Origin: an uncultured Verrucomicrobiae bacterium | GTDB taxonomy: Bacteria; Verrucomicrobiota; Verrucomicrobiia; Limisphaerales; UBA11358 | Assembly: GCA_963806905.1 (NCBI GenBank) | Contig: CAWEAA010000008.1 | Span: 392,447-456,446 of the forward strand | Direction: 5' to 3' | Length of the DNA stretch: 64,000 nt | Shown here: one piece after another, positions 1 through 64,000 of the stretch | Layout: every line of letters begins with the position of its first letter | How positions within the stretch are numbered: the stretch's first letter is position 1 | Notes under the pieces: generated by a model | What the model saw: only the letters and a program-made list of their open reading frames with translations | Database searches by the model: none | What the model was told of the DNA's origin: nothing | Program-made: the position numbers and the translations under genes

Positions 1-53
1 GTTTGCCGGACGAGGGCCGCCACTTCGACGGCCGCGCCCACAAACCAGTTTAG

Positions 54-398
54 TTACTTCTTCAATCCACGGACGTAGGCCACAAGCGCCTTGACTTCGT
101 CGTCCGACAGGGGGGTATCCGCTCCGGTGACATATGCCTTCATCTTCGTCCTGCCATCCGCATCCTTGATGCCATCTTTAATGGCTTTCACCGCGTCTTC
201 ATCCTTGATGCCGGCCTGAACCTTGGCGTCGGTAAAATCCTTAATGCCAAATTTTTGGCCCATCTTGGTATCGCCCTTGCCGTCCGCGCCGTGGCACTTG
301 GCGCAGATTGTGTCCCAGTTTGCCTTGGCATCCGCAGCCGAGACGTTTAGCGCGACGGCGAAGCCAAATACAGTTGCAAGTACAAGTATCTTTTTCAT
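54..398 (-). CDS. small secreted mono-haem c-type cytochrome
   Basis: 114-aa ORF with signal peptide MKKILVLATVFGFAVALNVSA and a single CxxCH haem-binding motif (CAKCH). Confidence 0.8.
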   Translation of the reverse strand: MKKILVLATVFGFAVALNVSAADAKANWDTICAKCHGADGKGDTKMGQKFGIKDFTDAKVQAGIKDEDAVKAIKDGIKDADGRTKMKAYVTGADTPLSDDEVKALVAYVRGLKK

Positions 399-1031
399 CG
401 TTGGTTTCTATGTTTGTTAGTCGTTGCCGGCGCCGTTTTCGCGCCTTTCAGACAGAAAGATGGTGGAAGAGGAGCAAAACGACCAACCGTGTTTTGGCAA
501 AACCTTGACAATTTTTGGATTCACTTTTTGTATTATCAAACATTAATACACACCTCAGATTAAGTGATTCCTGATTTTTTGGCATTCGAGAGTTTTTGGA
601 CTGCGCACCGCGGGTGGTGAAAGGGTATTGCAGCCGCGGCAAGTCTGGTTTGACGTGACTTCGTTTTTTTGAGCCGCTTGATGGTGTTTGCCGGCAGTCA
701 GATTGGATTCATCGTTCCGGGACTTTTGCCGAAAAGCATGTGGAAAAGTCCCGCCGCAAGGCCGGCTTGACGCCGCGTGCCGGGATTTCGTGCCCGGCAA
801 AGACCGGCAAACAGGTCCTGCGCTTATTTGTTTTTCATGAATTTTGCTGCTTCCTTTAAGTCGTCGGTCGAGTTCCCGACTCTGTAGGAAAGTGCGCCCA
901 GCCCGGTTTGCCACTGTCCAGATTTTGGTATTCGAGGCGGATTGGGCGCTTTTCCAAACGTCTTATGGTCTTGAATCCGTCACAGTTCCTTTGGCCTCTT
1001 TCCTGCTTTAACTGGGGCAACAGTTGCCGAT

Positions 1032-1955
1032 ATGAACGATATAGACATCATACGCCTGACATCGGGGCTACTGCAGTTCGGGGTGGCTTGGTACGCGCTG
1101 CGCCTGGGCCGGCTTTTCAGGTCAACGCTCATGGGGTGGTTGCTTTTTGGTGCGCTCTCCCTCCTGGCGTTGCTGAGTTTGTTTCTCGCGGTGGAACCAT
1201 CTGATGCCGGCACCCAGTGGGGAATCAAAGTGGACGTCATTTACTCCCTGCTGCTGCTTGCAGGCATGACGCGCTTTTATCCCGGCCTCAAGAACTTCTT
1301 GCGGGAAGAGGAGGCGAAACGACAGGCGCTGGACAAATGGGAATCGCAAGTCAAGGAACAGTGGATGGAATTGATCAAAGTCAACGAAAAACTGCGCCAG
1401 ACGGTCAACCGGCTTGAGACGGAAATCGCCGAACGGAAACAGGCGCAGGAACAGGGGGAGAAAAATTTGCAGGCTCTGCTGGCCGCGTCGCGCCAGAACG
1501 AGCAAACCTTGCCGCCGGCCGCAACCAGGGTGGAAACAGAACTGATCGAACGGCAGCCTTCGCCGGCATCGGAACCGGCCGAGAAGAACGGCGAACCCCG
1601 GCTGAACGCCCCGTACAAAAACGGCGAGGAATCGCGACCGGTGGTTGCTGGATTCGACACGGAAATTATCGCGCCGAAGCCGGAACCGGAACCGGCGGAG
1701 AAGAATGGCGAACCCCCACGGACTGCCCCACACAAAAATGGCGAGGAATTACGAACGGGGATCGTCGAGCTCGACACGGAATTAATCGCGCCGGAACCGG
1801 AACCTGAACCGGCCGAAAAGAACAGGGAGTCCCTGCTGACCGCACCGCGCAAAACCCGGGAGGAAACGCGGCAAACCGTCTGCGTTTCTGACCGGAAAAT
1901 TGCCGGACGCAAACCAAGCCGGACGAGGCGGAAAAAGCCTGCCAAGACGCGCTGA
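1032..1955 (+). CDS. membrane-anchored coiled-coil protein with tandem 39-aa repeats (hypothetical)
   Basis: 307-aa ORF. Two N-terminal hydrophobic helices, a charged coiled-coil-like segment (EEAKRQALDKWESQVKEQWMELIKVNEKLRQ), then repeats PAEKNGEP...IAP(K/E)PEPE. No family recognised. Confidence 0.55.
   Translation: MNDIDIIRLTSGLLQFGVAWYALRLGRLFRSTLMGWLLFGALSLLALLSLFLAVEPSDAGTQWGIKVDVIYSLLLLAGMTRFYPGLKNFLREEEAKRQALDKWESQVKEQWMELIKVNEKLRQTVNRLETEIAERKQAQEQGEKNLQALLAASRQNEQTLPPAATRVETELIERQPSPASEPAEKNGEPRLNAPYKNGEESRPVVAGFDTEIIAPKPEPEPAEKNGEPPRTAPHKNGEELRTGIVELDTELIAPEPEPEPAEKNRESLLTAPRKTREETRQTVCVSDRKIAGRKPSRTRRKKPAKTR
1523..1880. repeat. in-frame 117-nt tandem repeat (about 3 units) inside CDS 1032-1955
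   Basis: GAACCGGC(C/G)GAGAAGAA(C/T)GGCGAACCC recurs at 1572 and 1689, and a diverged copy at 1806. The period is exactly 117 nt. Confidence 0.8.
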
Positions 1956-2140
1956 GCATCCCGGGTACCAGATCAATAGGCCCGCCCTGCTTCGATTCCG
2001 CAATTTGGAATTTGACCCCGTGAAACAGAGTCGCGGTTTCTGGTATAATAACATTCAATGTGCTTGATTTGTTGGACGCCTGGTACATTCCGCATTCTGG
2101 CCTTTAATCAAAATTAAGGCATTATCAATACAAACGCTGT

Positions 2141-4690
2141 TCAATTTGAGGCTGGCTCGATTTCGACATAATCAATGGGTGCCTTCTCGCCGCCGTCAGC
2201 GATGGCATCAATGCGAATCTCGTCGTTCGGACGCAGCGCAATGCCATGTGCGGTGTGCCGCGTGGAAGTGTGGCCGTTGGGAAGGGATGGAACATTGCGC
2301 GAAGGCAGCATGTCGTCCGCCAGCCATTGGTCAACGTTCTGTCCGGCCACGAAAAGTTTGTACTGCGACACGCCGTTGGTCTGGTCGTAATATTGCACCG
2401 CCAAATCAAACCAGCCCGGTTGGCCGGTATAATTGAAGCTGGCCGAACCGTGGCCATCGGCGCTGACAATGCGAATCGCCTTGCCGCCGGACGCCGTTTC
2501 CCACGGCGTCACGTCAAAGATTTCATACCCGTCCAGTTTCATGGATTCGGCTTCGATGCGGTTCGGGTCGTTCCCAACGCGGCCCTGCTGGTCGGGAATG
2601 CCGGACATTTTGAAAAACCACTGGCACACGGCATCGCGCCACTCCGTGGCATGGCCAACCTGATATTCCAGTCGCGCCAGCGTTTCATTGTAACGTTGTT
2701 CGTCGATTTTACCTTTGAGCGATTTCCACTGCTCAACCAGTCTTTGCACCTGCCCCACGCCTTTGTAATGCGTATCATAGATATGCTGAATCACAGTTTT
2801 GCCGGAATGCAAAACGTAGTTGTAGGGCACGTGATGGAAAAACAGGAGCAATTCGTCCGGGCAGGTTGCCAATGACTCGAACATGTCCGAAACGGGCGCA
2901 TGATATTGCGCGGTGAAACCGGTGCCGGTCGCGACGGTTCGGTCCATGCCAATGCCGTGCTCGTCACCACGATGCCATTGCCCCCAGCCGTTGCGTTCGG
3001 ACGATTCGATGCCCGGGCCGTAATGGACTTCGATAATGTCGGTCAATCCGCCCACGCCGAGCGGGCCGGTGTAATTTTCATAAGTGCGCCACGAATTTAA
3101 TTGCATGTCGGAAATTGTCCTGACGACCTGCGGGTCGTGACCGAAAGTCAACTTCGTCCATTCGTTTGCAATTTGGGTGCTGCTCAAGTCCGGATTCCAC
3201 GCGAGGCGACCGAAGCCGTAGAGATTCGCCAGCGCGAGCGGATGGCCGAGCCAGTTGATGTCGAGGCCGACATTGGCCACACCGGCAATTCCGCCAGTGG
3301 GTTGGCCGAAAACCTTTCCGGCTACCAGCGCCTTGACCGGCGTGTTCGCGCCCTTGGCGTGCACGTCGAAATCGAGCGTCTCCTTCCACATCGGCACTTC
3401 GAAGCACAGGTGACGTTGTTGGCCGAGATATTCCTGCGTGATTTGCAGTTCAATCACCAGGGCGGTCTTTTCGAGGCCGCCGAACAGCGGTGACGCCGGC
3501 TCGCGCACCTGAAAATCAATCGGCCCGTTCTTGATTTGAATGATGGCGTTGTCGTCGAATTTGCCGTCGAGGTCGTGAAAATTGTCGTAGGCGGCCTTGG
3601 CGCGGTCGTTTTTCAAATTGCGCCAGTCGGCGTGATGGTTGTAAACGAAGCCGCGATAAAAAACCATTCCGCCGTGCGCCTTGAGCGGGCGGGCGACCAC
3701 GTTCGCCGCGTCGGCGTGCGTGCGGCCGTAGGCCGACGGGCCGAGTTCGCCCTCGGAATCCGCCTTCATGATGAACCCGCCAAAGTCGGGAATCGCGGCG
3801 TAAATGGCATCCACCTTTTGGTTCCAGAAATCAATGACGCGCGGGTCGAGCGGGTCAAAGGTGTCGAGCCCGCCAATGCTTTTCGGGCTGCCAAAGTTGA
3901 TGCAGACAAACAGTTTCACGCCCCAGGGACGGAATGCCTCCGCCACGCGGGCGATTTCCGGGATATGTTCACTGTCAATGACGTGCGGATCCGCGTTGAC
4001 GTTGTTGATGGAACAACCGTTGATGCCGAGCGAAGCCAACAGGCGCGCGTAATCGCCCACGCGGGTCAGGTTTTTGATGATGTGTCCGTTGTCCCAAAAA
4101 ATGGACCTGCCGGCGTAACCGCGTTCAATGCTGCCGTTGGGATTGTCCCATTGGTTGATGATGCGGACCGGCGCATAAGGACTTTCCTTTTCATCGAGCG
4201 CCGAAATCGGTTCGTGCAACGACATTTTCCGCAACAAGGTGAAAGCGCCGTAAAGCACGCCGCGCTCGTTCGGCGCGGAAATGATAAGGACATTGCGTCC
4301 CTCAAGCCGAATCGTTTTCAAATCAAACCCGTCTTCCTTCAAATCCGCCGGCGCGTTGAAGGTCGGCACCACTTTTTTAATTTCGTCGAAGGTGCCGAGC
4401 AGGATGGCATTTTCATCCGGCAACGCCGTTTCGGTTCGCAAAGTTCTATCGAGCATGCCACGCACGCCGCGAATCAACTCGTTTTGGGCTGATTGGGCGA
4501 CTTCCGAACTGCCCAAAGTCACGACGGCGGCGGGCAGTGATTCGTCGTAATTTCTTTTGATTGAGGCATCGTCAATCTTTTCATAGCGGAGCCAGCCTTC
4601 GTAGCCGGTCTCCGCCCGCAATTGGACGGCAAAGGTGGAAATTGAAAGCAGCAGGACAAAAAAGCCGGGGGAGAAATGTGATGTTTTCAT
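2141..4690 (-). CDS. aguA: GH67 alpha-glucuronidase with C-terminal CBM-like module
   Basis: 849-aa ORF with a signal peptide. N-terminus ETGYEGWLRYEKIDD and overall length and sequence are typical of GH67. An extra C-terminal beta-sandwich-like ~130 aa is present (IEAESMKLDGYEIFD...YVEIEP). Confidence 0.9.
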   Translation of the reverse strand: MKTSHFSPGFFVLLLSISTFAVQLRAETGYEGWLRYEKIDDASIKRNYDESLPAAVVTLGSSEVAQSAQNELIRGVRGMLDRTLRTETALPDENAILLGTFDEIKKVVPTFNAPADLKEDGFDLKTIRLEGRNVLIISAPNERGVLYGAFTLLRKMSLHEPISALDEKESPYAPVRIINQWDNPNGSIERGYAGRSIFWDNGHIIKNLTRVGDYARLLASLGINGCSINNVNADPHVIDSEHIPEIARVAEAFRPWGVKLFVCINFGSPKSIGGLDTFDPLDPRVIDFWNQKVDAIYAAIPDFGGFIMKADSEGELGPSAYGRTHADAANVVARPLKAHGGMVFYRGFVYNHHADWRNLKNDRAKAAYDNFHDLDGKFDDNAIIQIKNGPIDFQVREPASPLFGGLEKTALVIELQITQEYLGQQRHLCFEVPMWKETLDFDVHAKGANTPVKALVAGKVFGQPTGGIAGVANVGLDINWLGHPLALANLYGFGRLAWNPDLSSTQIANEWTKLTFGHDPQVVRTISDMQLNSWRTYENYTGPLGVGGLTDIIEVHYGPGIESSERNGWGQWHRGDEHGIGMDRTVATGTGFTAQYHAPVSDMFESLATCPDELLLFFHHVPYNYVLHSGKTVIQHIYDTHYKGVGQVQRLVEQWKSLKGKIDEQRYNETLARLEYQVGHATEWRDAVCQWFFKMSGIPDQQGRVGNDPNRIEAESMKLDGYEIFDVTPWETASGGKAIRIVSADGHGSASFNYTGQPGWFDLAVQYYDQTNGVSQYKLFVAGQNVDQWLADDMLPSRNVPSLPNGHTSTRHTAHGIALRPNDEIRIDAIADGGEKAPIDYVEIEPASN

Positions 4691-4857
4691 CGCGTTTCAG
4701 AATGCATTTATCGCCAAAGGGTAGGAGAGGCAATTCGCTCCGCAAGGTGAAAGCGCCCGAGAATAGTACATTGTATTCCCTGCCTCACTCCGTCGTTGCC
4801 CGAATTCAAGAAAGCATTTATGATACTAACTTGAGTCATACGCGCAAAACCAGTCGC

Positions 4858-6519
4858 ATGAGTGTCGAACTACATTTCAACGGTCTGCGAACCAGCGTCA
4901 CGCCGGGTTCGTCGCTGTTCGATTACGCCGAATCGCTCGGCGTGCATGTGCCGACGTCCTGCCGCAAGCAGGGCAAATGCAAGGAGTGTGTCGTGGAGGT
5001 CGTCGAAGGCATGGAGTGTCTTTCCCCACCCGTGCCGGCGGAAAAACATTTGCAGGGCCAGTTCCGGTTGTCCTGTTCCTGTAAAATCATTGCCGACCCC
5101 GGCGTGGTCCGCTGCCACACGATGCGGCGCGGGGAGATGAAAATCGAACGTCACGCGTTTCAACTCCCGACGGGAGATAAAAAATGGAAACTGGATCCTG
5201 CCGTCACCCGCGATGGCGACCGGATCCTTCTGGACGGGGAGGAAATAGAACGTTCGCCCGGGCCGATTCACGGGCTGGCGCTGGATTTGGGGACGACGAC
5301 AATCGTTCTCCGGCTCTTGAACCTGGAAACCGGCGAGGTGGTCGCCGATGCTTCATTCGAAAATCCGCAACGCTTTGGCGGCTCGGACGTGATGGCGCGC
5401 ATCCATTACGACACGCACGACCACAGCAAATTGCTGCAACGGACGCTCGCCGGATATTTGAGCCACGCCATCGAGGAATTTCCGGTTGACCCAAAGACGA
5501 TTTACGAAATGGTCGTCGCGGGCAATTCCACCATGCGCGACCTGTTCTTTCGCTTGAACGTTTATTCCATCGGCCAAAGCCCCTATCGCTCCATCACCGA
5601 ACTGGAAATGGCGGAAGGCCGCCGGACGACGACCAGCCTGGCCGAGCCGGCGAAAAAGTTGTTGTTGCCACTGCATCCCCGGGCGCGGGCCTATGGCCTG
5701 CCCATCATCAGCGGTCACGTCGGCGCGGATGCCGCCGCCTGCATGCTGGCCGCGGATCTGGCGAATGAGGAACGGCTGGTGGCCGTCATGGACATCGGCA
5801 CGAACACGGAATTGATTCTGGGAAATAAAAACAAGATTTTCGCGGCGTCCTGTCCGGCCGGCCCGGCGTTTGAGGGTGGCAAGATTTCCTGCGGCATGCC
5901 GGGACTGCCGGGCGCCATCGAAAAGGTGAAGCTCAACCCGGACGGTTCATTTGCCGTGCAAGTGATCGGCGACGGTCGCGCGGAAGGCATTTGCGGTTCC
6001 GGCCTGGTGGATTTGTTGAGTGAACTTCTGAAGAACAATCGTATCAATTCCCTGGGCCGGTTTGAGAACGGTGAGGACAGGATTGTCCTCGAGGTGAACA
6101 GCGACTCGCCGGTTTATTTCTCCGAAAGCGACATCAACGAACTGGCGCAGGCCAAGGGCGCCAATGTCGCGGGCCTGCACATTATTTTCGATCAATACGG
6201 AGCCCGATTTGAAGACTTGGGCGTTTTTTATCTGGCTGGCGGCTTTGGCCGGCATCTGGACATTGGATCCTCGAAACGCATCGGCTTGATTCCGGACATT
6301 GACGATTCAAAAATTTTGCAGGTTGGCAACGCTTCGATTGAAGGCGCCTGCATCGCCTTGTTGTCGCGGACGAAGCGCATGGAACTGGAAGATATGGTCA
6401 AACACGTGACGCACTGCCGTCTGGAAGCCCACCCGCATTTCTTCGATTACTTCGTTGAAGGCTGCCAGTTTAATCCCGTGGTATCTCCAGACGCGCCGGC
6501 GGGCCGGCAAACTTCCTGA
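4858..6519 (+). CDS. RACo-type ATP-dependent corrinoid reductive activase (2Fe-2S ferredoxin + ASKHA ATPase)
   Basis: ATG 4858 lies in frame inside ORF 4561-6519. N-terminal plant-type ferredoxin domain (SCRKQGKCKEC = C-x5-C-x2-C). Actin-fold phosphate motifs LALDLGTTTIV and VMDIGTNTE. Confidence 0.85.
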   Translation: MSVELHFNGLRTSVTPGSSLFDYAESLGVHVPTSCRKQGKCKECVVEVVEGMECLSPPVPAEKHLQGQFRLSCSCKIIADPGVVRCHTMRRGEMKIERHAFQLPTGDKKWKLDPAVTRDGDRILLDGEEIERSPGPIHGLALDLGTTTIVLRLLNLETGEVVADASFENPQRFGGSDVMARIHYDTHDHSKLLQRTLAGYLSHAIEEFPVDPKTIYEMVVAGNSTMRDLFFRLNVYSIGQSPYRSITELEMAEGRRTTTSLAEPAKKLLLPLHPRARAYGLPIISGHVGADAAACMLAADLANEERLVAVMDIGTNTELILGNKNKIFAASCPAGPAFEGGKISCGMPGLPGAIEKVKLNPDGSFAVQVIGDGRAEGICGSGLVDLLSELLKNNRINSLGRFENGEDRIVLEVNSDSPVYFSESDINELAQAKGANVAGLHIIFDQYGARFEDLGVFYLAGGFGRHLDIGSSKRIGLIPDIDDSKILQVGNASIEGACIALLSRTKRMELEDMVKHVTHCRLEAHPHFFDYFVEGCQFNPVVSPDAPAGRQTS

Positions 6520-6528
6520 ATTTTTGAC

Positions 6529-7827
6529 ATGTTCGAACTGATTGACCCCCATCCACCCGTCAACGTGCAGGAGGCCGAATACCGGCGGTTGCTCGGATAT
6601 CCGAAGCAACACGTGCCGGACGGGCGGGCGCGCGAACTCGCCGACCAGGCGCGGGCATGGTATGCGGAAAACGGGAAGCCGTGGATTTATGCCCGGCAGA
6701 CCAGCGGCCTGGAACTGAAAAATAAACGGCTGCGGATGCACGGAACGGAATTCGCGTCGAAACAGCTTCACGATCAATTTATCGTCGCTCAGGCTCACAC
6801 GGCGGTGCTCGTCGCGGTGGGCGCCGGCCGGGAATGCGAGGAGATGGCGCGCCAGCTCTGGCAGGAGGGAAAACCGGACGAATATTTTTTCATGGAGATG
6901 TATGGCTCCGCGGTGGTCGAGCATCTGGTAACGGTGGCCAGCGGCCACATCTGCGGCTGGGCCGATCAAAACGGCATGGCAGCCCTGCCGCATTACAGTC
7001 CGGGTTATTCCGGCTGGGACATATCCGATCAAATCAAACTATGGAAATTGATCCGGCAAAAACCGGGCCGCGAATTTCCCGGCGACATTCAGGTGCTGGA
7101 CACCGGGATGTTGCGGCCCAAGAAATCGCTTTTGGCGGTGTTTGGTATCACGCGGCATTTGGACACGGTGCGGAACTTGGCGACATTGGTTCCCTGCGAA
7201 AACTGCTCGCTGCCGCGCTGTCAATATCGCCGCGCGCCGTATCAGCATTCGCCGCCGCAAATTGAAGACGTGCGCCGGTTCCAGGGCGGTGCGGTTGAAA
7301 AGCCGGAAGCGCCGGTCACCGCCGGCTCAACGCTGGATCATAATGCCAGATATACCGTCAATTCCCGTGCGTTGCAAAAATGGTCGCAGGAACGGCTGCA
7401 ATTGAAATTTTTGGAGGACCGTTCGGTGGCAGCCCGCTTTCGTTACGAAGGCACCACCTGTTCCAACCTGGGGCAGCCGCTGGCATTTGACTATGAAGTA
7501 AAACTCGGGCCGCCCGACGACGGCTACCGGGTGCTGGCAACCGGTTGCGTTCCGGCTCCCGGCGACCGCGGCCACAAAGACCAGTGCGAGTATCTGAACA
7601 ACGCTGAATCGCTCATGAGCAGCATTGCAAACGAGAAACCCCTGCTCGGCAAACCCTTGAACGAGGTTCTGGCCTGGGAACGTCCCTACGATCCTTCCGG
7701 CTGTTATTGCGATTTGGCCCGGCGCGCGCATAAATGGGGCCTGGTCTTTGAGGTGATTCATTACGCACTGGTCCGGCGCGAAAAGGAAACGGGCAGTGTT
7801 GGACAACCGGCGGGTTTTTTGAAATGA
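6529..7827 (+). CDS. MetH reactivation (SAM-binding) domain-like protein fused to an uncharacterised Cys-rich C-terminal half
   Basis: 432-aa ORF starting 9 nt after the activase stop. The N-terminal ~230 aa resemble stand-alone 'vitamin B12-dependent methionine synthase activation domain' proteins (YRRLLGYP, HYSPGYSGWDISDQ). The C-terminal ~190 aa carry CENCSLPRC and GCYC, with no family recognised. Confidence 0.6.
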   Translation: MFELIDPHPPVNVQEAEYRRLLGYPKQHVPDGRARELADQARAWYAENGKPWIYARQTSGLELKNKRLRMHGTEFASKQLHDQFIVAQAHTAVLVAVGAGRECEEMARQLWQEGKPDEYFFMEMYGSAVVEHLVTVASGHICGWADQNGMAALPHYSPGYSGWDISDQIKLWKLIRQKPGREFPGDIQVLDTGMLRPKKSLLAVFGITRHLDTVRNLATLVPCENCSLPRCQYRRAPYQHSPPQIEDVRRFQGGAVEKPEAPVTAGSTLDHNARYTVNSRALQKWSQERLQLKFLEDRSVAARFRYEGTTCSNLGQPLAFDYEVKLGPPDDGYRVLATGCVPAPGDRGHKDQCEYLNNAESLMSSIANEKPLLGKPLNEVLAWERPYDPSGCYCDLARRAHKWGLVFEVIHYALVRREKETGSVGQPAGFLK

Positions 7828-7840
7828 TGCGGTACTTTCG

Positions 7841-8167
7841 ATGACAAAACTTTGCGACATCAATGCGGCGGCAAAGGAAAAACTTCCGCCCGGGTTCGCC
7901 GACAAATCGGGCATCGGCGTGCAATACACTGATGCCTTCGTCAAACCCATGAACACCAAACTTCCCGATGGCACGCGTGTCGGCTGCAAACGCAAAGGGC
8001 TGAAATTGACGCTCATCGTCGGCACCAAAAAAGGCGAAGGCTTGATGCGCCGGCTCGATGTCAGCAAAGACCCGGTCGTGATGCTGAACGCCGCCCTTCA
8101 AGAAGCCGCGAAAGCCGCCGGCGTTGAATTGAAAGTCACGGACAGCGAAATTTTTATCACCGCGTAG
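7841..8167 (+). CDS. hypothetical protein (108 aa)
   Basis: ORF 13 nt after the previous stop and 17 nt before the next start, with composition like its neighbours. No motif recognised. Confidence 0.5.
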   Translation: MTKLCDINAAAKEKLPPGFADKSGIGVQYTDAFVKPMNTKLPDGTRVGCKRKGLKLTLIVGTKKGEGLMRRLDVSKDPVVMLNAALQEAAKAAGVELKVTDSEIFITA

Positions 8168-8184
8168 TCCAGCGCCTGCGGCTT

Positions 8185-9495
8185 ATGCAAAACAAACACG
8201 CTTCCAATTTTATTATTGCGTCGTTTTTTTTGGCGGTGGCGAATTTCTGTTGCGCGCAGCCGATGGTGGTCGCGCCGGACAAACCAGGCGGCGTCTATCA
8301 GGTCGGTGACACCGTTCATTGGATGGTCGAATGGAAAGGCGGCACCAATGTGCCCGCCGCGCATTACATCCTCAAGAGCGGCGGCCAGACGGGCCTGGGA
8401 CAGGGCAACTTAACCTTCAGCAACGATGTCGCCACGCTGGAGTCGAAGTTTGACCAGCCGAACACAATGCTGGTCGAAGTGCGGTGGCAGCCGGAGAACG
8501 CCACCAATCGTGCCGTTGGCGGCGCTGTCGCCGCGCCGGATAAAATCCTGCCGGCCGCGCCGCCGCCGGCCGATTTCGATGCGTTCTGGAAGGCCAAATT
8601 GAAGGAACTGAAAAAAGTCTCCGCCCATCCGAAGCTCGAAAAAGTGGACAGTGGAAAACCGGGTGTGGCGTATTGGAAAATCACCCTGGACAACATCGGC
8701 GGCACGCATATCCAGGGACAGATTGCGCGCCCTGAAAAAGGCGAAAAATTCCCGGCCTTGTTCATCCCGCAATGGGCGGGGGTTTACGGATTGCAAAAAA
8801 ATTGGGTGACGGACCGTGCGGCGGAAGGCTGGCTGGCACTGAACATCGAACCTCATGACCTGCCGATTGACAAACCCGAAGCGTTTTACAAGGAGCAATT
8901 CGCCGGGCCGCTCAAGGATTATTGGTCCATCGGCAACGACGACCGCGACCAGAGCTATTATTTGCGGATGTATCTGTCCTGTTATCGCGCGGTTGAATAT
9001 TTGAAGACGCGCCCGGACTGGAACGGCAAAACGCTGGTGGTGATGGGCGACAGCCAGGGCGGACAGCAGACCTTGATGATCGCCGGGCTGCATCCGCAAG
9101 ACATCACCGCGGCGCTGGCGCTCGTGCCGGCGGGCGGCGACATGCTCGCACCGGAGGTCGGTCGCGCGCCGGGCTTCCCGCGCTGGTATTTCAATACCGA
9201 AGGCGGCAAAGACCCCAACAAAGTGCACGAGGCGAGCCGGTATTACGACACCGCGAACTTCGCGCGGCATATCAGATGTCCCGTGCTCGTCGGACTCGGA
9301 TTGCGCGATGAAGTTTGTCCGCCATCCAGCGTGTTTGCCTTGGAGAATCAGATCACTTCGCCCAAAGAAGTTGTTATCCTCCCGAAATCCGGCCATCAGG
9401 ACGAGCACGGTACGCAAGCTGCCTACGACAAACGCCGCTGGAGCGCCTGGCTGCCCGCGTTGCGACAAGGCAAGCCCGCGCCCGTGGAGCAATAG
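8185..9495 (+). CDS. CE7-type acetylxylan esterase
   Basis: 436 aa with a signal peptide. Alpha/beta hydrolase with nucleophile elbow GDSQGG and a C-terminal SGHQDEH region as in AXE1/cephalosporin-C deacetylase. An extra N-terminal domain is present. Confidence 0.8.
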   Translation: MQNKHASNFIIASFFLAVANFCCAQPMVVAPDKPGGVYQVGDTVHWMVEWKGGTNVPAAHYILKSGGQTGLGQGNLTFSNDVATLESKFDQPNTMLVEVRWQPENATNRAVGGAVAAPDKILPAAPPPADFDAFWKAKLKELKKVSAHPKLEKVDSGKPGVAYWKITLDNIGGTHIQGQIARPEKGEKFPALFIPQWAGVYGLQKNWVTDRAAEGWLALNIEPHDLPIDKPEAFYKEQFAGPLKDYWSIGNDDRDQSYYLRMYLSCYRAVEYLKTRPDWNGKTLVVMGDSQGGQQTLMIAGLHPQDITAALALVPAGGDMLAPEVGRAPGFPRWYFNTEGGKDPNKVHEASRYYDTANFARHIRCPVLVGLGLRDEVCPPSSVFALENQITSPKEVVILPKSGHQDEHGTQAAYDKRRWSAWLPALRQGKPAPVEQ

Positions 9496-9540
9496 AATTT
9501 CGGAAGGGCGAGTGGCGCCCGAACTTTGACCAGGATTGGC

Positions 9541-11154
9541 TCAGGTATTGGGAGAACCAGCATTGATGGCATCCTTGGCCAGTTTTCCATTTACCGAACG
9601 CCAGAGGTTCAGCGGATTTTCATCTTTCAACGCGTCCGGCAGCAGCGATGCGGGAAAGTTCTGGTAACAAATCGGACGGACAAAACGATACAACGCCGCC
9701 GTGCCCACGGAAGTAAAGCGCACATCGGTCGTGGCCGGATACGGGCCGCCGTGGTTCATCGCAGGACAAACCTCAACGCCGGTTGGAAAACCGTTGACGA
9801 GCAGCCGGCCCGCCTTGCGTTCCAAAATTTGCAACAACCGCTTCGCCTGTTGAAGATCGTCCGGAGTACCGTGCACCGTGGCCGTGAGTTGGCCTTCCAG
9901 ATTTTCCGCGATGTCCTCCAATTCCGACATGGTTTGCGCCGAGATCAAAACGGCGAACGGTCCAAACACTTCCTCGGCCAGTTCAGGATGCTTCCGGAAA
10001 ATTTTTGCGTTGGTGGAAACCAAAACCGGTTCACCGTGCGTTTTCCTGGCATCCGGTGTTTCCTTCGCGCGGGCGAGCAATTTCACTCCGCTCAATTTCG
10101 AAGCGCGGACGAGTCCCTGGTGATACGATTCGCAAATTCCGGCGTGCAGCATCGTGGCCGGCGCAACATTCTCAAATGCTTGCCCGAGCGTCTTCTGAAA
10201 TTGATCGAATCCGGCGCTCTGCAAACCGAAAACCAAACCGGGCTTGGTGCAGAATTGTCCGACCCCCATCGTCACTGATGCCCGCAGGCCTTCGGAAATT
10301 TTGGCCGTCTGCCCGCGCAGCGCCGCCGGCAGGATGAATACAGGATTCAGGCTGCTCATCTCGGCGAAGACCGGAATCGGTTCCGGTCGCGCGGCGGCGG
10401 CGTCAAACAAAGCGCGTCCGGCGGCGCGCGAACCGGTGAAGCCAACCGCCCGGGCGACGGGATGCCGGACGAGTGCAGTGCCGATGATTTTGCCGGCCCC
10501 GTGCAGCATCGAGAACACACCGGCGGGCAAGTTGCCCGCCACCACGGCCCGGCGAACGGCGGCGCCCACCAGCTCCGACGTGCCCGGATGACCGCTGTGC
10601 GCTTTCACCACCACCGGGTTGCCGGTTGCCAATGCCGACGCGGTGTCACCCCCGGCCACGGAAAACGCCAGTGGGAAATTGCTCGACCCGAAAACGATCA
10701 CCGGGCCGATGGGAATCAACATCCGCCGCAAGTCGGGTTTGGGCTGCGGCTGCCGGTCGGGAATGGCCGTGTCAATGCGCGCGTCCACCCACGAACCTTC
10801 CCGGATGACCTGCGCGAACAGATTGAGCTGACTGGCGGTGCGTGCGCGTTCGCCCGTCAACCGCGCTTCGGGCAGTCCGGTTTCCTGATGCGCGCGGGTG
10901 ATGAGGTCATCGCCCAGCGCCATGATTTCATCGGCCATGCGTTCGAGAAAAGCCGCGCGCTGTTCGCCGGTGGTTTCACGATACGTTTCAAAGGCCGCCT
11001 CGGCCAGTTCCATGACGGCATCCACCTCTTTTGCCCCGGCTCTGTGGAAGGTGGGCGGCAAAGGTGTGCTGTTCAAGGGGCTGATGGCGCGGAGGGTCTT
11101 CCCAGCACCGTGGCTGAGTTGGTCGCCGACAAAATTCTGACCGTGCAAGTTCAT
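9541..11154 (-). CDS. NADP-dependent aldehyde dehydrogenase, alpha-ketoglutarate semialdehyde dehydrogenase-like
   Basis: ALDH superfamily. Catalytic Cys region GVGQFCTKPG and FGSSNFPLAF resemble 2,5-dioxovalerate dehydrogenases. ATG 11154 is preferred over the TTG at 11166 used by the ORF track. Confidence 0.8.
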   Translation of the reverse strand: MNLHGQNFVGDQLSHGAGKTLRAISPLNSTPLPPTFHRAGAKEVDAVMELAEAAFETYRETTGEQRAAFLERMADEIMALGDDLITRAHQETGLPEARLTGERARTASQLNLFAQVIREGSWVDARIDTAIPDRQPQPKPDLRRMLIPIGPVIVFGSSNFPLAFSVAGGDTASALATGNPVVVKAHSGHPGTSELVGAAVRRAVVAGNLPAGVFSMLHGAGKIIGTALVRHPVARAVGFTGSRAAGRALFDAAAARPEPIPVFAEMSSLNPVFILPAALRGQTAKISEGLRASVTMGVGQFCTKPGLVFGLQSAGFDQFQKTLGQAFENVAPATMLHAGICESYHQGLVRASKLSGVKLLARAKETPDARKTHGEPVLVSTNAKIFRKHPELAEEVFGPFAVLISAQTMSELEDIAENLEGQLTATVHGTPDDLQQAKRLLQILERKAGRLLVNGFPTGVEVCPAMNHGGPYPATTDVRFTSVGTAALYRFVRPICYQNFPASLLPDALKDENPLNLWRSVNGKLAKDAINAGSPNT

Positions 11155-11162
11155 GGCAGTTG

Positions 11163-12020
11163 TCAAACTAGCATCACCGGGTTCCGGAGCAAACCGATTC
11201 TAGTGATTTCAATCTCAACCACATCCCGTTCCTTCAGCGTAAAGGTTTCGGGTGGAACGATGCCGGTTCCCGTCAGCAGCACGGCGCCGTTGGGAAAAGC
11301 CTGGCTGCGAAAGAGAAACCCGGCCAGTTCCTCGAAGCGGCGTTTGATCTGGCCGACCAAAATCTCACCCGCAAAAACGCTCTTGCCGTTTCGCCGGATG
11401 GCCAGCCGGATTTTCCATTCTCGCGCGGCGGCTTCGTTTGCGCCGAGATGAATCCACGGACCGAGCGCGCAGGAACGGTCGTAGATTTTTGCCTGCGGCA
11501 GGTAGAGCAGATTTTCCCCTTCGATGTCGCGCGAACTCATGTCGTTGCCGATGGTGTGGCCGACGATTTTGCCTTTTGAATTCAACACCAGAGCCAATTC
11601 CGGCTCCGGCACGTTCCAGCGGGCGTCCCGGCGGATGCCAACCGGTTCACCGGTGGCAACAACTTTTTCCGCCAGCGACTTGAAAAAAAGTTCCGGCCGT
11701 TCCGCCGCGTAAACTCTGTCGTAAGCGGTGGCGCTGAAATCGGATTCCTCCATGCGGGCGGTCTTGCTGCGCAGGTAGGTGACGCCCGCCGCCCAGACTT
11801 CCTGCCGCTCCACCGGCGCGCACAATTGAACTTCCGCCAACGCAACGCGGGGCAAATTTTGTTTCGCGATTTGATTCAGTTGCGCGACCGGGTCGTCGCT
11901 TTCCAGCAGTGGATGCATTTGATGGACTCCCGCCGGGGTCAGGTCGAGCAACGTGGAATCGTCCGCGACCAGACCCACGCGGACTTGGCCTTGTTTGTCT
12001 TTGAACCGGCAGATTTTCAC
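11163..12020 (-). CDS. FAH-family hydratase, 2-keto-3-deoxy-pentonate dehydratase-like (XylX/KdaD-like)
   Basis: 285 aa with a fumarylacetoacetate-hydrolase fold (GVTYLRS, HTIGNDMSSRDIEGENLLYLPQAK). Sits between the MFS and aldehyde dehydrogenase genes on the same strand. Confidence 0.75.
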   Translation of the reverse strand: MKICRFKDKQGQVRVGLVADDSTLLDLTPAGVHQMHPLLESDDPVAQLNQIAKQNLPRVALAEVQLCAPVERQEVWAAGVTYLRSKTARMEESDFSATAYDRVYAAERPELFFKSLAEKVVATGEPVGIRRDARWNVPEPELALVLNSKGKIVGHTIGNDMSSRDIEGENLLYLPQAKIYDRSCALGPWIHLGANEAAAREWKIRLAIRRNGKSVFAGEILVGQIKRRFEELAGFLFRSQAFPNGAVLLTGTGIVPPETFTLKERDVVEIEITRIGLLRNPVMLV

Positions 12021-12027
12021 AAAATTT

Positions 12028-13296
12028 TCAACTCGGTTGTCCGGTCATGATAGTTTGCCGCTTTGCTTTCGGCAGCAGAAAAGCCAGTCCGGCGCAAATC
12101 AACATCCCCACGCCGAGCACGTTGAAAGGAATTGCGGTGCTGTGATATGCCTGCGTCAACCAACCGACCACATACGGCCCCACGAAGCCGCCCAGGTTGC
12201 CGAAGGCGTTGACCGTTCCGAAGACGACACCGATGACGTTGCGCGGCAGGGTTTCGCTGGGAATGGCCCAGAAGGGGGCCATGCCGGCAAACGGCCCGGG
12301 AATGGCCAGACACATGAACGCATACGACAACCAGAAATGGCCGCTCAACAACACGCTCAAAATGAGGCTCGTCCCGCTCATGAAGTAAACCACGGCGACG
12401 TGTCCGCGCCGTTCATGCGTCTTGTCCGAATGCCACGAATTAAGAATCATCACGACTGCCGTCAAGGCATAGGGGATGGCGAACAAGCAGCCATATTGCA
12501 ACGCACTGAAACCTTTTCCTTTCAGCACCGTGGTAAAAAAAGTCATGCAACCGTACGCCGCGCAATTGTGCAAAAAATAAAGCGCGACCATGACGAAGAT
12601 TGACGGGTGGCTCAACCTTTCCGACCAGGAAATTTTTTGCGGCGGCTCCAACGCGACCGATTCTTTCTGCAAAGTGGTTTCAAGAAAACTTTTTCCTTCC
12701 GGAGAAATCCATTTTGCCTCGCGCGGATGGTCGCGGATGGAAAACCACCAGAGCGGCAGCCAGATGAAAGGCAAAATGCCCTCCAGAATCAGCATCTGCT
12801 GCCAGCCATAGGCTCCGAGCAGCCAGCCGGTGAAGGGCGCGGAGCCGGCGATGGCGAGTGGCTGGCAAAGGAGCCAGCAAGCGTTGGCGCGCGCACGTTC
12901 GGCACGCGAAAACCAATTTGCCAGCAAGACGAGCATCGCGGGAAAAACCGCGCTTTCCGCAACTCCGAGGAAGAACCGCATCACTTCAAATTGCCGGAAG
13001 GTCTGCGAAAGTCCGCAACCAATCGCACAAATGCCCCAGCCGATCAGGCACAGACTGATGACTTTGCGGGCGCTCCAATACGATGCCAGATAGCCGCCCG
13101 GAATCTGCAGCAGGAGGTAGCCGAAAAAGAAAATGCCGGCGGCCTCGCCTTTCATGCGGTCGTCCATGAACAAGTCCTTCATCATCGTCGAGATATTCGG
13201 GTCGAGGGCGAGCGAGACGTTGGTGCGGTCTATGTACGAAATCGTGTACATGAGCAACGCGACGGGAATGATGCGCAACCAACGTTGTTGTGTCAT
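12028..13296 (-). CDS. MFS transporter, ACS (acid-sugar: hexuronate/aldonate) family-like
   Basis: 422 aa, about 12 hydrophobic spans. N-terminal motif [10 protein letters not shown] is typical of the anion:cation symporter subfamily. Confidence 0.85.
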
Positions 13297-13389
13297 AGGC
13301 TCAGGGTGCGGGTTCTTAGCAAGCCGGTTGAAGCGCGTCGAATCTTAATTCTGATTTTCATTTTTTCCAGACATGCTTCAATTACTCCC

Positions 13390-15351
13390 ATGAGTTCCAG
13401 CCACGACGTGTTCGATTCCGACATCCCGGAAATCTACGAGCTTCAGACCCATGCCCACGGTCCGGCGGGGAGCCTGCCGATTACCGAAGAAATGCTCCGG
13501 AACAGTCCCAGCGGCGATTTGTTTGGGATGACGCAAAACGCCGGCATGGGCTGGAACCCGGCCGAGACGGGGCGGAAACAGTTCCTGATTCTCAGCACGC
13601 AAGGCGGACTGCGCGCCCCAGACGGCAAACCGATTGCCCTCGGTTATCATACCGGTCATTGGGAAATCGGATTGCTCGTTCAGGCCGCGGCGGAGGAATT
13701 TCGCCGGTTGCAGGTCATTCCCTTTGCCGGGTTTTGTTCCGATCCCTGTGATGGCCGGACGCAGGGAACCACCGGCATGTTCGACAGCCTGCCGTATCGC
13801 AATGACGCCGCCATCCTTTTCCGGCGTCTCGCCCGGTCGCTGCCGCTTCGCGCCGGCGTGCTGGGCATAGCGACGTGTGACAAAGGGTTGCCGGCGATGA
13901 TGATGGCGGTGGCGGGTTTGCACGATTTGCCGTGCGTCATTGTTCCCGGCGGCGTTACGTTGCCGGCGGATGCGGCGGAAGATGCCGGCACGGTGCAAAC
14001 GCTGGGCACGCGCTTTGCGCATGGACTGGTTTCACTTTCCGAAGCTGCGGAATTGGGTTGCCGCGCCTGCGGCTCACCGGGCGGCGGCTGTCAATTTCTG
14101 GGCACGGCGGCGACTTCGCAGGTGGTCAGTGAAGCGCTTGGGCTTTCATTGCCGCACTCGGCGCTCGCACCGTCGGGTCAACCGGTATGGCTGGACATGG
14201 CCCGGCGCTCGGCCCGCGCGCTGCACCAACTGCATGAACGCAAACTCAAGGTGCGTGATATTCTAACCGATGCCAGCATCCAGAACGCGATGGCGCTGCA
14301 CGCCGCATTCGGCGGTTCAACGAATCTGTTGTTGCATATTCCGGCCATCGCCCACGCCGCCGGTCTGAAACCTCCGACGGTGGAGGATTGGATTTCCGTC
14401 AATCGCCGTGTTCCCCGGCTGGTCAGCGTATTGCCGAACGGGCCGGTTCATCATCCCACGGTTCGCGTGTTCCTGGCGGGCGGCGTGTCGGAAGTGATGT
14501 TGCATCTGCGCCACCTGGGTTTGCTAAACGTTGAGGTGATTACGGTCACGGGAAGAACCTTGGGTGAAAACCTGGATTGGTGGGAAAAATCCGAACGGCG
14601 CCGGCGTTTCCGGGAATTATTGAAGCAGCAGGACGGTGTGGACGCCGACGAAGTCATCTTTCCGCCGGACAAAGCCCGAGCGCGCGGCCTGACGTGCACG
14701 CTGGTTTTTCCGCGCGGCAATCTGGCGCCGGAAGGTTCCGTGGTGAAAGCCACGGCGATTGATCCGTCGGTCGTGGACGCGACCGGCGTTTATCGCAAGG
14801 AGGGCCCGGCGCGCGTTTTTGTGAACGAAAAGGACGCAATGGCGGCCATCAAAGCAGGGCGCATCAAGGCGGGTGATGTGCTGGTGTTGACCGGCATTGG
14901 GCCGATGGGCACGGGCATGGAAGAAACTTACCAGGTCACTGGCGCGCTCAAGCATGTGCCCTTTGGCAAACAGGTCGCGCTCCTGACCGACGCCCGTTTT
15001 TCGGGGCTTTCGACCGGCGCGTGCATCGGCCATATCGGCCCCGAAGGACTGGCGGGCGGTCCCATTGGCAAGGTTTTGGACGGCGACATCATCCGCATTC
15101 ATATTGACTGCAAGCGCAACGAGGGGAGTGTTGATTTGGTGGGAGAGGGTCAACGCCGCTTCACGCCGGAGGAAGGCCGCCGGGTGCTGGCAGCGCGCGG
15201 GCAGCGAAAGGATCTTGCGTCAAATGCTGCTTTGCCGGAGGACACGCGGCTTTGGGCGGCCCTGCAACTGGCCAGCGGCGGGACGTGGGCCGGGTGCGTG
15301 TATGACGCGGAGCAAATCATCGCAACGCTCAAAGCCGGCAGAAAAAGTTGA
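13390..15351 (+). CDS. IlvD/Edd-family sugar-acid dehydratase, YjhG/YagF (xylonate dehydratase)-like
   Basis: ATG 13390 lies in frame within ORF 12607-15351; the upstream part is antisense to the MFS gene. 653 aa. Motifs [10 protein letters not shown] and GPMGTGMEE and the length are typical of the long pentonate dehydratases. Confidence 0.85.
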
Positions 15352-15561
15352 ACCGATCAGAAATCCGGCAAGTCCAAACCCGGTTCGCACCGGCTTGGAT
15401 TCACCAAATTCGCAGGTGGCGAATTTTCGCCAACAAAAAGAATTTACTTCTTGCTGTAAACGACGTGTGCGTCATGTAGCGGTCTCGAACCCGCCCCGTC
15501 CATCAACGTTCCGACGCGGAGCCAGATACTTTGTCCGTTGATTGCGGATGGGATCGCGGTC

Positions 15562-16491
15562 CTAATCTCCGGCTTCGGCATTGCCCCAGAGGTTCATAAC
15601 GGCCTCGGCTTGGCGGAATCCAGCCGTTTCCTGGGATTCGCCTTCGGCGGCCCTGCCTTGCTGCAAGGCTTCTTGGAGGCTCGCCACCATTGGGTGGTCC
15701 GCAGGCGACGGTCCGGTTGCGCTTTCGGGATTGGCTATGGCAAAATCCAGCCCGGCTTCCATCCCTACCCTGAGATAGGCTTTTTCCAGTTCATGGCGGA
15801 CATGCTTCGGCGTGCCCCAGGCAAAATTGGACAGTCCCACCGTCAAATGGACGCCGCGCAAATCAGGGTCCTGACGAATGAGCCGCATGGCATCCAGCCC
15901 GATGTTTACCAGTCCGTAGGTGTCGGCCCCAACCGGGGCGAGTCCTGTGTCAATGAGGATTTGGTCGTTGCGCCGGCCTGCCTTGGTGACGAGCAGTTCG
16001 ACAAAATGCTTTGCGGCGGCATGAACATCCCGCGGGTTGAGGCACTGCGCCGTCCCACCGTCGGCAAACCGTTCCGAAGCCATGACGATGACGAGCGTGT
16101 CGTAGGCCGCCACCAGTTCGACCATTTCCTCGAGCCGTTCGCGGGAGGCAGCGATGGAATTCAGGATGGGCGCCCCGCCTTTGGAACGGTCATAATGCTT
16201 CAGTGCGACTTTGTGGTATTCCACGGAAGGGTTGTCGATGCAAAGTGGCAGATGCGTTACCTCCTGAATGGCGGGAATCACGTCGGGCAGAAAGGCCCGC
16301 ATTTCCTCCAGTTTCACCTGGATTTGCCGGGTGCCATCAATGTTGACATCCAGAAAATCCACGCCGAGATTGGTCTGTAATTTGGCCAGGTTTTGATAGC
16401 CTTCCAGATTCTTGGCGATGAAGGCGTTGCGGGCCCGGGCGTAGGCGTTATTGATCAAATCACCAATAATCCGTAGTTTTTTGGGGTTCAT
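15562..16491 (-). CDS. pterin-binding methyltransferase (methyl-H4folate:corrinoid methyltransferase, MeTr/AcsE-like)
   Basis: 309 aa with a DHPS-like pterin-binding TIM-barrel pattern (IIGDLIN, FLDVNIDG, PILNSIAAS). Last gene of the three-gene operon. Confidence 0.75.
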   Translation of the reverse strand: MNPKKLRIIGDLINNAYARARNAFIAKNLEGYQNLAKLQTNLGVDFLDVNIDGTRQIQVKLEEMRAFLPDVIPAIQEVTHLPLCIDNPSVEYHKVALKHYDRSKGGAPILNSIAASRERLEEMVELVAAYDTLVIVMASERFADGGTAQCLNPRDVHAAAKHFVELLVTKAGRRNDQILIDTGLAPVGADTYGLVNIGLDAMRLIRQDPDLRGVHLTVGLSNFAWGTPKHVRHELEKAYLRVGMEAGLDFAIANPESATGPSPADHPMVASLQEALQQGRAAEGESQETAGFRQAEAVMNLWGNAEAGD

Positions 16492-16572
16492 TTTTCTCTC
16501 CTCCTATGACAACTGCTTCGATGTGTTGGAACGTATTTTTGCTGTTCGCAGTAAATTAGCAGCCTTCGGTGG

Positions 16573-17601
16573 TCAGGGAAACTTTGCTTCCAACTCCTTC
16601 TTAACGGTTTCGGCGACTTCTTCGGGCGAGCCAGCTTGCTCCGCAGGCTCGCTCCAGCGCAGTTGCGACATGTAACGGTCAGCCTGAATGAGGCCCTGCC
16701 GTTGCGCCGAGGCGTCAATACGCTCGGCGAAACGCGGCGGCAGGTTGACTCTAACTTCATCGAAATCATCCCATGCTTTCACTTCGGAAGGAATGTCCTG
16801 CCAGGAGAGAATCTGGAATTTCGATTTGGCATTCGGATCGCGCTGCCCCTTTGATTCAGCGCGCTCGGCCTTGACGGACTCGATGGTTTTCAATTTAGAC
16901 CAGGCCCTCGGCGCGGCACCTTTGCCCATCAAATAAAGGAACAAATCCACGGCGCTCGACGCATCTGCGCCATAACCATCCGCGCCGATTTCGTCGGCAT
17001 ACATCTGGCTGATGGGCGCGCCGCCGATGGCGAACTTGATATGGTTGAGGCCGCGCTCTTTAAAGCCGTCAATCACGACCTTCATGTAAATCATCGTCGT
17101 GGTCAGCAACGCGCTCATGCCGATGATTTGCGGCTTGTGCAGTTCGGTGGCGGCAAGAAATTTCTCGATGCTTTGGTCCACCCCGAGGTCATGGACTTCA
17201 AAACCCGCGCCCTCGGCCATCATACAGACGAGGTTTTTCCCAATGTCATGCAAATCGCCGCGGACGGTTCCCATGAGAACAACTCCGGACGGTTGCACGG
17301 TGGAGTCTTTTGCGGTCAGCAACGGTTTCAACACGGTCATGCCGGCTTTCATGGCGCGGGCGGCAATCAGCACTTCGGGCACGTAGAGAATGTTGCGTTT
17401 GAAGTCCTCGCCCACGACGCTCATGCCGGCGATCAATCCCTCGGTCAAAACTTCCTGAACGTTCCGGCCTTCAGCCAGAGCGTCTTTGGTCATCTGTTCG
17501 ACCTCCTTGGCCTTGCCTTCGTACAGGCACTGGTTCATTAACGCGTAGTCTGGCATCTGGTCTTTCTCTTTCGAAAAATCCTGAAAATTACCGCTTGGCA
17601 T
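16573..17601 (-). CDS. corrinoid (B12-binding) protein with C-terminal ~110-aa extension
   Basis: 342 aa. Helical cap plus Rossmann B12-binding domain with DxHxxG (GDLHDIGKN), MSALLTTT and a GG motif. Alternative ATG at 17556. Confidence 0.85.
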   Translation of the reverse strand: MPSGNFQDFSKEKDQMPDYALMNQCLYEGKAKEVEQMTKDALAEGRNVQEVLTEGLIAGMSVVGEDFKRNILYVPEVLIAARAMKAGMTVLKPLLTAKDSTVQPSGVVLMGTVRGDLHDIGKNLVCMMAEGAGFEVHDLGVDQSIEKFLAATELHKPQIIGMSALLTTTMIYMKVVIDGFKERGLNHIKFAIGGAPISQMYADEIGADGYGADASSAVDLFLYLMGKGAAPRAWSKLKTIESVKAERAESKGQRDPNAKSKFQILSWQDIPSEVKAWDDFDEVRVNLPPRFAERIDASAQRQGLIQADRYMSQLRWSEPAEQAGSPEEVAETVKKELEAKFP

Positions 17602-18634
17602 TGAATTCCGCCAACGCTTCCAGCATGGCGAGGATGTTCTGTTTGGGCATTCCGGGACTGGTGCCGCCGCCGACGGACAGAATCATGCCCCGGTCGCCGC
17701 CTTTTTCAAGAACATCCAGCGTCGCTTTGCGCACTTCCTCCGGCGTGCCGCGGACGCCGACTTCGAGCGGATTCACATTCCCCATCAGGCACATGCGGTC
17801 ACCCACGCGCTCCTTCACCTCGGCGATGTCCGTTTGTTTTCCCCAGTTCAAGACGTTGAACCCGCAATCCGGCAGATGATCCAGACAGGCTTGGATTTCC
17901 GCATCGTTGTGGTAGATTTTCACCCAATCACTTGGGAAGGCGTCGCAAATGCGTTTCAGGTAAGGGTGACAAAATTCCTGGTAATGCTCTTCGTTTACGA
18001 AACCGACGATGTCATCCAGAACAAAAATGCCTTCCACCGTATTGCCCAGGGCCTTGTGCTGGGCTTTCAACCAGTCAATGACCAGCCGCGTGCATAAATC
18101 GAGCAGTTTGTGCGACCACTCCGGCTTTTCCACAAGATCTATCATCAGATTGGTCGTGCCGCGCACAAAACCCGCCGTACACATCGGTCCACGCGACGTA
18201 ACCAGTGGCAGAATTTCTCCGGTGTCAAGGATGCGTTGCTTCTGCATGCGGATGCGATGCAGTGTCATCGCCATGAAGGCGTCGTTCTCCACTTCGTATT
18301 CCGGGAATTCTTCAATATCTTCGATGTGATAAAGCGTGTGATATTCGCTGGGCGTGTTGTCCTGCCAGAATTTGATCTTGCATCCCAACGCCGATGGTTC
18401 CGCCGCCATGCCATATTCCATCCACCAGGAAGGAACCCAGATGATGTCAGGGAACTCCTTGTGAATTTTTAGATGCGATTGAAACCACAATTCAGGATCG
18501 AGATAAAAATCCATGTGTTTGAGACCGAGATACCCGGGTATCCATGGACTGTCCACGATCATGGCCATCGGCACTTTGTCCAATTTTTCCAGCCGTGCGG
18601 CTTGCTTGAATGTTTGCCACTGTTCTGGCCTCAT
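17588..18634 (-). CDS. URO-D superfamily methyltransferase (MtaA/CmuA-like), candidate substrate:corrinoid methyltransferase
   Basis: 348 aa, uroporphyrinogen-decarboxylase-like fold throughout. Overlaps the corrinoid protein gene by 14 nt. Confidence 0.8.
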   Translation of the reverse strand: MRPEQWQTFKQAARLEKLDKVPMAMIVDSPWIPGYLGLKHMDFYLDPELWFQSHLKIHKEFPDIIWVPSWWMEYGMAAEPSALGCKIKFWQDNTPSEYHTLYHIEDIEEFPEYEVENDAFMAMTLHRIRMQKQRILDTGEILPLVTSRGPMCTAGFVRGTTNLMIDLVEKPEWSHKLLDLCTRLVIDWLKAQHKALGNTVEGIFVLDDIVGFVNEEHYQEFCHPYLKRICDAFPSDWVKIYHNDAEIQACLDHLPDCGFNVLNWGKQTDIAEVKERVGDRMCLMGNVNPLEVGVRGTPEEVRKATLDVLEKGGDRGMILSVGGGTSPGMPKQNILAMLEALAEFNAKR

Positions 18635-18870
18635 ACTTTTTTTACTTTAGCGGGTTGCTTGAACGCCTGCCTTGTTTTATCCGGGACAGGAATAGAACCA
18701 CTATATCACTATAAACCCATTATAAAATGGCTCTTTTTTAAAAAAAATCCTCCGATTAATTAACGGTTCCCGGCAATTGCTCAAGAAAAAACGCTTGCGC
18801 GTTGCCACCGGACCACCGGCATCCCGATAAATTCGCACCGGATGCCGGCGGGCCTCGTCTTGGTCGGGTG

Positions 18871-20182
18871 CGAGTTGACTCACGGCTAAATGTTACCGGA
18901 GGCTGAAGCCGTTAGGGCTTCGTTGCCTCACGATCGAGGTTACCGAGAAGAGTAAAGAAGTTCTTGAGTTTTCTTTCAATGCCTTTCTTCAACTCGAAGG
19001 GGTCCAGGCGTATATGTTCCTCGCGCAGCCTGAGCTTTGTAGCTTCCTCCACCTCGGGGCTCTCCAGCAGTCGTTGATAGGGCGTCTGTGGCTTTTGCTC
19101 ATAGATTCGGACCGTCTTGCTTCCGCGTTTGTCTCGCTTCAACCACTTGAAGGTGGGTTTGAAGTGATTGGTGAACGGACTCCAATCATGGGTGTAGATC
19201 TCGTTCATCAATGCCACCAGTTCGGGATGTTCGAAGCGCTCATGGCCGAAAAGCTGGCGCACATGCGTCCAGTTCTTCTGTTCACAGTGCGCGTTATCGT
19301 TCTTGCGGAAGGCGCGGCTGCGTGTCCAAGGCAACTTTATTGGCCGAGCCTTCAGATATTCGTGCAGCGCCCAGTTCAGGAACTCACCGCCGTTGTCAGT
19401 GTGGAAGTTCTTCATCTGGAAAGGCACCCTGGCTTCCAGTTCCTTCAATTGGCCCAGCACGGCATGGCCGCTTTTGTTCCAGACGGCACGGTTTTCCGTC
19501 CAACCGCTGAAAAGCTCGGTAAACGTGAGGGAATTGACGTAATCGCCTGCCGTCGTGTCTCCGCAGTGAGCCACGGTGTCAGACTCGACCGAACCGGGTT
19601 TGTTGGTGTCGGGCGGGCCGCCGCGCGTGGGCACCTGCCGGCGCAACAGAGTGCCGGGTTGTATCGTGCAAAGCCCCTTGCGCGGATGGCGCACACGGGC
19701 CGGTTGGAGCAAGCGGTCAATCTGCGCCGGACTCACCGCCAACAGTTTTTTCTTAAGGGCTTCGGGCCGTGGTGCCCCGCGCCGCTCGTGATGCGCCAGC
19801 CATTCGGGCAGCGCGGCCTTGAGCAGCTTGCTGCACAACTGATCACTGGCCCGCCACACTTCCTTGAGCACCGGCAAGAGCACGACCGGGTCATAGATGA
19901 TTTTCGGACCGGATCGTTTGCGCTCGGATCCGCCCAAGGGACGCAGCAGCAAGCGCAACGCCGCTTTGCGGTGATAACCACAGTTCAGGCAAAACTCATC
20001 CAGGATGCGGCTCTTATGCGGACGCCCCGCACGCTGATACCGCCCGTGGATTTTCGCCAGATACTCCCTTTGGGCTGATAAACTCATATTCAAGGCTTCG
20101 GTAACCATGAATATGAGTCAACGTATCGGCAGACCACTCGTCCACCTCCCAGTCCCGGTAACATTTAATGTGAGTCAACTCG
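18871..20182 (-). mobile_element. insertion sequence (~1.3 kb) with a single DDE/rve transposase
   Basis: Imperfect terminal inverted repeats CGAGTTGACTCACGGCTAAATGTTACCGG (18871-18899) and CCGGTAACATTTAATGTGAGTCAACTCG (20155-20182) bracket one transposase ORF. Confidence 0.8.
18912..20108 (-). CDS. DDE-type (rve/integrase-core) transposase
   Basis: 398 aa with an N-terminal HTH-like region. Catalytic-triad context SDTVAH ... HTDNGGEF ... HCEQKNW. Confidence 0.85.
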   Translation of the reverse strand: MVTEALNMSLSAQREYLAKIHGRYQRAGRPHKSRILDEFCLNCGYHRKAALRLLLRPLGGSERKRSGPKIIYDPVVLLPVLKEVWRASDQLCSKLLKAALPEWLAHHERRGAPRPEALKKKLLAVSPAQIDRLLQPARVRHPRKGLCTIQPGTLLRRQVPTRGGPPDTNKPGSVESDTVAHCGDTTAGDYVNSLTFTELFSGWTENRAVWNKSGHAVLGQLKELEARVPFQMKNFHTDNGGEFLNWALHEYLKARPIKLPWTRSRAFRKNDNAHCEQKNWTHVRQLFGHERFEHPELVALMNEIYTHDWSPFTNHFKPTFKWLKRDKRGSKTVRIYEQKPQTPYQRLLESPEVEEATKLRLREEHIRLDPFELKKGIERKLKNFFTLLGNLDREATKP

Positions 20183-20209
20183 GGGGGTGTGGGAAGCCGA
20201 AATGCCCTA

Positions 20210-20237
20210 TTGACTTCATTCGTGCGTCTGATAAATT
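20210..20237 (+). promoter_or_regulatory. candidate sigma70-like promoter of rplM-rpsI
   Basis: TTGACT (20210-20215), a 16-nt spacer, TAAATT (20232-20237), 22 nt upstream of the rplM ATG. Consensus match only. Confidence 0.35.
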
Positions 20238-20258
20238 ATGCGCTCCTTTTCGGTTTGA

Positions 20259-20693
20259 ATGAAAACACATTTGCCCAAAGTAAATCTGGACGAGCGGAAA
20301 TGGCACGTCATTGACGCCGACGGCGCCGTGCTCGGCCGGCTGGCTGCGCAGGTGGCCGACGTGCTGCGCGGCAAGAACAAGCCCGTCTATACGCCCCATC
20401 TCGATGCCGGTGACTTTGTCATCGTCATCAATGCCGAGAAAATCCGCGTCACCGGCAAAAAAGAGACCGCCAAGGAATACATGACCTATTCCGGCTGGAA
20501 AGGCGGCGAGAAATACCGGACCGTTGAACAAATCCGCGCGAAGCATCCGGAAAAACTCATTACGCACGCGGTCAAGGGCATGATTCCGAAAAACCGGCTG
20601 GGCGACCAGTTGTTGACCAAGCTGAAGGTGTTCAAAGGCCCGAAACATCCGCACGCCGCGCAAAAGCCGGAACCGCTCAAAGCGGCGGCCTGA
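20259..20693 (+). CDS. rplM: 50S ribosomal protein L13
   Basis: 144 aa; KWHVIDADGAVLGRLAAQVADVLRGKNKPVYTPH is diagnostic of L13. Confidence 0.95.
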   Translation: MKTHLPKVNLDERKWHVIDADGAVLGRLAAQVADVLRGKNKPVYTPHLDAGDFVIVINAEKIRVTGKKETAKEYMTYSGWKGGEKYRTVEQIRAKHPEKLITHAVKGMIPKNRLGDQLLTKLKVFKGPKHPHAAQKPEPLKAAA

Positions 20694-20731
20694 TTTTCCC
20701 TCAACCACCAACGTTCAACCTCAACTGACAG

Positions 20732-21133
20732 ATGGCAGCGGAAACCAAAATCGAATTTCTCGGCACCGGACGGCGCAAGACCGCCATCGCCCGCGTCCGG
20801 CTCGCGTCCGGCAACGGCAAAATCACCGTGAACGGCCGGGCGTTTGAAAATTATTTCCCGCTCGAAACGCTGCGCTCGACGGTGTCGCAACCGTTGACGC
20901 TCACCGGCATGGCGGAAAAATTCGACGCGCGCATCAATGTTACCGGCGGCGGCCCGAACGGACAGGCCGGCGCGGTGCGGCATGGGATTGCCCGGGCGCT
21001 GATTCGGGCCGATGCCACGTTGCGTGGCGCGCTCAAGGCCGAGGGCCTGCTCACGCGCGATTCGCGCATGAAAGAGCGCAAGAAATACGGCCAGCCGGGC
21101 GCGCGCAAACGGTTCCAATACTCGAAACGTTAA
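20732..21133 (+). CDS. rpsI: 30S ribosomal protein S9
   Basis: 133 aa; [12 protein letters not shown] start and the C-terminal [11 protein letters not shown] are diagnostic of S9. Confidence 0.95.
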
Positions 21134-21151
21134 TCGCGCTGGAAATTTCCA

Positions 21152-21188
21152 GGCCCCGCTGGCAAAACCGGCGGGGCTTTTTTGTTTT
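21152..21188 (+). terminator. rho-independent terminator after rpsI
   Basis: GCCCCGCTGG / CCGGCGGGGC stem followed by TTTTTTGTTTT. Confidence 0.7.
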
Positions 21189-21251
21189 GGGAGGGACGGC
21201 GTGTCGCCGTCCCCGAAAGAAAATTTGGGTCGCCGACATGGCGACCCTCCC
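21189..21251. repeat. double-hairpin REP-like element (type B)
   Basis: GGGAGGGACGGCG-TGT-CGCCGTCCC ... GGGTCGCC-GACAT-GGCGACCCTCCC. A second copy lies at 62601-62657. Confidence 0.7.
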
Positions 21252-21266
21252 GGTAAGATTTGAAAT

Positions 21267-22307
21267 ATGAAATCGAAGAAAGTGGCCATCATCGGCGCGT
21301 CCGGTTACTCCGGCGAGGAACTCATCCGGCTGTTGTTAAACCATCCTCACGCGGAGCTGGCGGCTGTGACCTCGCGCCAAAACGCCGGGCAGACGCTCGC
21401 GCAGGTCTTTCCGAAATTTGCCAGTCATCCCCTGTCAAAAACCCTGCGCTTTACCGAGCCAAAGGCCGAACGGCTGGCGAAACAGGCGGATGTGGTGTTT
21501 CTGGCGTTGCCGCACGGCGTCGCTGCCGAATACGCCGTGCCGCTGCTCGATGCCGGCTGTGTCGTGATTGACCTCAGCGCGGATTTCCGGCTCAAGAGCG
21601 CGGAAATCTACAAGGAATTTTACGCACACGACCATCCCGTGCCGGATTTGTTGAAAAAGTCCGTTTATGGTTTGCCGGAAATTTATCGCGAACAGATCAA
21701 AAAGGCCTTGCTCATCGCGTCGCCCGGCTGTTACCCGACCAGCATTTTGCTGCCGGCGATTCCGTTGCTGAAGGCGGGGTTGATCAAACCGGCCGGCATC
21801 ATCGCCGACTCGTTGAGCGGCGTGAGCGGCGCGGGCCGCAAGGCCGAGGCGGATTATCTTTTTTGCGAATGCAACGAAAGCGTCCGGCCTTACAGCGTGC
21901 CCAAACACCGGCATTTGTCGGAAATCGAGGAACAGCTTTCGCTGGCAGCCGGCGCCGGGATCACCATCCAGTTCACACCGCATCTGATTCCGGTGAACCG
22001 CGGTATCTTGACGACGCTTTACCTCGCGCCGGCGGACAAATCCATTGACGCGGAGAAGATTTCCGCGTGTTACCGGAAAGCTTATGGCAACGAACCGTTC
22101 GTTCGCCTGCTCGACGGCAAAAATCTGCCCGACACCAAAAATGTCAACGGCACAAACGTCATCGAAATTGCCTGGCGGCTCGACCCGCGGACAGGCCGGC
22201 TCATCGTCATGAGTGCCGAGGACAATCTGGTCAAAGGCGCGAGCGGCCAGGCCGTTCAGAGCCTGAACCTCCTCTGCGATTTCCCGGAGACGGCGGGATT
22301 GGTCTGA
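21267..22307 (+). CDS. argC: N-acetyl-gamma-glutamyl-phosphate reductase
   Basis: 346 aa; VAIIGASGYSGEELIRLL NAD(P) site and the SPGCYPTS catalytic Cys region. Confidence 0.95.
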   Translation: MKSKKVAIIGASGYSGEELIRLLLNHPHAELAAVTSRQNAGQTLAQVFPKFASHPLSKTLRFTEPKAERLAKQADVVFLALPHGVAAEYAVPLLDAGCVVIDLSADFRLKSAEIYKEFYAHDHPVPDLLKKSVYGLPEIYREQIKKALLIASPGCYPTSILLPAIPLLKAGLIKPAGIIADSLSGVSGAGRKAEADYLFCECNESVRPYSVPKHRHLSEIEEQLSLAAGAGITIQFTPHLIPVNRGILTTLYLAPADKSIDAEKISACYRKAYGNEPFVRLLDGKNLPDTKNVNGTNVIEIAWRLDPRTGRLIVMSAEDNLVKGASGQAVQSLNLLCDFPETAGLV

Positions 22308-22316
22308 GTTTGCAAG

Positions 22317-23126
22317 ATGCCCAGACCTGTTTCACCAACTGCCAGGTGGAATGCGGCCGATTACGCCGCGAATTCCGTCGTGCAGCAAGCCTGGGCGCGC
22401 GAACTCATCGTCAGGCTCAACCTGCTGGGCGATGAGCATGTCCTCGATGTTGGCTGCGGCGATGGCAAGGTCAGCGCCGAAATCGCCCAAGCCGTGCCGC
22501 GCGGTTTCGTTGTCGGCGTTGACGCCTCGCCGCAAATGATCAAATTCGCGCGCGCCACTTTTCCACAGGCCCAAGCTCCCAATGTGGAATTTCGGGTCAT
22601 GGACGCGCGCAATATCCGGTTCAGGCGAAAATTCGACCTCGTTTTTTCAAGCGCCGCCCTGCATTGGGTGGATGATCATCGGGCGTTTTTGCGCGGCGTG
22701 GCGGCGTGCCTGCGTTCCGGCGGACGGCTGGTGGTTTCGTGCGGCGGCAAGGGCAACGCCCAGGACGTGTTCGTCGCGTTGCGCCCGGAGATGCGGCTCA
22801 AACGCTGGCGCGAATTTTTCCGGAAGATGGAAAGGCCGTATTTCTTTCACAGCCCGGACAGCTACGAAAAATGGCTGCCACAGTTTGGGTTCAAATCACC
22901 GGAGGTGCAACTGTCGCCGAAAGATGCCATCTACGACGGGCGCAAAGACTTTGCGGCTTGGTTGCGCACGACCTGGCTGCCATACGTCCAGCGCGTGCCG
23001 GAAAATTTGCGCGAGGATTTCATCATGGCCGTCACGGACCGGTACCTCGCCAAACATCCGCCCGATGCGGATGGGCGCGTCCATGTTCGCATGGTGCGGC
23101 TCGAAATTTACGCGGAAAAAGTTTAA
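22317..23126 (+). CDS. class I SAM-dependent methyltransferase (Tam-like)
   Basis: 269 aa with SAM motif I VLDVGCGDG. The N-terminal WNAADYAANS pattern resembles trans-aconitate methyltransferase-type proteins. Confidence 0.8.
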   Translation: MPRPVSPTARWNAADYAANSVVQQAWARELIVRLNLLGDEHVLDVGCGDGKVSAEIAQAVPRGFVVGVDASPQMIKFARATFPQAQAPNVEFRVMDARNIRFRRKFDLVFSSAALHWVDDHRAFLRGVAACLRSGGRLVVSCGGKGNAQDVFVALRPEMRLKRWREFFRKMERPYFFHSPDSYEKWLPQFGFKSPEVQLSPKDAIYDGRKDFAAWLRTTWLPYVQRVPENLREDFIMAVTDRYLAKHPPDADGRVHVRMVRLEIYAEKV

Positions 23127-23156
23127 CCACGAAATACACTAACCACACGAAAGGAT
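23126..23156. repeat. heptad-periodic low-complexity tract
   Basis: ACCACGA AATACAC TAACCAC ACGAAAG immediately after the methyltransferase stop. Confidence 0.4.
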
Positions 23157-23180
23157 GTAGTGTCGGCGTTGTGCGCCGAT
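23157..23180 (+). repeat. REP-like singlet (GTAG + hairpin)
   Basis: GTAG TG TCGGCG TTGTG CGCCGA T. Confidence 0.45.
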
Positions 23181-23257
23181 AAAGCAGTCGAGCCACAGGC
23201 GCTCGCCTCATCCGGGGCTTTGCCAAAAGCACCGGCTCGCCTATCATCCGCCCGATA

Positions 23258-24568
23258 ATGAATGCCGCGTGGGTCATGCTTTCGGTCGCGACGCTGAGTG
23301 TGTTGCTGTCGTTTGGCTGCTCGACGACGCCCGGGCCCCGGTCGTTTCCGGCCCCGGCCGCGTTGCCGCCGTGCGACGCATTGCCGGATCCCCTCGTCAT
23401 GCTCGACGGCCGCCGGGTAAACTCGCCCGGGCAGTGGTTCGACCAGCGCCGGCCGGAACTGATGGTCCTCTTCCAACATTACATGTACGGCACGCTGCCA
23501 CCCAAGCCCGCGCGGATGCGGGCCGGGGTGACGGCCGAATACGGTGATTTTGCCGGCGGCAAGGCAACGCTCCGGCTGATCACGCTGGAAACCGGATCGA
23601 ATGGCGCGCCGCAAATCAATTTGATGCTGGTGCTGCCGAATCATCGTCCGGGCCGGGTGCCGGTTTTTCTCGGGCTGAACTTTTGCGGCAACCAATCGCT
23701 GACGGCCGATCCGCGCGTGCCGCTGGCGCGCGGCTGGCTGACCGCGTTGTGCAAGGGGTGCTCGAACAACGTCGCCACGGAGGCGGCGCGATCGGCCGGT
23801 GCCGCTGACTGGCCGGGAGACGAATGGCCGGTCGCCGACATCGTTGAACGCGGGTACGGCCTCGCCACGTTCTGTAGTTGTGACATTGATTCCGACCGGC
23901 CCGACATCAGCGACGGCCTTTACCAATGGCTCGCCGGCGGCGACCCGGCGCGGAACCGGCCCGCGGATCGAGGCACCATCGCCGCGTGGGCCTGGGGCTT
24001 CCAGCGTTGCGTGGATTACTTGGAGTCGGATCCGGACGTGGACCCGCGCCACATTGCCGCGTTGGGCCATTCACGCAACGGCAAGGCGGCGCTGCTGGCG
24101 GCGGCGTTCGACGACCGCATTGCCCTTGCCGTGGTGCACCAGGCCGGGTGCGGCGGCAGCGCCCCCAGCCGCGGCAAGACTGGAGAGCAGCTCCGCGACA
24201 TCAACCGCGTCTTCCCCCACTGGTTTAATGCAAAATTCAAACAGTTCAACGATTGCCCGGAACGGCTGCCCTTCGACCAGAATTGCCTGGTCGCCTTGTG
24301 CGCGCCGCGGGCGGTCCTGTTCTCCAACGGCCAGGCGGACCAGTGGGCAAATCCAGCCGGCCAGTTCGATGTGTTGCAAGCGGCCGCCCCGGTCTATCGC
24401 CTGCTCGGCGTTGACGGGTTGGCTGCGCAGCCCATGCCGGCGCCGGGCCAGCTTGTCGGAAACCGCCTCGGCTATTACATCCGGGCCGGGGGACATTCCA
24501 TGACACCGGCTGACTGGAAGATCTTTATGGATTTTGCCGACCGCCAATGGGGCAAACCCGCCCGTTGA
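23258..24568 (+). CDS. CE15-type glucuronoyl esterase (4-O-methyl-glucuronoyl methylesterase-like)
   Basis: 436 aa with a lipoprotein-like signal (LSFGCS). Nucleophile motif GHSRNGKAAL matches the G-x-S-R-x-G signature of CE15. Overall alpha/beta hydrolase pattern. Confidence 0.7.
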   Translation: MNAAWVMLSVATLSVLLSFGCSTTPGPRSFPAPAALPPCDALPDPLVMLDGRRVNSPGQWFDQRRPELMVLFQHYMYGTLPPKPARMRAGVTAEYGDFAGGKATLRLITLETGSNGAPQINLMLVLPNHRPGRVPVFLGLNFCGNQSLTADPRVPLARGWLTALCKGCSNNVATEAARSAGAADWPGDEWPVADIVERGYGLATFCSCDIDSDRPDISDGLYQWLAGGDPARNRPADRGTIAAWAWGFQRCVDYLESDPDVDPRHIAALGHSRNGKAALLAAAFDDRIALAVVHQAGCGGSAPSRGKTGEQLRDINRVFPHWFNAKFKQFNDCPERLPFDQNCLVALCAPRAVLFSNGQADQWANPAGQFDVLQAAAPVYRLLGVDGLAAQPMPAPGQLVGNRLGYYIRAGGHSMTPADWKIFMDFADRQWGKPAR

Positions 24569-24594
24569 AACATCTTTTTCACACCGCACCAATC

Positions 24595-25995
24595 ATGAAA
24601 AGAATATTCAAAGAAATCGCCGGTTCCATCGTCGCGCCGAAGGGCTTTCTCGCCGGCGGCGTGTTTTGCGACATTAAACGCCTCGGCACGGGTAAAGGCT
24701 CGGAAAAGGGACAAAAACGGGATCTCGCGCTGATTGTGTCCGAGGTCCCGGCGACCGTTGCCGGCATGTTCACGACCAATCAGGTCTGTGCCGCGCCGGT
24801 AAAAGTTTGTGTTGAGCGCGTCAAAAAGGGAATCGCCCAGGCCATTGTCGTTAATTCCGGCAATGCCAATGCCTGTACTAGCAAACAGGGCTTGAAAGAT
24901 GCGCGCGAAATGACGCGCTTGGTGGCTGGCGCTGTAGCCGCGTTTATCAAAACGCGGAAAACTTTCGCTGCTCTCGCCGCCTGCCATCCGCATTCTCACG
25001 AATGCGGCTACGAATTACCCGCCGAACACGTTCTGGTCGGTTCTACCGGACGTATTGGTGTCACCTTGCCAATGGTTAACGTAAGGCGTGGCATCTCCGA
25101 GGCTGCAAAAGTCTTGGGTAATTCAAAAACACACGCTGACCAGGCGGTCGAAGCCATCATGACGAGCGACACGCGGCCCAAGCAGATTGCGGTCGAATTC
25201 AAGCTGGGCGGCAAAACCGTCCGCATCGGCGGCATATGTAAGGGCGCGGGCATGATTCAACCGGGCATGTCCGCCACCGGCGCAAGGCCGGCCGCGCTTC
25301 ATGCCACGATGCTGTGCTTTATCACCACCGATGCGGCGATTGAAGCGAAAATTCTGCAGGCCGCATTGAGGGAAGCCGTCGCGCAGAGTTTCAATCGCAT
25401 CACCGTGGACGGCGACATGAGTACCAACGACACCGTGCTCGTGCTGGCGAATGGCTTGGCGGGGAACAAAAACATTCAACATTCAACATTCAACATTCAA
25501 CGCCGAATTTTTCAAGCGGCGCTGAATCACGTCTGCCTGGAACTGGCTAAAATGATTGTGCGCGACGGCGAAGGCGTTCATCGCGTCGTGACGGTGCGCG
25601 TGAACGGCGCGAAAAACTTTGCCGATGCCGATGCCGCGGCGCGGGCGGTGGCCAACAGTCCTCTCGTGAAAACAAGCTGGCACGGTGGCGACCCGAATTG
25701 GGGCCGCATCATTGACGCCGTCGGCTACAGCGCGGCAACCGTGGTGGAAGAGAAAGTGGACATTGGCTACAGCGCTCCGGGTGAGGAAAAAATTCTCTGG
25801 AGTCTGAAACGCGGCCAGCCGACGAAGGCGACATTTAAGCAACTCTGTGCGGCTGTGGCGCCGAAGGAATTTGACTTGCACATCAACCTGAATCTTGGCA
25901 AAGCCGGTGCCGTGATTTACGCCGCCGATTTGACGGAAGCCTACGTGGATTTCAACAAGGGCGACGTGGGCGATCCGGGTTCGCTCGGAGGATAA
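24595..25995 (+). CDS. argJ: bifunctional ornithine acetyltransferase / N-acetylglutamate synthase
   Basis: ATG 24595 in ORF 24547-25995. KGFLAGGVFCDIK start and the autoprocessing site context HATMLCFITTDA. Carries two repeat-derived in-frame insertions. Confidence 0.9.
   Translation: MKRIFKEIAGSIVAPKGFLAGGVFCDIKRLGTGKGSEKGQKRDLALIVSEVPATVAGMFTTNQVCAAPVKVCVERVKKGIAQAIVVNSGNANACTSKQGLKDAREMTRLVAGAVAAFIKTRKTFAALAACHPHSHECGYELPAEHVLVGSTGRIGVTLPMVNVRRGISEAAKVLGNSKTHADQAVEAIMTSDTRPKQIAVEFKLGGKTVRIGGICKGAGMIQPGMSATGARPAALHATMLCFITTDAAIEAKILQAALREAVAQSFNRITVDGDMSTNDTVLVLANGLAGNKNIQHSTFNIQRRIFQAALNHVCLELAKMIVRDGEGVHRVVTVRVNGAKNFADADAAARAVANSPLVKTSWHGGDPNWGRIIDAVGYSAATVVEEKVDIGYSAPGEEKILWSLKRGQPTKATFKQLCAAVAPKEFDLHINLNLGKAGAVIYAADLTEAYVDFNKGDVGDPGSLGG
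24934..25011. repeat. REPIN-like doublet inside argJ (78 nt, in frame)
   Basis: GTAGCCGCGTTTATCAAAACGCGG at the left end. The right end reads GTAGCCGCATTCGTGAGAATGCGG on the opposite strand. Each is GTAG plus an 8-bp-stem hairpin. Confidence 0.75.
25471..25501. repeat. (AACATTC)n heptanucleotide tandem repeat inside argJ
   Basis: AACATTC x4 plus AAC, translated as NIQHSTFNIQ. Confidence 0.85.
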
Positions 25996-26001
25996 TTGTT
26001 T

Positions 26002-26841
26002 TCAAACAGGATCGTATTCCAAAGCATAGTCGGAGGGATGAAAAACTGCCTTGCGGGGCTGCACGTCGGGATATTCTTTATGAAGAAATTCTTTCATCGT
26101 TTGAATTTCTTTTAACGAAGTCCGAACACCAAAATCCACACATTTTACCCATTCCCGTTTGAACGGAAAAAAATCCGCAGGCTCGCCAGTTTGAAGTTGC
26201 TTAGATACGCAAAATTGAGGAGACGTAATCAAACGATATTCCCGTTCATACTTCCAAGCTAAACTTTTTACTTTCAGCATTTCAATAAGTGCCTTCTTGA
26301 CATGGTCACTCCCTAGGCCTTCTGTCAAATTAAGAACAATCCTTTCTTTCCGATAGTCAACTTGAACGACTTTGAATGGAAATGTTATGCCGTCTGGAAA
26401 TTCAAATCCAATTCTGGCTCCTTTGTGTTTATCAGCATAGTGAGACCAAATTAGAATTTCATCTAACCGATCAACGGTTGATTCTGAAAAACACACGACA
26501 CGAAGACTCCGGTCAGACATTGCCCCAACAAGTTTTTCTGCTTTGAGTTGCGAATAGCCGGATGCAAGATTTTTTACAAACGAGTCACGATTAGCTGCCA
26601 CGAACCTCTTCAAATCTTTTTTTGTCTTAATTGCTGGATTGTATAATTGCGCCACGGCAAAAAACTGATCGGTCTTAATCCTCTGTTTCAAATGATGTTT
26701 AGCCTTCGCCACAGTCATCGTTCCGACCAACCGGTATAATAGTTCAAAAGGATCGTTCAGAGAACTGACAGTTGCCGCCTTGAGGAGATTGTCTTGCAAG
26801 GTTTCGAGAGCGTGCGAACCAAAATAGCGAAAGAGGAGCAT
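26002..26841 (-). CDS. DUF2971-like hypothetical protein (AT-rich insertion)
   Basis: 279 aa from ATG 26841 (the ORF track uses TTG 26874). LFRYFG...VSSLNDPFE resembles the DUF2971 N-terminal motif. Clearly more AT-rich than its neighbours. Confidence 0.6.
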   Translation of the reverse strand: MLLFRYFGSHALETLQDNLLKAATVSSLNDPFELLYRLVGTMTVAKAKHHLKQRIKTDQFFAVAQLYNPAIKTKKDLKRFVAANRDSFVKNLASGYSQLKAEKLVGAMSDRSLRVVCFSESTVDRLDEILIWSHYADKHKGARIGFEFPDGITFPFKVVQVDYRKERIVLNLTEGLGSDHVKKALIEMLKVKSLAWKYEREYRLITSPQFCVSKQLQTGEPADFFPFKREWVKCVDFGVRTSLKEIQTMKEFLHKEYPDVQPRKAVFHPSDYALEYDPV

Positions 26842-26865
26842 ATTTTGACTTACAATTAACTCCAC

Positions 26866-26900
26866 AAATAACAAAAGCCGCCGGATTTCTCCAGCGGCTT
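26866..26900 (-). terminator. rho-independent terminator after ilvC
   Basis: On the minus strand: AAGCCGCTGG-AGAAAT-CCGGCGGCTT followed by TTTGTTATTT. Confidence 0.55.
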
Positions 26901-26918
26901 TTATCTTTCAAGCAGACT

Positions 26919-28020
26919 TCAGTTCGCAGCGCGACCGCCGATGCCCTTGGTGCCTTTGGCGATGACCTTTTCCGATTGCTTGGGACGCAACGCGCGGGAA
27001 GCCGCGCCGGCGCGCCACATTTCGGAATTGTGGATTTCGCCCAGTTCCTTCGCCAACTGCGCCTGGTAGTTGCGCGCGCCGCAAGCCGAAAGCACCCGGG
27101 CGCATTCCTTGCCCGTCTTGACGCGCTCGTAAAGTTTCTTGAACACCGGCAGAGTGGCCGCTTTGAACTTCGGTTTCCAATCCAGCGCGCCGCGCTGGGC
27201 GGTGGCGGAACAATTGGAATACATCCAGTCCATGCCGTTTTCATCCACGAGCCGGATAAGGCTCTGCGTCAGTTCCTCGACGGTTTCGTTAAACGCTTCG
27301 CTCGGTGAATGGCCGTGGGCGCGGAGCACGTCGTATTGCGCTTCCATGATGCCGGCCAGGGCGCCCATCAACACGCCGCGTTCGCCGGTCAGGTCGCTGA
27401 ATACTTCGTGCTGGAACGTGGTCGGGAACAGGTAACCCGGAGCCAATACCGATGCCGACGGCGAGGCAACGCTCTTCCGCGTGGCCGGTGGCGTCCTGCT
27501 CGATCGCGAAACTGGAATTGATGCCCGCACCGGTGAGAAAATTACGGCGCACGTTCAGGCCGGACCCTTTTGGGGCGACCATGATCACATCCACGTTCTT
27601 TGGCGGGATGACCCCGGTCAATTTCTTGTAGGTGATGGAAAAGCCGTGGGAGAAATACAGCGCATCGCCCGGCTTGAGGTTTTTTTTCACCACCGGCCAG
27701 ATGGCGCGTTGGGCGGCGTCCGAAACGAGCATCTGGATGATGGTGCCCTTTTGCACGGCTTCCTCGATGTCGAACAAAGTCTTGCCGGGCTTCCAGCCGT
27801 CGGCAACGGCGCGGTCCCAATCGCGCTTGAACGACTTGGCCTGGCCGACGATGACCTTGAATCCATTGTCGCGCAGATTCAGTCCCTGCGCCGGGCCTTG
27901 CACGCCGTAGCCGATGATGGCGATGGTTTCGTTTTTGAGCACCTTGCGGGCGCGCGCCATCGGGAATTCCTTCCGCGTGATGACCTTTTCTTTCGTTCCG
28001 CCAAAATCAATCGTTGCCAT
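26919..28020 (-). pseudogene. ilvC: ketol-acid reductoisomerase, interrupted by a 1-nt frameshift (or assembly error)
   Basis: ORFs 27289-28041 (GYGVQGPAQGLNLRDNG NADPH site) and 26919-27530 (YLFPTTFQHEVFSDLTGERGVLMG...) together make a full KARI. The frames meet at the CCC run 27436-27438; deleting one C gives GIGSGYLFPTT. Confidence 0.85.
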
Positions 28021-28178
28021 AATTTCAGTCTTTCTCGTCAATGTGTTGGTTCAATGTCTTCAACCCGTGCAAATGAACTTTTAATCTTAAACATCAGTAC
28101 CCGTCCGTCAAATGCAAACGGTATGTAAAATAGAACGCTGGGAGACGGAGAGGCCACGAAAACCGCCGTCTTGCGCAG

Positions 28179-29054
28179 TCACTTTGCCGTTTCTGACGTG
28201 GTGGCTTTGTCTTTGTGCTCCTTCAGCCCTGATTTGGATTGCGCCTGCAAAAGTTTAGAAACTGCATTGTCGAGTTCTGAATGGCTTCTCATTGCTTGAA
28301 CGAGCCGTTCGGAAAATTCAGTCAATACGACTCTGATGCTAACAGCCAAATCAAGGCATTCTTGATCCGATTGCGCATGTAATCCTTCACTCAATGCGCT
28401 GTGTAAGAGCAAAAGCGGATTATGACCATCAAGCCGGAGAATTTCTGGAATGCCATCTCTTATAATGTCAACCGCTCTGCTAAATTGTATTTCGGTCTTT
28501 GCTTCGTTAAGTTTCTCAACGAGGGCAGGAGGCGCTTTGATACGATTACAGACGCGAATGATTTCGTCGATTAAACGGCCCTTTTGATTTTCAACCACTC
28601 TTCGGTAATAAGCAAACGCAGCAATTCCCATCCCTTGAGATTCGGCACGGCGTCCCTTCATAAAAATTTCCTGGTCTTCTCCGAGTAACTTAATCATTTT
28701 AGTCGGAACGCGAGGGCCGAAGGGTGGCCACTCGCCGAACTTAATCGCTTTTCCGTGAGGACCGTTTTTCGCTGCCCAAATTGTGACAGCATATGCTTTG
28801 TGAGAGTCGCCACAATTTCGGCAAGAATAATTAAGAAATAATTGAATCCACTTTTCTTGATCCTCTGCCCTTAATTGTGGGGTTGATGATCTGGTGTCAA
28901 AGAATCGTTCTCCATTGCAGGTGTCTGCTTCGCAAAAAAGATTCAGAGCCGGCCTTTGGATAATATAAGGAAGTGTCCCATCTGTCAGGTTGGCAATTTC
29001 GGTTTCCTGATTTGGGGGTTGAGATTCTAAAAAGAGTTTCCAGTCCATTTCCAC
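28179..29054 (-). CDS. hypothetical protein with N-terminal Zn-ribbon-like Cys pairs and a DUF4145-like helical C-terminus (AT-rich insertion)
   Basis: 291 aa. CEADTCNG ... CRNCG, and a C-terminal helical region (AAFAYYRRVVEN ... LLLLHSALSEGLH). AT-rich. Lies between ilvN and ilvC on the same strand. Confidence 0.55.
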   Translation of the reverse strand: MEMDWKLFLESQPPNQETEIANLTDGTLPYIIQRPALNLFCEADTCNGERFFDTRSSTPQLRAEDQEKWIQLFLNYSCRNCGDSHKAYAVTIWAAKNGPHGKAIKFGEWPPFGPRVPTKMIKLLGEDQEIFMKGRRAESQGMGIAAFAYYRRVVENQKGRLIDEIIRVCNRIKAPPALVEKLNEAKTEIQFSRAVDIIRDGIPEILRLDGHNPLLLLHSALSEGLHAQSDQECLDLAVSIRVVLTEFSERLVQAMRSHSELDNAVSKLLQAQSKSGLKEHKDKATTSETAK

Positions 29055-29063
29055 TTCAATGAA

Positions 29064-29537
29064 TTATTTCCGGGGCAGCGCGACCTTGCCCGTGCGCGTG
29101 ATTTCGGACACACCGAACGAATCCATCAGGCCGATGAATTTCTCCACCTTGCTTTCGGCGCCGGTGATTTCGATGGTGAGCGTTTTTGGCTGCACATCCA
29201 CGATTTTGGCGCGGAAAATGTCCGTAATCTGCATCACCTCGGCGCGCGATTTGGAGTCCACGGCCACTTTCACCAGCACCAGTTCGCGGTCCACGAATTC
29301 GCCCTCGTGGAAATCCTGCACCTTGATGACGTCCGGCAATTTGTTGAGCTGTTTGACGATTTGCTCCAGCGTGGCCTCGTCGCCGTGGGTGACGATGGTC
29401 ATGCGCGAGGTCGTCGGGTCCTGCGTCGGGCCGACGTTGAGCGTGTCAATGTTGTAGCCGCGGCCGCTGAACAGGCCGGCCACGCGCGTGAGCACGCCGA
29501 ACTTGTTCTCCACCAGAATTGAAATGGTATGTCGCAT
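29064..29537 (-). CDS. ilvN: acetolactate synthase small (regulatory) subunit
   Basis: MRHTISILVENKFGVLTRVAGLFSGRGYNIDTLNVG ACT domain. ATG 29537 inside ORF 29064-29561. Confidence 0.9.
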   Translation of the reverse strand: MRHTISILVENKFGVLTRVAGLFSGRGYNIDTLNVGPTQDPTTSRMTIVTHGDEATLEQIVKQLNKLPDVIKVQDFHEGEFVDRELVLVKVAVDSKSRAEVMQITDIFRAKIVDVQPKTLTIEITGAESKVEKFIGLMDSFGVSEITRTGKVALPRK

Positions 29538-29616
29538 AAAACCGTTTGGAAACGGAAGCACAGGCTAACAAGCCGAACGAATGTGGTCAATTTGCAAATT
29601 CAATTGCGTTACATCC

Positions 29617-30180
29617 TCATTCTGCCGATGTGGTTTTGTTCAATGCCTGCAAATCGGTGATTAATCGATTCCAATTCCAATCTTTACCCGGCTCGTATCG
29701 AATATTTTTTTGGCCACCGCTATGCCAGAACAAAGTGTAGGCTGGCGAACCAAGGTTGCCTTCATGAACTGCCCAGCGGAAATTGCGGCGTTCGGCAATT
29801 GTGACATAAGCACAGTAGATTTTGGGATTGCTCTGTTTGATGAGCGAGAAACATCGCTTGGTATTTTCAATTGTTGCTTCGCCAAACGAGCCGGTATTCT
29901 TAATCTCGAAGGCCGCGAATACATCTTCAGGCTGATAGAGCAAGCCATGTTCTGGCGCAGCGTCGGATTTGACGATGAGAAAATCAATTTCAACCGGAAC
30001 ACCTTTAATAAAAACATCCCGGCTGGAAGTATTGATCCCATTCTGTCGAAGGGCGAGCCGGATAATTTCGACCGAAACAGCACCTGAATACTTTGAACAA
30101 TTTTTGCCGGAATTGGCTTTTGCAAAATTTGCTTTCGCTTTCAGAACCAAATCCAGCAACTCATGTTCATTCATTTGCAT
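29617..30180 (-). CDS. hypothetical protein, possible PD-(D/E)xK nuclease fold (AT-rich)
   Basis: 187 aa from ATG 30180. Candidate D...ExK signature (VEIDFLIV ... AAFEIKN). No family recognised with certainty. Confidence 0.5.
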   Translation of the reverse strand: MQMNEHELLDLVLKAKANFAKANSGKNCSKYSGAVSVEIIRLALRQNGINTSSRDVFIKGVPVEIDFLIVKSDAAPEHGLLYQPEDVFAAFEIKNTGSFGEATIENTKRCFSLIKQSNPKIYCAYVTIAERRNFRWAVHEGNLGSPAYTLFWHSGGQKNIRYEPGKDWNWNRLITDLQALNKTTSAE

Positions 30181-30194
30181 GGAAGAAAATAGTC

Positions 30195-30278
30195 CCAAAA
30201 AATGGATTATGCTTTTTTCCCTCCGCCACCGTTGTCAATGGGCCGTGGCCGGGGCAAATCAACGTCTCCGCCGGCGGC
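30195..30278 (-). repeat. copy R4 of the 3' end of the HTH-MBL gene
   Basis: The minus strand reads PPAETLICPGHGPLTTVAEGKKHNPFF, against PPETLICPGHGPLTTVAEEKEHNPFF at the real gene end. Starts 10 nt after the PIN gene stop. Confidence 0.8.
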
Positions 30279-30288
30279 GCGCAGTCGT

Positions 30289-30678
30289 TCATACAGGAAT
30301 CCAGATGACGGGGAGTTTCTCATCGCGGTTGCGGCGATACCAGTTGAAATGGCTGTCGTCGGTGATGATTTTGAACGACGGAAACAATTCGCTGGCGCGC
30401 ACGAGGGTGGCGTCCGCAAAGTCCATTTCCGGCGCGTATTTTTCCAGCAGCGCGGCCAGCGCGGATTTTTCCTCCTCCACGTCCAGCGCAAAACGGTAGT
30501 CGCCAATGATTTTGGCGACGATTTTGAAGTCCCCGATCAAATGACTTGCTTCGGCGAATGCCGCCGTCGTCGTCCATAAACGGTCGTGGTATTGCTTGAA
30601 GAAATTCTGCGCCCACGCGCGGCGTTTGGGCGTTTTGGCGAACGGACTGACGATAAAACTGGTGTCAGCGAGAAACAT
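30289..30678 (-). CDS. vapC: PIN-domain toxin (VapC-like)
   Basis: 129 aa. Acidic residues in PIN-typical positions (FLADTSF, AEASH, DFADATLV, IITDDSHF). Overlaps the upstream antitoxin gene by 14 nt. Confidence 0.75.
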   Translation of the reverse strand: MFLADTSFIVSPFAKTPKRRAWAQNFFKQYHDRLWTTTAAFAEASHLIGDFKIVAKIIGDYRFALDVEEEKSALAALLEKYAPEMDFADATLVRASELFPSFKIITDDSHFNWYRRNRDEKLPVIWIPV

Positions 30679-30919
30679 GACGGCGGGCGATGGCGGCGCG
30701 GATTTGCCCGCGCTCGGTTTTGCCGGGCAATTCCGGCACAGTAAATCCTTCGCGGCTCAATTCAAGGCTGGCGGAGGACGAGGCGGCTTCCGCCCGCGAA
30801 GCGGCATCTGTGACGATTTGTTGCAGGAAGGCATAAGGCGAAAGGCCGCGCTGCCGTGCCGCCTTTTGAAATTTGGCCGCCACTTTCTGCTCCACCCGGG
30901 TTTGCAAAAGCATTGTCAT
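30665..30919 (-). CDS. RHH/CopG-like antitoxin (VapB-like)
   Basis: 84 aa from ATG 30919. N-terminal TRVEQKVAAKFQKAARQRGLSPYAFLQQIV looks like a ribbon-helix-helix. Genetic coupling to the PIN gene. Confidence 0.6.
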   Translation of the reverse strand: MTMLLQTRVEQKVAAKFQKAARQRGLSPYAFLQQIVTDAASRAEAASSSASLELSREGFTVPELPGKTERGQIRAAIARRHVSR

Positions 30920-30963
30920 ACACAAAGTGTAATCTTCGTATCAAGAATGTCAACAACCACAAA

Positions 30964-31046
30964 CCAAAAACGGGATTGTGTTCTTTTCCCTTTGCTACGG
31001 CCGCCAACGGACCGCGGTCATGGCAAATCAAGGTTTCCTGCGGCGG
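30964..31046 (-). repeat. copy R3 of the 3' end of the HTH-MBL gene
   Basis: The minus strand reads PPQETLICHDRGPLAAVAKGKEHNPVF. Confidence 0.75.
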
Positions 31047-31103
31047 ATGTTCGTCCCGATACATCCGAATTGAGATGCCGAGGAATCGGCTGATTTCAGG
31101 CAT
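31041..31103 (-). pseudogene. 5' remnant of a DUF4160-type gene, truncated at repeat R3
   Basis: MPEISRFLGISIRMYRDEHPP matches the DUF4160 N-terminus (MP.I..F.G..I.MY..DH.PPH). The reading frame then runs straight into the MBL-tail repeat. Confidence 0.6.
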
Positions 31104-31380
31104 GGACGGGTTGCGGTTTTTGATCCGACAACGCTTCCGGTTTTTGGCCGGTCACTTGCAGCCAGAGCGAATCGGGACAGAAATCAAGCTGGTCGTTCCA
31201 GAGCAGTTCACCGCAATCGCCGATACGCGCTTTGCAAAAATTCTCGTAGCTGTTCCACGAGGCATAAATACCCGTGCGCGGTTTTTTGGAAAAATCCACC
31301 TCGCCCTCAACGCCATCGTTGAAGCGCAACCAGACGCGGTAATTATCCAGAACCTTTAATGCGGTGATTTTTTTCATCAC
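31096..31380 (-). CDS. DUF2442-like small protein
   Basis: 94 aa; ITALKVLDNYRVWLRFNDGVEGEVDFS ... GELLWNDQLDFCPDSLW resembles DUF2442, the usual partner of DUF4160. Confidence 0.65.
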   Translation of the reverse strand: MMKKITALKVLDNYRVWLRFNDGVEGEVDFSKKPRTGIYASWNSYENFCKARIGDCGELLWNDQLDFCPDSLWLQVTGQKPEALSDQKPQPVHA

Positions 31381-31456
31381 AATTCCATCCTACAACAATG
31401 CAGGGGCGCATTCAACTCAAAATCCACAACCGAACTCGCGAATTTAAAAGATAAAT

Positions 31457-31526
31457 CGTGGTTTTTTCTTCCGCGACCGTCGTCAACGGATTGAGCCATG
31501 CGGAAGGCGATGGTTTCGTTTGCGGG
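31457..31526 (-). repeat. copy R2 of the 3' end of the HTH-MBL gene (degenerate arms, exact core)
   Basis: The 26-nt TTTTCTTCCGCGACCGTCGTCAACGG at 31464-31489 is identical to 32091-32116. The flanks are diverged. Confidence 0.75.
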
Positions 31527-31533
31527 AAACCGA

Positions 31534-31812
31534 TTAAAAATACGCGTCCACCACCCGCGTCAGGCGCTCGTTCACAAAGATCGTGTTGTGGTGGCCAAAC
31601 AGCGGTTTGCGCCGTTTCTCAATCCGTACGTCCGATTTCTCCGCGCCATCAATTACGAAGTGGTAAACCTCATGGACCGGTTCGTTGAAAATGCGTGTGG
31701 ATTGTAAAATCGGCCGGTCGTCCACGCGGATGACCAGGGTGCCGCGAAGCTGGTTGAAGTTGAATTCGACGAGGTGTTTGTCTGTGTTGCCAATCTCCAA
31801 AGTGAATCTCAT
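31534..31812 (-). CDS. hypothetical small protein (92 aa)
   Basis: ORF between repeat copies R1 and R2. No motif recognised. Confidence 0.45.
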   Translation of the reverse strand: MRFTLEIGNTDKHLVEFNFNQLRGTLVIRVDDRPILQSTRIFNEPVHEVYHFVIDGAEKSDVRIEKRRKPLFGHHNTIFVNERLTRVVDAYF

Positions 31813-32068
31813 AAGTCGTGGGCTTGTGCCCGGTTTTCACAAGGCGCAATCCTTGTGCCACCTGTACGGCGAGTCTCATTCGCAATGCCCGCCGCCAGCA
31901 GGCAGGAAGCGATATGCTTTGGCAATTGTTGCCCGCTGGCAAATTCGGGTTGTGACTGGAGAAAAACCGCGGCTTTAACTTTAATCGTAGGCTGAAGATT
32001 GCGAAATGTGTCCCGATGGTCACCTGGCAGTGTCCAATTTTTGCTTTGCCAATCGAACCATCGGTAAA

Positions 32069-32150
32069 TCAAAAGAACGGATTGTGTTCCTTTTCTTCCG
32101 CGACCGTCGTCAACGGGCCGTGGCCGGGACAAATCAGCGTTTCCGGCGGC
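32069..32150 (-). repeat. copy R1 (the functional 3' end of the MBL gene) of the four-copy repeat
   Basis: Aligns by eye with 31457-31526, 30964-31046 and 30195-30278. Confidence 0.8.
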
Positions 32151-32929
32151 AGCGATAAAATCTGTTCGCGCACTTTTTGCCGCGCCAAATCCCATGACTG
32201 GTTGCCCCGTCCAATCGAGCCGGCGAAAATCGCGTCGCCCACGATGGCCACGTGCGGTGCGTCCTCCTGCCAGTTGCCGACGATGTAGGTCACGCCGTCC
32301 TCCGCGTGGCCGGGCGTTTCGCGATGCGTGATGCGCAGCCCGCCAAGATGGACGATTTCGCTTGGTTTGTTGCGCTGGTCCACCGGCGCGTTTTTGGAAC
32401 CGCTGTGCAACCGCACTTTCGGCCACGCCTCGCGGATTTTTGGCAGCGCTTCCACGTGATCATAGTGCGAGTGCGTGATAAAAATGTGCCGCAGCACGAG
32501 CTGGTTTTCGGCGATGCAATCCAGAATCGGTTTCGCGTCAAAGCCGGTGTCAAACAGCGCTGCGTCGCGCGTGACTTCATCCCAAACCAGATAACAATTC
32601 ACAGCCATGCCGTCGCCGGCGGTGGTGAACACGCGCAATTCACGCCAGACGCTCAAATCCTTTTCCGCCGGCAGCCAGCCATGGGCAAGGCCTTCCAGTT
32701 TGGCCGGATTTAAACCGACCAGCCGGGCGAGCGCGGCAACGTCGGGTCGTTTGCCAGTTTGTCCGCTTTCTTCGAGTCCGGAAAGTTCGGCTTCGGAAAT
32801 TCCTGCGGCCTTGGCCGCGGCAGCCGTCGAAACGTTGCTCATCGCGCGCGCCTTGCGGATGATGTCGCCCAGATGGTCTTCGAGATTCACACCGGAACGG
32901 TAAGGGGCAAAGTTCGCCACCGCAAGCAT
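32069..32929 (-). CDS. XRE-type HTH + metallo-beta-lactamase-fold protein
   Basis: 286 aa. N-terminal HTH (LGDIIRKARAMSNVSTAAAAKAAGISEAELSGLE). MBL motif THSHYDH (HxHxDH). C-terminus PPETLICPGHGPLTTVAEEKEHNPFF. Confidence 0.8.
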   Translation of the reverse strand: MLAVANFAPYRSGVNLEDHLGDIIRKARAMSNVSTAAAAKAAGISEAELSGLEESGQTGKRPDVAALARLVGLNPAKLEGLAHGWLPAEKDLSVWRELRVFTTAGDGMAVNCYLVWDEVTRDAALFDTGFDAKPILDCIAENQLVLRHIFITHSHYDHVEALPKIREAWPKVRLHSGSKNAPVDQRNKPSEIVHLGGLRITHRETPGHAEDGVTYIVGNWQEDAPHVAIVGDAIFAGSIGRGNQSWDLARQKVREQILSLPPETLICPGHGPLTTVAEEKEHNPFF

Positions 32930-32982
32930 CGGACTTGAGTTGCCGCGGATGGTATGCTAAAAAATCGGGGGCGACGGAAACT

Positions 32983-33162
32983 ATGTTTTTCTCAAAGGCC
33001 AATAAGGAGCGCGAACGCTATTACCTGCTGCCAGGCCAGGGCGGCCCGGCGGCGCGCCGCAAACAAAAAAGGTTTTTAAAATGGTCAATCGTGGCGTGCC
33101 TGATTTTCTCCGCGCTCATGGCGTTGGTCATGTATTGGTTCAATCGCACGCGGCCGTTTTGA
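32983..33162 (+). CDS. small membrane protein (hypothetical)
   Basis: 59 aa from ATG 32983 with one TM helix (WSIVACLIFSALMALVMYWF). Weak support. Confidence 0.35.
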   Translation: MFFSKANKERERYYLLPGQGGPAARRKQKRFLKWSIVACLIFSALMALVMYWFNRTRPF

Positions 33163-33218
33163 TGCAGCGGCGGGGCTTGACCCGCCGGAGTCAGTTGTTA
33201 GTATTCGCATCGAATTTG

Positions 33219-34175
33219 ATGAATGGGTCCCGATTGATCTCAATTTGGGCGGCGGCATTTTGCCTGAGCCTGCCCTTGCGCGCGGAACTGGCCGACGGGG
33301 TCAAGGCCATCGTGAACAACACGGTCATCACCTACGAGCAGGTCGAGGAATTTACTGTGCCGGCGATGGACGCATTGCGCCGGCAATACGCCGCACAGCC
33401 GGAGATCTTTCAGCAAAAACTCGCCGAGGCGCTCGACAACAGTCTGGAGATATTGGTGGAGCGCCAGTTGATCCTGCACGAATTCGAGGCCAAATATACC
33501 AAGCTGCCGGACAGCGTTGTGGATGAACTGGTGCAGGACCGGATCCGCGAGCAGTTCGGCGACCGCGTGACGGCGATGAAATCATTGCAGGCACAGGGCA
33601 TGACGTACGAACAATTCCGCCAGGACATCCGCGATCAATTCATCGAATCGCAACTGCGCAACATGAATGTCTCGCGTGAAATCGTCATCTCGCCCTACAA
33701 AGTGGAGACCTACTACCTGGCCCACCAGGACGATTTCAAGATTGAGGACGAAATCAAATTGCGCATGATCGTGCTCAACAAAAGTTCCGACGACGACACC
33801 AACACGCCCGCTTTGGCCCACGAAATCCTGTCCCAAATCAAGGACGGCGCGAGTTTTCAGCAAATGGCCTCCGTTTATTCGCAAGGCTCGCAACGAAAAC
33901 AGGGCGGCGACTGGGACTGGGTCGAACGCTCCGTGCTCCGCAAGGAACTCGCCGATGTCGCCTTCGCGCTCAAGCCCGGCCAGGTCAGTGACGTGATTGA
34001 CACGCCCGGCGCGTGCTACCTCATGCTGGTCGAACAAGCCCGCCCCGCCCATGTCCGGCCGCTCAGCGATATCCGCGACGACATTGAAAAAACCCTTCGC
34101 ACCCAGGAACAGGCCCGTGTTCAAAAACAATGGATTGACGCGTTGAAGAAAAAAACGTTCATCCGCTATTTCTGA
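33219..34175 (+). CDS. SurA-like periplasmic chaperone / parvulin-type peptidyl-prolyl isomerase
   Basis: ATG 33219 in ORF 33081-34175 with a signal peptide (LISIWAAAFCLSLPLRA). SurA-N-like region plus a PpiC-type domain. The conserved surA-pdxA order is kept. Confidence 0.75.
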   Translation: MNGSRLISIWAAAFCLSLPLRAELADGVKAIVNNTVITYEQVEEFTVPAMDALRRQYAAQPEIFQQKLAEALDNSLEILVERQLILHEFEAKYTKLPDSVVDELVQDRIREQFGDRVTAMKSLQAQGMTYEQFRQDIRDQFIESQLRNMNVSREIVISPYKVETYYLAHQDDFKIEDEIKLRMIVLNKSSDDDTNTPALAHEILSQIKDGASFQQMASVYSQGSQRKQGGDWDWVERSVLRKELADVAFALKPGQVSDVIDTPGACYLMLVEQARPAHVRPLSDIRDDIEKTLRTQEQARVQKQWIDALKKKTFIRYF

Positions 34176-34205
34176 TTTCACCGCGAGCTGAGGCGCGTTG
34201 CCCGT

Positions 34206-34233
34206 CAACTCTCAACCAACAACTCTCAACCAA
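34206..34233. repeat. 14-nt direct repeat x2 (heptad-periodic) abutting the pdxA start codon
   Basis: CAACTCTCAACCAA CAACTCTCAACCAA, then A, then ATG. Confidence 0.8.
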
Positions 34234-34234
34234 A

Positions 34235-35227
34235 ATGACCGGCTGGCTTGGCGTTTCACTGGGTGACGTGACCGGCATCGGCCCCGAAGTCACCCTTAAA
34301 GCCATCGCCGCCGAAGCTGCGGAAGACAACGCGAAATATCTGCTCGTCGGCGATGCGGATGGCGCGAACCGTCTCAACCAAAAATTGAGCTTGGGTCTGC
34401 CGCTGAAAAATTTTTCCGGTTACGGCGACTCCGGCCGGTTCTTTGTCACCAATCCACTGGCGGAGCCATTGCCGGAAAATCTGACTGTGGGTTCGCCTGC
34501 GGCCGCGAACGCCGCCGTCACGTCTTTGCGGGACGGCGCCGAACGCTGCCTGCGCCGTGAATTGGATGCGCTTGTCACCGCGCCCGTCAACAAGGAGGCG
34601 ATCATCCGCGCAGGACACAAATTTGTCGGCCAGACGGAATTTCTCTCCGGGCTCGCCAACACCAAACGCACGGCCATGATGCTGCTCGGCCAGGACGAAA
34701 AAAATCGCTGGCTCCGCGTCGCCCTGGCCACCATTCACATTTCCCTCAAATCGGTTTCCGAAAAGCTGACGGTGGAAAAAATCGCGCTGGCCATCGAATT
34801 GGCCGCCCAGGCGTGCCGCGATTTGCAGTTGCCCCGCGCGCGTGTCGCCGTTTGCGGCTTGAACCCGCACGCGGGCGAAGGCGGCGAATTCGGCGACGAG
34901 GAAATCAAAACCATCGCGCCAACGGTCCTCGCCGCGCAAAAACGCGGACTGGATGTCGTCGGTCCTTTGAGCGGCGACACGGTTTTTCATTACGCCTTGC
35001 GCGGGGATTTTGACGCGGTCGTGGCGATGTATCACGATCAGGGACTGGCGCCGTTGAAAGCCATTGCGTTCGATACCGGCGTGAACTGGACGCTGGGGCT
35101 GCCGTTCATCCGCACCTCGCCGGACCATGGAACGGCTTACGACATTGCCGGAAGAGGAATCGCCAATCCCTCGAGCATGATTGCCGCCATCCGGCTGGCG
35201 AAACAACTGGCTAAAAACAAAAAATAA
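34235..35227 (+). CDS. pdxA: 4-hydroxythreonine-4-phosphate dehydrogenase
   Basis: 330 aa; GDVTGIGPEV, NPHAGEGG and TSPDHGTAYDIAG motifs. Confidence 0.9.
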   Translation: MTGWLGVSLGDVTGIGPEVTLKAIAAEAAEDNAKYLLVGDADGANRLNQKLSLGLPLKNFSGYGDSGRFFVTNPLAEPLPENLTVGSPAAANAAVTSLRDGAERCLRRELDALVTAPVNKEAIIRAGHKFVGQTEFLSGLANTKRTAMMLLGQDEKNRWLRVALATIHISLKSVSEKLTVEKIALAIELAAQACRDLQLPRARVAVCGLNPHAGEGGEFGDEEIKTIAPTVLAAQKRGLDVVGPLSGDTVFHYALRGDFDAVVAMYHDQGLAPLKAIAFDTGVNWTLGLPFIRTSPDHGTAYDIAGRGIANPSSMIAAIRLAKQLAKNKK

Positions 35228-35230
35228 ATT

Positions 35231-35291
35231 CCCCTCACCCGTCCTGGCGGACACCCTCTCCCCGCCCGGCGGAGAGGGCCAGGGCGAGGGG
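35231..35291. repeat. nested palindromic REP-like element (type C) between convergent pdxA and trpC; likely bidirectional terminator
   Basis: CCCCTCACCC ... CCCTCTCC-CCGCCCGGC-GGAGAGGG-CC-AGGGCGAGGGG. A related copy lies inside hemY at 54104-54161. Confidence 0.7.
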
Positions 35292-35304
35292 CTTGATTCG
35301 AATT

Positions 35305-36171
35305 TTAACCAATCAACTCCTGGATCTTTGATTTGATGTCACCGCCGCGCATCAATGATTCGCCGACCAAAATGGCGTTGGCGCCGCATTGCTTCAAACG
35401 TTCCACGTCCGCGCGCGTGTGAATGCCGCTTTCGGCGATGAGGAGTGACGAGTGACGGGTGGCGGGTGACGAGAATAGCTTACCCGCGATTTTTTCGGTT
35501 GTGGCCAGGTCAACTTTGAATGTCTTCAAATCGCGGTTGTTCACGCCGATAAGGGTCGCGCCAATTTTCATCGCGCGTTCCAATTCCGGTTCATCATGAA
35601 CCTCCACCAGCGCCGCCAGACCGGCCTCGGTGGCCAGCGAATGGAATTTTTTCAATTGGTCGTCGGTCAAGATCGCGACGATGAGCAGGATGGCGTCCGC
35701 GCCCCATTCGATGGCTTCGAGGATTTGCCGCTCGTCAATGATGAAGTCTTTTCGCAGCAGCGGCAATTTCACCGCTGTGCGAATCTGACGGAGATACTCG
35801 AGCGAGCCTTGAAAGAATTTCTCGTCGGTCAAGACCGACAGGCAACTTGCACCCGCCGCTTCGTATGCCTTCGCGATGCGGACTGGATCGAAGTTCTGGC
35901 AAATCACGCCCGCCGAAGGCGAGGCCTTTTTGACTTCGGCAATCAGCGCGATGGAATGTAGCACAGGCGTCTCGCCTGTCGGGTTAGAGGAAAAGCAAGC
36001 CGCCGGGACGGCTACGCTACATCGCCGCGGATTTTTCAGCGCGGCAATGAAATCGCGTTGTTCGCCGCGTTCGAGCAGGGCGTCGCGCAAATCGCCGGCG
36101 GCAATGAGCCGCGCCGGCAATTGCGTGATCTCGCGTTTCTTCTGCTCAACGATTTTGTCGAGGATCGTCAT
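35305..36171 (-). CDS. trpC: indole-3-glycerol-phosphate synthase
   Basis: 288 aa; IAEVKKASPSAG, LLRKDFIID and IAESGI motifs. Contains two repeat-derived in-frame insertions. Confidence 0.9.
   Translation of the reverse strand: MTILDKIVEQKKREITQLPARLIAAGDLRDALLERGEQRDFIAALKNPRRCSVAVPAACFSSNPTGETPVLHSIALIAEVKKASPSAGVICQNFDPVRIAKAYEAAGASCLSVLTDEKFFQGSLEYLRQIRTAVKLPLLRKDFIIDERQILEAIEWGADAILLIVAILTDDQLKKFHSLATEAGLAALVEVHDEPELERAMKIGATLIGVNNRDLKTFKVDLATTEKIAGKLFSSPATRHSSLLIAESGIHTRADVERLKQCGANAILVGESLMRGGDIKSKIQELIG
35443..35473. repeat. heptad-periodic tract inside trpC
   Basis: GAGTGAC GAGTGAC GGGTGGC GGGTGAC GAG on the plus strand, translated (minus) as SSPATRHSSL just before IAESGI. Confidence 0.75.
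35958..36020. repeat. REPIN-like doublet inside trpC (63 nt, in frame)
   Basis: GTAGCACAGGCGTCTCGCCTGT... at the left end and ...GCCGGGACGGCTACGCTAC at the right end (GTAGCGTAGCCGTCCCGGC on the other strand). Removing it leaves ALKNPRRYSIALIAEVKKASPS. Confidence 0.7.
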
Positions 36172-36835
36172 TTTTTTTGCCGAGTCTGATCAATACAATC
36201 ATTCCAAATGTGTCGTTCTTCCAACCATCTTTCTGAGCTTCGGCTTTTGATTTTTCAAAGCTCTGCGATGAAAGGCAAATTCCTGCAAACGCATCAAATT
36301 CTATTCCCGATTCGACGAGATTAAATATCTGCTTTGGAGCATTTGAAACATCTTGTTCATTGTATTGTCGAAGCGAAATGAAAGCGATTCCTGCGGGACA
36401 ACCTACATGTTTTGGAACGCTCGAAGCATCTTCCACAGCGATGCGGAGAATGTCTTCAATTTTTTGTTTAATGTTTGGTAGAAGTTCTTTAGCAAATTCT
36501 ATTGACTCATATTTGGCTTCAATTGCGTAGTCCGACTGATTAGGCGGTGAATTGAAACGTAGCCACAAATCGTTTCGCCCATAACCTTCCCCTTCCTCAC
36601 GGCTCTTTTTTGTCCGCCATTCCTCAAGGGTCACCGCGCCAACAAGTGTCGCAGCCGCAGCAAGCAAACCAATGCAGGGTCTTTCACTATAAAGCCAAGG
36701 ATTTTCTGGTGGAACCCTTTCACAATAGCGCTGTTGAACATTCAGCCATTCATCCAGTAATTGTTTGAACTCTGGAAGTTTTGAACTATCAACGGCGACT
36801 TTGGTTTGAAATTCCATAATATATCTGCATTTCAT
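36146..36835 (-). CDS. hypothetical protein (AT-rich insertion between prfB and trpC), possible PD-(D/E)xK-like motif
   Basis: 229 aa, AT-rich. Candidate D...ExK (GRNDLWLRF ... DYAIEAKYE). The 3' end overlaps the trpC start by 26 nt; the start lies 11 nt after the prfB stop. Confidence 0.5.
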   Translation of the reverse strand: MKCRYIMEFQTKVAVDSSKLPEFKQLLDEWLNVQQRYCERVPPENPWLYSERPCIGLLAAAATLVGAVTLEEWRTKKSREEGEGYGRNDLWLRFNSPPNQSDYAIEAKYESIEFAKELLPNIKQKIEDILRIAVEDASSVPKHVGCPAGIAFISLRQYNEQDVSNAPKQIFNLVESGIEFDAFAGICLSSQSFEKSKAEAQKDGWKNDTFGMIVLIRLGKKNDDPRQNR

Positions 36836-36846
36836 GCGGCCCTAAA

Positions 36847-37993
36847 TTATTCCTCCTCATCCTTCACGCCTTGCATCCGCTTGGTCGGGCAGCCGGCGCG
36901 GAGCCAGCCGTTCACGAATCGATCCAAATCGCCGTCCATCACTGCCTGTACATTGCTCGTTTCGATGCCGGTGCGCAAATCCTTCACCATGCGATACGGC
37001 TGGAACACGTAGCTGCGAATCTGGTTGCCCCACGAAATGCTGCCTTTCTCGCCGTAAAACCGCTCCATCTCGGCCTTCGCCGCGTCCTGCCGCTGGGCAT
37101 AAATCCGCGAGAGCAACAGCTTCATCGCCGTGGCACGGTTCTGGTGCTGCGACCGCTGGGTTTGCGACGCGACGACCAACCCGGTCGGAATGTGCGTGAT
37201 GCGCACGGCGGTCTCGACCTTGTTCACGTTCTGGCCGCCCTTGCCGCCGGAACGGAACGTGTCCACTTCAAATTCGTTTGGTGGGATGATGAGTTCGGAA
37301 TCATTTTCCTCGATTTCCGCAATCACATCCACGCTGGCGAAGCTGGTGTGACGCCGCTTGTTGGAATCAAACGGCGAGATGCGTACGAGCCGGTGGACGC
37401 CGCGTTCGGCCTTGGCAAAACCGTACGCATTTTCGCCCTGAAGCAGCATAGTGACGCTCTTGAGGCCCGCGCCTTCGCCGGGCAATGCGTCGGTGACTTC
37501 GACCTCCCAGCCGCGCGATTCGGCCCAGCGCTGATACATGCGCGACAGCATTTCCGCCCAATCCTGCGCCTCGGTGCCGCCGGCGCCGGCGTTGATGCTG
37601 AAGATGCAATTCTTCCGATCATGCGGGCCGCTGAGAAAAACCTTCAGCTCCAGCGCGTCGAGGTCCTTGAAAAATTTCGCGACGTCGCGTTCCAATTCCT
37701 GCTGGACTTTCGCTTGTGCTTCGGGCGGCTCGGCCTCGCCGAGTTCGAGCATCACGCGGAAATCCTCCAGATGTTTTTCCGCCAGGAGCAGCGGCTCGAT
37801 TTTGTTGCGGAGGGAATTGGCCTCGTCAATCAGCGTCTGCGCCTTTTCGCGGTTGTTCCAGAAATTGTCGGCGGCCATCAGCGAATTGAGTTCGCCGAGG
37901 CGCTTCTGCGCGGCGGGCACGTCAAAGAAACCTCCGCAGGTGCGCGAGTTTCTCCGATGCCGTCGTAATTTCCGTTTTGACCGTTTCGAACAT
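36847..37993 (-). CDS. prfB: peptide chain release factor 2, with programmed +1 frameshift
   Basis: Frame 0 reads MFETVKTEITTASEKLAHLRRFL and then an in-frame TGA. The +1 frame continues DVPAAQKRLGEL... with SPF and GGQ motifs (ISPFDS, GGKGGQNVNKVETAVR). Confidence 0.95.
37921..37927 (-). promoter_or_regulatory. RF2 autoregulatory +1 frameshift site CTT TGA C
   Basis: The minus strand reads GCGGAGG TTT CTT TGA C: an SD-like GGAGG 3 nt upstream of the slippery CTT plus the TGA C stop context, as in E. coli prfB. Confidence 0.9.
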
Positions 37994-38049
37994 GGGGCGG
38001 AAAATAGCGGAAGCTGACACGAATGACACTAATTTTCACAAATCAAAAT

Positions 38050-38134
38050 GTAGGAGCCGACGTGAGGAGGCTCATTCTTAGTCGGAAACCGGGAGGAGTC
38101 CAAAATATTTGAGACTCGTTACCTCGTCTCCTAC
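38050..38134. repeat. intergenic REPIN-like doublet (85 nt)
   Basis: GTAGGAGCCGACGTGAGGAGGCTC at the left end. The right end reads GTAGGAGACGAGGTAACGAGTCTC on the other strand. Related singlet at 62137-62162. Confidence 0.75.
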
Positions 38135-38170
38135 GGTAAAAAAGTACGAAACTCCAAACGCGCCCTACCA

Positions 38171-38866
38171 TCACGGAATCGCCAAACGGTTCGTGGCGAG
38201 GCCGGTTTGGTGAAACAATTGGCACAGATTGGATGAGGTCGTTTGCTTAACGCTGCCATCGTCGAAAAGGATGTTACCGACAAATCTGTCTCGCGCTGCC
38301 GTCCAGAAATGTGAATTTGGCGAAACATGGCGTCTAGAATTCCAAACGATGGGAATATTTGTCGAAATTTGCAGCAGACCGGATTTTACCGCAACGCCCT
38401 CGATGGCAAAGTTATCATCACCGGCGAGGAAGGCTCGGGGATGATTAGTGTCCGCAGCCACGCCGACAAAATAGCTGATGTGTGAGTTGTCGAAGCCTGA
38501 AGAATAATTGGTCGCCCAGACCCGGGACTTATCCTCCGGGCAAAGCAGTATTTTGGGTGTACTTAACTCATTGGACATCACTTGAAAACAGGCGGCGACA
38601 TTTCCGGTTGCAACCAACTCCATTGTTCCGCCATTCGTCACCGAAACCTCCATTGGGAATTTGCCGTTGTAATCGTCAGCCCAAACCAGGAATGAAATGT
38701 CGATTTGCCGGAGATTATTGTAGCAATTAGTTTTTTGAGCTTTTCCCATTGCTGCAAAAAATGCAGGCAGCAGCAATGCCGAAAGAACAGCCAGTATCGC
38801 AATCACTATCAACACCTCAATGATCGTCAGCGCCTGATTTCTTTGATTTGAACGGCGCGGTTTCAT
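38171..38866 (-). CDS. prepilin-type N-terminal cleavage/methylation domain protein (pseudopilin-like)
   Basis: ATG 38866 in ORF 38171-39040; N-terminus MKPRRSNQRNQALTIIEVLIVIAILAVLSALLLP. Confidence 0.75.
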   Translation of the reverse strand: MKPRRSNQRNQALTIIEVLIVIAILAVLSALLLPAFFAAMGKAQKTNCYNNLRQIDISFLVWADDYNGKFPMEVSVTNGGTMELVATGNVAACFQVMSNELSTPKILLCPEDKSRVWATNYSSGFDNSHISYFVGVAADTNHPRAFLAGDDNFAIEGVAVKSGLLQISTNIPIVWNSRRHVSPNSHFWTAARDRFVGNILFDDGSVKQTTSSNLCQLFHQTGLATNRLAIP

Positions 38867-38885
38867 GATGCGAAACCGGACTTTT

Positions 38886-39464
38886 TTACTTGTGGTTGCC
38901 GCCGGTAAGCGTGATCGCGTAAATGATAAGACCGATGATAAGCAAAGCGGCAACGATGCCGATGATGAGAAAGATGTGGTTGACCTTGTCGGACTTTTTT
39001 GAAAATTCCTTGTTGGTGTCGAAACCCGACGGGCGTCCACCGCCCGATTCCAATTCGCCCAAACTCACGCCCCGCGGCATGACCATTGTGCTTTCCGAAG
39101 CCTTTTTGGCGGACGCACCAGACGGCGCCGGCGCGGGAGCGGGCACGGATGCCGGAGTTCCCGCGGTGGACGGCGCCCCGGCGGTATCGAGGCGCAGCTC
39201 CACGTTGCCCAGGCGCAAGGTCTGGCCGGGTTTCAAAACGCTTTCGGCAATCTTCTGGTTGTTGATGTACGTGCCGTTGGTGGAATCGAGGTCTTTGATC
39301 ACGACGTTGTTGTCGCGCAAAAGCACCTCACAATGATGGCTGGAGACGGACGGCTCGGCGATTTGAAACGTGTTATCCTCCACCCGTCCGATGGTGGTGC
39401 GATCCGCTTTCAACTCATGCGCCCGGTCGGTCATGCCCTGAGTCAGGATAACAAGTTTGGCCAT
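38886..39464 (-). CDS. FHA-domain protein with C-terminal membrane anchor
   Basis: 192 aa. FHA pattern (TTIGRVEDNTFQI...VSSHHCEV...DLDSTNGTYINNQKI). C-terminal TM IFLIIGIVAALLIIGLIIYAI. Confidence 0.8.
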   Translation of the reverse strand: MAKLVILTQGMTDRAHELKADRTTIGRVEDNTFQIAEPSVSSHHCEVLLRDNNVVIKDLDSTNGTYINNQKIAESVLKPGQTLRLGNVELRLDTAGAPSTAGTPASVPAPAPAPSGASAKKASESTMVMPRGVSLGELESGGGRPSGFDTNKEFSKKSDKVNHIFLIIGIVAALLIIGLIIYAITLTGGNHK

Positions 39465-39531
39465 AAATTACGGTGAACCGATTATGACGGCTGCCCGTTT
39501 CAAGTCAAACGGAAATCTCATTATCTGGTCA

Positions 39532-40689
39532 TCAACCCCGCCGTTCAATCAAGGCGCGGAATTCGGCGAACAGCGGTATCGAATCATGCGGCCCGGGCGA
39601 GGCTTCAGGATGATATTGCACGCAGAAAACCGGTTTGGTCTTGTGCCGCAAACCTTCGACGGTCTGGTCGTTGAGATTGATGCGATTCACGGCCACGTCC
39701 GGCGGCAGGCTGGCCGGGTCCACGGCGAATCCATGGTTCTGGGCCGTGATTTCCACCCGACCGGTCTCGAAATCCTTCACCGGCTGGTTCGCGCCGCGAT
39801 GGCCGAATTTCAATTTGAAGGTTTTGCCTCCGAACGCTTGGCCGAGAATCTGGTGGCCGAGGCAAATCCCGAAAATCGGAATGCCAGTATCCACGAGCGT
39901 TTTCACTTCGCGCACAATGTAATCGAGCGCCGCCGGGTCGCCGGGGCCGTTGGACAGAAAAATGCCAGCCGGTTTGTGCTTGAGCACGTCGGCGGCAGAC
40001 GCCGTCGCCGGCAAAACCTGCACGCTGAAGCCGTGCTGACGCAGCCGGCGCAGAATGTTGTATTTCAGTCCGTAATCCAGGGCGACAATGGGAATGTCCG
40101 CCGGCGGCAGCGGCTTGCGATTTTGCCGGGCGTCAGCCGTCGCTTCGCCGCGCACCAGGTCGAACGCCCCGCTTTGCTCGTCCTTTTCATCCCAGTGGAA
40201 CGCTTTCTTGTGCGTGACTTCCTTGACGTAATCCACACCCAGGAAGACGAATTCCTTCGCCCGCCGCACGGCCTCCTCGTCCGGGATGTTTTCCGTGGAA
40301 ATAAATCCGTTCATCGCGCCGCGCACGCGGAGTTTTTTGGTCAACGCCCGCGTGTCAAGGCCTTGAATGCCCGGAACGCCGTTTTTCTCCAGGTATTCAG
40401 CGAGCGAAAAATCCGCGCGCCAGTTGCTGACGACCGGCGAGAGTTCGCGGACGACAAAGCCGGCGACATGCGGCTGCCACGATTCCACATCCACGGCGTT
40501 GACCCCGTAATTGCCGATGAGCGGATAGGTCATCGTGACGATCTGGCCTTTGTAGGAGGGGTCGGTGAGGATTTCCTGGTAGCCGGTCATCGAAGTATTG
40601 AAGCAGACCTCGCCGCACGCGGATGCGCCCGCGCCGAAACCCTGCCCGTGATACACCGAGCCGTCTTCAAGGGCCAGAATTGCTTTCAT
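39532..40689 (-). CDS. carA: carbamoyl-phosphate synthase small (glutaminase) subunit
   Basis: 385 aa; [15 protein letters not shown] start and the GATase active site GICLGHQ. Confidence 0.95.
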
Positions 40690-40739
40690 CGAGATATACC
40701 AATGCTAAAGTTGCGGCGCCGCCGGTTCAAGTTTTTAGG

Positions 40740-40774
40740 AAAATAAAAAGGCGCGACCTGTTTCAGACCGCGCC
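40740..40774 (-). terminator. rho-independent terminator after the thioredoxin-like gene
   Basis: Minus strand: GGCGCGGTC-TGAAACA-GGTCGCGCC followed by TTTTTATTTT. Confidence 0.6.
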
Positions 40775-40795
40775 GGGAAGCAAAATCATTTTGGC

Positions 40796-41239
40796 TCAAC
40801 CTTTGGCCTTGAATTTTTCCAGCCTGGCGATGAACGCCTTCGGACCGCCCTTGGAGTAGCCCACCTGCCGTCCGATTTCCTTGCCGTCCTTGTCCAGCAC
40901 AACCAGCGTCGGGTAGCCGTGGATGTTGTATTGGTCCTTCAAGGCGGCGTTGGCTTTTTTCAATTCGGCGGACTGGACTTTTTTGCTTGGATAATCCAGT
41001 TCGACGAGCACGACATTCTTCGCGGCGTAGTCCTGAAACTCCGCTGTGTCGAGCACTTCCTTTTTGAACTTGATGCACCAGCTGCACCAGTCCGAGCCGG
41101 TGAAATCCATGAGCACGATTTTACTTTCGGCTTTTGCCCGGGCCTCGGCTTTGGACAAGTCGGTGAGCCAGGTGGATTCCGCCGCGTTCACCCGCCATAA
41201 CGCCGTGGCGGCCAGCAAGACGATGACAATTTTTTTCAT
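40796..41239 (-). CDS. secreted thioredoxin-fold protein
   Basis: ATG 41239 in ORF 40796-41419 with a signal peptide MKKIVIVLLAATALWRVNA. Redox motif WCSWC. Confidence 0.8.
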   Translation of the reverse strand: MKKIVIVLLAATALWRVNAAESTWLTDLSKAEARAKAESKIVLMDFTGSDWCSWCIKFKKEVLDTAEFQDYAAKNVVLVELDYPSKKVQSAELKKANAALKDQYNIHGYPTLVVLDKDGKEIGRQVGYSKGGPKAFIARLEKFKAKG

Positions 41240-41261
41240 GGTTCGAATTGAAATTCGGTCA

Positions 41262-42696
41262 TTAGACCGTGACCAGTTCGTTTTGTTCAGACCAGACCCG
41301 CTTTCCAGCGACAATCGTGGCCACGGCCCGGCCTTTGAGTTTCCAGCCGTAAAATGGACTGTTGGCCGATTTGCTGGCCGTCGTCGCGCGGTCGAAAACC
41401 CATTCGCGGTCGGGATCAAAAACCGTTACGTCCGCGTCCGCGCCGGCACTCAGCGTGCCCTTGTTCAAATTGAGCAACCGCGCCGGGTTGACTGTGAATT
41501 TAGCAATCATGTCCGGCAGCGAAAGCCGTTTGGCATGGACGAGTTGCATCAGTGAAAGCGCCAGCTCGGTTTCCAATCCGGTGATGCCGAATGGCGCATA
41601 GTCGAATTCCACCTCCTTTTCATAATCGCAATGCGGCGCGTGATCGCTGCACAATATTTCAATCGTGCCGTCGGCCAGGCCTTCGAGAATCGCCTCGCGG
41701 TCGCGCGCGGAACGCAACGGCGGGTTCATTTTGAAATTGGTGTCGTATTTCGGCCATTCGGGAAAGTCCGGAGTTCGCCCGTCCTCCGCATTAGCTCTGC
41801 TATGGAGGGTGGAGAGTTCGGAGTTCGGAGTTCGGAAGATTTGTTTTCCGTCGTTGGCCCAGAATTTTTCACTGCCGGCCACGGCGGCGTCGGTGAGCGT
41901 GAAATGGTGCGGACATGCCTCGCCGGAAATCGGCACGCCGCGTTTCTTCGCCTCGCGCAGCAAAGCGACGCTGCCCAGCCGCGCTCAAGTGCTGGCAATG
42001 GACTTTCGCGCCGGTCAGTTCCGCGAGCAGGATGTTCCGCGCCACGATGACTTCCTCGCCCGCCGAAGGCCAGCCGCGCAGGCCGAGGACCGTGCTCCAG
42101 TAACCCTCGTGCATCACGCCGTCGGTCACGAGCGAATAATCCTGGCAATGGTCCATCACCGGCAGTTCGAACATTTTCGCGTATTCGCAGGCGCGGCGCA
42201 TGAGTTCGTTGTTCTGCACGCAATGGCCGTCGTCGGTGATGGCCACGACGCCGGCGCGTTTCAGGCCGCCAATCGGCGCGAGTTCTTCGCCGGCAATGCC
42301 CTTGCTTATGGCGCCGGTCACGAAGACATTGACGATGCCCTGCTGCACGGCGCGTTCGCGGATGAGCGCAACGGTCCCGGCATTGTCAATCGCCGGCGAT
42401 GTGTTCGGCATGCAGACGACGGAAGTGAATCCGCCGCGCGCGGCGGCGGCGGTGCCGGTGGCGAGGGTTTCCTTGGCCGTTTGTCCCGGTTCGCGCAAAT
42501 GGACGTGCAAATCAATCAAGCCGGGACAAACCACCAGGCCGTTCACCGCCATTCGTTCGGTGTCGCGCGGCGCCTTCTTCGCCGCGTCCGCGCCGACCGC
42601 TGTGATTTTGCCCTCCGAAATTAAAACGTCTGTTTTGGCGTCGAGACGGTTGGCCGGATCCACGACGCGCCCGCCGGTGAGAAGCAACGCTGCCAT
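41262..42696 (-). pseudogene. pyrC: dihydroorotase, interrupted by a 1-nt frameshift (or assembly error)
   Basis: ORF 41869-42798 (true ATG 42696; DLHVHLREPG ... HCQHLSAAG) and ORF 41262-41963 (LREAKKRGVPISGEACPHHF...) are the N and C parts. The frames meet at the CCC run 41974-41976; removing one C gives HLSAAGSVALLREAKK. Confidence 0.85.
41814..41836. repeat. (GAGTTCG)3 heptanucleotide repeat inside pyrC
   Basis: GAGTTCG GAGTTCG GAGTTCG GA, translated (minus) within FRTPNSELS. Confidence 0.8.
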
Positions 42697-42744
42697 GCGC
42701 GGCGACGATACACGCGTGGAATTGACAAGGCAAGCCGGTTTGGT

Positions 42745-42822
42745 AGTTTTAAGTTCTGAATTTTGAATTTTGAGTTCAAACGACTTGCCCGGCTTCAACT
42801 CAAAACTCGAAACTTTAAATCA
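42745..42822. repeat. two inverted blocks of heptad-periodic sequence forming a long hairpin between pyrC and tRNA-Gly
   Basis: AGTTTTA AGTTCTG AATTTTG AATTTTG AGTTCAA - CGACTTGCCCGGC - TTCAACTC AAAACTC GAAACTT. Arms TTTTGAGTTCAA and TTCAACTCAAAA pair 11/12. Confidence 0.65.
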
Positions 42823-42832
42823 AGAATTTTTT

Positions 42833-42906
42833 GCGGGCGTAGTTCAATGGTAGAACGGAAGCCTTCCAAGCTTCACACGTGGGTTCGATTCCCATCGCCC
42901 GCTCCA
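42833..42906 (+). tRNA. tRNA-Gly (anticodon UCC), CCA encoded
   Basis: GCGGGCG acceptor stem pairing with CGCCCGC, D-arm AGTTCAATGGTAGAAC, anticodon loop CTTCCAA, T-arm GGGTTCGATTCCC, 3' TCCA. Confidence 0.9.
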
Positions 42907-42918
42907 GTTTTGGAGTTT

Positions 42919-43707
42919 CTAGTAAATGATGGCGTAGGTCACGCCATTGGAACCGGAGATTGCCCAGAGATTCAGGGGATCCACTGATTGCGGAAATTTT
43001 ATAAAGCGCGCGCTGAAGTCGGCCATGACATAATTTGAGCCGCCTGAACCGCCGGCCCCGTTGCTTTGACTGCTCGTCGTGCCATTGTTGTCGTGCCGTC
43101 CTTGTTCAGCAATGCCGGTAAAATCGTTGCCGCCGTTCTCCAACAAATCCATGTAGAAATCGCCCGCGTCATGTCTTTTTTCCCCGAGAAGAATCGTGTC
43201 GCTCGGATGGGCAATGCCACTTTCCTTCATGCTGTCTCCTTCGTTCATACCGTCGGGGTCGCTCGAATTTTGAAAATAATCGTTCCAGCCGTTGATGAAA
43301 TAGCTGCGCGGCGAGGCATCCGGCACATTGTTCGATGGAGAAGAGCCGACGGTTGCCGGGTTGGATAGAAGAACGGTGATGTCGGTGGGACAAAGCAGAA
43401 CGTTTAAGTTTCTGCCGTAGTTGTCGTAAAGATGGTTCGGCCAGCTATCGCTTTCATTTCGCGGCGGATAGGCGCCTTGATTGTCGTCCACGTAAACTTT
43501 GGCGGCGATGCCCAACTGCCGGAGATTGTTCAGGCACGAAATACGGCGGCCGGATTCTTTCGCGCGGGCCAGGACCGGCAGGAGCATGGAGGCCAGAATC
43601 GCGATAATGGCAATGACGACCAGCAGTTCTATCAGGGTGAATGCGACGCTCTTGCGCCCGATGTTTTGTTTCAGGCTGGTCATTTTCGTCTGCGCCGCTA
43701 TTTTCAT
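42919..43707 (-). CDS. prepilin-type N-terminal methylation domain protein with DUF1559-like body
   Basis: 262 aa; [44 protein letters not shown] is the typical PVC-group pseudopilin pattern. Confidence 0.85.
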
Positions 43708-43775
43708 AACGATTCATTCAATTCAGGCAGCGAATTGAACATGAGAATGCTGGCAGGGTTTATCATAGGTGTTTT

Positions 43776-44246
43776 ATGCCGAGAAAGCAATGGTTTCTTC
43801 TGGCCGTCGCGCTGGTGCTGGCGGTTGTCTATGTTTGGCATTTCACCGATTGGTTCCAGCATAAGAACATTCACATTTCCTCCACCAGCCGTGCCGCCCT
43901 CTCGCGTTTTCGTGGTGGCGGGATATCCGCGACCGTCGCTTTCAGGCTGGAAAAGGGATACCGGCTCACTGAGGTGAAAGTCGTGCCGCTCGCGGCCTGG
44001 CAGGCCAACCCGGCCGTCGTTCCCGTCTGGCATTTAGTGGGCAATCGCAGATCCACGCCGATGGAATTTTTTCTTTACGGCGAGAACATCGGCGGCATGC
44101 AACCCGCCGTGCCGGGTGCGAAGCCGGGGCCGTTGGAAGACAGTGTCACCTATCGCCTGTTTGTTTCCGCCGGCTCGGTGAAGGGGCAACACGATTTCTG
44201 GATCGGTGGCAAGCCTCCCGAAGAATCGAATTCTGAGGCCCACTGA
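43776..44246 (+). CDS. hypothetical membrane-anchored protein
   Basis: 156 aa with an N-terminal TM WFLLAVALVLAVVYVW. No family recognised. Confidence 0.5.
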   Translation: MPRKQWFLLAVALVLAVVYVWHFTDWFQHKNIHISSTSRAALSRFRGGGISATVAFRLEKGYRLTEVKVVPLAAWQANPAVVPVWHLVGNRRSTPMEFFLYGENIGGMQPAVPGAKPGPLEDSVTYRLFVSAGSVKGQHDFWIGGKPPEESNSEAH

Positions 44247-44276
44247 AATTGGAGACGCGGGCTGCTGGTCCGCGCG

Positions 44277-44330
44277 TTGGAGTCCAAGCTTTAGCTTGTC
44301 GCCGGCTGCAAGCTGAAGCTTGAACTCCAA
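44277..44330. terminator. long imperfect palindrome between convergent genes (putative bidirectional terminator / repeat)
   Basis: TTGGAGTCCAAGCTTTAGCTTG - TCGCCGGCT - GCAAGCTGAAGCTTGAACTCCAA: roughly 20-bp arms with a few mismatches and no U-tract. Confidence 0.5.
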
Positions 44331-44334
44331 CCTG

Positions 44335-45342
44335 TCACAATTTCGCCCCACCGGCTTGAGCTGCGGCTTCGATCTTCGTTCCCGCCAGATGGCACGCGGC
44401 AAATTGGCCTGTTTTGACCTCCCGCAATGCCGGCACTTCCGTTTTGCATCGCGCTTCGGCAATCGGACAGCGCGGATGGAAAGGGCAGCCGGACGGCGGA
44501 TGAATCGGTGACGGCACGTCGCCCGGCAGGACAATCCGCCGCCGCTTCGTTTCCGGATCCACTTCCGGCACGGCGGAAATCAGCGCCTGCGTGTAGGGAT
44601 GCTGCGGCTCGCGGATCAAGGTTCTTGCATCCGCCGTTTCCACAATTTTGCCGAGGTACATCACCATCACGCGGTGGCTGATATGTTCCACGACGGCCAG
44701 GTCGTGAGCGATGAAGAGATAAGCGATGCCGCGTTGCTGCTGCAAATCCTGGAGCAAATTAATGATCTGCGCCTGAACCGAAACGTCCAGCGCGCTCACC
44801 GGTTCGTCGCAGATAATCAGTTCCGGCTCGACTGCCAGCGCGCGGGCGATGCCGATGCGCTGGCGTTGCCCGCCGCTGAATTCATGCGGATACCGCTGCG
44901 CGTGAATCGGGTCGAGGCCGACCCCGGCCAGCAGTTCGGCGATGCGTTTTTGCCGCGCCAGTTTGCTGCCGGTCAGTTTGTGAATGTCGAGCGCCTCGCC
45001 GACAATTTGCTCGACGGTCATGCGCGGATTGAGCGAGCCGTAGGGGTCCTGGAAAATCATCTGGAACTTGCGCCGCCGCGCGCGCAACACCGAACCACTC
45101 ATCCGCGTGATGTCCTCGCCGCTGAGCAGAACGCTGCCTGCAGTCGGCTCGACCAGCCGCACGATGGCGCGGGCGAGCGTCGTCTTGCCGCAACCGCTCT
45201 CGCCCACCAGTCCCAGCGTTTCCCCCGGCTCGACGCTGAAGCTCACGTCGTCCACCGCCTTCACAAATTCGCGGACACGGCTGAACAGCCCGTGCTTTAC
45301 CGGGAAATGCACCTTCACATTTTTGACTTCGAGCAAGGGCAT
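44335..45342 (-). CDS. oligopeptide/dipeptide-type ABC transporter ATP-binding protein (OppF/DppF-like)
   Basis: 335 aa; Walker [10 protein letters not shown], signature SGGQRQR, Walker [14 protein letters not shown]-terminal Opp-type extension. Confidence 0.85.
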
Positions 45343-45594
45343 AAAACGCGTCCGTCAAGATTTGCCGTATTCTCCGCGTGTGCCAATCCAAATCCGGACA
45401 AAAGTGCCGGATGGGGCGCAACTCGACACTGCCACCGGAACGCCGGCCTCCGGCCCGGCGGTTGTTGCGATTGTCTCAAAAGGCGCCGGATCGGAGATCG
45501 GCGCTCCGCCATTGTCATCAAAGTCGGGAGCCGTGTCCGGACATGGCGTGTCATTTCACTTTTCCGGCTGCGTCCTTTCGCCTAACTTGCCGCC

Positions 45595-46281
45595 ATGTTC
45601 GAACCAGCCGACTTGTTTGACCTCAACCAGACCGGGCACGCCGCGATTTTTGCCGACTGCAAATTCGCCTGGGACGCCCTCAAGAAAATCGAAGGTTACC
45701 TCGCTGCGAATCTCAAACCCGCGCTTCACAACACGTGCGATGGGCGCGCGTTTATCGGTGAACAGGTTTTCATCGGCGAAGGTACGGTGGTCGAAGACGG
45801 CGTGATGATCAAAGGCCCGGCCATCATCGGCAAAAACTGCCGGATTCGCCACAACGCCTATCTTCGCGAAAACGTCATCATTGGCGACGATTGCGTCGTC
45901 GGCAACTCGACCGAAATCAAAAACTCGCTGCTGTTCAATTATGCCATCACACCGCACTACAATTACGTGGGCGACTCGATTCTCGGCCACAAAGTGCATC
46001 TCGGCGCGGGCGTGAAGATTTCCAACTTCAAGATGTTCCCCGGCAACATCGAGGTGGAGAAGGACGGCGTGCCGTTTGACACCGGCCTGCGGAAGTTCGG
46101 CGCGCTGCTCGGTGACGGCGTGGAAATCGGCTGCAACGCCGTGTTGAACCCCGGCAGCATCGTCGGGCGCGGTGCGGTGATTTACCCGAACGTTTTCTGG
46201 CGCGGCATCCTGCCCGCAAACATGATCGCGAAAAACAAGGCGGGAATTGATGTCGTGGTCAAACGGCCGAGGGAAAGTTAA
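45595..46281 (+). CDS. left-handed beta-helix (hexapeptide-repeat) protein, GlmU C-terminal-like
   Basis: 228 aa; repeated [LIV]G-x4 hexapeptides (IGEGTVVEDGVMIKGPAIIGKNCRIRHNAYL...IGDDCVVGNSTEI). Confidence 0.7.
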   Translation: MFEPADLFDLNQTGHAAIFADCKFAWDALKKIEGYLAANLKPALHNTCDGRAFIGEQVFIGEGTVVEDGVMIKGPAIIGKNCRIRHNAYLRENVIIGDDCVVGNSTEIKNSLLFNYAITPHYNYVGDSILGHKVHLGAGVKISNFKMFPGNIEVEKDGVPFDTGLRKFGALLGDGVEIGCNAVLNPGSIVGRGAVIYPNVFWRGILPANMIAKNKAGIDVVVKRPRES

Positions 46282-46283
46282 AC

Positions 46284-47273
46284 TTAGAACCGTCGAATTA
46301 ACTTTGCGGCAAAATCTTCCAGCGACTCCTCCGGCTGCAATTCGATCCATTCCAGATTTTTTTGGGCGCAGAACCACGTCAATTGCCGCTTGGCGAATTG
46401 CCGCGTGCGGATTTTCACCAGCTCGATGGTTTCCGCCAATGGCCGTTCGCCGCGCAGATGTTCCACCACCTGCCGGTAACCGATGGCTTGCATCGCCGTT
46501 TTGTTTTCGGCGAGGCCGCGCTTGAGCAGTTCACGCGTCTCCTCGACCAGACCGTGCGCGAACATGGCGTCCACCCGCATGTCAATCCGTTTGCGCAAAT
46601 CGTCAGGCGTTCGTGTGAAACAGAAAAAGTTTGCTTTGGTAGGGACGGTGCGCCGCGCCGTCCAGTCATCGCGGCGCGATGACCCTACCTCCAGCTCGCC
46701 GGGAGTCTCGCCCCACCCTGCACGCTGTTTGGAGAATGGTTTCCCGGTCAGGCGGATTACCTCAATCGCGCGGATAACGCGGCGCGGGTTTTTTTTATCA
46801 ATTTTTCTAAAGGTGGCCGGATCGCGTTCGCATAATTCTTCGAGCAGAGTTTCCAACGGCATGGCTTCGAGTTGAGCGCGGAGTTTCGCGTCGGCGGACG
46901 GTGCTTCACCCAGTCCTTCGAGAAACGCCTTGAAGTAAAGTCCGGTGCCGCCGCAAAGAATCGGCACGCGCCCGCGCGACTGGATTTCCGCGACGGCATG
47001 ATGCGCGAGCCGGGCGAATTGCGCGGCGTCAAAGGACTCGGTCAGGTCGCAGATGTCAATCAGGTGATGTGGCACGCGGGCGCGTTCGGCGGGCGACGGT
47101 TTGGCCGTGCCGATGTCGAGTCCGCGATACACCTGCATGGAATCGGCGGAAATGATTTCACCGCCGAGCTGTTCGGCGAGATGCAACGCGATTGGGGATT
47201 TGCCGACGGCGGTCGGGCCGGCAATTAAAATTGGGAGTTGGGAGTTCGGAGCCGGGAGATCGGATTTTGCCAT
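46284..47273 (-). CDS. miaA: tRNA dimethylallyltransferase
   Basis: P-loop IAGPTAVGKS and SADSMQVYRGLDIGTAKP. ATG 47273 (the ORF track uses TTG 47279). Contains a REP-like insertion. Confidence 0.9.
   Translation of the reverse strand: MAKSDLPAPNSQLPILIAGPTAVGKSPIALHLAEQLGGEIISADSMQVYRGLDIGTAKPSPAERARVPHHLIDICDLTESFDAAQFARLAHHAVAEIQSRGRVPILCGGTGLYFKAFLEGLGEAPSADAKLRAQLEAMPLETLLEELCERDPATFRKIDKKNPRRVIRAIEVIRLTGKPFSKQRAGWGETPGELEVGSSRRDDWTARRTVPTKANFFCFTRTPDDLRKRIDMRVDAMFAHGLVEETRELLKRGLAENKTAMQAIGYRQVVEHLRGERPLAETIELVKIRTRQFAKRQLTWFCAQKNLEWIELQPEESLEDFAAKLIRRF
46639..46688. repeat. REPIN-like doublet inside miaA
   Basis: GTAGGGACGGTGCGCCGCGCCGTCC AGTCATCGCGGCGCGATGACCCTAC: two hairpins bounded by GTAG/CTAC, translated (minus) as EVGSSRRDDWTARRTVPT. 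Confidence 0.75.
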
Positions 47274-47305
47274 TCTCAATCCTCCATTCTCTATTTTCGC
47301 TTCAC
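47232..47305. repeat. two blocks of heptad-periodic sequence across the miaA start and the miaA-lgt spacer
   Basis: TGGGAGT TGGGAGT TCGGAGC CGGGAGA TCGGATT ... CATTCTC AATCCTC CATTCTC TATTTTC GCTTCAC. Confidence 0.65.
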
Positions 47306-48064
47306 TTCAACGCGGCGCGAGAGGAGCGCGGCGAGGGCGAGACCGGCGATGAAAATGGGGATGCTGACCAGTTCGCCCGGCGTGAGGCCGTAGTGGATGT
47401 GGTCGGTCGGATAATCGCCGCGGAAACATTCCATGATGGTGCGGGTTACGGCGTAGCCGATTAAATAGGTGGCGAACACCTGCCCGTCGAATTTTTTGTG
47501 GCGAAACAGCCAGGCCAGAAAAAGGTAAAGGATGAAATTGTCCAGCGCGTCGTAAATTTGCGTCGGATGCACCGGCGCGCCATGAGTTATGTGGTCGGCG
47601 GGAAACCGTATCGCCCACGGCAGGCTGCACGCGCGGCCGTAGCAACAGCCGTTGAGCAGGCAGCCGATGCGGCCAAAGACGTTTCCCAGCGCGAGGCTCG
47701 GCGCGATCACGTCGGCGGTTTTCCACAGCGGCAGTTTCTTCCAACGGATGTAAATAATTCCGGCAATTGTCGCGCCGATGAGGCCGCCGTAATAGACGAG
47801 GCCGCCATGTTGAATCATGAAAATTTCCGAGAACGGCTGGTCGGCGAATTCATCCTTCCAATACGTCGTCACATAGACGAAGCGCGCACCGATGATGGAG
47901 CCGATCATCAGCCACAGGACGACATCGGCGATTTTTTCGCCGGGAATGTTTTCGCGACGAGCGCGGCGCGTGGCCGTCCAAAGCCCGGCGAGAAACGCCA
48001 GCGCAATCATCACGCCATACCAATGGATCGTGAAGGCGCCGAGTTGAAACGCAATCGGATGCAC
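47291..48064 (-). CDS. lgt: prolipoprotein diacylglyceryl transferase
   Basis: 257 aa, polytopic; FTIHWYGVMIALAFLAG and GRIGCLLNGCCYGR motifs. Confidence 0.9.
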   Translation of the reverse strand: MHPIAFQLGAFTIHWYGVMIALAFLAGLWTATRRARRENIPGEKIADVVLWLMIGSIIGARFVYVTTYWKDEFADQPFSEIFMIQHGGLVYYGGLIGATIAGIIYIRWKKLPLWKTADVIAPSLALGNVFGRIGCLLNGCCYGRACSLPWAIRFPADHITHGAPVHPTQIYDALDNFILYLFLAWLFRHKKFDGQVFATYLIGYAVTRTIMECFRGDYPTDHIHYGLTPGELVSIPIFIAGLALAALLSRRVEVKRK

Positions 48065-48114
48065 AGGGGAAGGCTAGAGCGGCGCGGCGGAAATGGGAAA
48101 TTGAAATTCGCCGT

Positions 48115-49113
48115 TCAATTGTGGTTGGTAACCACCGCGGGATGCGGATGTGGCGCCAGTTGCGGCGGCATCGGCGGTGGCGGCATTGGCGGCAATGGCG
48201 GCCATTTGGGTACGTTGGCAACCAGGTCGCGCCAGGTCTGGCGTTCTTCGGGGGACATTTGCGACCAGCGCTCGGCGTTCTTTAAAAATTCCCGCTTGTC
48301 CGACGGGCTCATGCCCGCGAATTCCGTGAACGCGTGGAGGCACTGGGCGCGTTGCGAGGGCGGCAGTTGGTTGAACGCCTGCAAGGTTTTCTCCATTTGC
48401 CGCCGCTCGATCGGAGACAAGGTGTCGAGCGTTTCCTGTTTTTTCGTCGGCGCGAGTTCAAAAAACTGGTTGAACCGGTCCGTGATCCTTTGGCGCTGAT
48501 TTTCGGAAAGCGCGTTCCAGCGCGCCAGATCGGAATCGGGCGGAGTGCGTTCCCAGCCGCCTCCCGGCGCGGGCGGACCGTTGGTGGAATCCACATGCGT
48601 GAAGTAGCGCAGCGTGCGTTCGTTTTCGAGGAATTCCTGCTGCAACGGCGGCGGTAAAATGTCCCATTGCGCAAGGCGCGCTTTGACCAGGTCGCGCAAA
48701 GTGTCCGGGACCGCCGCGAGCCGGTTGGCGCGGTTGGTCGGTGATTCATGCAACAGCGGCGGCAAATACCAGCGCAATTCCGTGGCGCGCAGCCGCATTT
48801 CGCGCTCGTTGGGGTCAAGCGCCTGATATTCGTGGATTTTGGCGAGGAGACGGCTGCGAATTTCCGGCGGGCGGTTGGTCAGGTAATTTTCCTGTTCAGC
48901 CGGCGTCATGGCCAGCAACTCGCGGAAAAATTCCACCGGCGGCTTCACCGGCAACACGGGTGGCATCGGCGACACCATGTTCGTTGGCGCAAAAGGCAAC
49001 CGGCGCGGGGCCGGAAGATTTGTCACGGATGCGGCGAAGAGCGGAAGCATGGCGATTTGACCAACCGCAAGAACGACGACGGTCCGCCAACGCACCTGCC
49101 GCAAACAATTCAT
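48115..49113 (-). CDS. secreted helical-repeat protein (DUF3106-like)
   Basis: 332 aa with a signal peptide. Recurrent motif around W..L(S)...(Q/E)R (LARWNALSENQRQRI, AERWSQMSPEERQTW). The start overlaps the upstream stop (ATGA). Confidence 0.5.
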   Translation of the reverse strand: MNCLRQVRWRTVVVLAVGQIAMLPLFAASVTNLPAPRRLPFAPTNMVSPMPPVLPVKPPVEFFRELLAMTPAEQENYLTNRPPEIRSRLLAKIHEYQALDPNEREMRLRATELRWYLPPLLHESPTNRANRLAAVPDTLRDLVKARLAQWDILPPPLQQEFLENERTLRYFTHVDSTNGPPAPGGGWERTPPDSDLARWNALSENQRQRITDRFNQFFELAPTKKQETLDTLSPIERRQMEKTLQAFNQLPPSQRAQCLHAFTEFAGMSPSDKREFLKNAERWSQMSPEERQTWRDLVANVPKWPPLPPMPPPPMPPQLAPHPHPAVVTNHN

Positions 49114-49592
49114 TGGAGCAATGCCAGCAATTCGTCGTCCGCGCGCGGAGTCGCCTGGCTCATGCGCTGGATCGCGTCAAAATTTTTCAATGCCTCAACG
49201 CTCGGCATCGGCTGTGCCTGGGCCAGGAGCGCGATGTCCTTGGCGAGTTCGGCGCGTTTGTCGAGTTCGTGGTGCTGATAAGTCAGACCGGCAAAGCCAA
49301 TGACTGCCACCGCCACCGCGACCCGGGGCACGAGGACGCGCCAGTACCATGACACACTTCGCGTTTGCGCGCCGCGCACCTCTTCGCGTTCAATGGCCTG
49401 AAGCACGCGGGCGGTGAAGTTGGACGGCATGGGTGCATCCGGCACACGGGCGAGCGCTTCGCTCAGGCGCGATTCAAGTTCCAGGTCAGCCTGCGCCTCC
49501 GGTTGCGCGCGCAACCGGGCTTTTTCAACGTCGGTCAATTTTCGACGCCAGGCCAGTTCGCGTAATTGGTTTGGCAGGGGCTCGTTTTTCAT
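49110..49592 (-). CDS. single-pass membrane protein, anti-sigma-factor-like (hypothetical)
   Basis: ATG 49592 within ORF 49110-50717, whose remainder is antisense to hemE. 160 aa with a central TM VLVPRVAVAVAVIGFAGL. Confidence 0.5.
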   Translation of the reverse strand: MKNEPLPNQLRELAWRRKLTDVEKARLRAQPEAQADLELESRLSEALARVPDAPMPSNFTARVLQAIEREEVRGAQTRSVSWYWRVLVPRVAVAVAVIGFAGLTYQHHELDKRAELAKDIALLAQAQPMPSVEALKNFDAIQRMSQATPRADDELLALLQ

Positions 49593-49697
49593 CGTGTCCT
49601 TTGAATTAAAAACCGCCGCTGGGTCAAAGTTGCGCCGGAAAATTTCAAAACCGCGTCTGTTCAAAACCCGCGGGATGTGATAGAAAACGGGGTCGAA

Positions 49698-50786
49698 ATG
49701 CGAACGACCGCTGCTACTGCCGGATCGCCCGGGCCCGCCGCCACTGTGCCGACCAGCCGGCGGCGTTTCCTCAATGCCTGTGCGTGCCAGCCCGTGGATC
49801 ATCCGCCCGTCTGGCTCATGCGCCAGGCCGGGCGCGCGCTGCCGGAATACCGTGCGCTCCGGCAGAAACATTCCTTTCTCGAACTGGTGCAAACGCCCGA
49901 GCTCGCTGCCGAAGTGACGCGCCAGCCCATCCGGCGGTTCGGTTTCGACGCGGCGATTTTGTTCAGCGACATTCTCGTTACCGCCGAAGGGTTGGGGCAA
50001 AAATATCGTTTCGACGAAAACCACGGCATTCAAATGGACTTTGCGCTGCGTTCGGCGGCGGACTTCGCGCGGCTCGACCTCAAGGCGCTGCCCGAACGCC
50101 TGCAATATCTCCCGCGCGCGTTGCGGCTCGTCAAGGCCGCGCTCGGGGACCAGACCGCGCTCATCGGTTTTGCCGGGTCGCCGTGGACGCTGGCGACGTT
50201 CATGGCTGAAGGTGGCGGGGCCGAACATTACACCCGCGCGCTGGCGCTGTTTCGCAAGGACCGCAAAGCCTACTTCGAACTGGCCGAAAAGCTCACGGCT
50301 GCCGTCATCGCCCACCTGCAAATGCAAATCAAGGCGGGCGTGGACGCGGTCCAAATTTTTGACAGCCACGGCGGGCTGCTGGCGCCGACGGAATTTCAGG
50401 AAGCTTCTGGCCGGTGGCTCAAGGAAATCATTTCCACGCTTCATGCCTCGCATCCGGCGTTTACCGTCATTGTTTTCTCCCTCGGCACGCACGGCAACTG
50501 GGACGACCTCCTGGCCACGGGCGCGAATGTGCTGGGCATTGACTGGCGGTTTCCGCTGGCGGACGCGCGCCGGTTGCTGCCCGGCGACATCGGTCTTCAA
50601 GGCAATCTCGCCCCCGCGCTGCTCAGCGACGCCACGCCGGAGGCTGTCAGCGCCGAAACGGCGCGTCTGCTTGAAGCCATGCGCGGGCGCAATGGTTATA
50701 TTTTCAACCTCGGCCACGGTGTGCCGCCCGGGGCCAAACTGGACAACATCGCCGCACTGGTCGAAACTGTTCGTGGTTTTAAATGA
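49698..50786 (+). CDS. hemE: uroporphyrinogen decarboxylase
   Basis: PVWLMRQAGRALPEYR signature. ATG 49698 (the ORF track uses GTG 49677). Confidence 0.9.
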   Translation: MRTTAATAGSPGPAATVPTSRRRFLNACACQPVDHPPVWLMRQAGRALPEYRALRQKHSFLELVQTPELAAEVTRQPIRRFGFDAAILFSDILVTAEGLGQKYRFDENHGIQMDFALRSAADFARLDLKALPERLQYLPRALRLVKAALGDQTALIGFAGSPWTLATFMAEGGGAEHYTRALALFRKDRKAYFELAEKLTAAVIAHLQMQIKAGVDAVQIFDSHGGLLAPTEFQEASGRWLKEIISTLHASHPAFTVIVFSLGTHGNWDDLLATGANVLGIDWRFPLADARRLLPGDIGLQGNLAPALLSDATPEAVSAETARLLEAMRGRNGYIFNLGHGVPPGAKLDNIAALVETVRGFK

Positions 50787-52159
50787 GCACGCTCAAAGTC
50801 GATCTCGATCTGGTGCAGAAATACAACGTGGCCGGGCCGCGTTACACGTCGTATCCGCCCGCGACGAAATTTACCGACGCGATTTCGTGGGACGACCTCG
50901 CCGCGAAGATTGACGGGAACAACCGCACCGCGCGCGACCTCTCGATTTATTTTCACATCCCGTTTTGCGAGACGCTCTGCTGGTTCTGCGGTTGCACGAC
51001 CGTCATCACGCTCAATCACGACAAGGGTAGGGATTACATTGACTATCTCGGGCGCGAAGTTGCGCGGCTCGCGCCGCATTTGAACCAACAGCGCAAGGTC
51101 GTCCAACTCCATTTTGGCGGTGGCTCACCGACGTTTCTTCGCCCGGATGAAATCCGCCGGCTCGGTGAAATCATCCACAAACATTTCACGTTCTCGCCGG
51201 ACATCGAGGCGGGCGTGGAGGTGGACCCGCGCCGGCTCACGCGCGACCACCTGGTGGCGTTGCGCGAAATCGGCTTCAACCGCGCCTCGATGGGCGTGCA
51301 GGATTTCAACCCGAAAGTGCAGGAGGCGATCCATCGCATCCAGCCCCGCGCGATGACGCAGCAGGCGATGGATTGGATGCGCGAACTCGGCTTCGGCTCA
51401 ATCAACCTCGACCTCATCTACGGCCTGCCGCACCAGACACCGGAATCGTTTGATGAAACGCTCAACACCGTGCTGGAAATGAAGCCGGACCGATTGGCGG
51501 TTTTCAGTTACGCGCATGTGCCGTGGATCAAGCCGTCCCAGAAGATTCTGGAGCAGAAAATCCTGCCTGCGCCCGAAACCAAGCTGCAAGTGCTCAAACT
51601 CGTCATTGAAAAACTCACGGCGAACGGCCAGTACGTCTATATCGGCATGGACCATTTTGCGAAGCCGGACGATGAGCTGGCCGTGGCGCAGAAAAAGAAG
51701 CAACTGCAGCGGAACTTTCAGGGTTACAGCACGCGCGCCGGGGCCGACATTTATGCGTTTGGCATGTCGAGCATCTCACAGATACCCGACGCCTACTGGC
51801 AGAACGAAAAGGAACTGCCGAAATGGCAGAAAGCCGTGGATGTCGGCCGTGTGCCGCTACAGCGCGCGTATTTCGTGACCGACGAGGACAAAATCCGCCG
51901 CGAAACCATCATGCGCGTGATGTGCGATCTCTCGCTCGACTACGCCGCGATGTCGCAGCGGCTCGGCATCAATTTCGCACAACATTTCGCCAAGGAACTC
52001 GCCGCGCTCGTGTCATTTGAAGCCGACGGGCTAGTAAAGCGCACGCCAACCGGTCTCGAAGTGACGGACACTGGCCGTTTGTTCATTCGCAACATCGCGA
52101 TGTGCTTCGACAACACCCTCGCGCCGGCGGGCGAACGGAAACATTCGCGGACGATTTGA
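50783..52159 (+). CDS. hemN: oxygen-independent coproporphyrinogen III oxidase (radical SAM)
   Basis: 458 aa; CxxxCxxC cluster CETLCWFCGC, HFGGGSPTF. ATGA overlap with hemE. Confidence 0.9.
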   Translation: MSTLKVDLDLVQKYNVAGPRYTSYPPATKFTDAISWDDLAAKIDGNNRTARDLSIYFHIPFCETLCWFCGCTTVITLNHDKGRDYIDYLGREVARLAPHLNQQRKVVQLHFGGGSPTFLRPDEIRRLGEIIHKHFTFSPDIEAGVEVDPRRLTRDHLVALREIGFNRASMGVQDFNPKVQEAIHRIQPRAMTQQAMDWMRELGFGSINLDLIYGLPHQTPESFDETLNTVLEMKPDRLAVFSYAHVPWIKPSQKILEQKILPAPETKLQVLKLVIEKLTANGQYVYIGMDHFAKPDDELAVAQKKKQLQRNFQGYSTRAGADIYAFGMSSISQIPDAYWQNEKELPKWQKAVDVGRVPLQRAYFVTDEDKIRRETIMRVMCDLSLDYAAMSQRLGINFAQHFAKELAALVSFEADGLVKRTPTGLEVTDTGRLFIRNIAMCFDNTLAPAGERKHSRTI

Positions 52160-52207
52160 AGGGAATTCTTCGCTGGAAAATTCAAGGGGATAATCTAGTC
52201 TCAGTGC

Positions 52208-53218
52208 GTGGCGATTTCCATGTTCAACGACGATTTTGTTTTTGCGGTTACCAACGCAGTTCTTCGCGTTAAAAACATGGGTTTAGTGCGGCGTTATCGG
52301 CGGACAATTGGTTGCCGGCCCGACATTGCCAATCCGCAACGCTATTCCGAGCGGATGCTTTGGCGAAAGATCGTTGATCACAATCCGCAGTTCGTCCTTC
52401 TTGCGGACAAGCTGGCCGCCAAGGCTTTTTTAAAAAGCCGCTGCCCGGATCTTCCCGTTCCGCGAACCCTCTGGATTGGCCGCGATGCCAATGCGATTCC
52501 GGATGAATTGCTGCGCGGCGATGTTTTTGTAAAAGCGAATCACGGCTGCAATTTCAACCATCGCATTCGCAGGGGCCAATGCGACCGGGGTGCGCTTCGG
52601 GCGAAGACCGAGCGATGGCTCAGTTCTGTCTATGGGCGGAAAGGTGGAGAATGGGCCTACTCCAGGGTCGAGCCCAGGCTGTTCGTTGAGGAGGCGGTCG
52701 GCGATGCTGAAGCCGGCCTGATCGAAATCAATGTGCGGGCTGGCAATGGAAAGGCGATCTTGAGTTCCGTGATGGGTCAGTGCAAAACACCCAACCAGTG
52801 GTCGGTCTATCTTGATCCCGAGGGAGTACCGGCCTTGGGAATGCGTGATCCAGAAGGGAGCCTGATCAGCCCGCTGCCGAAAGGCCTTGCGTTGATGGAG
52901 CCCTATCACCGAGCCGTGCAGTTCGCCCAAAAACTTAGTGTCGGAGTGGACTATGCCCGGTTCGATTTTCTGTGGAATGGCACCGAACTGTTCGGAGGGG
53001 AAATCACGGTATATCCGGCCGGCGGATTTTTAGATCCCGCCAATTCCTCGGTCAATGCTGTAATCATGACTGGCTGGGATTTAAGGCAATCACACCTTCT
53101 GAAATCGCACCACACAGGATGGATGCGAATCTATGCAGACGCACTCAGCCGCCGATTAAAAGAACCCGTTCCCGTTCCGGTGCGCCGGATTCGGCACGAA
53201 GTCTGCCCTTCGCCATGA
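52208..53218 (+). CDS. TupA-like ATP-grasp family protein
   Basis: 336 aa; NPQRYSERMLWRKIVDHNPQFVLLADKLAAKAFL and VFVKANHGC resemble the TupA-like ATP-grasp (amidoligase) family. Alternative ATG at 52220. Confidence 0.6.
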   Translation: MAISMFNDDFVFAVTNAVLRVKNMGLVRRYRRTIGCRPDIANPQRYSERMLWRKIVDHNPQFVLLADKLAAKAFLKSRCPDLPVPRTLWIGRDANAIPDELLRGDVFVKANHGCNFNHRIRRGQCDRGALRAKTERWLSSVYGRKGGEWAYSRVEPRLFVEEAVGDAEAGLIEINVRAGNGKAILSSVMGQCKTPNQWSVYLDPEGVPALGMRDPEGSLISPLPKGLALMEPYHRAVQFAQKLSVGVDYARFDFLWNGTELFGGEITVYPAGGFLDPANSSVNAVIMTGWDLRQSHLLKSHHTGWMRIYADALSRRLKEPVPVPVRRIRHEVCPSP

Positions 53219-54690
53219 AATCGGTTGCAATCATTGGGGCCGGCATCACGGGGTTGACCGCGGCGTTTTACCTGAGACGCAAGGGCATTCCGGTCACGGT
53301 TTATGAGGCGGGCTGTCGCGTGGGTGGCGTAATTCAATCCATCTGGAAGGATGGCTACCTGGCCGAGTTTGGACCAAATACGATTCTCGAAACGTCGCCG
53401 AAAATCGCTCGACTCATTCGTGACGTCGAGCTGGAATCACGCCGGCTTTATTCCCATTCGAGAGCCGAGGCGCGTTACGTGGTTCGTTACCGGCGCCCGA
53501 TTGACATGCCGGGTTCGCCGCTCGGATTTTTTACAACGGAACTTTTTTCGTTCAAAGCCAAGCTCGCGGTGTTGCGTGAGCCGTTCGTGCCGCGCCGCCG
53601 CGACGGCCGGGAAGAAACCGTCGCGGATTTCGTGAAGCGGCGGCTGAATCAGGAATTTCTCGACCACGCGATTGATGCGCTGGTCGCCGGCGTTTATGCA
53701 GGTGATCCATACAAATTATCCGTTCAACAGGCGCTCCCGAGGCTCGCTGAACTCGAGGCGCGTTACGGTTCGCTCATCAAAGGCCAGATTTTCGGCGCGG
53801 GCGAACGCAAACGGCGCGGGGAAATTGCCAAGGACCGCGCGCCGAAATTTTCGTTCGACGAAGGTTTGCAGGTTCTGCCGGACACGCTCCACCTGCAACT
53901 CGGTGACTCGGTGCGTCTCAACGTATCGGCAACAAAACTCACACAAACCAGTGATGGCTGGACCCTCACACTTTCGGAGGGGCGGGTTCCCGCTGCCGCT
54001 GAAATGGGGGGTTCGCAGAGCTTGACTATCCGGGAATTTGAAGCGGAGCACAGCGCGGTGATTTATTGCGGCACGGCGTACAAATTGGCGGAGTTGCAGA
54101 CAACCCTCACCCGGCCTTCGGCCACCCTCTCCCATCCGATGGGAGAGGGACTGGGTGAGGGCACATCGCTGAATCTGACCGCGTTTTCGGAAATCCGTTA
54201 TCCGCCGGTGGCGAGCGTCGTTTTGGGCTTTCGTCGCGAAGATGTTGCTCACCCTTGCCAGGGCTTCGGGATGTTGATTCCGAAAGTCGAAGGATTTAAT
54301 ATTCTCGGCACGATTTTCTCGTCGTCGCTGTTTCCGAACCGTGCTCCCGCCGGACACCTCACACTCACGAGCTACGTCGGTGGCGAGCGACAGCCGGAAC
54401 TCGCGTTGCTGCCGACGGAAAAACTGGTCGAACTGGCCTGCGAGGATTTGCGTGTCCTGCTTGGGGTGCGCGGGCAGCCGACATTTGTACATTGCGTGGT
54501 TTATCCCAGAGCGATTCCGCAATATAATCTCGGTTACGGTCGTTACCGCGGACTGCTGACGGAAATTGAAAACAGGGTGCCCGGGCTGCTTTTTGCCGGC
54601 CACTATCGCGACGGCGTTTCGCTGGGTGATTCAATTTTGTCGGGTTGCAACATGGTCGGGCGCGTGGAAAAGTTCCTGACCGCCAAATGA
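53215..54690 (+). CDS. hemY: FAD-dependent protoporphyrinogen/coproporphyrinogen oxidase (HemY type)
   Basis: ATG 53215 in ORF 52972-54690. Dinucleotide-binding VAIIGAGITGLTAAFYL. ATGA overlaps on both sides. Contains a palindromic insertion. Confidence 0.85.
   Translation: MKSVAIIGAGITGLTAAFYLRRKGIPVTVYEAGCRVGGVIQSIWKDGYLAEFGPNTILETSPKIARLIRDVELESRRLYSHSRAEARYVVRYRRPIDMPGSPLGFFTTELFSFKAKLAVLREPFVPRRRDGREETVADFVKRRLNQEFLDHAIDALVAGVYAGDPYKLSVQQALPRLAELEARYGSLIKGQIFGAGERKRRGEIAKDRAPKFSFDEGLQVLPDTLHLQLGDSVRLNVSATKLTQTSDGWTLTLSEGRVPAAAEMGGSQSLTIREFEAEHSAVIYCGTAYKLAELQTTLTRPSATLSHPMGEGLGEGTSLNLTAFSEIRYPPVASVVLGFRREDVAHPCQGFGMLIPKVEGFNILGTIFSSSLFPNRAPAGHLTLTSYVGGERQPELALLPTEKLVELACEDLRVLLGVRGQPTFVHCVVYPRAIPQYNLGYGRYRGLLTEIENRVPGLLFAGHYRDGVSLGDSILSGCNMVGRVEKFLTAK
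54104..54161. repeat. nested palindromic REP-like element (type C) inside hemY
   Basis: CCCTCACCC-GGCCTTCGGCCA-CCCTCTCCC-ATCCGAT-GGGAGAGGG-AC-TGGGTGAGGG, translated as LTRPSATLSHPMGEGLGEG. Confidence 0.8.
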
Positions 54691-55697
54691 ACAAGGGCGT
54701 TTTACTGGTCAATCTGGGTTCGCCGGACACGACTGCCGTCGGCGACGTGCGGCATTATCTCCGTGAATTTTTGATGGACGGTCGCGTCATTGACGTCCCA
54801 TGGCCGATGCGGGCGTTCATCGTGGGCATGGTTCTCATCAACCGGCCGAAACAATCCGCCGAGGCCTACGACAAAATCTGGACGCCGGAAGGTTCGCCGC
54901 TCATTGTCACGAGCCGCAGGATCCAGGCGAAATTACGGGAGCGGGTCACCGTGCCGGTGGAACTGGCGATGCGATACCGGAATCCATCAATTCGGGAAGC
55001 GGTGCGCAAGCTGGCGGAGGAGAAGGTTGACGAGGTTCTGCTGATTCCCTTGTTTCCGCACTACGCCATGTCGAGCTACGAGACGGCCGTCGAACGGGTG
55101 AAGAAGGTCGCGGCCTGGGCCGCGCCCAGGATGCGAATTGAGGTTCAGCCGCCTTATGGTGACGCGCCGGATTACATTGCGGCGCTCGCGGCCAGCGCCA
55201 GGAACCATCTGGAGACGGGCTACGACCACTTGCTGTTTAGTTTTCACGGTGTGCCGGTGCGGCATCTCAGGAAATCCGACCCGACCGGCCGCCATTGTTT
55301 GACAGCGGTGAACTGCTGCAACATGCCCAGCCCGGCGCACGCGACGTGTTACCGTGCGCAATGTTTCAAGACCGCTGCCGCTTTCGTGAAGCAAGCGGGC
55401 GTGCCCGCTGGAAAATATTCCGTGTCGTTTCAATCCCGGCTGGGCCGCGACCTGTGGCTGATGCCTTACACGGATGCGGTGCTGGCCGAATTGCCCAGGC
55501 GCGAAATTAAAAAGCTCCTGGTCATCTGCCCGGCGTTTGTTTCCGATTGTCTGGAGACGCTGGAGGAAATCGGCATTCGCGGGCGCGCGACATTTATGTC
55601 GGCGGGCGGGAAGGAATTCGCGCTCGTTCCGTGTTTGAACGAACACCCGCGCTGGCTCGCGGCACTGGAAAATATGGTCCGGCGATTTTTGTCCTGA
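54687..55697 (+). CDS. hemH: ferrochelatase
   Basis: ATG 54687 in ORF 54645-55697; GVLLVNLGSPD start, LFPHYAMSSYET, SFHGVP. Confidence 0.9.
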   Translation: MNKGVLLVNLGSPDTTAVGDVRHYLREFLMDGRVIDVPWPMRAFIVGMVLINRPKQSAEAYDKIWTPEGSPLIVTSRRIQAKLRERVTVPVELAMRYRNPSIREAVRKLAEEKVDEVLLIPLFPHYAMSSYETAVERVKKVAAWAAPRMRIEVQPPYGDAPDYIAALAASARNHLETGYDHLLFSFHGVPVRHLRKSDPTGRHCLTAVNCCNMPSPAHATCYRAQCFKTAAAFVKQAGVPAGKYSVSFQSRLGRDLWLMPYTDAVLAELPRREIKKLLVICPAFVSDCLETLEEIGIRGRATFMSAGGKEFALVPCLNEHPRWLAALENMVRRFLS

Positions 55698-55716
55698 ATG
55701 GGCGGCTGATTCCTTC

Positions 55717-56322
55717 TTATTTGGAAAGGCCGAGGAAATGAGCCAATCGCAATTTCACCGTGCGATGCAGCGCTTGAAAGACCCGTTTTTTCTTCGGCGG
55801 CTCGACGACACTGATGAGTTCACACGGGTGGCTGCAAAACAGGCAAAGGAACAGCGGCCGACCACCTTTGAGGCGCACCGTGTGGACACAACTTCCGCAC
55901 ATGACTTCGCCGCAATGCGTGCATTTATACGTGACCTGGAGGTGTGGGTGACGCGCGCACAACATGACGCCACCCGGGAGCACCACCGGCGGTTTCGGGC
56001 GTTCGTGCTCATATTGAGGGATGGCGATGGCGATGTCGGTGTTTTCGACGAACAATTTCACCTCGCCCAGTTGCACGGTCTGGCCCGCTCGCAACCAGGC
56101 GTCCTTGATTCCCTCGCCGTTGACGAATGTGCCGTTGGTCGAGTCGCAATCGTGAATCAGCACGCCGTCGTTGGACAGCACCAGTTCGCAGTGCAACGCC
56201 GACACGCTGGGGTGGGCGATGGGAAAATCACAATCCGGATCGCGGCCAATGTGATTGACGCCGAAACGAAGCTCCAGCGTCTGGTTTTCCAAACCGTCCG
56301 TTTTGATGAGCAGTCTGGCCAT
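55717..56322 (-). CDS. FHA-domain protein with C-terminal Cys-rich zinc-ribbon/B-box-like module
   Basis: 201 aa. FHA pattern (HIGRDPDCDFPI...VSALHCEL...DCDSTNGTFVNGEGI). C-terminal CARHP...CTHCGEVMCGSCVH...CLFCSHPC. Confidence 0.75.
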   Translation of the reverse strand: MARLLIKTDGLENQTLELRFGVNHIGRDPDCDFPIAHPSVSALHCELVLSNDGVLIHDCDSTNGTFVNGEGIKDAWLRAGQTVQLGEVKLFVENTDIAIAIPQYEHERPKPPVVLPGGVMLCARHPHLQVTYKCTHCGEVMCGSCVHTVRLKGGRPLFLCLFCSHPCELISVVEPPKKKRVFQALHRTVKLRLAHFLGLSK

Positions 56323-56427
56323 GTGACCTCCGAACTATTTGATCTAAAAGCAACCTGCACGTTTGGGAAACAAATGTCGAGAAGAAAATGTAATTCCGCG
56401 GCCGGCCGCACCGCCCGGACACGGCCC

Positions 56428-56793
56428 CTATCGCCCGCGCGGGTTTTTTGCAAACATGAATTCTTTAACGATTTTTCCGCCAATCAGGTGTTCCTGAATG
56501 ATGCGCTCCAGCGTTTCCGGCGCGCAGGAATGATACCAGACACCTTCAGGGTAAACGACCGCAATCGGCCCGCGCAGGCAGACGCGCAGGCAATTGGCCT
56601 TGGTGCGATAAACCAGCGGCTCCGGTCCAGCCAGATTCAATTCCTTCAGCCGCCGTTTCAAAAATTCCCACGCGGCCAGCCCCTGTTCCTTCGCGCAACA
56701 TTTCGGTTCGGTCTGGTCGGCACACAGAAAAATGTGGCGCCGGAATTTTTCAAGGCCGAGCGTTTCGACGGCGGTTTGCAGTTCGCTTTTCAT
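56428..56793 (-). CDS. thioredoxin-like [2Fe-2S] ferredoxin-domain protein
   Basis: 121 aa; Cys pattern [14 protein letters not shown] ... ANCLRVC and overall similarity to (2Fe-2S) ferredoxin-domain proteins. Confidence 0.65.
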
Positions 56794-56877
56794 AAAATTC
56801 GTCCTCGTCCTCGATCATTCAGTTGCGAGCACAAACCGGAGCACGAGGACGAATGGAAGTTTGTTTTCCAAAATGAT

Positions 56878-57795
56878 TCAATGCCAAAACGCCAGGCCGA
56901 TCACACCCGCGATGGCGACGAAACCGCCGCCGAGTTCGCGGGCCATGATTCTTTCGCCTTCGAACACGCGTGCCAGCGGCAGCATGACGATGGGCGTCAT
57001 GGCGATGATGGCAGTGACGATGCCGGTGGGCGTGGTTTCGAGCGCCCATTGCATGCAACTCACGCCGACCGTCTGGCCGGCGAGGCTGTTGGCCAGCACC
57101 CACAGCCAGAGCCTTGATTTTTCGCGCGGAGAAAATGAATCCTTCATTTGCGCGTCGTCGCCGCGTTTGCGGGCGTGCCGCCATTTGACAATCAAAAAAA
57201 CGAGGCCCAGCGCGACCGCGCCGCCAATGACGCGCTGGTAGCCGGTCGTGCCGGGATCAGGATGTTCGCCGGCCGCGTGCGCGACGGCATAGGCTTTGCG
57301 GCTCAGGACCGCGCCGAGTGCGCCGCCAATCGCGGCGATGGCGCTCGCCAGGATCCCGGGCCACAGGCGGGCCGGCGCAATTTTCAAATGGTCGCCCGGC
57401 GCCATCGCGATGGCCACACCGGCGAGAATGACCGCAATGAAAAAAATTTCCGCGAGATTCAATTTGGTCCCGAGCCAGAGCCATTCAATCATCGCGGCGC
57501 AAGGCGCGACGAGGCATTGCGTGAGCAGAACCGTCCGGCGGCTGCCGAGCCGCGGCAAGGCCTGAAAATACGCCGTGTCGCCAAGGCCGATGCCGGCGAG
57601 CCCGCTCAAAACGAAGATGGGAAACGCGGCGCCGGTTGTGCCCGTGCCGAGAAGGTTCGCCCAGACTGCCAGGAAAAGAAACGCGACACAGATGCGCCAG
57701 AAATTGGCCTCGACACCGCCCAGCCGCGTGGCGGTGCGATGCCCGCAAATGGCGGACATGGCAAACAGCAGCGTGGTCAGGAGCGCGGCAAACAT
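56878..57795 (-). CDS. DMT-superfamily (EamA-like) transporter
   Basis: 305 aa, about 10 hydrophobic spans in two halves. Confidence 0.75.
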   Translation of the reverse strand: MFAALLTTLLFAMSAICGHRTATRLGGVEANFWRICVAFLFLAVWANLLGTGTTGAAFPIFVLSGLAGIGLGDTAYFQALPRLGSRRTVLLTQCLVAPCAAMIEWLWLGTKLNLAEIFFIAVILAGVAIAMAPGDHLKIAPARLWPGILASAIAAIGGALGAVLSRKAYAVAHAAGEHPDPGTTGYQRVIGGAVALGLVFLIVKWRHARKRGDDAQMKDSFSPREKSRLWLWVLANSLAGQTVGVSCMQWALETTPTGIVTAIIAMTPIVMLPLARVFEGERIMARELGGGFVAIAGVIGLAFWH

Positions 57796-57864
57796 GACGG
57801 ATACGGACGGAAAAAGTTTGACGCGGCAATTTTCATGATGCCGCGGCGAAGCCGGAACGAGTGA

Positions 57865-58191
57865 TTACAGTTGTTCGTAATAGTCGTCCGAGCCGAGTTC
57901 GTTCGCGCCTTCGGCTTCAACGCCGCTTTCCTTCAGGATTTTGGCGATGTCGGGCGAGACCCAGCGTTTGTCCTTTCCCTTTCTGCCAACGGGCTTGACG
58001 CGGTAACGGCCCAAGGCGTCGCTTTGGAGGATGCCGCGTTCAGTCATGCGCACCAGCAACGGCTTGGCCCACTCGGGGTCTTCGTGAAACTTCCTTTTGC
58101 CACCCGCGCGCCGGGCAATTTCCACGGCATTGACAAAATCTTCGCCCCGGCTCTTCAGAAATTGAAAAATTTCACGCTCGTCTCCATCCAT
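57865..58191 (-). CDS. hypothetical small protein, winged-helix-like N-terminus
   Basis: 108 aa (EREIFQFLKSRGEDFVNAVEIARRAGG...); no family recognised. Confidence 0.45.
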   Translation of the reverse strand: MDGDEREIFQFLKSRGEDFVNAVEIARRAGGKRKFHEDPEWAKPLLVRMTERGILQSDALGRYRVKPVGRKGKDKRWVSPDIAKILKESGVEAEGANELGSDDYYEQL

Positions 58192-58230
58192 GTCCTGAAT
58201 TTCGCAGAGTCCAGCGCGCGAGTCCAGAAC

Positions 58231-59229
58231 TTAAAGCTTCGCCGCGACGAACTGTTCCAGTTTCAGCGCGTCGGCGTTGAACAGCCGGATGCCCTCGGCG
58301 GTTTTTTCCGTGGCCATCGCGTTTTCATTGAACAGCCAGCGGAATTTCTTTTCGTCCAGCTGCAACCGCTCGATTTTGCTGTCGCGTGCCAGTTCGGGAC
58401 TGAGTTTGCGCCCAACCAGCGCGGTGCTTTTTTTCAATTCACCCATCAGTTGCGGACTGATGGTCAGCAAATCGCAACCAGCCAGTTCGAGTATTTCGCC
58501 CGCGTTGCGGAAACTTGCGCCCATGACCTCCGTCGCGTGCCCGAACTTTTTGTAGTAACCGTAAATTTCCCTCACCGACAGCACGCCGGGGTCTTCAGCC
58601 GGGGCAAAATCCTTTTTCTCTTTGGCCTTGTACCAGTCCATGATCCGTCCCACGAACGGTGAAATCAATCTGGCCTTTGCCTCGGCGCACGCGACGGCCT
58701 GCGCCAGCGAGAACAACAGCGTCATGTTGCAGTTGATGCCCTCGCGCTGGAGCACTTCCGCCGCGCGCGCGCCTTCCCATGTCGTCGCGATTTTGATGAG
58801 GACGCGCTCGCGCCCGATGCCGTGCGCCCGGTAAAGCTCGATGAACCGGCGCGCCTTGTTGATCAGGCCTTCGGTGTCAAAGGCCAGATTGGCATCCGTC
58901 TCGGTCGAAACGCGGCCGGGCACGATTTTCAGGATCTCGACGCCGAACAGCACCAGCAAATCATCCATGACGCTCCGCAACAATTTTTCACCGCTGGCGC
59001 CGGATTTCTTGTTTTCGGCAATGGCCTTGTCCACGAGGTACCGATATTCCGGCATCTGCGCGGCCTTGAAGATGAGCGAGGGATTGGTCGTGGCGTCCTG
59101 CGGCGCGTATTGTTTGAGCGCGGCAAAGTCACCGGTGTCGGCGACCACCGTCGTCATTTTTTTCAGCTGGTCGAGCTGGCTCAAAGCCGTTGACGCCGGC
59201 GCCTTTTCGGTTGCGATGGCAGCATTCAT
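58231..59229 (-). CDS. tal: transaldolase
   Basis: ATG 59229 in ORF 58231-59301; [18 protein letters not shown] and the Schiff-base Lys region [10 protein letters not shown]. Confidence 0.9.
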
Positions 59230-59380
59230 ATTCGTTTGATTTTTAAGAGTGACAACGATGCCCCGCCCCGCGTTCGATGGCAATTCATTTGAACGGACCA
59301 CCGGGACCGAAAATTATTGTTTGAATCGCGGCGAAAACCGAATACTTGTTTGGCGTTGACAGTTTAATGATGAGCCAAAA

Positions 59381-60662
59381 GTGAAACCAACCGACCTGCG
59401 GGGCATCCTGCAATATATTCCGCAATTTCGCGAGAAGACGTTCATTCTCGCGATTGACGGTGCGATTGTCACCGACGAAAACTTCGCCACGTTGCTGCTG
59501 GACGTGGCGGTGTTGCGCTCGTTGAACATCCGCGTCGTGCTCGTCCACGGCGCGTCGGCGCAAATCAAGGCGCTTGCCGAGGAGCAAAAAATCCAACCGT
59601 CCAATCTCGACGGCTCCGGCGTGACGGACGCAGCCACGCTCCAGCTCGCGCTGACGGCCGCGAACCGGCTCACGCACGAGATTCTCGAAGGCCTTTCGGC
59701 CAACGACCTCCGCGCGGCCAGCACGAACGTCATCATCGCCCACCCGATGGGCATCATCCAGGGCGTGGACCATCTGTTCACCGGCAAGGTCGAGCGCGTG
59801 GACGTGGAACTGCTCCAAACGCTGCTCGCGCAGGGCGTCGTGCCGGTCATCCCGCCGCTCGGATTTGACGGGGACGGCAGAACGTATCGCGTGAATTCGG
59901 ACGGGGTCGCGGTCGCGGTGGCCGACGCGCTGAAAGCCATCAAGTTGATTTTCATCACGCCGCAGGACGGCATTCTCGTGCAGGGCCGGCTCATCCGCCA
60001 AATGCTGGTGGCCGACCTTGAGTCCGTTCTCGCCCTGCAAAAAAACGACATCGCACCGGAACATCTTTCCAAGGTGTTGCACGCCGTCGCGGCCTGCAAG
60101 GCCGGCGTGCCGCGCGTGCACATCATCAACGGCGCGCGTGGACGAAGGGCTGCTGGCCGAGGTGTTTTCCAATGACGGCATCGGCACGCTCATCTACGCC
60201 AATGAGTATCAGCAGATCCGCCGAGCGATGAAGAAGGACGTGCGGGCCATCCAGTTGCTGACGAAGGCGGCGGTCGAGTCGGATGAATTGCTCAAGCGCA
60301 CCCGCGCGGCCATTGAAAAAAGTCTCGGCGACTATTTCATTTTTGAGATTGATAAAAACCCGGTCGCGTGCGTCGCGTTGCACGTTTATCCCGAACAGAA
60401 AAAGGGCGAGCTGGCATGCCTTTACGTCAATCCCCTGCACGAAAACCGGGGCATCGGGCGCAAGCTGATTCAATACGTCGAAAACAAGGCGCGGGAGATG
60501 AACCTGACCGAGCTCCTCACGCTCTCGACGCAGGCGTTCACGTATTTTCAATCCAAAGCCGGTTTTGCCGAGGGCACGCCCGACGATTTGCCGCCCGCGC
60601 GCCGCGAGAAATACGAGCAAAGCGGAAGAAATTCCAAGGTGCTTGTGAAGAAGTTGAAATAA
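59381..60662 (+). pseudogene. argA: amino-acid N-acetyltransferase (acetylglutamate-kinase-like domain + GNAT), interrupted by a frameshift (or assembly error)
   Basis: ORF 59381-60175 (AAK fold: FILAIDGAIV, VLVHGAS) and ORF 60018-60662 (VDEGLLAEVFSNDGIGTLIY, then GNAT with RGIGRKL) join at the GCGCGCG tract 60132-60138. Either +1 or -2 nt restores VHIINGA(R)VDEGLL. Confidence 0.8.
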
Positions 60663-61490
60663 ATGTTCCGGGCCGCATTTCCATGCTCGAGCTGGCTTCA
60701 ATTATTCATAATTTCAATTTTGGTCTCCCGCGCCGGTGCGGACGAATCAACGAATATATTTACAAGACCCATTGAAGAACTTTTCAAAACGGATGTGGTC
60801 TATCCGGAAGAAAAAGGAGAATTTCAGTTTGAATTGGCTCCAACTTTTCAGCGCGCCGCAGGCGGGGATACCTGGACGGTTCCCCTTTCCATGGAATACG
60901 GTCTCACTTCCAGGTGGCAGGCGGAAGCAGAATGGAACGCATTTGTTCAACACCATCCCACACGCGGTTCCACAACCCATGGCATTGGTGATTTGGAGCT
61001 GGGAACTCAATACAGTTTTCTCAACGTCAGCGGCTCTTTATTTCATGTTGCGCCGCGTTTTTCCGTTGAATTTCCGTTGGGTGACGTGAACAAGGATTTG
61101 TCGGAGGGATTCATCGAATATGAGCCTGCCGTGATTGTGGCGCGGGATTTTCCACGGTTTCATAACGCGCAGTTATTTACCGAAGTGGAATTCAATCTTG
61201 TGCAGCGCTTGGAAACTCCATCCGATCCCGATGAAAGAGAGCCTGCCGCTGATGAATTGGATTGGAACGCGGGATTTTTCGTTCCATTTTCACGCGGCGC
61301 AATCTCGATGGAATTTAATTGGGACAACAACCAATGGAACAATCACGGCAACGAAAATGTGATGTATCTTACGCCCGGGGTGATTTGGAAATTGTCCGGC
61401 AACGTGGAAGTTGGCGCCGGCATTCCCGTCGGTTTGAATGGGGACTCCGATCGTTTTGGTATCATCACCCATTTGATCGTGGAGTTTTAG
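60663..61490 (+). CDS. outer-membrane beta-barrel protein (MetA-pathway/transporter-like, hypothetical)
   Basis: 275 aa with a signal peptide. Alternating amphipathic beta-strand pattern and a C-terminal aromatic residue (LIVEF). Confidence 0.55.
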   Translation: MFRAAFPCSSWLQLFIISILVSRAGADESTNIFTRPIEELFKTDVVYPEEKGEFQFELAPTFQRAAGGDTWTVPLSMEYGLTSRWQAEAEWNAFVQHHPTRGSTTHGIGDLELGTQYSFLNVSGSLFHVAPRFSVEFPLGDVNKDLSEGFIEYEPAVIVARDFPRFHNAQLFTEVEFNLVQRLETPSDPDEREPAADELDWNAGFFVPFSRGAISMEFNWDNNQWNNHGNENVMYLTPGVIWKLSGNVEVGAGIPVGLNGDSDRFGIITHLIVEF

Positions 61491-61491
61491 A

Positions 61492-62100
61492 ATGTCACGA
61501 TTCAAAAACTGTTTGTCGGATTTTTTCTGCGCTTGCGAAAAATATGGCGTCGTGCCGGCTCAATTTATTCTTGTTGTCAACGCCGCGGAACAAACCGTTT
61601 CACTTTTTGAAGGAACTGTAGCGGCGGTCTATGACTGTCGCTCAAAGAAAAAAACGCATTCGAATTTACCGGCGGTCACAGACCGCCGGTACAGGTTTGT
61701 AAAAAGATTCCGCTGCTCGACTTCGCGTTTTGGCATCGGTCAGAACGCCGGCTCGAATTGCACACCGCTCGGTTTGCATCGCATCGCGGAAAAAATTGGC
61801 GGTGGCTGGCCGGTCGGAACCGTTTTCGAAAGCCGCAAACCCATGGGCTACACCTGGCGGGGGATGCCGGACGCAAAAATCACCACACGCATCCTGTGGC
61901 TCGAAGGACTCGAACCCGGCCTCAATCGCGGCGGCAATGTGGATTCGCACGCGCGCTACATTTACATTCACGGCACGGGCGATGAGACGACGATTGGCCG
62001 TCCGGCGTCGTGCGGTTGCATTCACCTGGCCGCCAATGATTTGGTTCCGCTCTTCGATTTGCTGCCTGTTGGTACGCTCGTTTGGATTTCCGAAAATTGA
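61492..62100 (+). CDS. L,D-transpeptidase (YkuD) family protein
   Basis: 202 aa; catalytic region IYIHGTGDETTIGRPASCGCIHL (HG ... S-x-G-C-I-[RH]). Confidence 0.75.
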   Translation: MSRFKNCLSDFFCACEKYGVVPAQFILVVNAAEQTVSLFEGTVAAVYDCRSKKKTHSNLPAVTDRRYRFVKRFRCSTSRFGIGQNAGSNCTPLGLHRIAEKIGGGWPVGTVFESRKPMGYTWRGMPDAKITTRILWLEGLEPGLNRGGNVDSHARYIYIHGTGDETTIGRPASCGCIHLAANDLVPLFDLLPVGTLVWISEN

Positions 62101-62136
62101 TTCGTAAATCGCAAATCGAACATCATAAATTCAATC

Positions 62137-62162
62137 GGAGCCTCGTTACCTCGGCTGCTACA
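62137..62162 (-). repeat. REP-like singlet of the 38050-type
   Basis: The minus strand reads TGTAGCAGCCGAGGTAACGAGGCTCC; compare GTAGGAGACGAGGTAACGAGTCTC at 38134. Confidence 0.6.
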
Positions 62163-62179
62163 AACAATTATTTGCGCTT

Positions 62180-62593
62180 GTGATTTGGCAAATGTGGCTT
62201 AAGTTGCCTCCTGTGTTCGTCAGGTTCTGCAAAATTTTTGTGGTGGTTGCGCTCATCGCAAGCACTGGCGCGCATTGGGCCGTGCTGCAATCGGTGGCGT
62301 GGACGGCGATGCTGGCGAACAACCTGCGCACGCACTCGCTCTCCGAATCCGTGGCCCGCACATTTGACGGCAAATATCCCTGCCCGATTTGCAAGGCCAT
62401 CGCCGCCGCCAAAAAATCTGAAAAGAAAAACGACTTCGTGCTGCAAACACAGAAGCTGGAATTTCCCCTCGCGAAAGAAAATCCGGTTTCGTTTGCGCCT
62501 TCAGATTTTCGACTTATGCCGCAGATGAATTTCTTTGCCGAATCTCTCACTCAAAAGCCGCTGACACCGCCACCGCGCGGTTTCTTCGTTTGA
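62180..62593 (+). CDS. hypothetical membrane protein with CPxC motif
   Basis: 137 aa (GTG 62180, or ATG 62192). One or two N-terminal TM helices. YPCPICKAIAAAKK. Confidence 0.45.
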   Translation: MIWQMWLKLPPVFVRFCKIFVVVALIASTGAHWAVLQSVAWTAMLANNLRTHSLSESVARTFDGKYPCPICKAIAAAKKSEKKNDFVLQTQKLEFPLAKENPVSFAPSDFRLMPQMNFFAESLTQKPLTPPPRGFFV

Positions 62594-62600
62594 TTCAATC

Positions 62601-62657
62601 GGGAGGGGCGGCGTGTCGCCGTCCCCAATAAGTGGGTCGGCAAAATGCCAACCCTCA
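62601..62657. repeat. double-hairpin REP-like element (type B), second copy
   Basis: GGGAGGGGCGGCG-TGT-CGCCGTCCCC ... GGGTCGGCA-AAA-TGCCAACCCTCAC; compare 21189-21251. Confidence 0.7.
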
Positions 62658-62718
62658 CAAAATGTTCCCTTTATCTTTGAGAGCGCCTTACACGTTCTCG
62701 CAACTTTGAAATTTGAAA

Positions 62719-63693
62719 ATGAAAAATAAAAAAATTAATTCAGCAGCGGTAAAAATGGGTTGTGGTTTGTTGGCCGGAGTGCTCGCACCAGGTGTGGTTC
62801 ACGCTTGCGCCTGCGGGTGCGGTGTTTTTGACGTGGCGACGAGTTCGATGCTTCCCAATGGCCCGGGCGGAATGGCCTGGTTGCAATATGACTATCAGGA
62901 CCAGAACCATAATTGGAACGGGACTTCACAAGGGCTGGGGGGGATCAATGGCGACAAGGAAATTGAGACGCACTTCATCACCGCCGGTTTCCAGTATGTG
63001 TTCAATGACAATTGGGGTCTTAAGGTTGAAGTGCCTTATGACTATCGCAAATTTACAACCGTTTCTAACAATCAAAATCCAAGCCTTCCAAACTATGGCA
63101 ATCAAACCGCAACCGTAAACTGGGGCGCGCTGGGCGACATCAGGCTGGAAGGCATTTACACGGGATTTTTTGCGGACATGTCCGCAGGTGTGACATTCGG
63201 CGTCAAGTTGCCGACCGGTGACTGGACTTACAACAATGCGTATGGCGACGTTGACCGCGACAGCGAAATCGGCAGCGGCAGCACGGACATTTTGCTGGGC
63301 GGTTTTTATCGCGGCAATCTGGACCGCGATCAAAAATGGGACTGGTTCGCGCAATTGCAACTGGATGTGCCGGTGCTGACTCAAGCAGAATATCGTCCGG
63401 GCGTCGAACTCGATACGGCGGCGGGAATTGATTACAAGGGGTTCTCGCTCGGTCGCGCAAGGATTTCACCGCTGGCGCAGGTAATCTTTTCTGAGCGGAC
63501 CGGTGACATCGGTGAAGCCGCCAATCCCGACAACTCCGGTTACCAGCGCATCCTGCTTTCACCGGGCATCGAGTTTCACATTCATCCGGTGATGATTTAT
63601 GCGGACGCGGAATTTCCCGTTTATCAAAATTTCACCGGCAATCAACTGGCCGCGCCGGTGCTTTTCAAACTGAGCGTGAGCTACATGTTTTGA
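62719..63693 (+). CDS. outer-membrane beta-barrel protein (hypothetical)
   Basis: ATG 62719 (the ORF track uses TTG 62713). Signal peptide, Cys-rich stretch ACACGCGVFD, beta-strand periodicity, C-terminal SVSYMF. Confidence 0.55.
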   Translation: MKNKKINSAAVKMGCGLLAGVLAPGVVHACACGCGVFDVATSSMLPNGPGGMAWLQYDYQDQNHNWNGTSQGLGGINGDKEIETHFITAGFQYVFNDNWGLKVEVPYDYRKFTTVSNNQNPSLPNYGNQTATVNWGALGDIRLEGIYTGFFADMSAGVTFGVKLPTGDWTYNNAYGDVDRDSEIGSGSTDILLGGFYRGNLDRDQKWDWFAQLQLDVPVLTQAEYRPGVELDTAAGIDYKGFSLGRARISPLAQVIFSERTGDIGEAANPDNSGYQRILLSPGIEFHIHPVMIYADAEFPVYQNFTGNQLAAPVLFKLSVSYMF

Positions 63694-63716
63694 TTTTATC
63701 CCAACCAAAACAAAAT

Positions 63717-64000
63717 ATGAAAAAGCTGAAATTGATCATTGGAACCATCCTCGTTGCAACGTGCGCCGCCATTCCGTTGGCGGCTCGCGCCGGCGATTCC
63801 ACCAACGCGCCGGTGAAGCCATATCTGCTCAAAACCTGCCTGGTCTGCGGCATGCAGCTTGGCGAAATGGGAAAACCATATGTGTTCGTCTATAAGGGGC
63901 AGGAAATCAAAGTCTGCAACAAATCCGAAAAAGCGGACTTCGACAAAGACCCGGACCAATACCTGAAAAAGTTGGCGGAGGCCGAAGCCAAATTGAAAAA
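63717..64000 (+). CDS. secreted protein with CxxC (YHS/TRASH-like?) motif, 3'-truncated by the window end
   Basis: ATG 63717, open to the window end. MKKLKLIIGTILVATCAAIPLAARA signal, then KTCLVCGMQLGEMGKPYVFVYKGQEIKVC. Not in the ORF track because no stop is reached. Confidence 0.5.
   Translation, partial: MKKLKLIIGTILVATCAAIPLAARAGDSTNAPVKPYLLKTCLVCGMQLGEMGKPYVFVYKGQEIKVCNKSEKADFDKDPDQYLKKLAEAEAKLK

Follow-up and report, generated by a model that had tools for sequence, protein, structure and literature searches.

In Ruegeria, the MtgBCDE system combines a shared corrinoid protein with pterin and homocysteine methyltransferases and is fed by a substrate-specific module (PMC12478193). A split cobalamin-dependent methionine synthase (MetH) with a RamA-type activase has been established in Phaeobacter and Ruegeria (PMC12478193). 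For methylated sugars, no corrinoid route was found in the published literature, in agreement with the original prediction, which had held that none was described for methylated sugar acids. The locus analyzed here, in a 64,000-nucleotide stretch of DNA (the window) from an uncultured soil Verrucomicrobiae bacterium, had been put forward as a candidate corrinoid demethylase for 4-O-methyl-glucuronate, and this reading is supported by recurrent linkage to xylan genes. By a modest lean, we favor the view that the corrinoid cassette may be an accessory module of glucuronoxylan side-chain utilization, demethylating 4-O-methyl-glucuronate in the cytoplasm. What the sequences show directly is which domains are present, that the cassette is conserved, and that it is repeatedly linked to glucuronoxylan genes; we infer where the methyl comes from and which way the flux runs, and the substrate is suggested by gene neighborhood alone.

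All open reading frames of the block spanning 2141 to 18634 are present where they had been placed, and the gene calls and family assignments stand when checked with Pfam and NCBIfam profiles. The cassette within it is real and comprises a methyltransferase of the URO-D superfamily, proposed as the substrate:corrinoid methyltransferase (MT I), a corrinoid protein, a pterin-binding methyltransferase (proposed MT II), a RACo-type activase, a protein with the MetH activation-domain fold (orf432), and a 108-amino-acid protein (orf108). We compared it with 80 related loci, the closest relatives and a non-random, phylogenetically non-independent sample, in which the corrinoid protein adjoins the URO-D methyltransferase in 76, orf432 is present in 45 to 47, RACo lies within 10 kb in 40 to 42, and orf108 is found in 50 at 59 to 98% identity.

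The URO-D methyltransferase (17588 to 18634, minus strand) had been called a URO-D/MtaA-family protein. This call holds for the URO-D family (Pfam URO-D, E 2e-45) and for the URO-D/MtaA fold of its AlphaFold model (pLDDT 85), but the protein scores under the NCBIfam cut-offs for MtaA/CmuA and HemE. Furthermore, in contrast to MtaA, its orthologues lack the thiol-type zinc site and its ligands, an invariant H-N-D motif replacing H-x-C. Among 2726 homologues, the best 120 share 81 to 91% identity with the window protein. At 50% identity, every full-length orthologue clusters in a single group, with the next relatives at 43% or less, and this group is 84 to 99% identical across Verrucomicrobiota, Bacteroidota, Ignavibacteria, KSB1, and Acidobacteria-labelled metagenome-assembled genomes.

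The corrinoid protein (16573 to 17601, minus strand), whose gene overlaps that of the methyltransferase by 14 nt, has a cap domain, a Rossmann domain with GDLHDIGK, SAL, and GG motifs, and a C-terminal "Virulence_fact" extension (PF13769); its Pfam B12-binding_2 and B12-binding domains confirm the B12-binding protein with DLHDIGK that had been predicted. The MeTr-like call for the pterin-binding methyltransferase (15562 to 16491, minus strand) is borne out by Pfam Pterin_bind and by the NCBIfam methyl-tetrahydrofolate:corrinoid methyltransferase domain. The ATP-dependent reductive activase (4858 to 6519, plus strand) is of RACo type, as proposed, with an N-terminal 2Fe-2S ferredoxin domain (Fer2), RACo middle and C-terminal domains (Raco_middle, RACo_C_ter), and an AcsV/RamA-like NCBIfam match.

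The neighboring orf432 (6529 to 7827, plus strand; 432 amino acids), a conserved two-domain protein, gave no match in Pfam, NCBIfam, or PDB sequence searches, and its 3901 homologues are all called hypothetical. Its AlphaFold model (mean pLDDT 72.5) matched the MetH activation domain 1j6r in Foldseek (E 2e-8; TM 0.83), with further MetH reactivation domains as the next matches. Because of this match to 1j6r, the earlier "MetH-reactivation-like" description is retained for the N-terminal ~215 residues, where the model predicts an AdoMet-binding activation-domain fold, but not for the remainder, which consists of a Cys-rich linker (C223, C226, and C231) and a C-terminal domain with more invariant Cys residues and no assigned fold. 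The conserved orf108 (7841 to 8167, plus strand), with no Pfam match even at E 10, always comes after orf432 and is also present in Opitutus terrae. It was absent from the original prediction, as were an amidohydrolase remnant (15360 to 15563, minus strand) and a transposase (18912 to 20108, minus strand). Since the gaps between RACo, orf432, orf108, and the CE7-type esterase gene are only 9, 13, and 17 bp, they support a single operon ending with CE7, and the proposed placement of activase and esterase in one operon stands.

The xylan genes of the window were also correctly called. The GH67 alpha-glucuronidase (2141 to 4690, minus strand), divergent from the activase operon, has three GH67 Pfam domains (E 2e-146), and the CE7-type acetyl-xylan esterase (8185 to 9495, plus strand) matches Pfam AXE1 (E 4e-38). 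The CE15 glucuronoyl esterase (23258 to 24568, plus strand; Pfam GCE_fung, E 5e-36) is inserted with a SAM methyltransferase gene on one side and argJ on the other, a position shared with related loci L001 and L080 and not with L002. GH67, CE7, and CE15 carry signal peptides, lipoprotein-like in CE15, and none was found on the URO-D methyltransferase or the corrinoid protein. The aldehyde dehydrogenase (9541 to 11154, minus strand; Pfam Aldedh) finds alpha-ketoglutaric semialdehyde (KGSA) dehydrogenase as its best NCBIfam match, but scores 113 bits where the cut-off is 770, so that the family stands and the KGSA type does not reach the threshold; this gene lies near the cassette in none of the other loci. 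Similarly, the FAH-family protein (11163 to 12020, minus strand; Pfam FAA_hydrolase), near the cassette in four loci, has weak NCBIfam matches, and its claimed XylX likeness holds at family level only. The MFS transporter (12028 to 13296, minus strand; Pfam MFS_1) is of the predicted anion:cation symporter (D-galactonate/hexuronate) type (NCBIfam TIGR00893, 250 bits, under cut-off), has close homologues (76 to 83% identity) near the cassette in five loci, and may import the acid sugar. The XylD-like IlvD/Edd dehydratase (13390 to 15351, plus strand) is confirmed as a YjhG/YagF-family D-xylonate dehydratase (TIGR03432, 1135 bits; cut-off, 808). It is convergent with the methyltransferase operon and lies near the cassette in 9 to 10 loci; in L027, L038, and L056 it is convergent downstream of the amidohydrolase gene, as in the window, and directly downstream in L027 and L038.

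The co-occurrence of methyltransferase operon and xylan genes proposed as a check was found in the relatives. Of the 52 long loci, each covering 15 kb or more, 32 have one or more glucuronoxylan or uronate genes within 10 kb of the cassette, 21 carry CE15, GH115, or GH67, and 20 have no xylan or uronate gene in that range. Neighbors include CE15 (20 loci), UxuA and a GPH transporter (9 each), GH10 (8), GH3 (7), GH115 (6), GH8 (4), and GH67 (2 plus the window). They occur at many differing offsets in Verrucomicrobiota, Opitutaceae, Bacteroidota, Ignavibacteria, and KSB1, and the cassette is found next to glucuronic-acid side-chain genes across at least five bacterial phyla. Adjacency to GH67 or CE7 is rare (2 to 3 of 80 loci each): GH67 is near the cassette in only two other loci (L021 and L043), and CE7 takes the window's position only in L001 and L080. 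We counted Pfam families, in an unbiased census, among the three closest non-core neighbors per locus (203 neighbors). CE15 ranked first, followed by GH28-like, UxuA, GH10, and GH115, an enrichment of CE15 and GH115 judged against this internal control and copy numbers from general knowledge rather than a genome-wide background. GH2, GH5, GH13, GH29, and GH43, which are usually far more numerous, were all absent from the top 25 families, as were other, unrelated CAZy families; GH28-like and GH140-like neighbors point to pectin as well. In the cultured Opitutus terrae PB90-1, the entire cassette lies on one strand with GH115, LacI, and UxuA, in the order GH115, LacI, UxuA, RACo, orf453, orf108, URO-D methyltransferase, corrinoid protein, GH51, methylenetetrahydrofolate reductase (MTHFR), pterin methyltransferase, amidohydrolase, homocysteine methyltransferase, and SDR.

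These neighbors bear on whether the methyl donor might instead be a methoxylated phenolic that comes off along with xylan, for instance ferulate, or lignin fragments that CE15 releases from lignin-carbohydrate esters, with the same chemistry as in the O-demethylases of acetogens, Desulfitobacterium, and Methermicoccus. Desulfitobacterium-type O-demethylases have the same parts list of URO-D methyltransferase, corrinoid protein, pterin methyltransferase, and RACo, the best PDB match of the pterin methyltransferase (4o0q/4o1e) is from Desulfitobacterium hafniense, and CE15, the commonest neighbor, cuts lignin-glucuronoyl esters. Moreover, a phenolate leaves far more readily than the alkoxide of a sugar. 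A secondary alkoxide leaves poorly, and for Co(I) to attack an aliphatic methyl ether, activation by strong acid or a metal is therefore required, as it is for methanol in MtaB. However, families for aromatic catabolism, decarboxylases, and aromatic-acid transporters are all missing from the 25 commonest neighbor families, and feruloyl esterases are not prominent (BD-FAE, 3 of 203 neighbors). The regulators beside the cassette are of the sugar-type LacI and ROK families, and its recurrent partners are alpha-glucuronidases, UxuA, and sugar transporters. The nearest family of paralogues, from Chloroflexi, is likewise located in sugar and sugar-acid operons (LacI, ABC transporter, sulfatase, GlcNAc 2-epimerase, KDPG aldolase, and GarD/UxaA dehydratase). 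We consider an aromatic donor unlikely.

Downstream of the corrinoid protein, the related loci carry either a homocysteine methyltransferase (41/80 loci) or a set of MTHFR with a DUF5981 domain (23/80), pterin methyltransferase (21/80), and amidohydrolase (19/80), with PurU in 12/80; such modules are typical of catabolic demethylation and methionine synthesis. It is conceivable that the corrinoid protein, RACo, and the pterin and homocysteine methyltransferases make up the organism's split MetH, a possibility that the original prediction had listed as a refutation; MTHFR would then serve as MetF, the URO-D protein would be an accessory, and the position beside xylan genes would lack catabolic meaning. 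Homocysteine methyltransferase or full-length MetH is present in 31 of the 52 long loci, MetH taking the homocysteine methyltransferase position in the two closest relatives, L001 and L080, and orf432 carries the activation-domain fold; the established split MetH systems also use a RamA-type activase (PMC12478193). Against this, conservation is highest in the URO-D methyltransferase, which nearly always lies beside the corrinoid protein, PurU and MetVF-like MTHFR suggest methyl oxidation, and full-length MetH has its own B12 domain, making a separate corrinoid protein superfluous. In the window copy, genes for homocysteine methyltransferase, MTHFR, and PurU are all missing, and the non-random neighbor set would be left without explanation. 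As a full account, a split MetH is improbable; since the methyl acceptor most often paired with the cassette is a homocysteine methyltransferase or MetH, the idea is partly real, most likely in the form of a module with dual use rather than an alternative. MtgBCDE offers a precedent for this arrangement (PMC12478193), and such a dual role fits the demethylation reading without competing with it.

The 4-methoxy group is beta to the carbon adjoining the carboxylate, so by chemical reasoning UxuA or IlvD/Edd-type dehydratases could eliminate methanol from 4-O-methyl-glucuronate without any demethylase. A methanol:corrinoid system catching intracellular methanol from this elimination or from methyl esters would fit the recurrence of UxuA and YjhG/YagF dehydratase, as well as the common GH28-like, pectin-type neighbors, and methanol requires the same leaving-group help as the sugar ether. 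Yet the methanol:corrinoid methyltransferases known to us are of MtaB type rather than URO-D type, no MtaB was found in the loci examined, and CE8 pectin methylesterase is not among the top neighbor families. As free methanol diffuses off, there would be little reason for tight glycosidase linkage, and we regard this reading as quite improbable.

The cassette of the window is a reduced version, in which MTHFR is gone and the amidohydrolase, which follows the pterin methyltransferase in intact cassettes, is a 68-amino-acid remnant with an in-frame stop codon (tblastn, 54% identity to the N-terminus of a family representative). Because of these losses, the window copy may be decaying. Directly upstream of the methyltransferase operon lies the rve-family transposase (Pfam rve, E 2e-7, just under the gathering score; weak IS481/IS3 NCBIfam matches), which is absent from the relatives (0/80) and marks a recent rearrangement. 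That a mobile or rearranged cassette merely landed beside xylan genes, as these features and the poor conservation of GH67, CE7, and aldehyde dehydrogenase as neighbors might suggest, is highly improbable, since the same neighbor class recurs across arrangements and phyla and O. terrae has one co-directional cluster.

Because the cassette recurs beside glucuronic-acid side-chain genes, it is the best available candidate for 4-O-methyl-glucuronate demethylation. In the pathway we propose, exported GH67 or GH115, CE15, and CE7 would free 4-O-methyl-glucuronate, which the MFS or a GPH transporter would import. The URO-D methyltransferase would then move the ether methyl to corrinoid Co(I) in the cytoplasm, yielding glucuronate and methyl-Co(III); activating the ether would take strong acid or a metal, whose site here is putative. 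From domain homology and gene content, the pterin methyltransferase would pass the methyl to tetrahydrofolate, as in the window, and in fuller cassettes MetVF-like MTHFR and PurU would oxidize it onward. Alternatively, a stand-alone homocysteine methyltransferase, the commonest arrangement elsewhere, would direct it to methionine. By homology, RACo, probably aided by the activation-domain protein, would re-reduce oxidized Co(II), and glucuronate would enter uronate catabolism, e.g., via UxuA. If true, this would be an undescribed way to take the methyl group off the 4-O-methyl-glucuronic acid of plant xylan.

Every ORF named in the original prediction was found at its assigned position, and profile searches bore out the family calls with the exception of orf432, a 432-residue protein (6529-7827, + strand) with no profile match. 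The claim of a complete O-demethylase-type set was upheld, as methyltransferase I, corrinoid protein, methyltransferase II and activase each contain the expected domains in Pfam, NCBIfam or PDB comparisons. The URO-D-family methyltransferase (17588-18634, - strand), corresponding to methyltransferase I, matches Pfam URO-D at an E value of 2e-45, and its gene overlaps that of the corrinoid protein (16573-17601, - strand) by 14 nt. The corrinoid protein combines the Pfam B12-binding_2 cap with a B12-binding Rossmann domain, and its translation contains GDLHDIGK, SAL and GG motifs, including the DxHxxG pattern. The pterin-binding methyltransferase (15562-16491, - strand), corresponding to methyltransferase II, matches Pfam Pterin_bind and the NCBIfam PRK07535 domain, with the Desulfitobacterium hafniense structures 4o0q/4o1e as its top PDB match. 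The RACo activase (4858-6519, + strand) carries Fer2 (2Fe-2S), Raco_middle and RACo_C_ter domains. Gaps of only 9, 13 and 17 bp separate RACo, orf432, the 108-residue orf108 (7841-8167, + strand) and the CE7 esterase, indicating a single RACo-orf432-orf108-CE7 operon, in line with the original placement of activase and esterase in one operon.

On the carbohydrate side, three enzymes scored above the Pfam gathering thresholds: GH67 (2141-4690, - strand), with N, M and C domains; CE7/AXE1 (8185-9495, + strand; AXE1, 131 bits); and CE15 (23258-24568, + strand; GCE_fung, 125 bits). Signal peptides are present at the N-termini of all three, and inspection of the N-termini of the URO-D methyltransferase and the corrinoid protein revealed none. 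The IlvD/Edd dehydratase (13390-15351, + strand) passed the cut-off of the NCBIfam YjhG/YagF D-xylonate dehydratase model, a hypothetical-equivalog, with 1135 bits against 808. Profile matches were also obtained for an aldehyde dehydrogenase (9541-11154, - strand), an FAH-family protein (11163-12020, - strand) and an ACS-type MFS transporter (12028-13296, - strand); for the XylX/XylA-like steps of a Weimberg-type xylonate pathway (2-keto-3-deoxy-xylonate dehydratase and alpha-ketoglutaric semialdehyde dehydrogenase), the FAH and aldehyde dehydrogenase matches are at family level and far under the NCBIfam equivalog cut-offs. The CE15 gene is flanked by argJ and by a gene for a class I SAM methyltransferase, within an argC ... 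argJ arrangement (21267-25995), and overlaps the argJ start by 22 nt. This insertion before argJ is common to two related loci, L001 and L080, and is missing from a third, L002, where the SAM methyltransferase adjoins argJ. A 268-residue ORF (20486-21292, - strand) without a Pfam or NCBIfam match recurs at 84-93% identity in L001, L002 and L080, with argC on one side and the methyltransferase on the other; it could be genuine or could reflect an antisense artefact in a GC-rich region. The remainder of the window holds housekeeping genes.

The original prediction proposed that this corrinoid system belongs to a glucuronoxylan side-chain locus. To determine the context of the methyltransferase elsewhere, 10 kb on each side was surveyed in the 80 closest genomic loci (L001-L080); locus ORFs were clustered without prior labels, and recurrent families were annotated afterwards. 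Methyltransferase orthologues proved to be linked to glucuronoxylan genes in other genomes, with at least one glucuronoxylan or uronate gene in 32 of the 52 loci of at least 15 kb, and CE15, GH115 or GH67 in 21 of these 52. Among all 80 loci, the recurrent neighbours were CE15 (20 loci), GH115 (6), GH67 (2, plus the window), GH10 (8), GH3 (7), GH8 (4), a GPH-type sugar transporter (9), UxuA mannonate dehydratase (9) and xylonate dehydratase (9), together with GDSL esterases and LacI and ROK regulators. The linkage is therefore broad, being carried by CE15, GH115 and UxuA, whereas adjacency to GH67 or CE7, as seen in the window, occurs in 2-3 of the 80 loci each and was rejected as a conserved signal. 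These neighbours lie at many offsets and orientations in several phyla, so the pattern is not a single syntenic block passed on by descent. An unselected Pfam scan of the three non-core ORFs lying nearest in each locus (203 proteins) served as an internal control. CE15 was the most frequent family (13), followed by GH28-like proteins, UxuA, GH10 and GH115. GH2, GH5, GH13, GH29 and GH43, which are normally far more numerous in such genomes, fell outside the top 25 families of these 203 neighbours, and no aromatic-catabolism family was among the common ones. GH28 is a pectin-type family, and the presence of GH28-like (14/80) and GH140-like (5/80) neighbours suggests that the link may extend to pectic substrates. 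In six loci (L027, L033, L035, L036, L038 and L043), the methyltransferase is immediately preceded by a block made up of CE15, a beta-helix protein of GH28-like type and a small GNAT-like ORF; the block is partial in L054 and L056, and these loci are of the Pedosphaerales type. Collectively, these findings indicate that the cassette is very probably tied functionally to the use of glucuronoxylan side chains.

The composition of the cassette was examined in the same 80 loci. A corrinoid protein adjoins the URO-D methyltransferase in 76, and the core partners found within 10 kb are orf108 (50/80), orf432 (45-47/80) and RACo (40-42/80). Downstream of the corrinoid protein, 41 of the 80 loci, and also the cultured Opitutus terrae PB90-1, encode a stand-alone homocysteine S-methyltransferase (PF02574), which points to methionine formation. 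An alternative downstream set comprises a methylenetetrahydrofolate reductase (MTHFR) with an acetogen-type C-terminal DUF5981 (23/80), the pterin methyltransferase (21/80) and an amidohydrolase (19/80), and formyl-tetrahydrofolate deformylase (PurU) is encoded in 12 loci. MTHFR and PurU beside a demethylase is the pattern of the tetrahydrofolate-dependent LigM system of Sphingobium, and their presence here points to oxidation of the substrate-derived methyl group. The amidohydrolase (PF01979; L019, at 14565-15875, and 18 more loci; L081, at 17133-18407) always comes after the pterin methyltransferase in cassettes of the tetrahydrofolate branch, and one is also present in the Chloroflexi paralogue operons L083 and L086. 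The cleanest case of linkage between the cassette and glucuronoxylan is O. terrae PB90-1 (DSM 11246), a cultured anaerobe, in which one strand (cluster at CP001032.1 5,618,418-5,639,482) encodes, in order, GH115, LacI, UxuA, RACo, orf453, orf108, the URO-D methyltransferase (ACB77610.1), the corrinoid protein, GH51, MTHFR, the pterin methyltransferase, the amidohydrolase, the homocysteine methyltransferase and an SDR protein.

The window cassette keeps the four canonical O-demethylase components yet is a reduced, rearranged copy. No homocysteine methyltransferase (PF02574), MTHFR, PurU or MetH gene was detected in the entire 64-kb window. Its arrangement resembles that of L027, L038 and L056, in which methyltransferase, corrinoid protein, MTHFR, pterin methyltransferase and amidohydrolase follow one another and are convergent with xylonate dehydratase, and not that of L001, a soil metagenome-assembled genome (MAG) labelled Verrucomicrobiae, despite 99% identity between the two methyltransferases. 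An 81-bp gap separates the corrinoid protein from the pterin methyltransferase at the place normally taken by MTHFR, and directly after the pterin methyltransferase lies a 68-residue N-terminal amidohydrolase remnant with an in-frame stop (15360-15563, - strand). In L001 and L080, the closest relatives of the window, CE7 and the corrinoid protein are separated by a full-length MetH (1349-1412 residues, all five domains) at about 12.2-16.5 kb; the corresponding position in the window is occupied by the pterin methyltransferase and the block of xylonate dehydratase, MFS, FAH and aldehyde dehydrogenase genes. The methyltransferase operon is immediately preceded by an rve-family transposase gene (18912-20108, - strand) that has no counterpart in the 80 related loci. 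Only weak inverted-repeat pairs surround the transposase, for example, an imperfect 26-nt pair at 18921-18946 and 20098-20123, leaving the ends of the element undefined. Rfam searches of the window returned a single match, a tRNA-Gly (TCC) at 42833-42906, and no cobalamin riboswitch or further regulatory RNA. Promoter-like sites (12, against 7.2 +/- 2.9 expected from shuffled sequence) and terminator-like sites (34, against 30.7 +/- 5.8) showed little or no excess and were not used.

The URO-D methyltransferase had 2,726 homologues, of which the best 120 are all 81-91% identical to it. In a library clustered at 50% identity, all full-length orthologues fall under one representative, beyond which no full-length relative exceeds 43% identity; the orthologous group is thus sharply bounded and unusually conserved. 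By their MAG labels, some of which are plainly unreliable (e.g., "Bifidobacteriaceae"), the hosts belong to Verrucomicrobiota (Pedosphaerales/Limisphaerales, Opitutaceae), Bacteroidota, Ignavibacteria, KSB1 and Acidobacteria. Across phyla in L001-L080, identity is 84-99% for the URO-D methyltransferase, compared with 46-94% for orf432, 67-95% for RACo and 55-95% for the corrinoid protein. The high value for the methyltransferase reflects either a constraint unusually strong for a substrate-binding methyltransferase or repeated horizontal transfer of that one gene. Alignment to the MtaA structure 4ay7 showed that the H-i-C of MtaA is replaced by H-N-D and its G-C-G by G-G-G, so the H-x-C ... 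C zinc site of the MtaA/MtbA/MtsA thiol (CoM) methyltransferases is absent; H242-N243-D244 and G322-G323 are invariant throughout the wider subfamily. Structure prediction followed by a Foldseek search confirmed the fold, with UroD and MtaA matching about equally well and no closer solved structure, and the predicted structure therefore carries no substrate information.

The nearest paralogue family, at about 43% identity, occurs in carbohydrate operons of Chloroflexi, as seen in three loci, L083, L084 and L086, a fourth (L087) being uninformative. L083 and L086 encode LacI, glucosamine-6-phosphate isomerase, an SBP_bac_5 ABC transporter, URO-D, a corrinoid protein, a URO-D-like protein, GlcNAc 2-epimerase, a sulfatase and an amidohydrolase. 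In L084, a divergent RACo, pterin methyltransferase and corrinoid protein adjoin URO-D, KDPG aldolase, a second URO-D, a GarD/UxaA dehydratase, DUF1638 and an enolase-superfamily protein. These Chloroflexi URO-D and corrinoid-protein sets may be corrinoid demethylases for other modified sugars.

Neither orf432 nor orf108 gave a match in Pfam (to an E value of 10), NCBIfam or PDB sequence searches. An AlphaFold model of orf432, built on 30 homologues (mean pLDDT, 72.5), matched the MetH activation domain protein TM0269 of Thermotoga (1j6r) in Foldseek (E value, 2e-8; TM score, 0.83), and the MetH reactivation domains of Thermus, E. coli and human ranked next. The description of orf432 as MetH-reactivation-like consequently holds for its N-terminal ~215 residues but not for the C-terminal half, which has no assignment and contains the invariant cysteines C223, C226 and C231 and four more. 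In the 50 loci that keep it, and in O. terrae, orf108 always follows orf432.

Hardwood xylan, like many other xylans, is characterised by its 4-O-methyl-glucuronic acid side chain, and to our knowledge 4-O-methyl-glucuronate is the only methylated sugar in glucuronoxylan; we know of no established route by which bacteria dispose of its methyl ether, particularly without oxygen. The sugar-operon context of the paralogues, the lack of aromatic neighbours and the missing thiol site together make a sugar or sugar acid a likelier donor than a phenolic compound, and we infer that the methyl donor is, on balance, 4-O-methyl-glucuronate. Exported GH67 or GH115, CE15 and CE7 would free 4-O-methyl-glucuronate or aldouronic acids for import by an MFS or GPH transporter. 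The URO-D methyltransferase would methylate the Co(I) of the corrinoid protein, and, judged from domain homology, methyl-Co(III) would pass the methyl group to tetrahydrofolate via the pterin methyltransferase or to homocysteine via the PF02574 protein. By homology, RACo would re-reduce the oxidised cofactor, possibly together with the activation-domain protein. The window also encodes a radical-SAM protein of the HemN type and a HemY-like member of the amine-oxidase family (50783-54690). If the HemN-type protein is an oxygen-independent coproporphyrinogen oxidase, it fits facultative or anaerobic life and hence an O2-sensitive Co(I) system.

One rival explanation is that the cassette captures methanol rather than cleaving the ether. 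An aliphatic alkoxide is a poor leaving group, and direct demethylation would need acid or metal assistance comparable to methanol activation. The 4-methoxy group is beta to the carbon adjoining the carboxylate, and on chemical grounds a dehydratase of the UxuA or IlvD/Edd type could in principle eliminate it as methanol, with no demethylase involved, which keeps methanol capture as a rival to 4-O-methyl-glucuronate demethylation. For ether demethylation, the closest precedents are the four-component corrinoid O-demethylases, namely, Odm/Vdm of Acetobacterium dehalogenans, the D. hafniense system and MtoABCD of Methermicoccus shengliensis, whose parts list is that of the window: a URO-D methyltransferase I, a small DxHxxG corrinoid protein, a methyltransferase II acting on a folate-type carrier and an ATP-dependent 2Fe-2S RACo-type activase. 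Their hosts are acetogens or methanogens and their loci aromatic, whereas the cassette occurs at glucuronoxylan and uronate loci of polysaccharide-degrading Verrucomicrobiota, Bacteroidota, Ignavibacteria, KSB1 and Acidobacteria. Furthermore, its methyltransferase I forms a separate H-N-D clade with solved relatives no closer than MtaA and UroD (46 bits), orf432 and orf108 are extra, and homocysteine is a frequent methyl acceptor. The cassette thus has the architecture of an O-demethylase, for which ether-methyl transfer to Co(I) is the putative reaction.

A second rival is a split methionine synthase. The kind represented by MtgBCDE in Ruegeria pomeroyi and Phaeobacter inhibens, where a substrate-specific donor module feeds tetrahydrofolate and methionine (PMC12478193), is also a precedent for the modular transfer proposed above. 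The cassette at large follows its plan of a single corrinoid protein, pterin-binding and separate homocysteine methyltransferases, and a RamA-type activase; the window itself encodes the corrinoid protein, the pterin methyltransferase and RACo. The two systems differ in the donor module, which in MtgBCDE is of the MttB/pfam06253 type and acts on glycine betaine (PMC12478193) and in the cassette belongs to the URO-D family, with a proposed sugar ether as substrate. They differ also in their accessories, which are orf432 and orf108 here and DUF1638 in MtgBCDE; orf432 and orf108 have no Pfam match, DUF1638 was found only in the paralogue locus L084, and the window copy has no PF02574 homocysteine methyltransferase within its 64 kb. 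Type 1 mlp clusters, in which two or three Mlp (URO-D) paralogues occur without a tetrahydrofolate methyltransferase, are found mainly in obligately anaerobic Firmicutes and are linked to methyl-sulfur or selenium metabolism (Kountz and Balskus; PMC10418091). This assignment was rejected, since the cassette has a single URO-D gene, includes a pterin or homocysteine methyltransferase and lacks a thiol-type zinc site. A methylthiol or CoM-type role more generally appears unlikely from the sequence, given the absent zinc site and scores far below the MtaA/CmuA cut-offs (TIGR01463, 115.5 against 235.4; MtaA and MtbA equivalogs, 86-90 against 400-600). A haem role as HemE uroporphyrinogen decarboxylase is likewise unlikely, with TIGR01464 at 68 against a cut-off of 303 and a corrinoid protein and an activase as neighbours. 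A separate ORF at 52208-53218, beside haem-synthesis genes, gave no sign of being HemE, having no solved-structure match at E values up to 1e-5.

The P450 that demethylates 6-O-methyl-D-galactose in marine Bacteroidota, an O2-dependent enzyme that releases formaldehyde (PMC6292453, PMC9400963), is, as the original prediction held, the only sugar O-demethylase that we found described in the literature searchable outside subscription. Openly available full texts yielded no description of 4-O-methyl-glucuronate or another methylated sugar being demethylated by a corrinoid system; a cockroach gut study, a C. cellulovorans proteome, a tundra metagenome and a paper on lake methanogenesis proved irrelevant to the question. 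The cassette, as proposed, would share the task of the P450, which is to strip a catabolism-blocking methyl ether off a polysaccharide-derived sugar in a polysaccharide-utilisation setting. Unlike the P450 reaction, that of the cassette would be a non-oxidative, oxygen-free transfer in which the methyl group is conserved as methyl-tetrahydrofolate or methionine.

The initial interpretation of the locus as a candidate 4-O-methyl-glucuronate demethylase system, with a putative substrate, withstood the co-occurrence test that the original prediction had set for it. It gains further from the absence of the thiol site, from the sugar operons in which the paralogues lie, from the O. terrae cluster and from the cross-phylum linkage to CE15, GH115 and UxuA. 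A wider reading, which we put forward tentatively, is that the H-N-D clade may comprise widespread, undescribed cobalamin-dependent sugar O-demethylases, the first corrinoid enzymes to cleave aliphatic (carbohydrate) methyl ethers. The group found in the window might demethylate xylan-derived 4-O-methyl-glucuronate in anoxic soils and peat to supply methionine or the folate C1 pool, with the Chloroflexi paralogues acting on other methylated or sulfated glycans and orf432 and orf108 serving as new corrinoid-reactivation accessories. The question can be put to a direct test in cultured O. terrae PB90-1, which has the cluster in full. If the proposal is correct, B12-dependent methyl transfer, known for aryl ethers, amines, thiols and methanol, would reach carbohydrate ethers, and a cobalamin-dependent carbohydrate ether demethylase would surprise specialists of both fields. 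It would also give biomass engineers an enzyme to remove the group that blocks downstream uronate metabolism. It would further place a vitamin B12 demand on the turnover of hemicellulose in soils, peat and sediments and would tie the decay of xylan to the supply of methionine and to a C1 pool able ultimately to feed methanogenesis.

Follow-up and report, generated by a model that had tools for sequence, protein, structure and literature searches.

A conserved RACo-P2-P3 gene trio within a verrucomicrobial glucuronoxylan-utilisation island: a probable unit for reactivating a modular corrinoid methyltransferase

In aerobic bacteria, split B12 methyltransferases are reactivated by a RamA-like activase acting together with an obligate uncharacterised partner (DUF1638), and both the split MetH and the MtgBCDE systems follow this pairing (PMC5764234, PMC12478193). 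Here we discuss a gene cluster from an uncultured Verrucomicrobiae bacterium, contained in a 64-kb window (the whole stretch of DNA that was analysed), in which an activase of this general type heads a tight row of genes that ends with a carbohydrate esterase. The cluster comprises four plus-strand ORFs at 4858-6519, 6529-7827, 7841-8167 and 8185-9495, which encode proteins of 553 (from an ATG at 4858), 432, 108 and 436 aa and are separated by 9, 13 and 17 nt, and it is divergent from a GH67 alpha-glucuronidase gene (2141-4690, minus strand; all three GH67 Pfam domains, N, M and C) across a spacer of 167 nt (4691-4857). A preliminary description of this DNA had reported the same four-gene layout and divergent spacer, and its coordinates and gaps prove exact; Pfam matches likewise bear out its naming of a RACo activase, an AXE1/CE7 esterase and GH67.

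ORF1 (4858-6519) encodes a RACo/RamA-type corrinoid reductive activase with an N-terminal [2Fe-2S] ferredoxin domain, a middle domain and an ASKHA ATPase domain (Pfam Fer2, 3.9e-10; Raco_middle, 2.1e-35; RACo_C_ter, 3.9e-71), it matches the RACo structure 3ZYY at E=4.5e-64, and its translation carries the motifs CX5CX2C and DLGTTT/DIGTNTE; the NCBIfam AcsV and RamA models match below their cut-offs. Comparison with 80 related loci, drawn from genomes of five phyla and with trio loci in Verrucomicrobiota, Acidobacteriota, Ignavibacteria/Bacteroidota and Planctomycetota, shows that the conserved unit is formed by the first three genes, RACo, P2 (ORF2) and P3 (ORF3), and does not include the esterase: of the 80 loci, 79 have P2, 77 have P3 and 75 have RACo, and the median gap is 5 nt from RACo to P2 (at most 50 nt in 64 of 74 cases, with many overlaps) and 14 nt from P2 to P3. 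The adjacency of an ATP-driven RACo-type and a MetH-activation-type module, which is the most interesting part of the preliminary description, is kept in about 75 of the 80 loci in these phyla, frequently with translational coupling, and in a single case, P0187 (948 aa), has become a natural RACo-P2 fusion.

P2 (6529-7827, plus strand) is an uncharacterised two-domain protein that consists of an N-domain (residues 1-240), which carries the motif LPHYSPGYxxW, then a linker of the form CxxCx4C (C223/C226/C231), and finally a Cys-rich C-domain (residues 270-425). As a single sequence it has zero matches in Pfam, NCBIfam and the PDB, and it does not match Pfam PF02965; a family profile built from 33 sequences, however, matches the stand-alone MetH activation domain TM0269 (1J6R) at E=1.9e-11, and Foldseek places its AF2 model (pLDDT 86.2) closest to the same structure (E=4.5e-10, TM 0.81), with the reactivation domains of Thermus, E. 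coli and human MetH following at 1e-6 to 1e-3. An hhalign comparison of the P2 profile with a bona fide MetH activation domain, taken from the relative L009, was not significant. The earlier designation of ORF2 as MetH-activation-like therefore holds, by profile and fold, for residues 1-240 and fails for the rest of the protein, where the C-domain, to judge from the Foldseek search of the model, has no recognisable fold relatives and appears to be a novel Cys-rich domain. Nine cysteines and the SPGY-W motif are invariant in 64 P2 orthologues, whereas the Arg of the AdoMet fingerprint of MetH, RxxxGY, is replaced by His in 63 of them, which makes SAM binding by P2 uncertain. P3 (7841-8167, plus strand), which the earlier account knew as a 108-aa ORF, is a genuine and very highly conserved gene by homologue search and locus comparison, with 6787 homologues, none of them carrying a Pfam domain, and with an identity of 66-98% across phyla and of 61-98% over the 77 loci that have it; its AF2 model is poor (pLDDT 53.5) and its profile has no match in the PDB. 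Because neither the P2 C-domain nor P3 has recognisable fold relatives, any role given to them is a guess.

The activase does not stand alone with the esterase: candidate client genes are found in the same window, 7.4 kb downstream at 15562-18634 on the minus strand. They encode a pterin-binding (methyl-THF:corrinoid type) methyltransferase, a candidate MT II (15562-16491; Pfam Pterin_bind, 6.7e-17; NCBIfam PRK07535 below cut-off), a corrinoid protein that is the presumed activase substrate (16573-17601; Pfam B12-binding_2, B12-binding with DxHxxG, and a C-terminal "Virulence_fact" domain; nearest NCBIfam models MtgC and pyl_corrinoid, both below cut-off), and a URO-D-fold methyltransferase of the MtaA/CmuA family, a candidate methyl-donor-specific MT I (17588-18634; Pfam URO-D, 2.4e-45; top PDB match MtaA 4AY7, 3.2e-11). 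The last of these is 75-90% identical across phyla and has H-N-D...G where MtaA has H-x-C...C, so that the Cys zinc ligands are missing, as has been described for O-methyltransferases of the family (PMC10418091). An amidohydrolase gene, which comes after the pterin methyltransferase in other loci, survives in the window only as a remnant (15360-15554, minus strand), which by tblastn shares 43% identity with the amidohydrolase of L025 over 67 aa. Among the 80 loci, the corrinoid protein occurs in 54, the URO-D-like protein in 51, a homocysteine S-methyltransferase (HcyMT; PF02574, E=1e-56) in 59; the pterin methyltransferase (14 loci) and MTHFR (13 loci) are rarer, and many of the 26 loci that have no corrinoid protein within the examined flank lie on truncated contigs. 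Acidobacteria and Planctomycetes combine these genes with the trio in one operon of the order UROD-CP-RACo-P2-HcyMT-P3, in which HcyMT sits between P2 and P3 with a median spacing of -4 nt (overlap); every gene of this set except HcyMT, which was not found in the 64-kb window, is present here.

The esterase itself (8185-9495, plus strand) is an AXE1/CE7-like serine esterase (Pfam AXE1, 4.4e-38 over residues 124-412) with a GDSQG motif, a hydrophobic signal-peptide-like N-terminus and about 120 aa of additional N-terminal sequence. Among the 80 loci, such an esterase lies 3' of P3 in the four closest relatives and nowhere else, with the exact four-gene order in L003 and L009 and with insertions in L001 and L002. 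The preliminary description had proposed conservation of the four-gene order in related genomes as the measure of a real association and, since that order is limited to the closest relatives, the esterase link is lineage-specific; on gene order, the esterase would be a recent passenger behind the trio. In other Limisphaerales the same slot holds non-homologous esterases (GDSL, CE15), so that three unrelated esterase families stand directly 3' of P3 in this order, more than a pure passenger would lead one to expect. Between the trio and the client genes lies a sugar-acid or pentonate catabolic block on mixed strands (9541-15351; Pfam and NCBIfam), which includes ALDH (9541-11166, minus), FAH-family (11163-12020, minus) and IlvD/Edd-family dehydratase (~13399-15351, plus) genes and which the 95%-identical relative L009 replaces with a complete metH. 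GH67 is divergent from RACo also in L013, L014, L064 and L069, mostly deleted in L009, and missing in L003. As GDSL and CE15 share the post-P3 slot and (methyl)glucuronate genes recur nearby, a regulatory or metabolic tie to glucuronoxylan use is possible.

With regard to transcription, a promoter-like site (4796-4824, plus strand; TTGCCC-17 nt-TATGAT, by consensus scan) lies about 34 nt 5' of the RACo start, in a block conserved in the window, L009, L003, L014 and L064, which L003 keeps although the upstream GH67 is missing there. Over 4400-9800, terminator-like and promoter-like sites show no excess over chance, the promoters being judged by a sigma-70 consensus that does not cover those of Verrucomicrobia; no terminator is found at the three junctions, where folding z-scores are ~0. 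The sequence is thus compatible with the co-transcription claimed earlier, there being one phylogenetically conserved promoter-like site 5' of ORF1 and no terminator between the genes, and we infer that the four genes are probably co-transcribed.

We favour, with a probability of about 0.65, the reading that the trio serves to reactivate a modular corrinoid methyltransferase and is set inside a glucuronoxylan-utilisation island, and that the esterase is a recent lineage-specific add-on. RACo, P2 and P3 (4858-8167) would act as one co-translated unit that returns the cobalt of a partner corrinoid protein to its active state, the partner being the system at 15562-18634, in which the URO-D-like protein would be the methyl-donor enzyme, joined in most other genomes by HcyMT. 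The activase would use ATP and its [2Fe-2S] cluster to place an electron onto Co(II), while the P2 N-domain would dock onto the corrinoid protein like the MetH activation domain and may trap Co(I) as methyl-Co(III) via S-adenosylmethionine; the Cys-rich linker and C-domain of P2 probably bind metal or Fe-S centres by which the electron is supplied or its passage gated, and P3 would be an obligatory small accessory subunit. The esterase, predicted to be secreted, would have no part in corrinoid chemistry and is probably transcribed by read-through from the trio promoter. Close relatives already have, beside the cluster, a complete MetH that includes an activation domain, which leaves the need for an additional SAM-type module unexplained.

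Transcription of the esterase from a promoter of its own inside the 3' end of P3, with the tight spacing reflecting genome compaction only, is a tentative alternative. The post-P3 slot varies among relatives (CE7; CE15+CE7; GH2-GH43-GDSL-CE7; GDSL; metH region; corrinoid genes), which indicates frequent insertion there, and verrucomicrobial promoters fall outside the sigma-70 scan; that scan nevertheless detects no promoter-like site in the P3 3' end, the 17-nt gap is too short for a promoter, and no terminator-like structure follows P3 (z=0.09). A functional tie to the neighbourhood would be closest if the URO-D-like protein, the corrinoid protein and the trio formed an O-demethylase that cleaves the methyl ether of 4-O-methyl-glucuronate, released from glucuronoxylan by GH67/GH115 alpha-glucuronidases and CE15 esterases, and passed the methyl group to tetrahydrofolate or homocysteine, with the esterase and GH67 in the same regulon. 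The absent Cys zinc ligands of thiol methyltransferases fit an O-methyltransferase (PMC10418091), the three esterase families behind P3 in Limisphaerales are co-directional with it, and the window carries GH67, CE7, CE15 (23258-24568) and genes of sugar-acid catabolism. Genes for (methyl)glucuronate recur at no more than 8 kb from the trio: GH67 occurs in the window, L013, L014, L064, L069 and L061 (Bryobacteraceae), GH115 occurs in L019 and in another flank, CE15 occurs in nine loci, among them L043 (Acidobacteriaceae) and, with the gene placed between P2 and HcyMT, L067 (Phycisphaerales), and the UxuA family occurs in five. This enrichment, however, is measured against an assumed background rate and rests on few independent events, because CAZymes abound in these phyla and a single ancestral arrangement underlies many of the GH67 cases; uronate genes are missing at most loci, including nearly all Acidobacteriaceae (DnaE2/ImuB-type flanks), the commonest partner, HcyMT, is suggestive of methionine or C1 metabolism, the cross-phylum identity of the URO-D-like protein is more in keeping with a small substrate of universal occurrence than with a niche sugar acid, and the literature searched yielded no link between methylglucuronate and corrinoid demethylation. 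We therefore regard this demethylase as unlikely.

It is quite unlikely, too, that P2 is the real target, its Fe-S centres receiving electrons energised by the RACo-like ATPase for low-potential or SAM-dependent chemistry of its own, by analogy with the ASKHA proteins that activate 2-hydroxyacyl-CoA dehydratases or double-cubane cluster proteins. The invariant cysteines, the novel C-domain, the strict RACo-P2 coupling with its fusion protein and the loci without a corrinoid protein would suit such a role, and ASKHA ATPases with non-corrinoid electron targets are known (PMC7317905, PMC9351452). Against it stand the corrinoid protein in 54 of the 80 loci, with truncated contigs accounting for many of the others, and two structural features. 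The middle domain of the activase is the RACo-specific PF17651, which in RACo contacts the corrinoid protein, and the fold of the P2 N-domain is the one that caps cobalamin in MetH.

A further possibility, which we hold to be somewhat doubtful, is that the client is a split methionine synthase of an alternative, cobalamin-dependent kind (MtgBCDE or split-MetH type), in which the URO-D-like (or pterin) protein loads the methyl group, HcyMT unloads it and the trio is the reactivation system, the carbohydrate genes being irrelevant neighbours. The frequency of HcyMT and its intra-operonic position in Acidobacteria and Planctomycetes argue for it, but the window lacks HcyMT, 66 of the 80 loci lack the pterin-binding module, DUF1638 does not occur among the annotated neighbours, and there is no evident need for a second methionine synthase where a complete five-module MetH lies beside the cluster, as in the close relatives L001 and L009. 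In favour of this alternative, too, the corrinoid protein is closest to the MtgC models, and the published split MetH and MtgBCDE systems, in which a RamA-like activase is paired with an uncharacterised partner (PMC5764234, PMC12478193), are a precedent for it as well as for the reading that we favour.

The four genes with which the analysis began lie on the + strand of the window and encode a RACo-like activase (ORF1, 4858-6519, 553 aa), a 432-aa protein here called P2 (ORF2, 6529-7827), a 108-aa protein here called P3 (ORF3, 7841-8167), and an AXE1/CE7-like esterase of 436 aa (ORF4, 8185-9495). They are separated by intergenic gaps of 9, 13, and 17 nt, and a GH67 alpha-glucuronidase gene carrying all three GH67 Pfam domains (2141-4690, - strand) diverges from ORF1 across a 167-nt spacer (4691-4857). 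This layout, as given in the preliminary description, agrees exactly with the ORF listing and the raw sequence, the activase starting with the ATG at 4858; a TTG start at 4561, which yields a longer ORF1 frame, was rejected as an artefact of calling ORFs mechanically. The same description proposed an operon of activase and esterase and remarked in passing that an ATP-driven and a MetH-type reactivation module stand side by side, and it is this side remark that deserves to be pursued.

Scanning genomes with P2 yielded 80 related loci, mostly from MAGs of peat, bog, and soil, labelled as Verrucomicrobiota/Limisphaerales, Acidobacteriota, Ignavibacteria/Bacteroidota, or Planctomycetota, with a few implausible labels. 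When the proteins of the window were compared with these loci by tblastn, P2 was found in 79 of the 80, P3 in 77, and RACo in 75, followed by a homocysteine S-methyltransferase (PF02574; 59), a corrinoid protein (54), and a URO-D-like methyltransferase (51), and then by a pterin-binding methyltransferase (14), an amidohydrolase (14), MTHFR (13), FAH (11), CE15 (9), IlvD/Edd (6), GH67 (5), CE7 (4), and ALDH (3). Acidobacteria and Planctomycetes carry the genes on a single strand in the order UROD-CP-RACo-P2-HcyMT-P3 (CP, corrinoid protein; HcyMT, homocysteine methyltransferase), Ignavibacteria and Bacteroidota as RACo-P2-P3-UROD-CP, and Verrucomicrobia as RACo-P2-P3, with HcyMT upstream on the opposite strand and CP-UROD convergent downstream. 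Spacing is tight throughout: the RACo-P2 gap has a median of 5 nt, measures at most 50 nt in 64 of 74 cases, and often becomes an overlap of 1 or 4 nt, and the medians are 14 nt for P2-P3 and -4 nt for P2-HcyMT. In one representative protein of 948 aa (P0187), RACo and P2 are fused. Given these operon-like gaps, the conservation, and the fusion, RACo, P2, and P3 almost certainly constitute one functional unit, with the esterase outside it, and the two modules whose adjacency had been noted turn out to be an obligate and conserved pair, fused once.

Some observations on these loci stand apart from that argument. Across phyla (loci L005-L079), sequence identity within the operons is 75-90% for the URO-D-like protein and 61-98% for P3, against 60-93% for RACo and 43-95% for P2, a constraint that is unusual for a substrate-specific methyltransferase such as the URO-D-like protein would be. 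The loci L015, L018, L019, L020, L024, L034, and L077 hold Verrucomicrobia-like genes under the MAG labels Bifidobacteriaceae, Saccharimonadales, Limnocylindrales, and Patescibacteria, and these assemblies are probably mis-binned or mislabelled. In the Terracidiphilus/Acidobacteriaceae loci L045, L047, L049, L050, and L053, a DnaE2/ImuB/RecA-like mutagenesis cassette lies on the opposite strand downstream of the corrinoid operon; the large neighbours in Acidobacteriaceae (F26), once considered as GH115, are DnaE2/ImuB/RecA-like, and that assignment was dropped.

The activase itself combines a Fer2 domain (residues 11-76, E=3.9e-10) with Raco_middle (PF17651, E=2.1e-35) and the ASKHA ATPase domain RACo_C_ter (PF14574, E=3.9e-71), and its residues 137-535 match the crystal structure of RACo (PDB 3ZYY) with E=4.5e-64; a CX5CX2C...C pattern seen in the translation fits an N-terminal [2Fe-2S] domain. 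Because its NCBIfam scores lie far under the cut-offs for AcsV (301.6 bits against 800) and RamA (152 against 500), ORF1 is best assigned, on sequence grounds, to the family of RACo/RamA-type corrinoid activases (COG3894) rather than to either equivalog or as an orthologue of a characterised activase. Members of this family are encoded near a cognate corrinoid protein, and such a gene is present in the window at 16573-17601; in 54 of the 80 loci one lies within 8 kb.

P2 was refractory to conventional annotation, with no match in Pfam (E up to 10), NCBIfam, or a phmmer search of the PDB, and its homologues, which number in the thousands and fell into 1200 representative clusters in an exhaustive search, are without exception labelled "hypothetical protein" and carry no precomputed Pfam domain. 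An alignment of 33 sequences (A1) resolved two conserved blocks with a variable linker between them, and the A1 profile matched PDB 1J6R over profile positions 8-215 with E=1.9e-11; this structure is TM0269, the stand-alone AdoMet-binding activation domain of the Thermotoga maritima methionine synthase. The AlphaFold model of P2 (pLDDT 86.2, disordered solely at residues 242-265, the linker, and 425-432, the C-terminal tail) led Foldseek to the same entry as its top hit (E=4.5e-10, TM 0.81, rmsd 2.5 Å), ahead of the Thermus, E. coli, and human MetH reactivation domains (E 2e-6 to 1e-3); the entries 8SSE, 6BDY, 1MSK, and 2O2K were matched with E 2e-6 to 2e-4. The profile and fold matches together argue that residues 1-240 of P2 adopt the MetH activation fold in a strongly diverged, TM0269-like form. 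A permissive Pfam scan gave no PF02965 in P2 or in eight relatives of about 240 aa that correspond to its N-terminal part, and since hhalign of the P2 profile against the genuine MetH activation domain of a close relative (L009) was not significant (probability 0.3%), the link to that domain rests on 1J6R and the fold. The MetH AdoMet-binding fingerprint is RxxxGY, as seen in the E. coli MetH structure; the aligned motif reads R-I-S-P-G-Y in TM0269 and H-Y-S-P-G-Y in P2, where P, G, and Y are invariant or nearly so and 63 of 64 orthologues have His at the Arg position.

Beyond this domain, P2 carries a CxxCx4C motif (C223, C226, C231) and then a Cys-rich C-domain of about 150 aa, for which Foldseek gave no significant neighbour and sub-threshold NTF2-like matches alone. 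Nine cysteines are invariant among 64 full-length orthologues (C142, C223, C226, C231, C311, C340, C353, C392, and C394), from which we infer that they may bind metal or an Fe-S cluster. The preliminary label "MetH-activation-like" therefore fits the fold of residues 1-240, in a diverged TM0269-like version, and leaves the remainder of P2 as new. P3 likewise found no match in NCBIfam, in Pfam (E up to 10), or in a phmmer search of the PDB, and none of its 6787 homologues bears a domain annotation. Its AF2 model (pLDDT 53.5) was too poor for a structure search, and its profile met chance-level RPB7 matches alone in the PDB; its identity to the window protein is above that of RACo and P2 in loci of all five phyla.

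The probable clients of the unit are three genes on the - strand at 15562-18634, which encode a pterin-binding methyltransferase (Pterin_bind E=6.7e-17), a corrinoid protein with B12-binding_2 and B12-binding domains and a DLHDIG version of the DxHxxG motif, and a URO-D-fold protein of the MtaA/CmuA family (URO-D E=2.4e-45; E=3.2e-11 against MtaA, 4AY7), which counts CdmB among its PDB matches. All three score under the curated NCBIfam cut-offs, and the models nearest to the corrinoid protein are of MtgC type; its C-terminus (residues 266-342) also matches the Pfam family "Virulence_fact" (PF13769, E=8e-14). Where MtaA has the zinc ligands H-I-C...C, the URO-D-like protein has H-N-D...G and so is without a thiol-type His-Cys-Cys zinc site, and a ligand pattern without Cys is typical of O- and not S-methyltransferases in this superfamily (PMC10418091). 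Together with RACo, the window thus appears from its encoded proteins to hold every part of a corrinoid demethylase of the classical four-component kind (MT I, corrinoid protein, MT II, and activase). A homocysteine methyltransferase (PF02574), present in 59 of the 80 related loci, is absent from the whole 64-kb window. The type 1 mlp clusters of Kountz and Balskus were considered as the same system and set aside, for they have a His-Cys-Cys URO-D protein, belong to strict anaerobes, and are without P2 and P3.

A comparison with the closely related locus L009 (95% nucleotide identity) bears on the nature of P2. There, a complete metH (L009 10996-15045) lies between CE7 and the corrinoid protein in place of window positions 9541-16491, and in its product the five Pfam modules are all present, PF02965 (E=7.5e-122) among them; the window instead carries ALDH-FAH-IlvD/Edd-pterin methyltransferase, and GH67 is mostly deleted in L009. 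As this MetH is complete and owns its activation domain, P2 is unlikely to be the detached activation domain of a truncated MetH or a replacement for a missing one, and the cluster is better read as an additional system. The island has been reshuffled at strain level, and two further signs of rearrangement are an amidohydrolase remnant and an integrase-core (rve) ORF. The remnant (15360-15554, - strand, 67 aa, 43% identity to the amidohydrolase that in 14 other loci comes after the pterin methyltransferase) directly adjoins the IlvD/Edd gene at its end and looks like a truncation scar. The integrase-core ORF (18912-20108, - strand) lies immediately next to the URO-D-like gene and may belong to a mobile element with a part in the local rearrangements. 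The mechanical IlvD/Edd ORF runs some 260 codons upstream of its Pfam-supported start region at about 13399, and this Arg-rich, low-complexity extension (12607-13398, + strand) is probably not translated. Elsewhere in the window, a HemN-like radical SAM gene (50783-52159, + strand) and a flavin amine-oxidase-family gene, possibly protoporphyrinogen-oxidase-like (52972-54690, + strand), suggest a haem or tetrapyrrole biosynthesis cluster.

Corrinoid methyltransferases lose activity when Co(I) is oxidised, and they are repaired either by ATP-driven reduction, as with RACo, RamA, and AE, or by SAM-coupled reductive methylation. In RACo-type activases, ATP drives an electron from an Fe-S cluster to the Co(II) of the corrinoid protein, whereas the activation domain of MetH caps the cobalamin and AdoMet traps Co(I) as methyl-Co(III). 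By analogy with these and with DUF1638-containing systems, and considering the fusion and the coupling data, we propose that RACo, P2, and P3 jointly form one machine that reactivates the neighbouring corrinoid protein, and we put the probability of such a reactivation role at about 0.65. RACo would supply the ATP-energised electron, P2 would dock on the face of the corrinoid through its N-terminal domain, perhaps with AdoMet, and would hold metal centres of the electron path in its Cys-rich parts, and P3 may be a structural or regulatory subunit; these individual assignments are more tentative than the role of the whole. A precedent for an activase with a dedicated companion is found in the split B12-dependent methyltransferases of aerobic Alphaproteobacteria, namely split MetH and MtgBCDE of Phaeobacter inhibens and Ruegeria pomeroyi, which need a RamA-like activase together with an obligate uncharacterised partner, DUF1638 (PMC5764234, PMC12478193). 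No DUF1638 was found among the annotated neighbours of our loci, where P2 and P3 occupy the partner position.

The proposed operon of activase and esterase fares differently. Scans of the locus for sigma-70-type promoters and for terminators gave no excess over shuffled sequences, and RNA folds at the three junctions and the CE7 3' end did not rise above shuffles either (z-scores -0.4 to +1.4). The sole promoter-like match upstream of RACo, TTGCCC-17-TATGAT at 4796-4824, lies in a block conserved in the window, L009, L003, L014, and L064, and L003 keeps this block though GH67 is absent there and the sequence further upstream is unrelated, which lends modest support to its being a promoter for the trio and whatever follows. 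That the esterase is co-transcribed with the trio is plausible but unproven. Among the closest relatives (L001, L002, L003, and L009; P2 identity at least 87%), CE7 directly follows P3 in L003 and L009 alone, with CE15 between them in L001 and GH2, GH43, and GDSL genes in L002; the exact four-gene order, being confined to these relatives, is young and lineage-specific, and by the gene-order test that the preliminary description had set this speaks for a fortuitous juxtaposition. ORF4 resembles CE7 acetyl xylan esterases and cephalosporin-C deacetylases in its AXE1 domain (residues 124-412, E=4.4e-38) and its GDSQG motif, of the GxSQG nucleophile type, and no RGQ motif is evident in it. Classical CE7 enzymes are cytoplasmic and are not known to have either a signal-peptide-like N-terminus or an N-terminal extra region of about 120 aa, and in both respects ORF4 departs from them, its translation beginning with a hydrophobic, signal-peptide-like stretch followed by some 120 additional residues.

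Gene-island architecture thus largely explains the neighbourhood of esterase and activase, although "fortuitous" is too strong a word for it, for esterases and (methyl)glucuronate genes recur around the cluster, and a minority hypothesis would link the trio metabolically to (methyl)glucuronate or xylan. In other Limisphaerales the slot after P3 is taken, co-directionally, by GDSL esterases (L016, L017, and L021, with CE15 next in L017) or a GH2-like gene (L013). GH67 diverges from RACo in the window, L013, L014, L064, and L069 and lies downstream in the Bryobacteraceae locus L061, GH115 occurs near the cluster in L019 and one further flank, CE15 in nine loci, including one of Acidobacteriaceae and one of Phycisphaerales, and a UxuA-family gene in five. 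The window adds an ALDH/FAH/IlvD-Edd sugar-acid block (9541-15351) and a CE15 glucuronoyl esterase (23258-24568, + strand); the latter is flanked by genes for an ArgC-like semialdehyde dehydrogenase (21267-22307) and for ArgJ (24547-25995), whose ORF it overlaps by 22 nt, and has apparently been inserted in an arginine-biosynthesis operon. Most loci, however, above all those of Acidobacteriaceae flanked by DnaE2/ImuB-type genes, show no uronate genes, many of the GH67 cases represent one ancestral arrangement, and the phyla concerned are rich in CAZymes in any case. The most specific form of the hypothesis would make RACo-P2-P3 with the URO-D-like and corrinoid proteins an oxygen-tolerant O-demethylase of 4-O-methyl-glucuronate from glucuronoxylan in soil Verrucomicrobiota, Acidobacteriota, and allies, which would transfer the methyl to either tetrahydrofolate or homocysteine and be kept active in air by hybrid reactivation through RACo and P2 (SAM), with the esterase and GH67 in the same pathway; we consider it quite improbable, and the literature searched held no paper on methylglucuronate corrinoid demethylation or on this gene set.

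The more general reading of the trio as a reactivation machine matters on several counts. Both types of module are joined in one deeply conserved unit, fused in one case, and the unit brings with it two families that have no Pfam or NCBIfam model and comprise thousands of "hypothetical" metagenomic sequences, in hosts that are abundant soil and peat heterotrophs of five phyla. If P2 and P3 do aid reactivation, they would show how B12-dependent methyl transfer is maintained outside strict anaerobes, and two large orphan families would gain a name. The methyl donor of the URO-D-like enzyme has relevance to the carbon cycle, with methyl ethers of plant polymers, halomethanes, and a folate-type carrier as candidates.

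RACo/RamA activases, stand-alone MetH activation domains, and modular corrinoid methyltransferases are already known, whereas the obligate and sometimes fused pairing of the two module types, the Cys-rich domain, and the P3 family are not described in Pfam, NCBIfam, the PDB, or the literature searched. ORF1 shares its [2Fe-2S] ferredoxin, middle, and ASKHA domains with RACo of Carboxydothermus hydrogenoformans (3ZYY/4C1N), the activating enzymes of acetogen O-demethylases, and archaeal RamA, and like them appears close to a corrinoid protein and corrinoid methyltransferases; it is shorter than RACo (553 against 631 aa), its hosts are soil and peat heterotrophs and not acetogens or methanogens, and it is constantly accompanied by P2 and P3, both of which are missing from the known RACo, AE, and RamA systems. 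P2, in turn, resembles the MetH reactivation domain and TM0269 in the fold of residues 1-240, in profile-level homology, and in the SPGY part of the fingerprint, but lacks a PF02965 or hhalign match, has His for the fingerprint Arg, bears the CxxCx4C motif and the 150-aa Cys-rich extension, and has an ATP-dependent activase as its coupled or fused companion, where the MetH domain relies on flavodoxin.

At the level of the whole system, the window has the four component types of the O-demethylases of acetogens and Desulfitobacterium and of the CmuA/CmuB and CdmBCA halomethane systems, but here they form two convergent units 7.4 kb apart, all score under the curated cut-offs, and P2 and P3 come in addition; most related loci, moreover, have HcyMT in the place of MT II, which is found in 14 of the 80. 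Split MetH and MtgBCDE differ in their DUF1638 partner, whose position P2 and P3 take here, in their phyla and habitat, and in the MttB and not URO-D fold of the substrate-specific module, and the window has no homocysteine module. The likeness to these systems nonetheless extends to the overall design, since both are modular, occur in bacteria that are neither methanogens nor acetogens, and keep homocysteine-binding, pterin-binding, and corrinoid proteins apart, and in both a substrate-specific methyltransferase goes with a RamA-like activase whose obligate partner is uncharacterised; the corrinoid protein of the window is closest to MtgC models.

What the first reader, a model, noticed from the sequence alone, without database searches (positions are those of the whole stretch)
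24934..25011. 78-nt GTAG-bounded REPIN-like doublet inserted in frame in argJ
The element starts on a codon boundary. It consists of two inverted GTAG+hairpin units: GTAGCCGCGTTTATCAAAACGCGG, and on the other strand GTAGCCGCATTCGTGAGAATGCGG. It adds 26 aa (VAAFIKTRKTFAALAACHPHSHECGY) just before the conserved VLVGSTGRIG block. Deleting it leaves a normal-looking ArgJ sequence (..RLVAGA|ELPAEHVLVGSTG..). GTAG followed by a palindrome is the hallmark of REP sequences mobilised by RAYT transposases. A length that is a multiple of three inside an essential enzyme suggests a tolerated, possibly translated, insertion.
Basis: partly seen in the sequence, partly recalled or inferred. Interest (0 to 1): 0.6.

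Follow-up and report, generated by a model that had tools for sequence, protein, structure and literature searches.

The report
In-frame REP doublet inside argJ
A 78-base mobile palindromic DNA element (a REP doublet, or REPIN) sits in frame inside the arginine-biosynthesis gene argJ of a soil Verrucomicrobium and adds 26 amino acids to the enzyme; the reading is sound, but REP-decorated genes of this kind have been described in Verrucomicrobia since 2013.

Summary
Window 24934-25011 holds two inverted GTAG+hairpin units, each with a perfect 8-bp stem, separated by a 30-nt spacer. The element lies in frame in an intact argJ. Three solved ArgJ/OAT structures and about 175 of 272 Verrucomicrobiota orthologues lack the segment.

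The units belong to a dispersed GTAG-REP family of PVC bacteria (at least 120 exact-pattern loci). In related Limisphaerales genomes the same REP doublets flank a RAYT-like HUH/Y1 transposase gene on both sides.

Di Nocera et al. 2013 (PMC3733652) describe intragenic GTAG REP dimers encoding 20-30 aa, most numerous in the verrucomicrobium Opitutus terrae.

Additional results:
- The same ArgJ loop carries at least five unrelated palindromic element families across the phylum.
- The REP arms are better conserved than the flanking argJ codons, also at third positions. The spacer drifts, and the stems show compensatory changes.
- One orthologue carries the element inverted in place.
- The window holds three more in-frame GTAG doublets, in trpC, miaA and a ykuD-like gene.

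Not shown: translation of the insert, enzyme activity, a RAYT gene in this genome, and the position of the insert in the 3D structure. Verdict: a new member of a known kind, of modest interest.

The parts
24595..25995 (+). argJ, the bifunctional glutamate N-acetyltransferase / amino-acid acetyltransferase gene that hosts the element. An in-frame ATG also lies upstream at 24547.
   Evidence: The ORF is listed. Pfam ArgJ matches at E = 1.6e-126 over profile positions 10-372 of 377. An identical 466-aa protein is in the database and has 79-86% identical relatives named ArgJ. The ATML self-cleavage motif is present.
24934..25011 (+). The whole 78-nt REP doublet (REPIN-like), in frame, encoding the 26 aa VAAFIKTRKTFAALAACHPHSHECGY.
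   Evidence: Sequence. Fold z-score -3.85. Alignments to solved structures break exactly here. Orthologues show presence and absence at this site.
24934..24957 (+). Left REP unit: GTAG, stem CCGCGTTT, loop ATCA, stem AAACGCGG.
   Evidence: The same unit, differing only in the loop, flanks RAYT-like genes in L281-L286. The stems are invariant in 7 orthologues and all changes fall in the loop.
24958..24987 (+). The 30-nt spacer, encoding KTFAALAACH.
   Evidence: Its length is kept at 30 nt in the A group of inserts, but mean pairwise identity is only 0.50. It occurs as a reverse complement in L484.
24988..25011 (-). Right REP unit, read on the - strand: GTAG, stem CCGCATTC, loop GTGA, stem GAATGCGG.
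   Evidence: This exact variant is a multi-copy REP in a Gemmataceae MAG. It differs from the CCGCGTTC/GAACGCGG variant by a compensatory pair, and L121 shows the half-changed intermediate.

Best explanation
The element is a REPIN: two inverted copies of a GTAG-tagged REP hairpin. It belongs to a family that is dispersed through Verrucomicrobiota, Planctomycetota and Lentisphaerota. Such elements are non-autonomous and are moved in trans by a RAYT, an HUH/Y1 single-strand DNA transposase that recognises the hairpin and cuts at the GTAG tag.

One copy landed in the part of argJ that encodes the link between a helix and the VLVGSTGRIG strand of the alpha subunit. This happened in an ancestor of a Limisphaerales subgroup. 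The element is 78 nt long and stop-free in this frame, and it is also stop-free when reverse-complemented. The gene therefore stayed open, and the element is most likely translated as a 26-aa loop that the enzyme tolerates.

Since then the two hairpins have been held nearly constant at the nucleotide level, while the spacer has drifted as an unconstrained peptide of fixed length.

Shown here: family membership, dispersal, RAYT adjacency in relatives, the in-frame position, absence from most orthologues, and the conservation pattern.

Inferred: mobilisation by a RAYT, translation of the insert, and its neutrality.
For: - **Anatomy.** Two GTAG units with perfect 8-bp stems in inverted orientation.
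- **Dispersal.** The 24-mer pattern has at least 120 exact hits in genome contigs, with many per genome and mostly as doublets ending in GGCTAC. These include the closest genome, JBKQOA01, at three other loci (L014, L026, L031) besides its own argJ (L035).
- **RAYT link.** An ORF directly beside such REPs matches NCBIfam NF047646 (REP-associated tyrosine transposase, E = 3.9e-13, nearly the full profile). It also matches E. coli TnpA-REP (4er8), with the HUH and Tyr motifs aligned. It has 88 relatives in Verrucomicrobiota genomes. The closest ones (L281-L287, L289) carry doublets of this family on both sides, including the unit GTAGCCGCGTTTGTCAAAACGCGG.
- **Insertion.** Solved ArgJ/OAT homologues lack the segment. 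So do about 175 of 272 Verrucomicrobiota ArgJ sequences.
- **Persistence and constraint.** In 7 orthologous inserts, mean pairwise nucleotide identity is:
  - 0.95 for the left arm,
  - 0.84 for the right arm,
  - 0.50 for the spacer,
  - 0.80 and 0.74 for the flanking argJ sequence.
  Third-codon-position identity is 0.91 and 1.00 in the arms, against 0.56-0.63 in the flanks.
- **Base pairing.** The intra-arm stems are 96.9% paired across 12 sequences. Five pairs have changed on both sides. The covariation score is 0.292 against 0.133 in shuffles, and 0 of 500 shuffles reach it.
- **Generality.** The same family lies in frame in IleRS (three genomes, same site), PheT, aconitase, GlyRS, AcrB, a P-type ATPase, a class-III aminotransferase and others. 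The window itself has three more in-frame GTAG doublets.
- **Real DNA.** Independent soil-metagenome contigs carry the element unchanged. One RNA-derived contig runs from inside the right arm into argJ.
- **Precedent.** Intragenic GTAG REP dimers encoding 20-30 aa are published (PMC3733652).
Against: - There is no other copy of this REP family and no RAYT in the 64-kb window or in 8 kb beyond it. Activity of the family in this particular genome is therefore unproven, and this copy may be a relic.
- The RAYT-like protein scores below NCBIfam's curated cut-off (49.5 against 80 bits) and has no Pfam hit.
- Removing the element does not restore the canonical spacing exactly (43 against 44 aa), so it is not a clean insertion.
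- The strong nucleotide-level conservation of the arms is not what a purely neutral passenger would show.
- There is no protein-level evidence of translation.
- Several different element families sit at the same loop. Random insertion followed by tolerance does not easily explain this.
Confidence: 0.85

Rival explanations
1. The element came from a REPIN but is now a selected functional part rather than a tolerated passenger. It might act as a structured segment of the argJ mRNA or DNA, affecting mRNA stability, translational pausing or protein binding. Alternatively it might be an invertible or exchangeable cassette that varies a surface loop of the enzyme.
For: - The arms are more conserved than the neighbouring argJ codons, also at synonymous positions, and the stems show compensatory changes.
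- The spacer in L484 (and in P0032, judged by its peptide) is the reverse complement of the spacer in the other orthologues: 0.53-0.77 identity as a reverse complement against 0.20-0.37 direct, and 0 of 10,000 shuffles reach 0.73. Both orientations are open reading frames.
- At least five unrelated palindromic families occupy the same ArgJ loop across two orders. The ykuD-like gene shows the same turnover.
Against: - Most orthologues, including close relatives at 80-83% identity, lack any insert and are presumably functional.
- The inserted peptides differ completely between families.
- No Rfam family reaches its gathering score (best hit 19.5 against 44.4 bits), and there is no terminator-like site.
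- Compensatory changes can arise without selection, through template switching within quasi-palindromes or gene conversion from other REP copies (established knowledge, not tested here).
- The covariation rests on few independent events in 12 related sequences.
- No reads show both orientations in one population; only assembled contigs were available.
Confidence: 0.12
2. The insertion inactivates or bypasses argJ. Either the gene is a decaying pseudogene, or the element is removed before the protein is made, so the 26 aa never appear in a working enzyme.
For: An ArgA-like gene (AA_kinase plus acetyltransferase domains) lies in the same window at about 59381-60661 (annotation of L490). It might cover the first step of the pathway. 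There are no proteomic data.
Against: - The ORF is intact over 466 codons, with all conserved ArgJ motifs including ATML.
- Flank substitutions are concentrated at third codon positions, as expected under purifying selection.
- The insert-bearing allele is kept open in dozens of distinct MAGs and contigs at 79-86% identity.
- No joints that skip the element were seen, and an RNA contig is continuous across the right junction.
Confidence: 0.04
3. The segment is a native, lineage-specific loop of ArgJ. Its palindromes are coincidental, or it is an assembly artefact.
For: Verrucomicrobial ArgJ does have other lineage-specific, non-palindromic extensions: SATGARPAA..LH just before ATML, and LGTGKGSEKG near the N-terminus.
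Against: - Both 24-nt arms match a pattern found at least 120 times in other genomes and beside RAYT-like genes.
- 0 of 200 shuffles fold as well.
- The element is recovered unchanged in independent metagenome assemblies.
Confidence: 0.01

Closest known systems
Intragenic GTAG REP dimers (Di Nocera, De Gregorio and Rocco 2013, BMC Genomics 14:522, PMC3733652), most numerous in Opitutus terrae (Verrucomicrobia)
   Same: Both are GTAG-tagged stem-loops arranged as inverted dimers inside ORFs of known proteins. Both encode 20-30 aa and occur in the PVC superphylum. tRNA synthetases are among the hosts in both. The paper also notes different REPs at about the same site in orthologous recB genes.
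   Different: The REP sequence family is different from the O. terrae examples read in their table (for example GTAG-18, peptide VGPALAAG). The host order is also different (Limisphaerales). ArgJ is not in their list of hosts. The paper does not report the conservation of arms against spacer, an inversion in place, or colonisation of one loop by several families across a phylum.
REPIN-RAYT systems of Pseudomonas and Enterobacteria (Bertels and Rainey 2011, PMC3116915; E. coli TnpA-REP structure 4er8)
   Same: Both have inverted REP doublets with a variable spacer and a RAYT gene flanked by its own REPs. In both, each RAYT clade is paired with its own REP variant, and the system persists over long periods.
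   Different: The classical REPINs are almost wholly extragenic. Here all four GTAG doublets in the 64 kb are intragenic and in frame. The RAYT-like protein is divergent: below the NCBIfam cut-off and without a Pfam hit.
Rickettsia palindromic elements (RPE; Ogata et al. 2000, cited from my own knowledge and via PMC3733652)
   Same: Both are palindromic repeats inserted in frame in housekeeping genes. They are thought to be translated and tolerated in surface loops.
   Different: The first-described RPEs (RPE-1) are longer, roughly 100-150 bp (from my own knowledge). PMC3733652 assigns the short RPE-4 and RPE-6 to CGTC-tagged REPs. They occur in Alphaproteobacteria with reduced genomes, and no dedicated RAYT is known for the CGTC type.
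Intragenic invertons (bioRxiv 10.1101/2023.03.11.532203, 'Intragenic DNA inversions expand bacterial coding capacity'; only the abstract was seen)
   Same: In both, inverted repeats inside a coding sequence flank a short segment. Here that segment occurs in both orientations among orthologues, and both orientations keep the frame open.
   Different: Inversion is seen here only between lineages, not within a population. No invertase is implicated, and the arms are REP hairpins.

Membership tests
REP / REPIN (GTAG type) | A short imperfect palindrome (stem of 5-13 bp) tagged at one end by GTAG. | tested here: met
   Both units are GTAG followed by a perfect 8-bp stem with a 4-nt loop.
REP / REPIN (GTAG type) | Multi-copy and dispersed within genomes. 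| tested here: inconclusive
   Met in relatives: at least 120 exact hits, with many loci per genome, for example in Gemmataceae MFD01248.bin.2.72, the Lentisphaerae MAG LJ_bin-4696 and JBKQOA01. In the window's own 64 kb, plus 8 kb beyond it, this family occurs only in argJ. The rest of the genome could not be read.
REP / REPIN (GTAG type) | Two REPs in inverted orientation separated by a short spacer (a doublet, or REPIN). | tested here: met
   The arms are inverted and the spacer is 30 nt. Most dispersed copies have the same architecture.
REP / REPIN (GTAG type) | A cognate RAYT gene flanked by the same REPs. | tested here: inconclusive
   Met in related genomes: L281-L287 and L289 have doublets of this family on both sides of the RAYT-like gene. 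There is no RAYT in the window (tblastn best E = 0.11). The window's whole genome could not be tested.
REP / REPIN (GTAG type) | Extragenic location, as the name implies. | tested here: not met
   The element lies inside argJ, in frame. Intragenic members are a documented minority (PMC3733652), so this does not exclude membership.
RAYT (REP-associated tyrosine transposase), for the ORF next to REPs in L004/L281 | An HUH motif and a catalytic Tyr motif in a protein of about 150-200 aa, matching a RAYT profile. | tested here: inconclusive
   NCBIfam NF047646 matches at E = 3.9e-13 over profile positions 3-146 of 146, but at 49.5 bits against a cut-off of 80. 4er8 matches at E = 0.013, with PDHLHLVW aligned to PEHMHCIW and YVLANPV to YIYINPV. 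There is no Pfam hit.
RAYT-mediated mobility of this element | The transposase binds and cleaves the REP hairpin at GTAG, and new insertions are observed. | not testable with these tools
   This needs biochemistry or mobilome sequencing.
Translated in-frame palindromic insert (RPE-like) | The insert keeps the frame and has no stop codon, and the host protein is otherwise conserved. | tested here: met
   The insert is 78 nt (26 codons) without a stop codon. The ArgJ motifs are intact.
Translated in-frame palindromic insert (RPE-like) | Insert-encoded peptide present in the mature protein; located in a surface loop. | not tested
   There are no proteomic data. The only hint is an RNA contig that crosses the right junction.
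Intragenic inverton | Both orientations coexist in one population, mediated by an invertase. | not testable with these tools
   Only assembled contigs were available and no joints were seen. Inversion is seen between lineages only.

The most novel reading that the evidence does not exclude
In Limisphaerales and their relatives, REPINs and other palindromic elements may not be random passengers. They may be targeted to, or specifically retained at, a limited set of loop-coding sites in housekeeping genes. There their hairpins would be actively maintained by RAYT-dependent conversion or by selection on DNA or RNA structure. The elements could be replaced by other families and inverted in place, acting as exchangeable in-frame cassettes that diversify protein surface loops. 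The four in-frame doublets found in 64 kb would then reflect a genome-wide coding-sequence niche for REPINs.
Probability: 0.15. Interest if true: 0.65.

Novelty: new member of a known kind. Interest (0 to 1): 0.35.

Why it matters
The element shows that a mobile palindromic sequence can live for a long time inside a central biosynthetic enzyme gene without breaking it. It also adds Limisphaerales ArgJ, together with TrpC, MiaA, a YkuD-like protein, IleRS, PheT, aconitase and others, to the list of REP-decorated proteins.

For annotation, peptide signatures such as VAAFVKTR, PRSHERGY, SRVRENA, RVLTNAAT and VAAVYDRR..AVTDRRY flag REP-derived inserts in PVC proteomes. They should not be read as functional motifs.

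For evolution, three patterns make these genes a convenient natural system for asking whether intragenic REPINs are neutral, maintained or useful. The patterns are arms conserved above the level of the surrounding codons, a free-drifting spacer of fixed length, and inversion and family turnover at one site.

Tried and rejected
- **Structure mapping.** AlphaFold2 on 36 close homologues gave mean pLDDT 34.2, which is unusable. I ran no further search on this.
- **Phylogeny of gains and losses.** A neighbour-joining (NJ) tree of 272 ArgJ sequences mixes filled and empty alleles. Fitch parsimony gives 21 presence/absence changes and 36 multistate changes. The tree of 80-86% identical sequences is too poorly resolved to trust, so I count events only by distinct element families.
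- **The window's own genome.** It is not among the species representatives (best match 83%). Neighbouring contigs from another assembly added only about 8 kb.
- **Reads.** All runs are kept as assembled contigs. No excision or inversion joints could be seen or excluded.
- **Known RNA families and terminators.** Nothing reached threshold.
- **One long inter-arm hairpin as the conserved structure.** It is 85.4% paired but not above shuffles (103 of 500). The individual REP hairpins are the conserved units.
- **Intein, intron or tandem-repeat origin.** I considered and dropped these. The element is 78 nt long, has no splicing or intein motifs, and is a member of a dispersed REP family.
Full report
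**What is there.** The window carries an intact argJ gene (24595-25995, with an upstream in-frame ATG at 24547). Pfam ArgJ matches it at E = 1.6e-126. At 24934-25011 lies a 78-nt element with three parts:
- a left unit, GTAG-CCGCGTTT-ATCA-AAACGCGG;
- a 30-nt spacer;
- a right unit which, read on the other strand, is GTAG-CCGCATTC-GTGA-GAATGCGG.

The element starts on a codon boundary, has no stop codon, and encodes VAAFIKTRKTFAALAACHPHSHECGY. The region folds far better than shuffled sequence (z = -3.85, 0 of 200 shuffles). The two arms are the only exact matches to GTAGCCGCRTT in the 64 kb.

**It is an insertion.** HMMER alignments to solved ArgJ/OAT proteins all split here. They cover Streptomyces clavuligerus OAT2 (1vz6, 2v4i), Bacillus halodurans (1vra) and Mycobacterium tuberculosis (3it4). 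My numbering of the query counts from window position 24592. Query residues up to about 109-116 and from about 138-142 align to chain residues that are adjacent or only a few residues apart.

Among 272 Verrucomicrobiota ArgJ sequences, the stretch between the NSGNANA and STGRIG motifs is 44 aa in about 175; the window has 69. These sequences come from species-representative genomes, metagenome contigs and database proteins. Removing the 26 aa leaves 43 aa, one short of canonical, so the flanks have also been remodelled.

**It is a REP doublet of a dispersed family.** The hits lie in Verrucomicrobiota, Gemmataceae and other Planctomycetes, and MAGs labelled Lentisphaerae. Many genomes hold many copies. 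Most copies are inverted doublets that end in ...GGCTAC, with spacers of variable sequence. The closest available genome is the Limisphaerales MAG JBKQOA01, whose ArgJ is 83% identical. It has the orthologous argJ insert (L035/L121) and at least three other copies (L014, L026, L031).

**RAYT link.** Next to such REPs in L004, L082 and L083 lies an ORF of about 190 aa with an HUH motif (PDHLHLVW) and a Tyr motif (YVLANPVRA). The evidence on it is as follows:
- It matches NCBIfam NF047646 'REP-associated tyrosine transposase' over almost the whole profile (E = 3.9e-13). The score is below the curated cut-off, at 49.5 against 80 bits.
- It matches E. coli TnpA-REP (4er8) weakly, but with both motifs aligned.
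- Pfam finds nothing.
- It has 88 relatives in Verrucomicrobiota genomes.
- The closest relatives (L281-L287, L289) are flanked on both sides by doublets of this family (GTAGCCGCGCTTGTGAAAGCGCGG plus GTAGCCGCGTTTGTCAAAACGCGG). More distant clades are flanked by their own REP variants.

This is the classical REP-RAYT arrangement. The window itself has no RAYT.

**Already described.** Di Nocera, De Gregorio and Rocco (2013, PMC3733652) catalogue GTAG REPs in the PVC superphylum. [quoted passage not shown] More than half of those inserts are dimers or groups encoding 20-30 aa, and tRNA synthetases and repair genes are among the hosts. They also note different REPs at about the same site in Xanthomonas recB genes. 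ArgJ is not in their table, and the O. terrae entries I read encode different peptides. The finding is thus a new member of a known kind.

**What I can add: the ArgJ loop.** This loop is occupied by several unrelated palindromic families.
- The GTAGCCGC family ('ABC' types) occurs in the window, in L121-L123, L202, L209 and L246, and in about 50 database proteins.
- A second GTAG family, GTAGCGGCGGTCTATGACCGCC ('D' type), gives the peptide VAAVYDRR..AVTDRRY.
  - It occurs in Limisphaerales (L215 and many proteins).
  - It also occurs in Chthoniobacterales (L175, L184, L195, L277, L280).
  - It is itself a dispersed family, with at least 120 hits.
  - In L346 it flanks a RAYT-like gene.
- A third GTAG heterodimer occurs in L214.
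- A GGGAGGGAC...GTCCCTCCC nested palindrome ('E' type) occurs in L488.
- Other hairpins occur in L153 and in L187/L279.

**What I can add: conservation pattern.** I compared seven orthologous inserts with the same architecture. Mean pairwise nucleotide identities are listed here.

| Segment | All positions | Third codon positions |
|---|---|---|
| Upstream argJ flank | 0.80 | 0.63 |
| Left arm | 0.95 | 0.91 |
| Spacer | 0.50 | 0.56 |
| Right arm | 0.84 | 1.00 |
| Downstream argJ flank | 0.74 | 0.56 |

All left-arm differences fall in the tetraloop. Across 12 inserts the intra-arm stems are 96.9% paired, against 30-48% when the partners are slid. Five pairs have changed on both sides, and covariation exceeds every one of 500 shuffles. 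One long inter-arm helix is not supported beyond shuffles. The window's right arm differs from the common CCGCGTTC/GAACGCGG by a compensated G-C to A-T pair. In the protein this reads as R to H plus R to C. L121 shows the half-changed intermediate.

These sequences are related and the number of independent events is small. Quasi-palindrome template switching or conversion from other copies could produce the same pattern without selection.

**What I can add: inversion in place.** The spacer of L484 is the reverse complement of the spacer in the other six inserts. Identity is 0.53-0.77 as a reverse complement against 0.20-0.37 direct, and 0 of 10,000 shuffles reach 0.73. P0032 shows the same peptide type. 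Both orientations of the element read as open frames. Either the doublet inverted between its arms, or it was excised and re-inserted in the opposite orientation.

**The phenomenon is general, and the window shows it four times.** In the loci fetched by the REP pattern, at least 13 of 120 lie in frame inside long genes. Nine of these were checked by Pfam:
- IleRS, at the same site in three genomes (L112 was the locus checked; L041 and L050 were assigned by sequence likeness);
- PheT (B3_4 domain);
- aconitase (C-terminal domain);
- GlyRS;
- AcrB;
- a P-type ATPase;
- a class-III aminotransferase;
- an FAD-linked oxidase;
- a kinase-WD40 protein.

Within the window I found three further in-frame GTAG doublets of other families.
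- **trpC:** about 35958-36020, - strand gene, peptide SVAVPAACFSSNPTGETPVL. The alignment to 3tsm skips about 20 aa there.
- **miaA:** 46639-46688, peptide VGSSRRDDWTARRTVPT. The alignment to 2qgn skips about 18 aa.
- **A ykuD-like gene:** 61618-61692, the D-type family, peptide VAAVYDCRSKKKTHSNLPAVTDRRY. Its homologues again show several element families, hybrids and empty alleles at that one site.

All four GTAG doublets that I recognised in the 64 kb are intragenic. Of the three other GTAG+hairpin units in the scan, one is the trpC left arm and one is a miaA arm. The total of 6 compares with 3.1 expected by chance.

**How it most likely works.** A RAYT-type HUH/Y1 transposase mobilised a REPIN as single-stranded DNA into the argJ coding strand. 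The copy survived because its length is a multiple of three, because the GTA-GCC...GGC-TAC frame is open, and because it fell in a permissive link between a helix and a strand of the alpha subunit. It is co-transcribed with argJ. One metatranscriptome contig runs from inside the right arm into argJ, and DNA contigs from independent soils carry the element unchanged. It is most probably translated. Translation, enzyme activity and surface location are inferred, not shown. The structure model was unusable.

**Verdict.** The finding is a new member of a known kind, of modest interest. The residual points of interest are the nucleotide-level maintenance of the hairpins, the inversion in place, and the repeated colonisation of the same loops. 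These leave open a more active biology than 'tolerated junk'.

Noticed in passing
window 61618-61692 (in ORF 61492-62100, + strand): A second in-frame REP doublet, 75 nt, of a different GTAG family: GTAGCGGCGGTCTATGACTGTCGC ... CCGGCGGTCACAGACCGCCGGTAC. It lies in a YkuD (L,D-transpeptidase) domain protein and encodes VAAVYDCRSKKKTHSNLPAVTDRRY. This is almost the same peptide as the 'D-type' insert in the ArgJ of related bacteria. Homologues carry at least four element types, hybrids and empty alleles at this site.
   Followed up: yes
window 46639-46688 (in miaA ORF 46284-47279, - strand): An in-frame GTAG doublet (arms GTAGGGACGGTGCGCCGCGCCGTCC and GTAGGGTCATCGCGCCGCGATG) encoding VGSSRRDDWTARRTVPT in tRNA dimethylallyltransferase. 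The alignment to 2qgn skips about 18 aa here. A similar REP unit lies next to a RAYT-like gene in L285.
   Followed up: partly
window about 35958-36020 (in trpC ORF 35305-36171, - strand): An in-frame GTAG heterodimer (GTAGCACAGGCGTCTCGCCTGT on the + strand, GTAGCCGTCCCGGCGGCT on the - strand) encoding about 20 aa (SVAVPAACFSSNPTGETPVL) in indole-3-glycerol phosphate synthase. The alignment to 3tsm skips the segment.
   Followed up: partly
L484 (argJ of protein P0011), compared with L482, L483, L485 and window 24958-24987: The 30-nt spacer of the argJ REP doublet is present as a reverse complement in this orthologue. P0032 shows the same peptide type. This points to an inversion, or an excision and re-insertion, in place, with the reading frame kept.
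   Followed up: yes
L281-L289, L346 and other loci: RAYT-like HUH/Y1 genes of about 190 aa are widespread in Verrucomicrobiota (88 relatives). Each clade is flanked by its own GTAG REP variant. The proteins fall below NCBIfam's RAYT cut-off and have no Pfam hit, so they are likely under-annotated.
   Followed up: partly
L112, L050, L041 (IleRS); L110 (PheT); L107 (aconitase); L031 (GlyRS); L093 (AcrB); L037 (P-type ATPase); L098 (aminotransferase); L094; L054: The same REP family lies in frame in many housekeeping genes of PVC MAGs. The recurrent peptide signatures depend on the frame: VAAFVKTR, SRVRENA, PRSHERGY and RVLTNAAT.
   Followed up: yes
window 25270-25302: ArgJ has an 11-aa extension (SATGARPAALH) directly before the ATML self-cleavage site. 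It is absent from the solved ArgJ/OAT proteins. It is conserved in sequence but varies in length (10-19 aa) across most Verrucomicrobiota, and is short or absent in many Chthoniobacterales. It is not palindromic.
   Followed up: partly
window 24682-24711: A 10-aa insert (LGTGKGSEKG) near the ArgJ N-terminus, relative to the 1vra and 3it4 alignments. It is nearly invariant among relatives.
   Followed up: no
ArgJ relatives, alignment (reference positions about 298 and about 395): Some close ArgJ relatives have further variable inserts, for example VTSLTSSKKVRASSRRLL and FASDASARRG. These may be additional palindromic elements at other sites of the same gene. Their DNA was not examined.
   Followed up: no
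window 35248-35290 and 54119-54161: Two copies of a non-GTAG palindromic repeat, CACCCTCTCC...GGAGAGGG followed by CAGGGCGAGGG. The first lies just downstream of trpC and looks like an extragenic repeat family.
   Followed up: no
window 44276-44331: A 56-nt near-perfect palindrome (86% complementary, arms abutting), immediately downstream of ORF 44335-45342 (- strand).
   Followed up: no
window 1562-1912; 30197-32154: Three tandem 117-nt repeats inside ORF 1032-1955. Separately, three dispersed copies of an 83-nt repeat (71-81% identity to the reference copy) spaced 0.8-1.1 kb apart, which suggests a small tandem gene family.
   Followed up: no
window about 59381-60661 (from the annotation of L490): An ArgA-like gene (amino-acid kinase plus GNAT acetyltransferase domains) lies in the same window as argJ. 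It is relevant to how essential the ArgJ synthase activity is.
   Followed up: no
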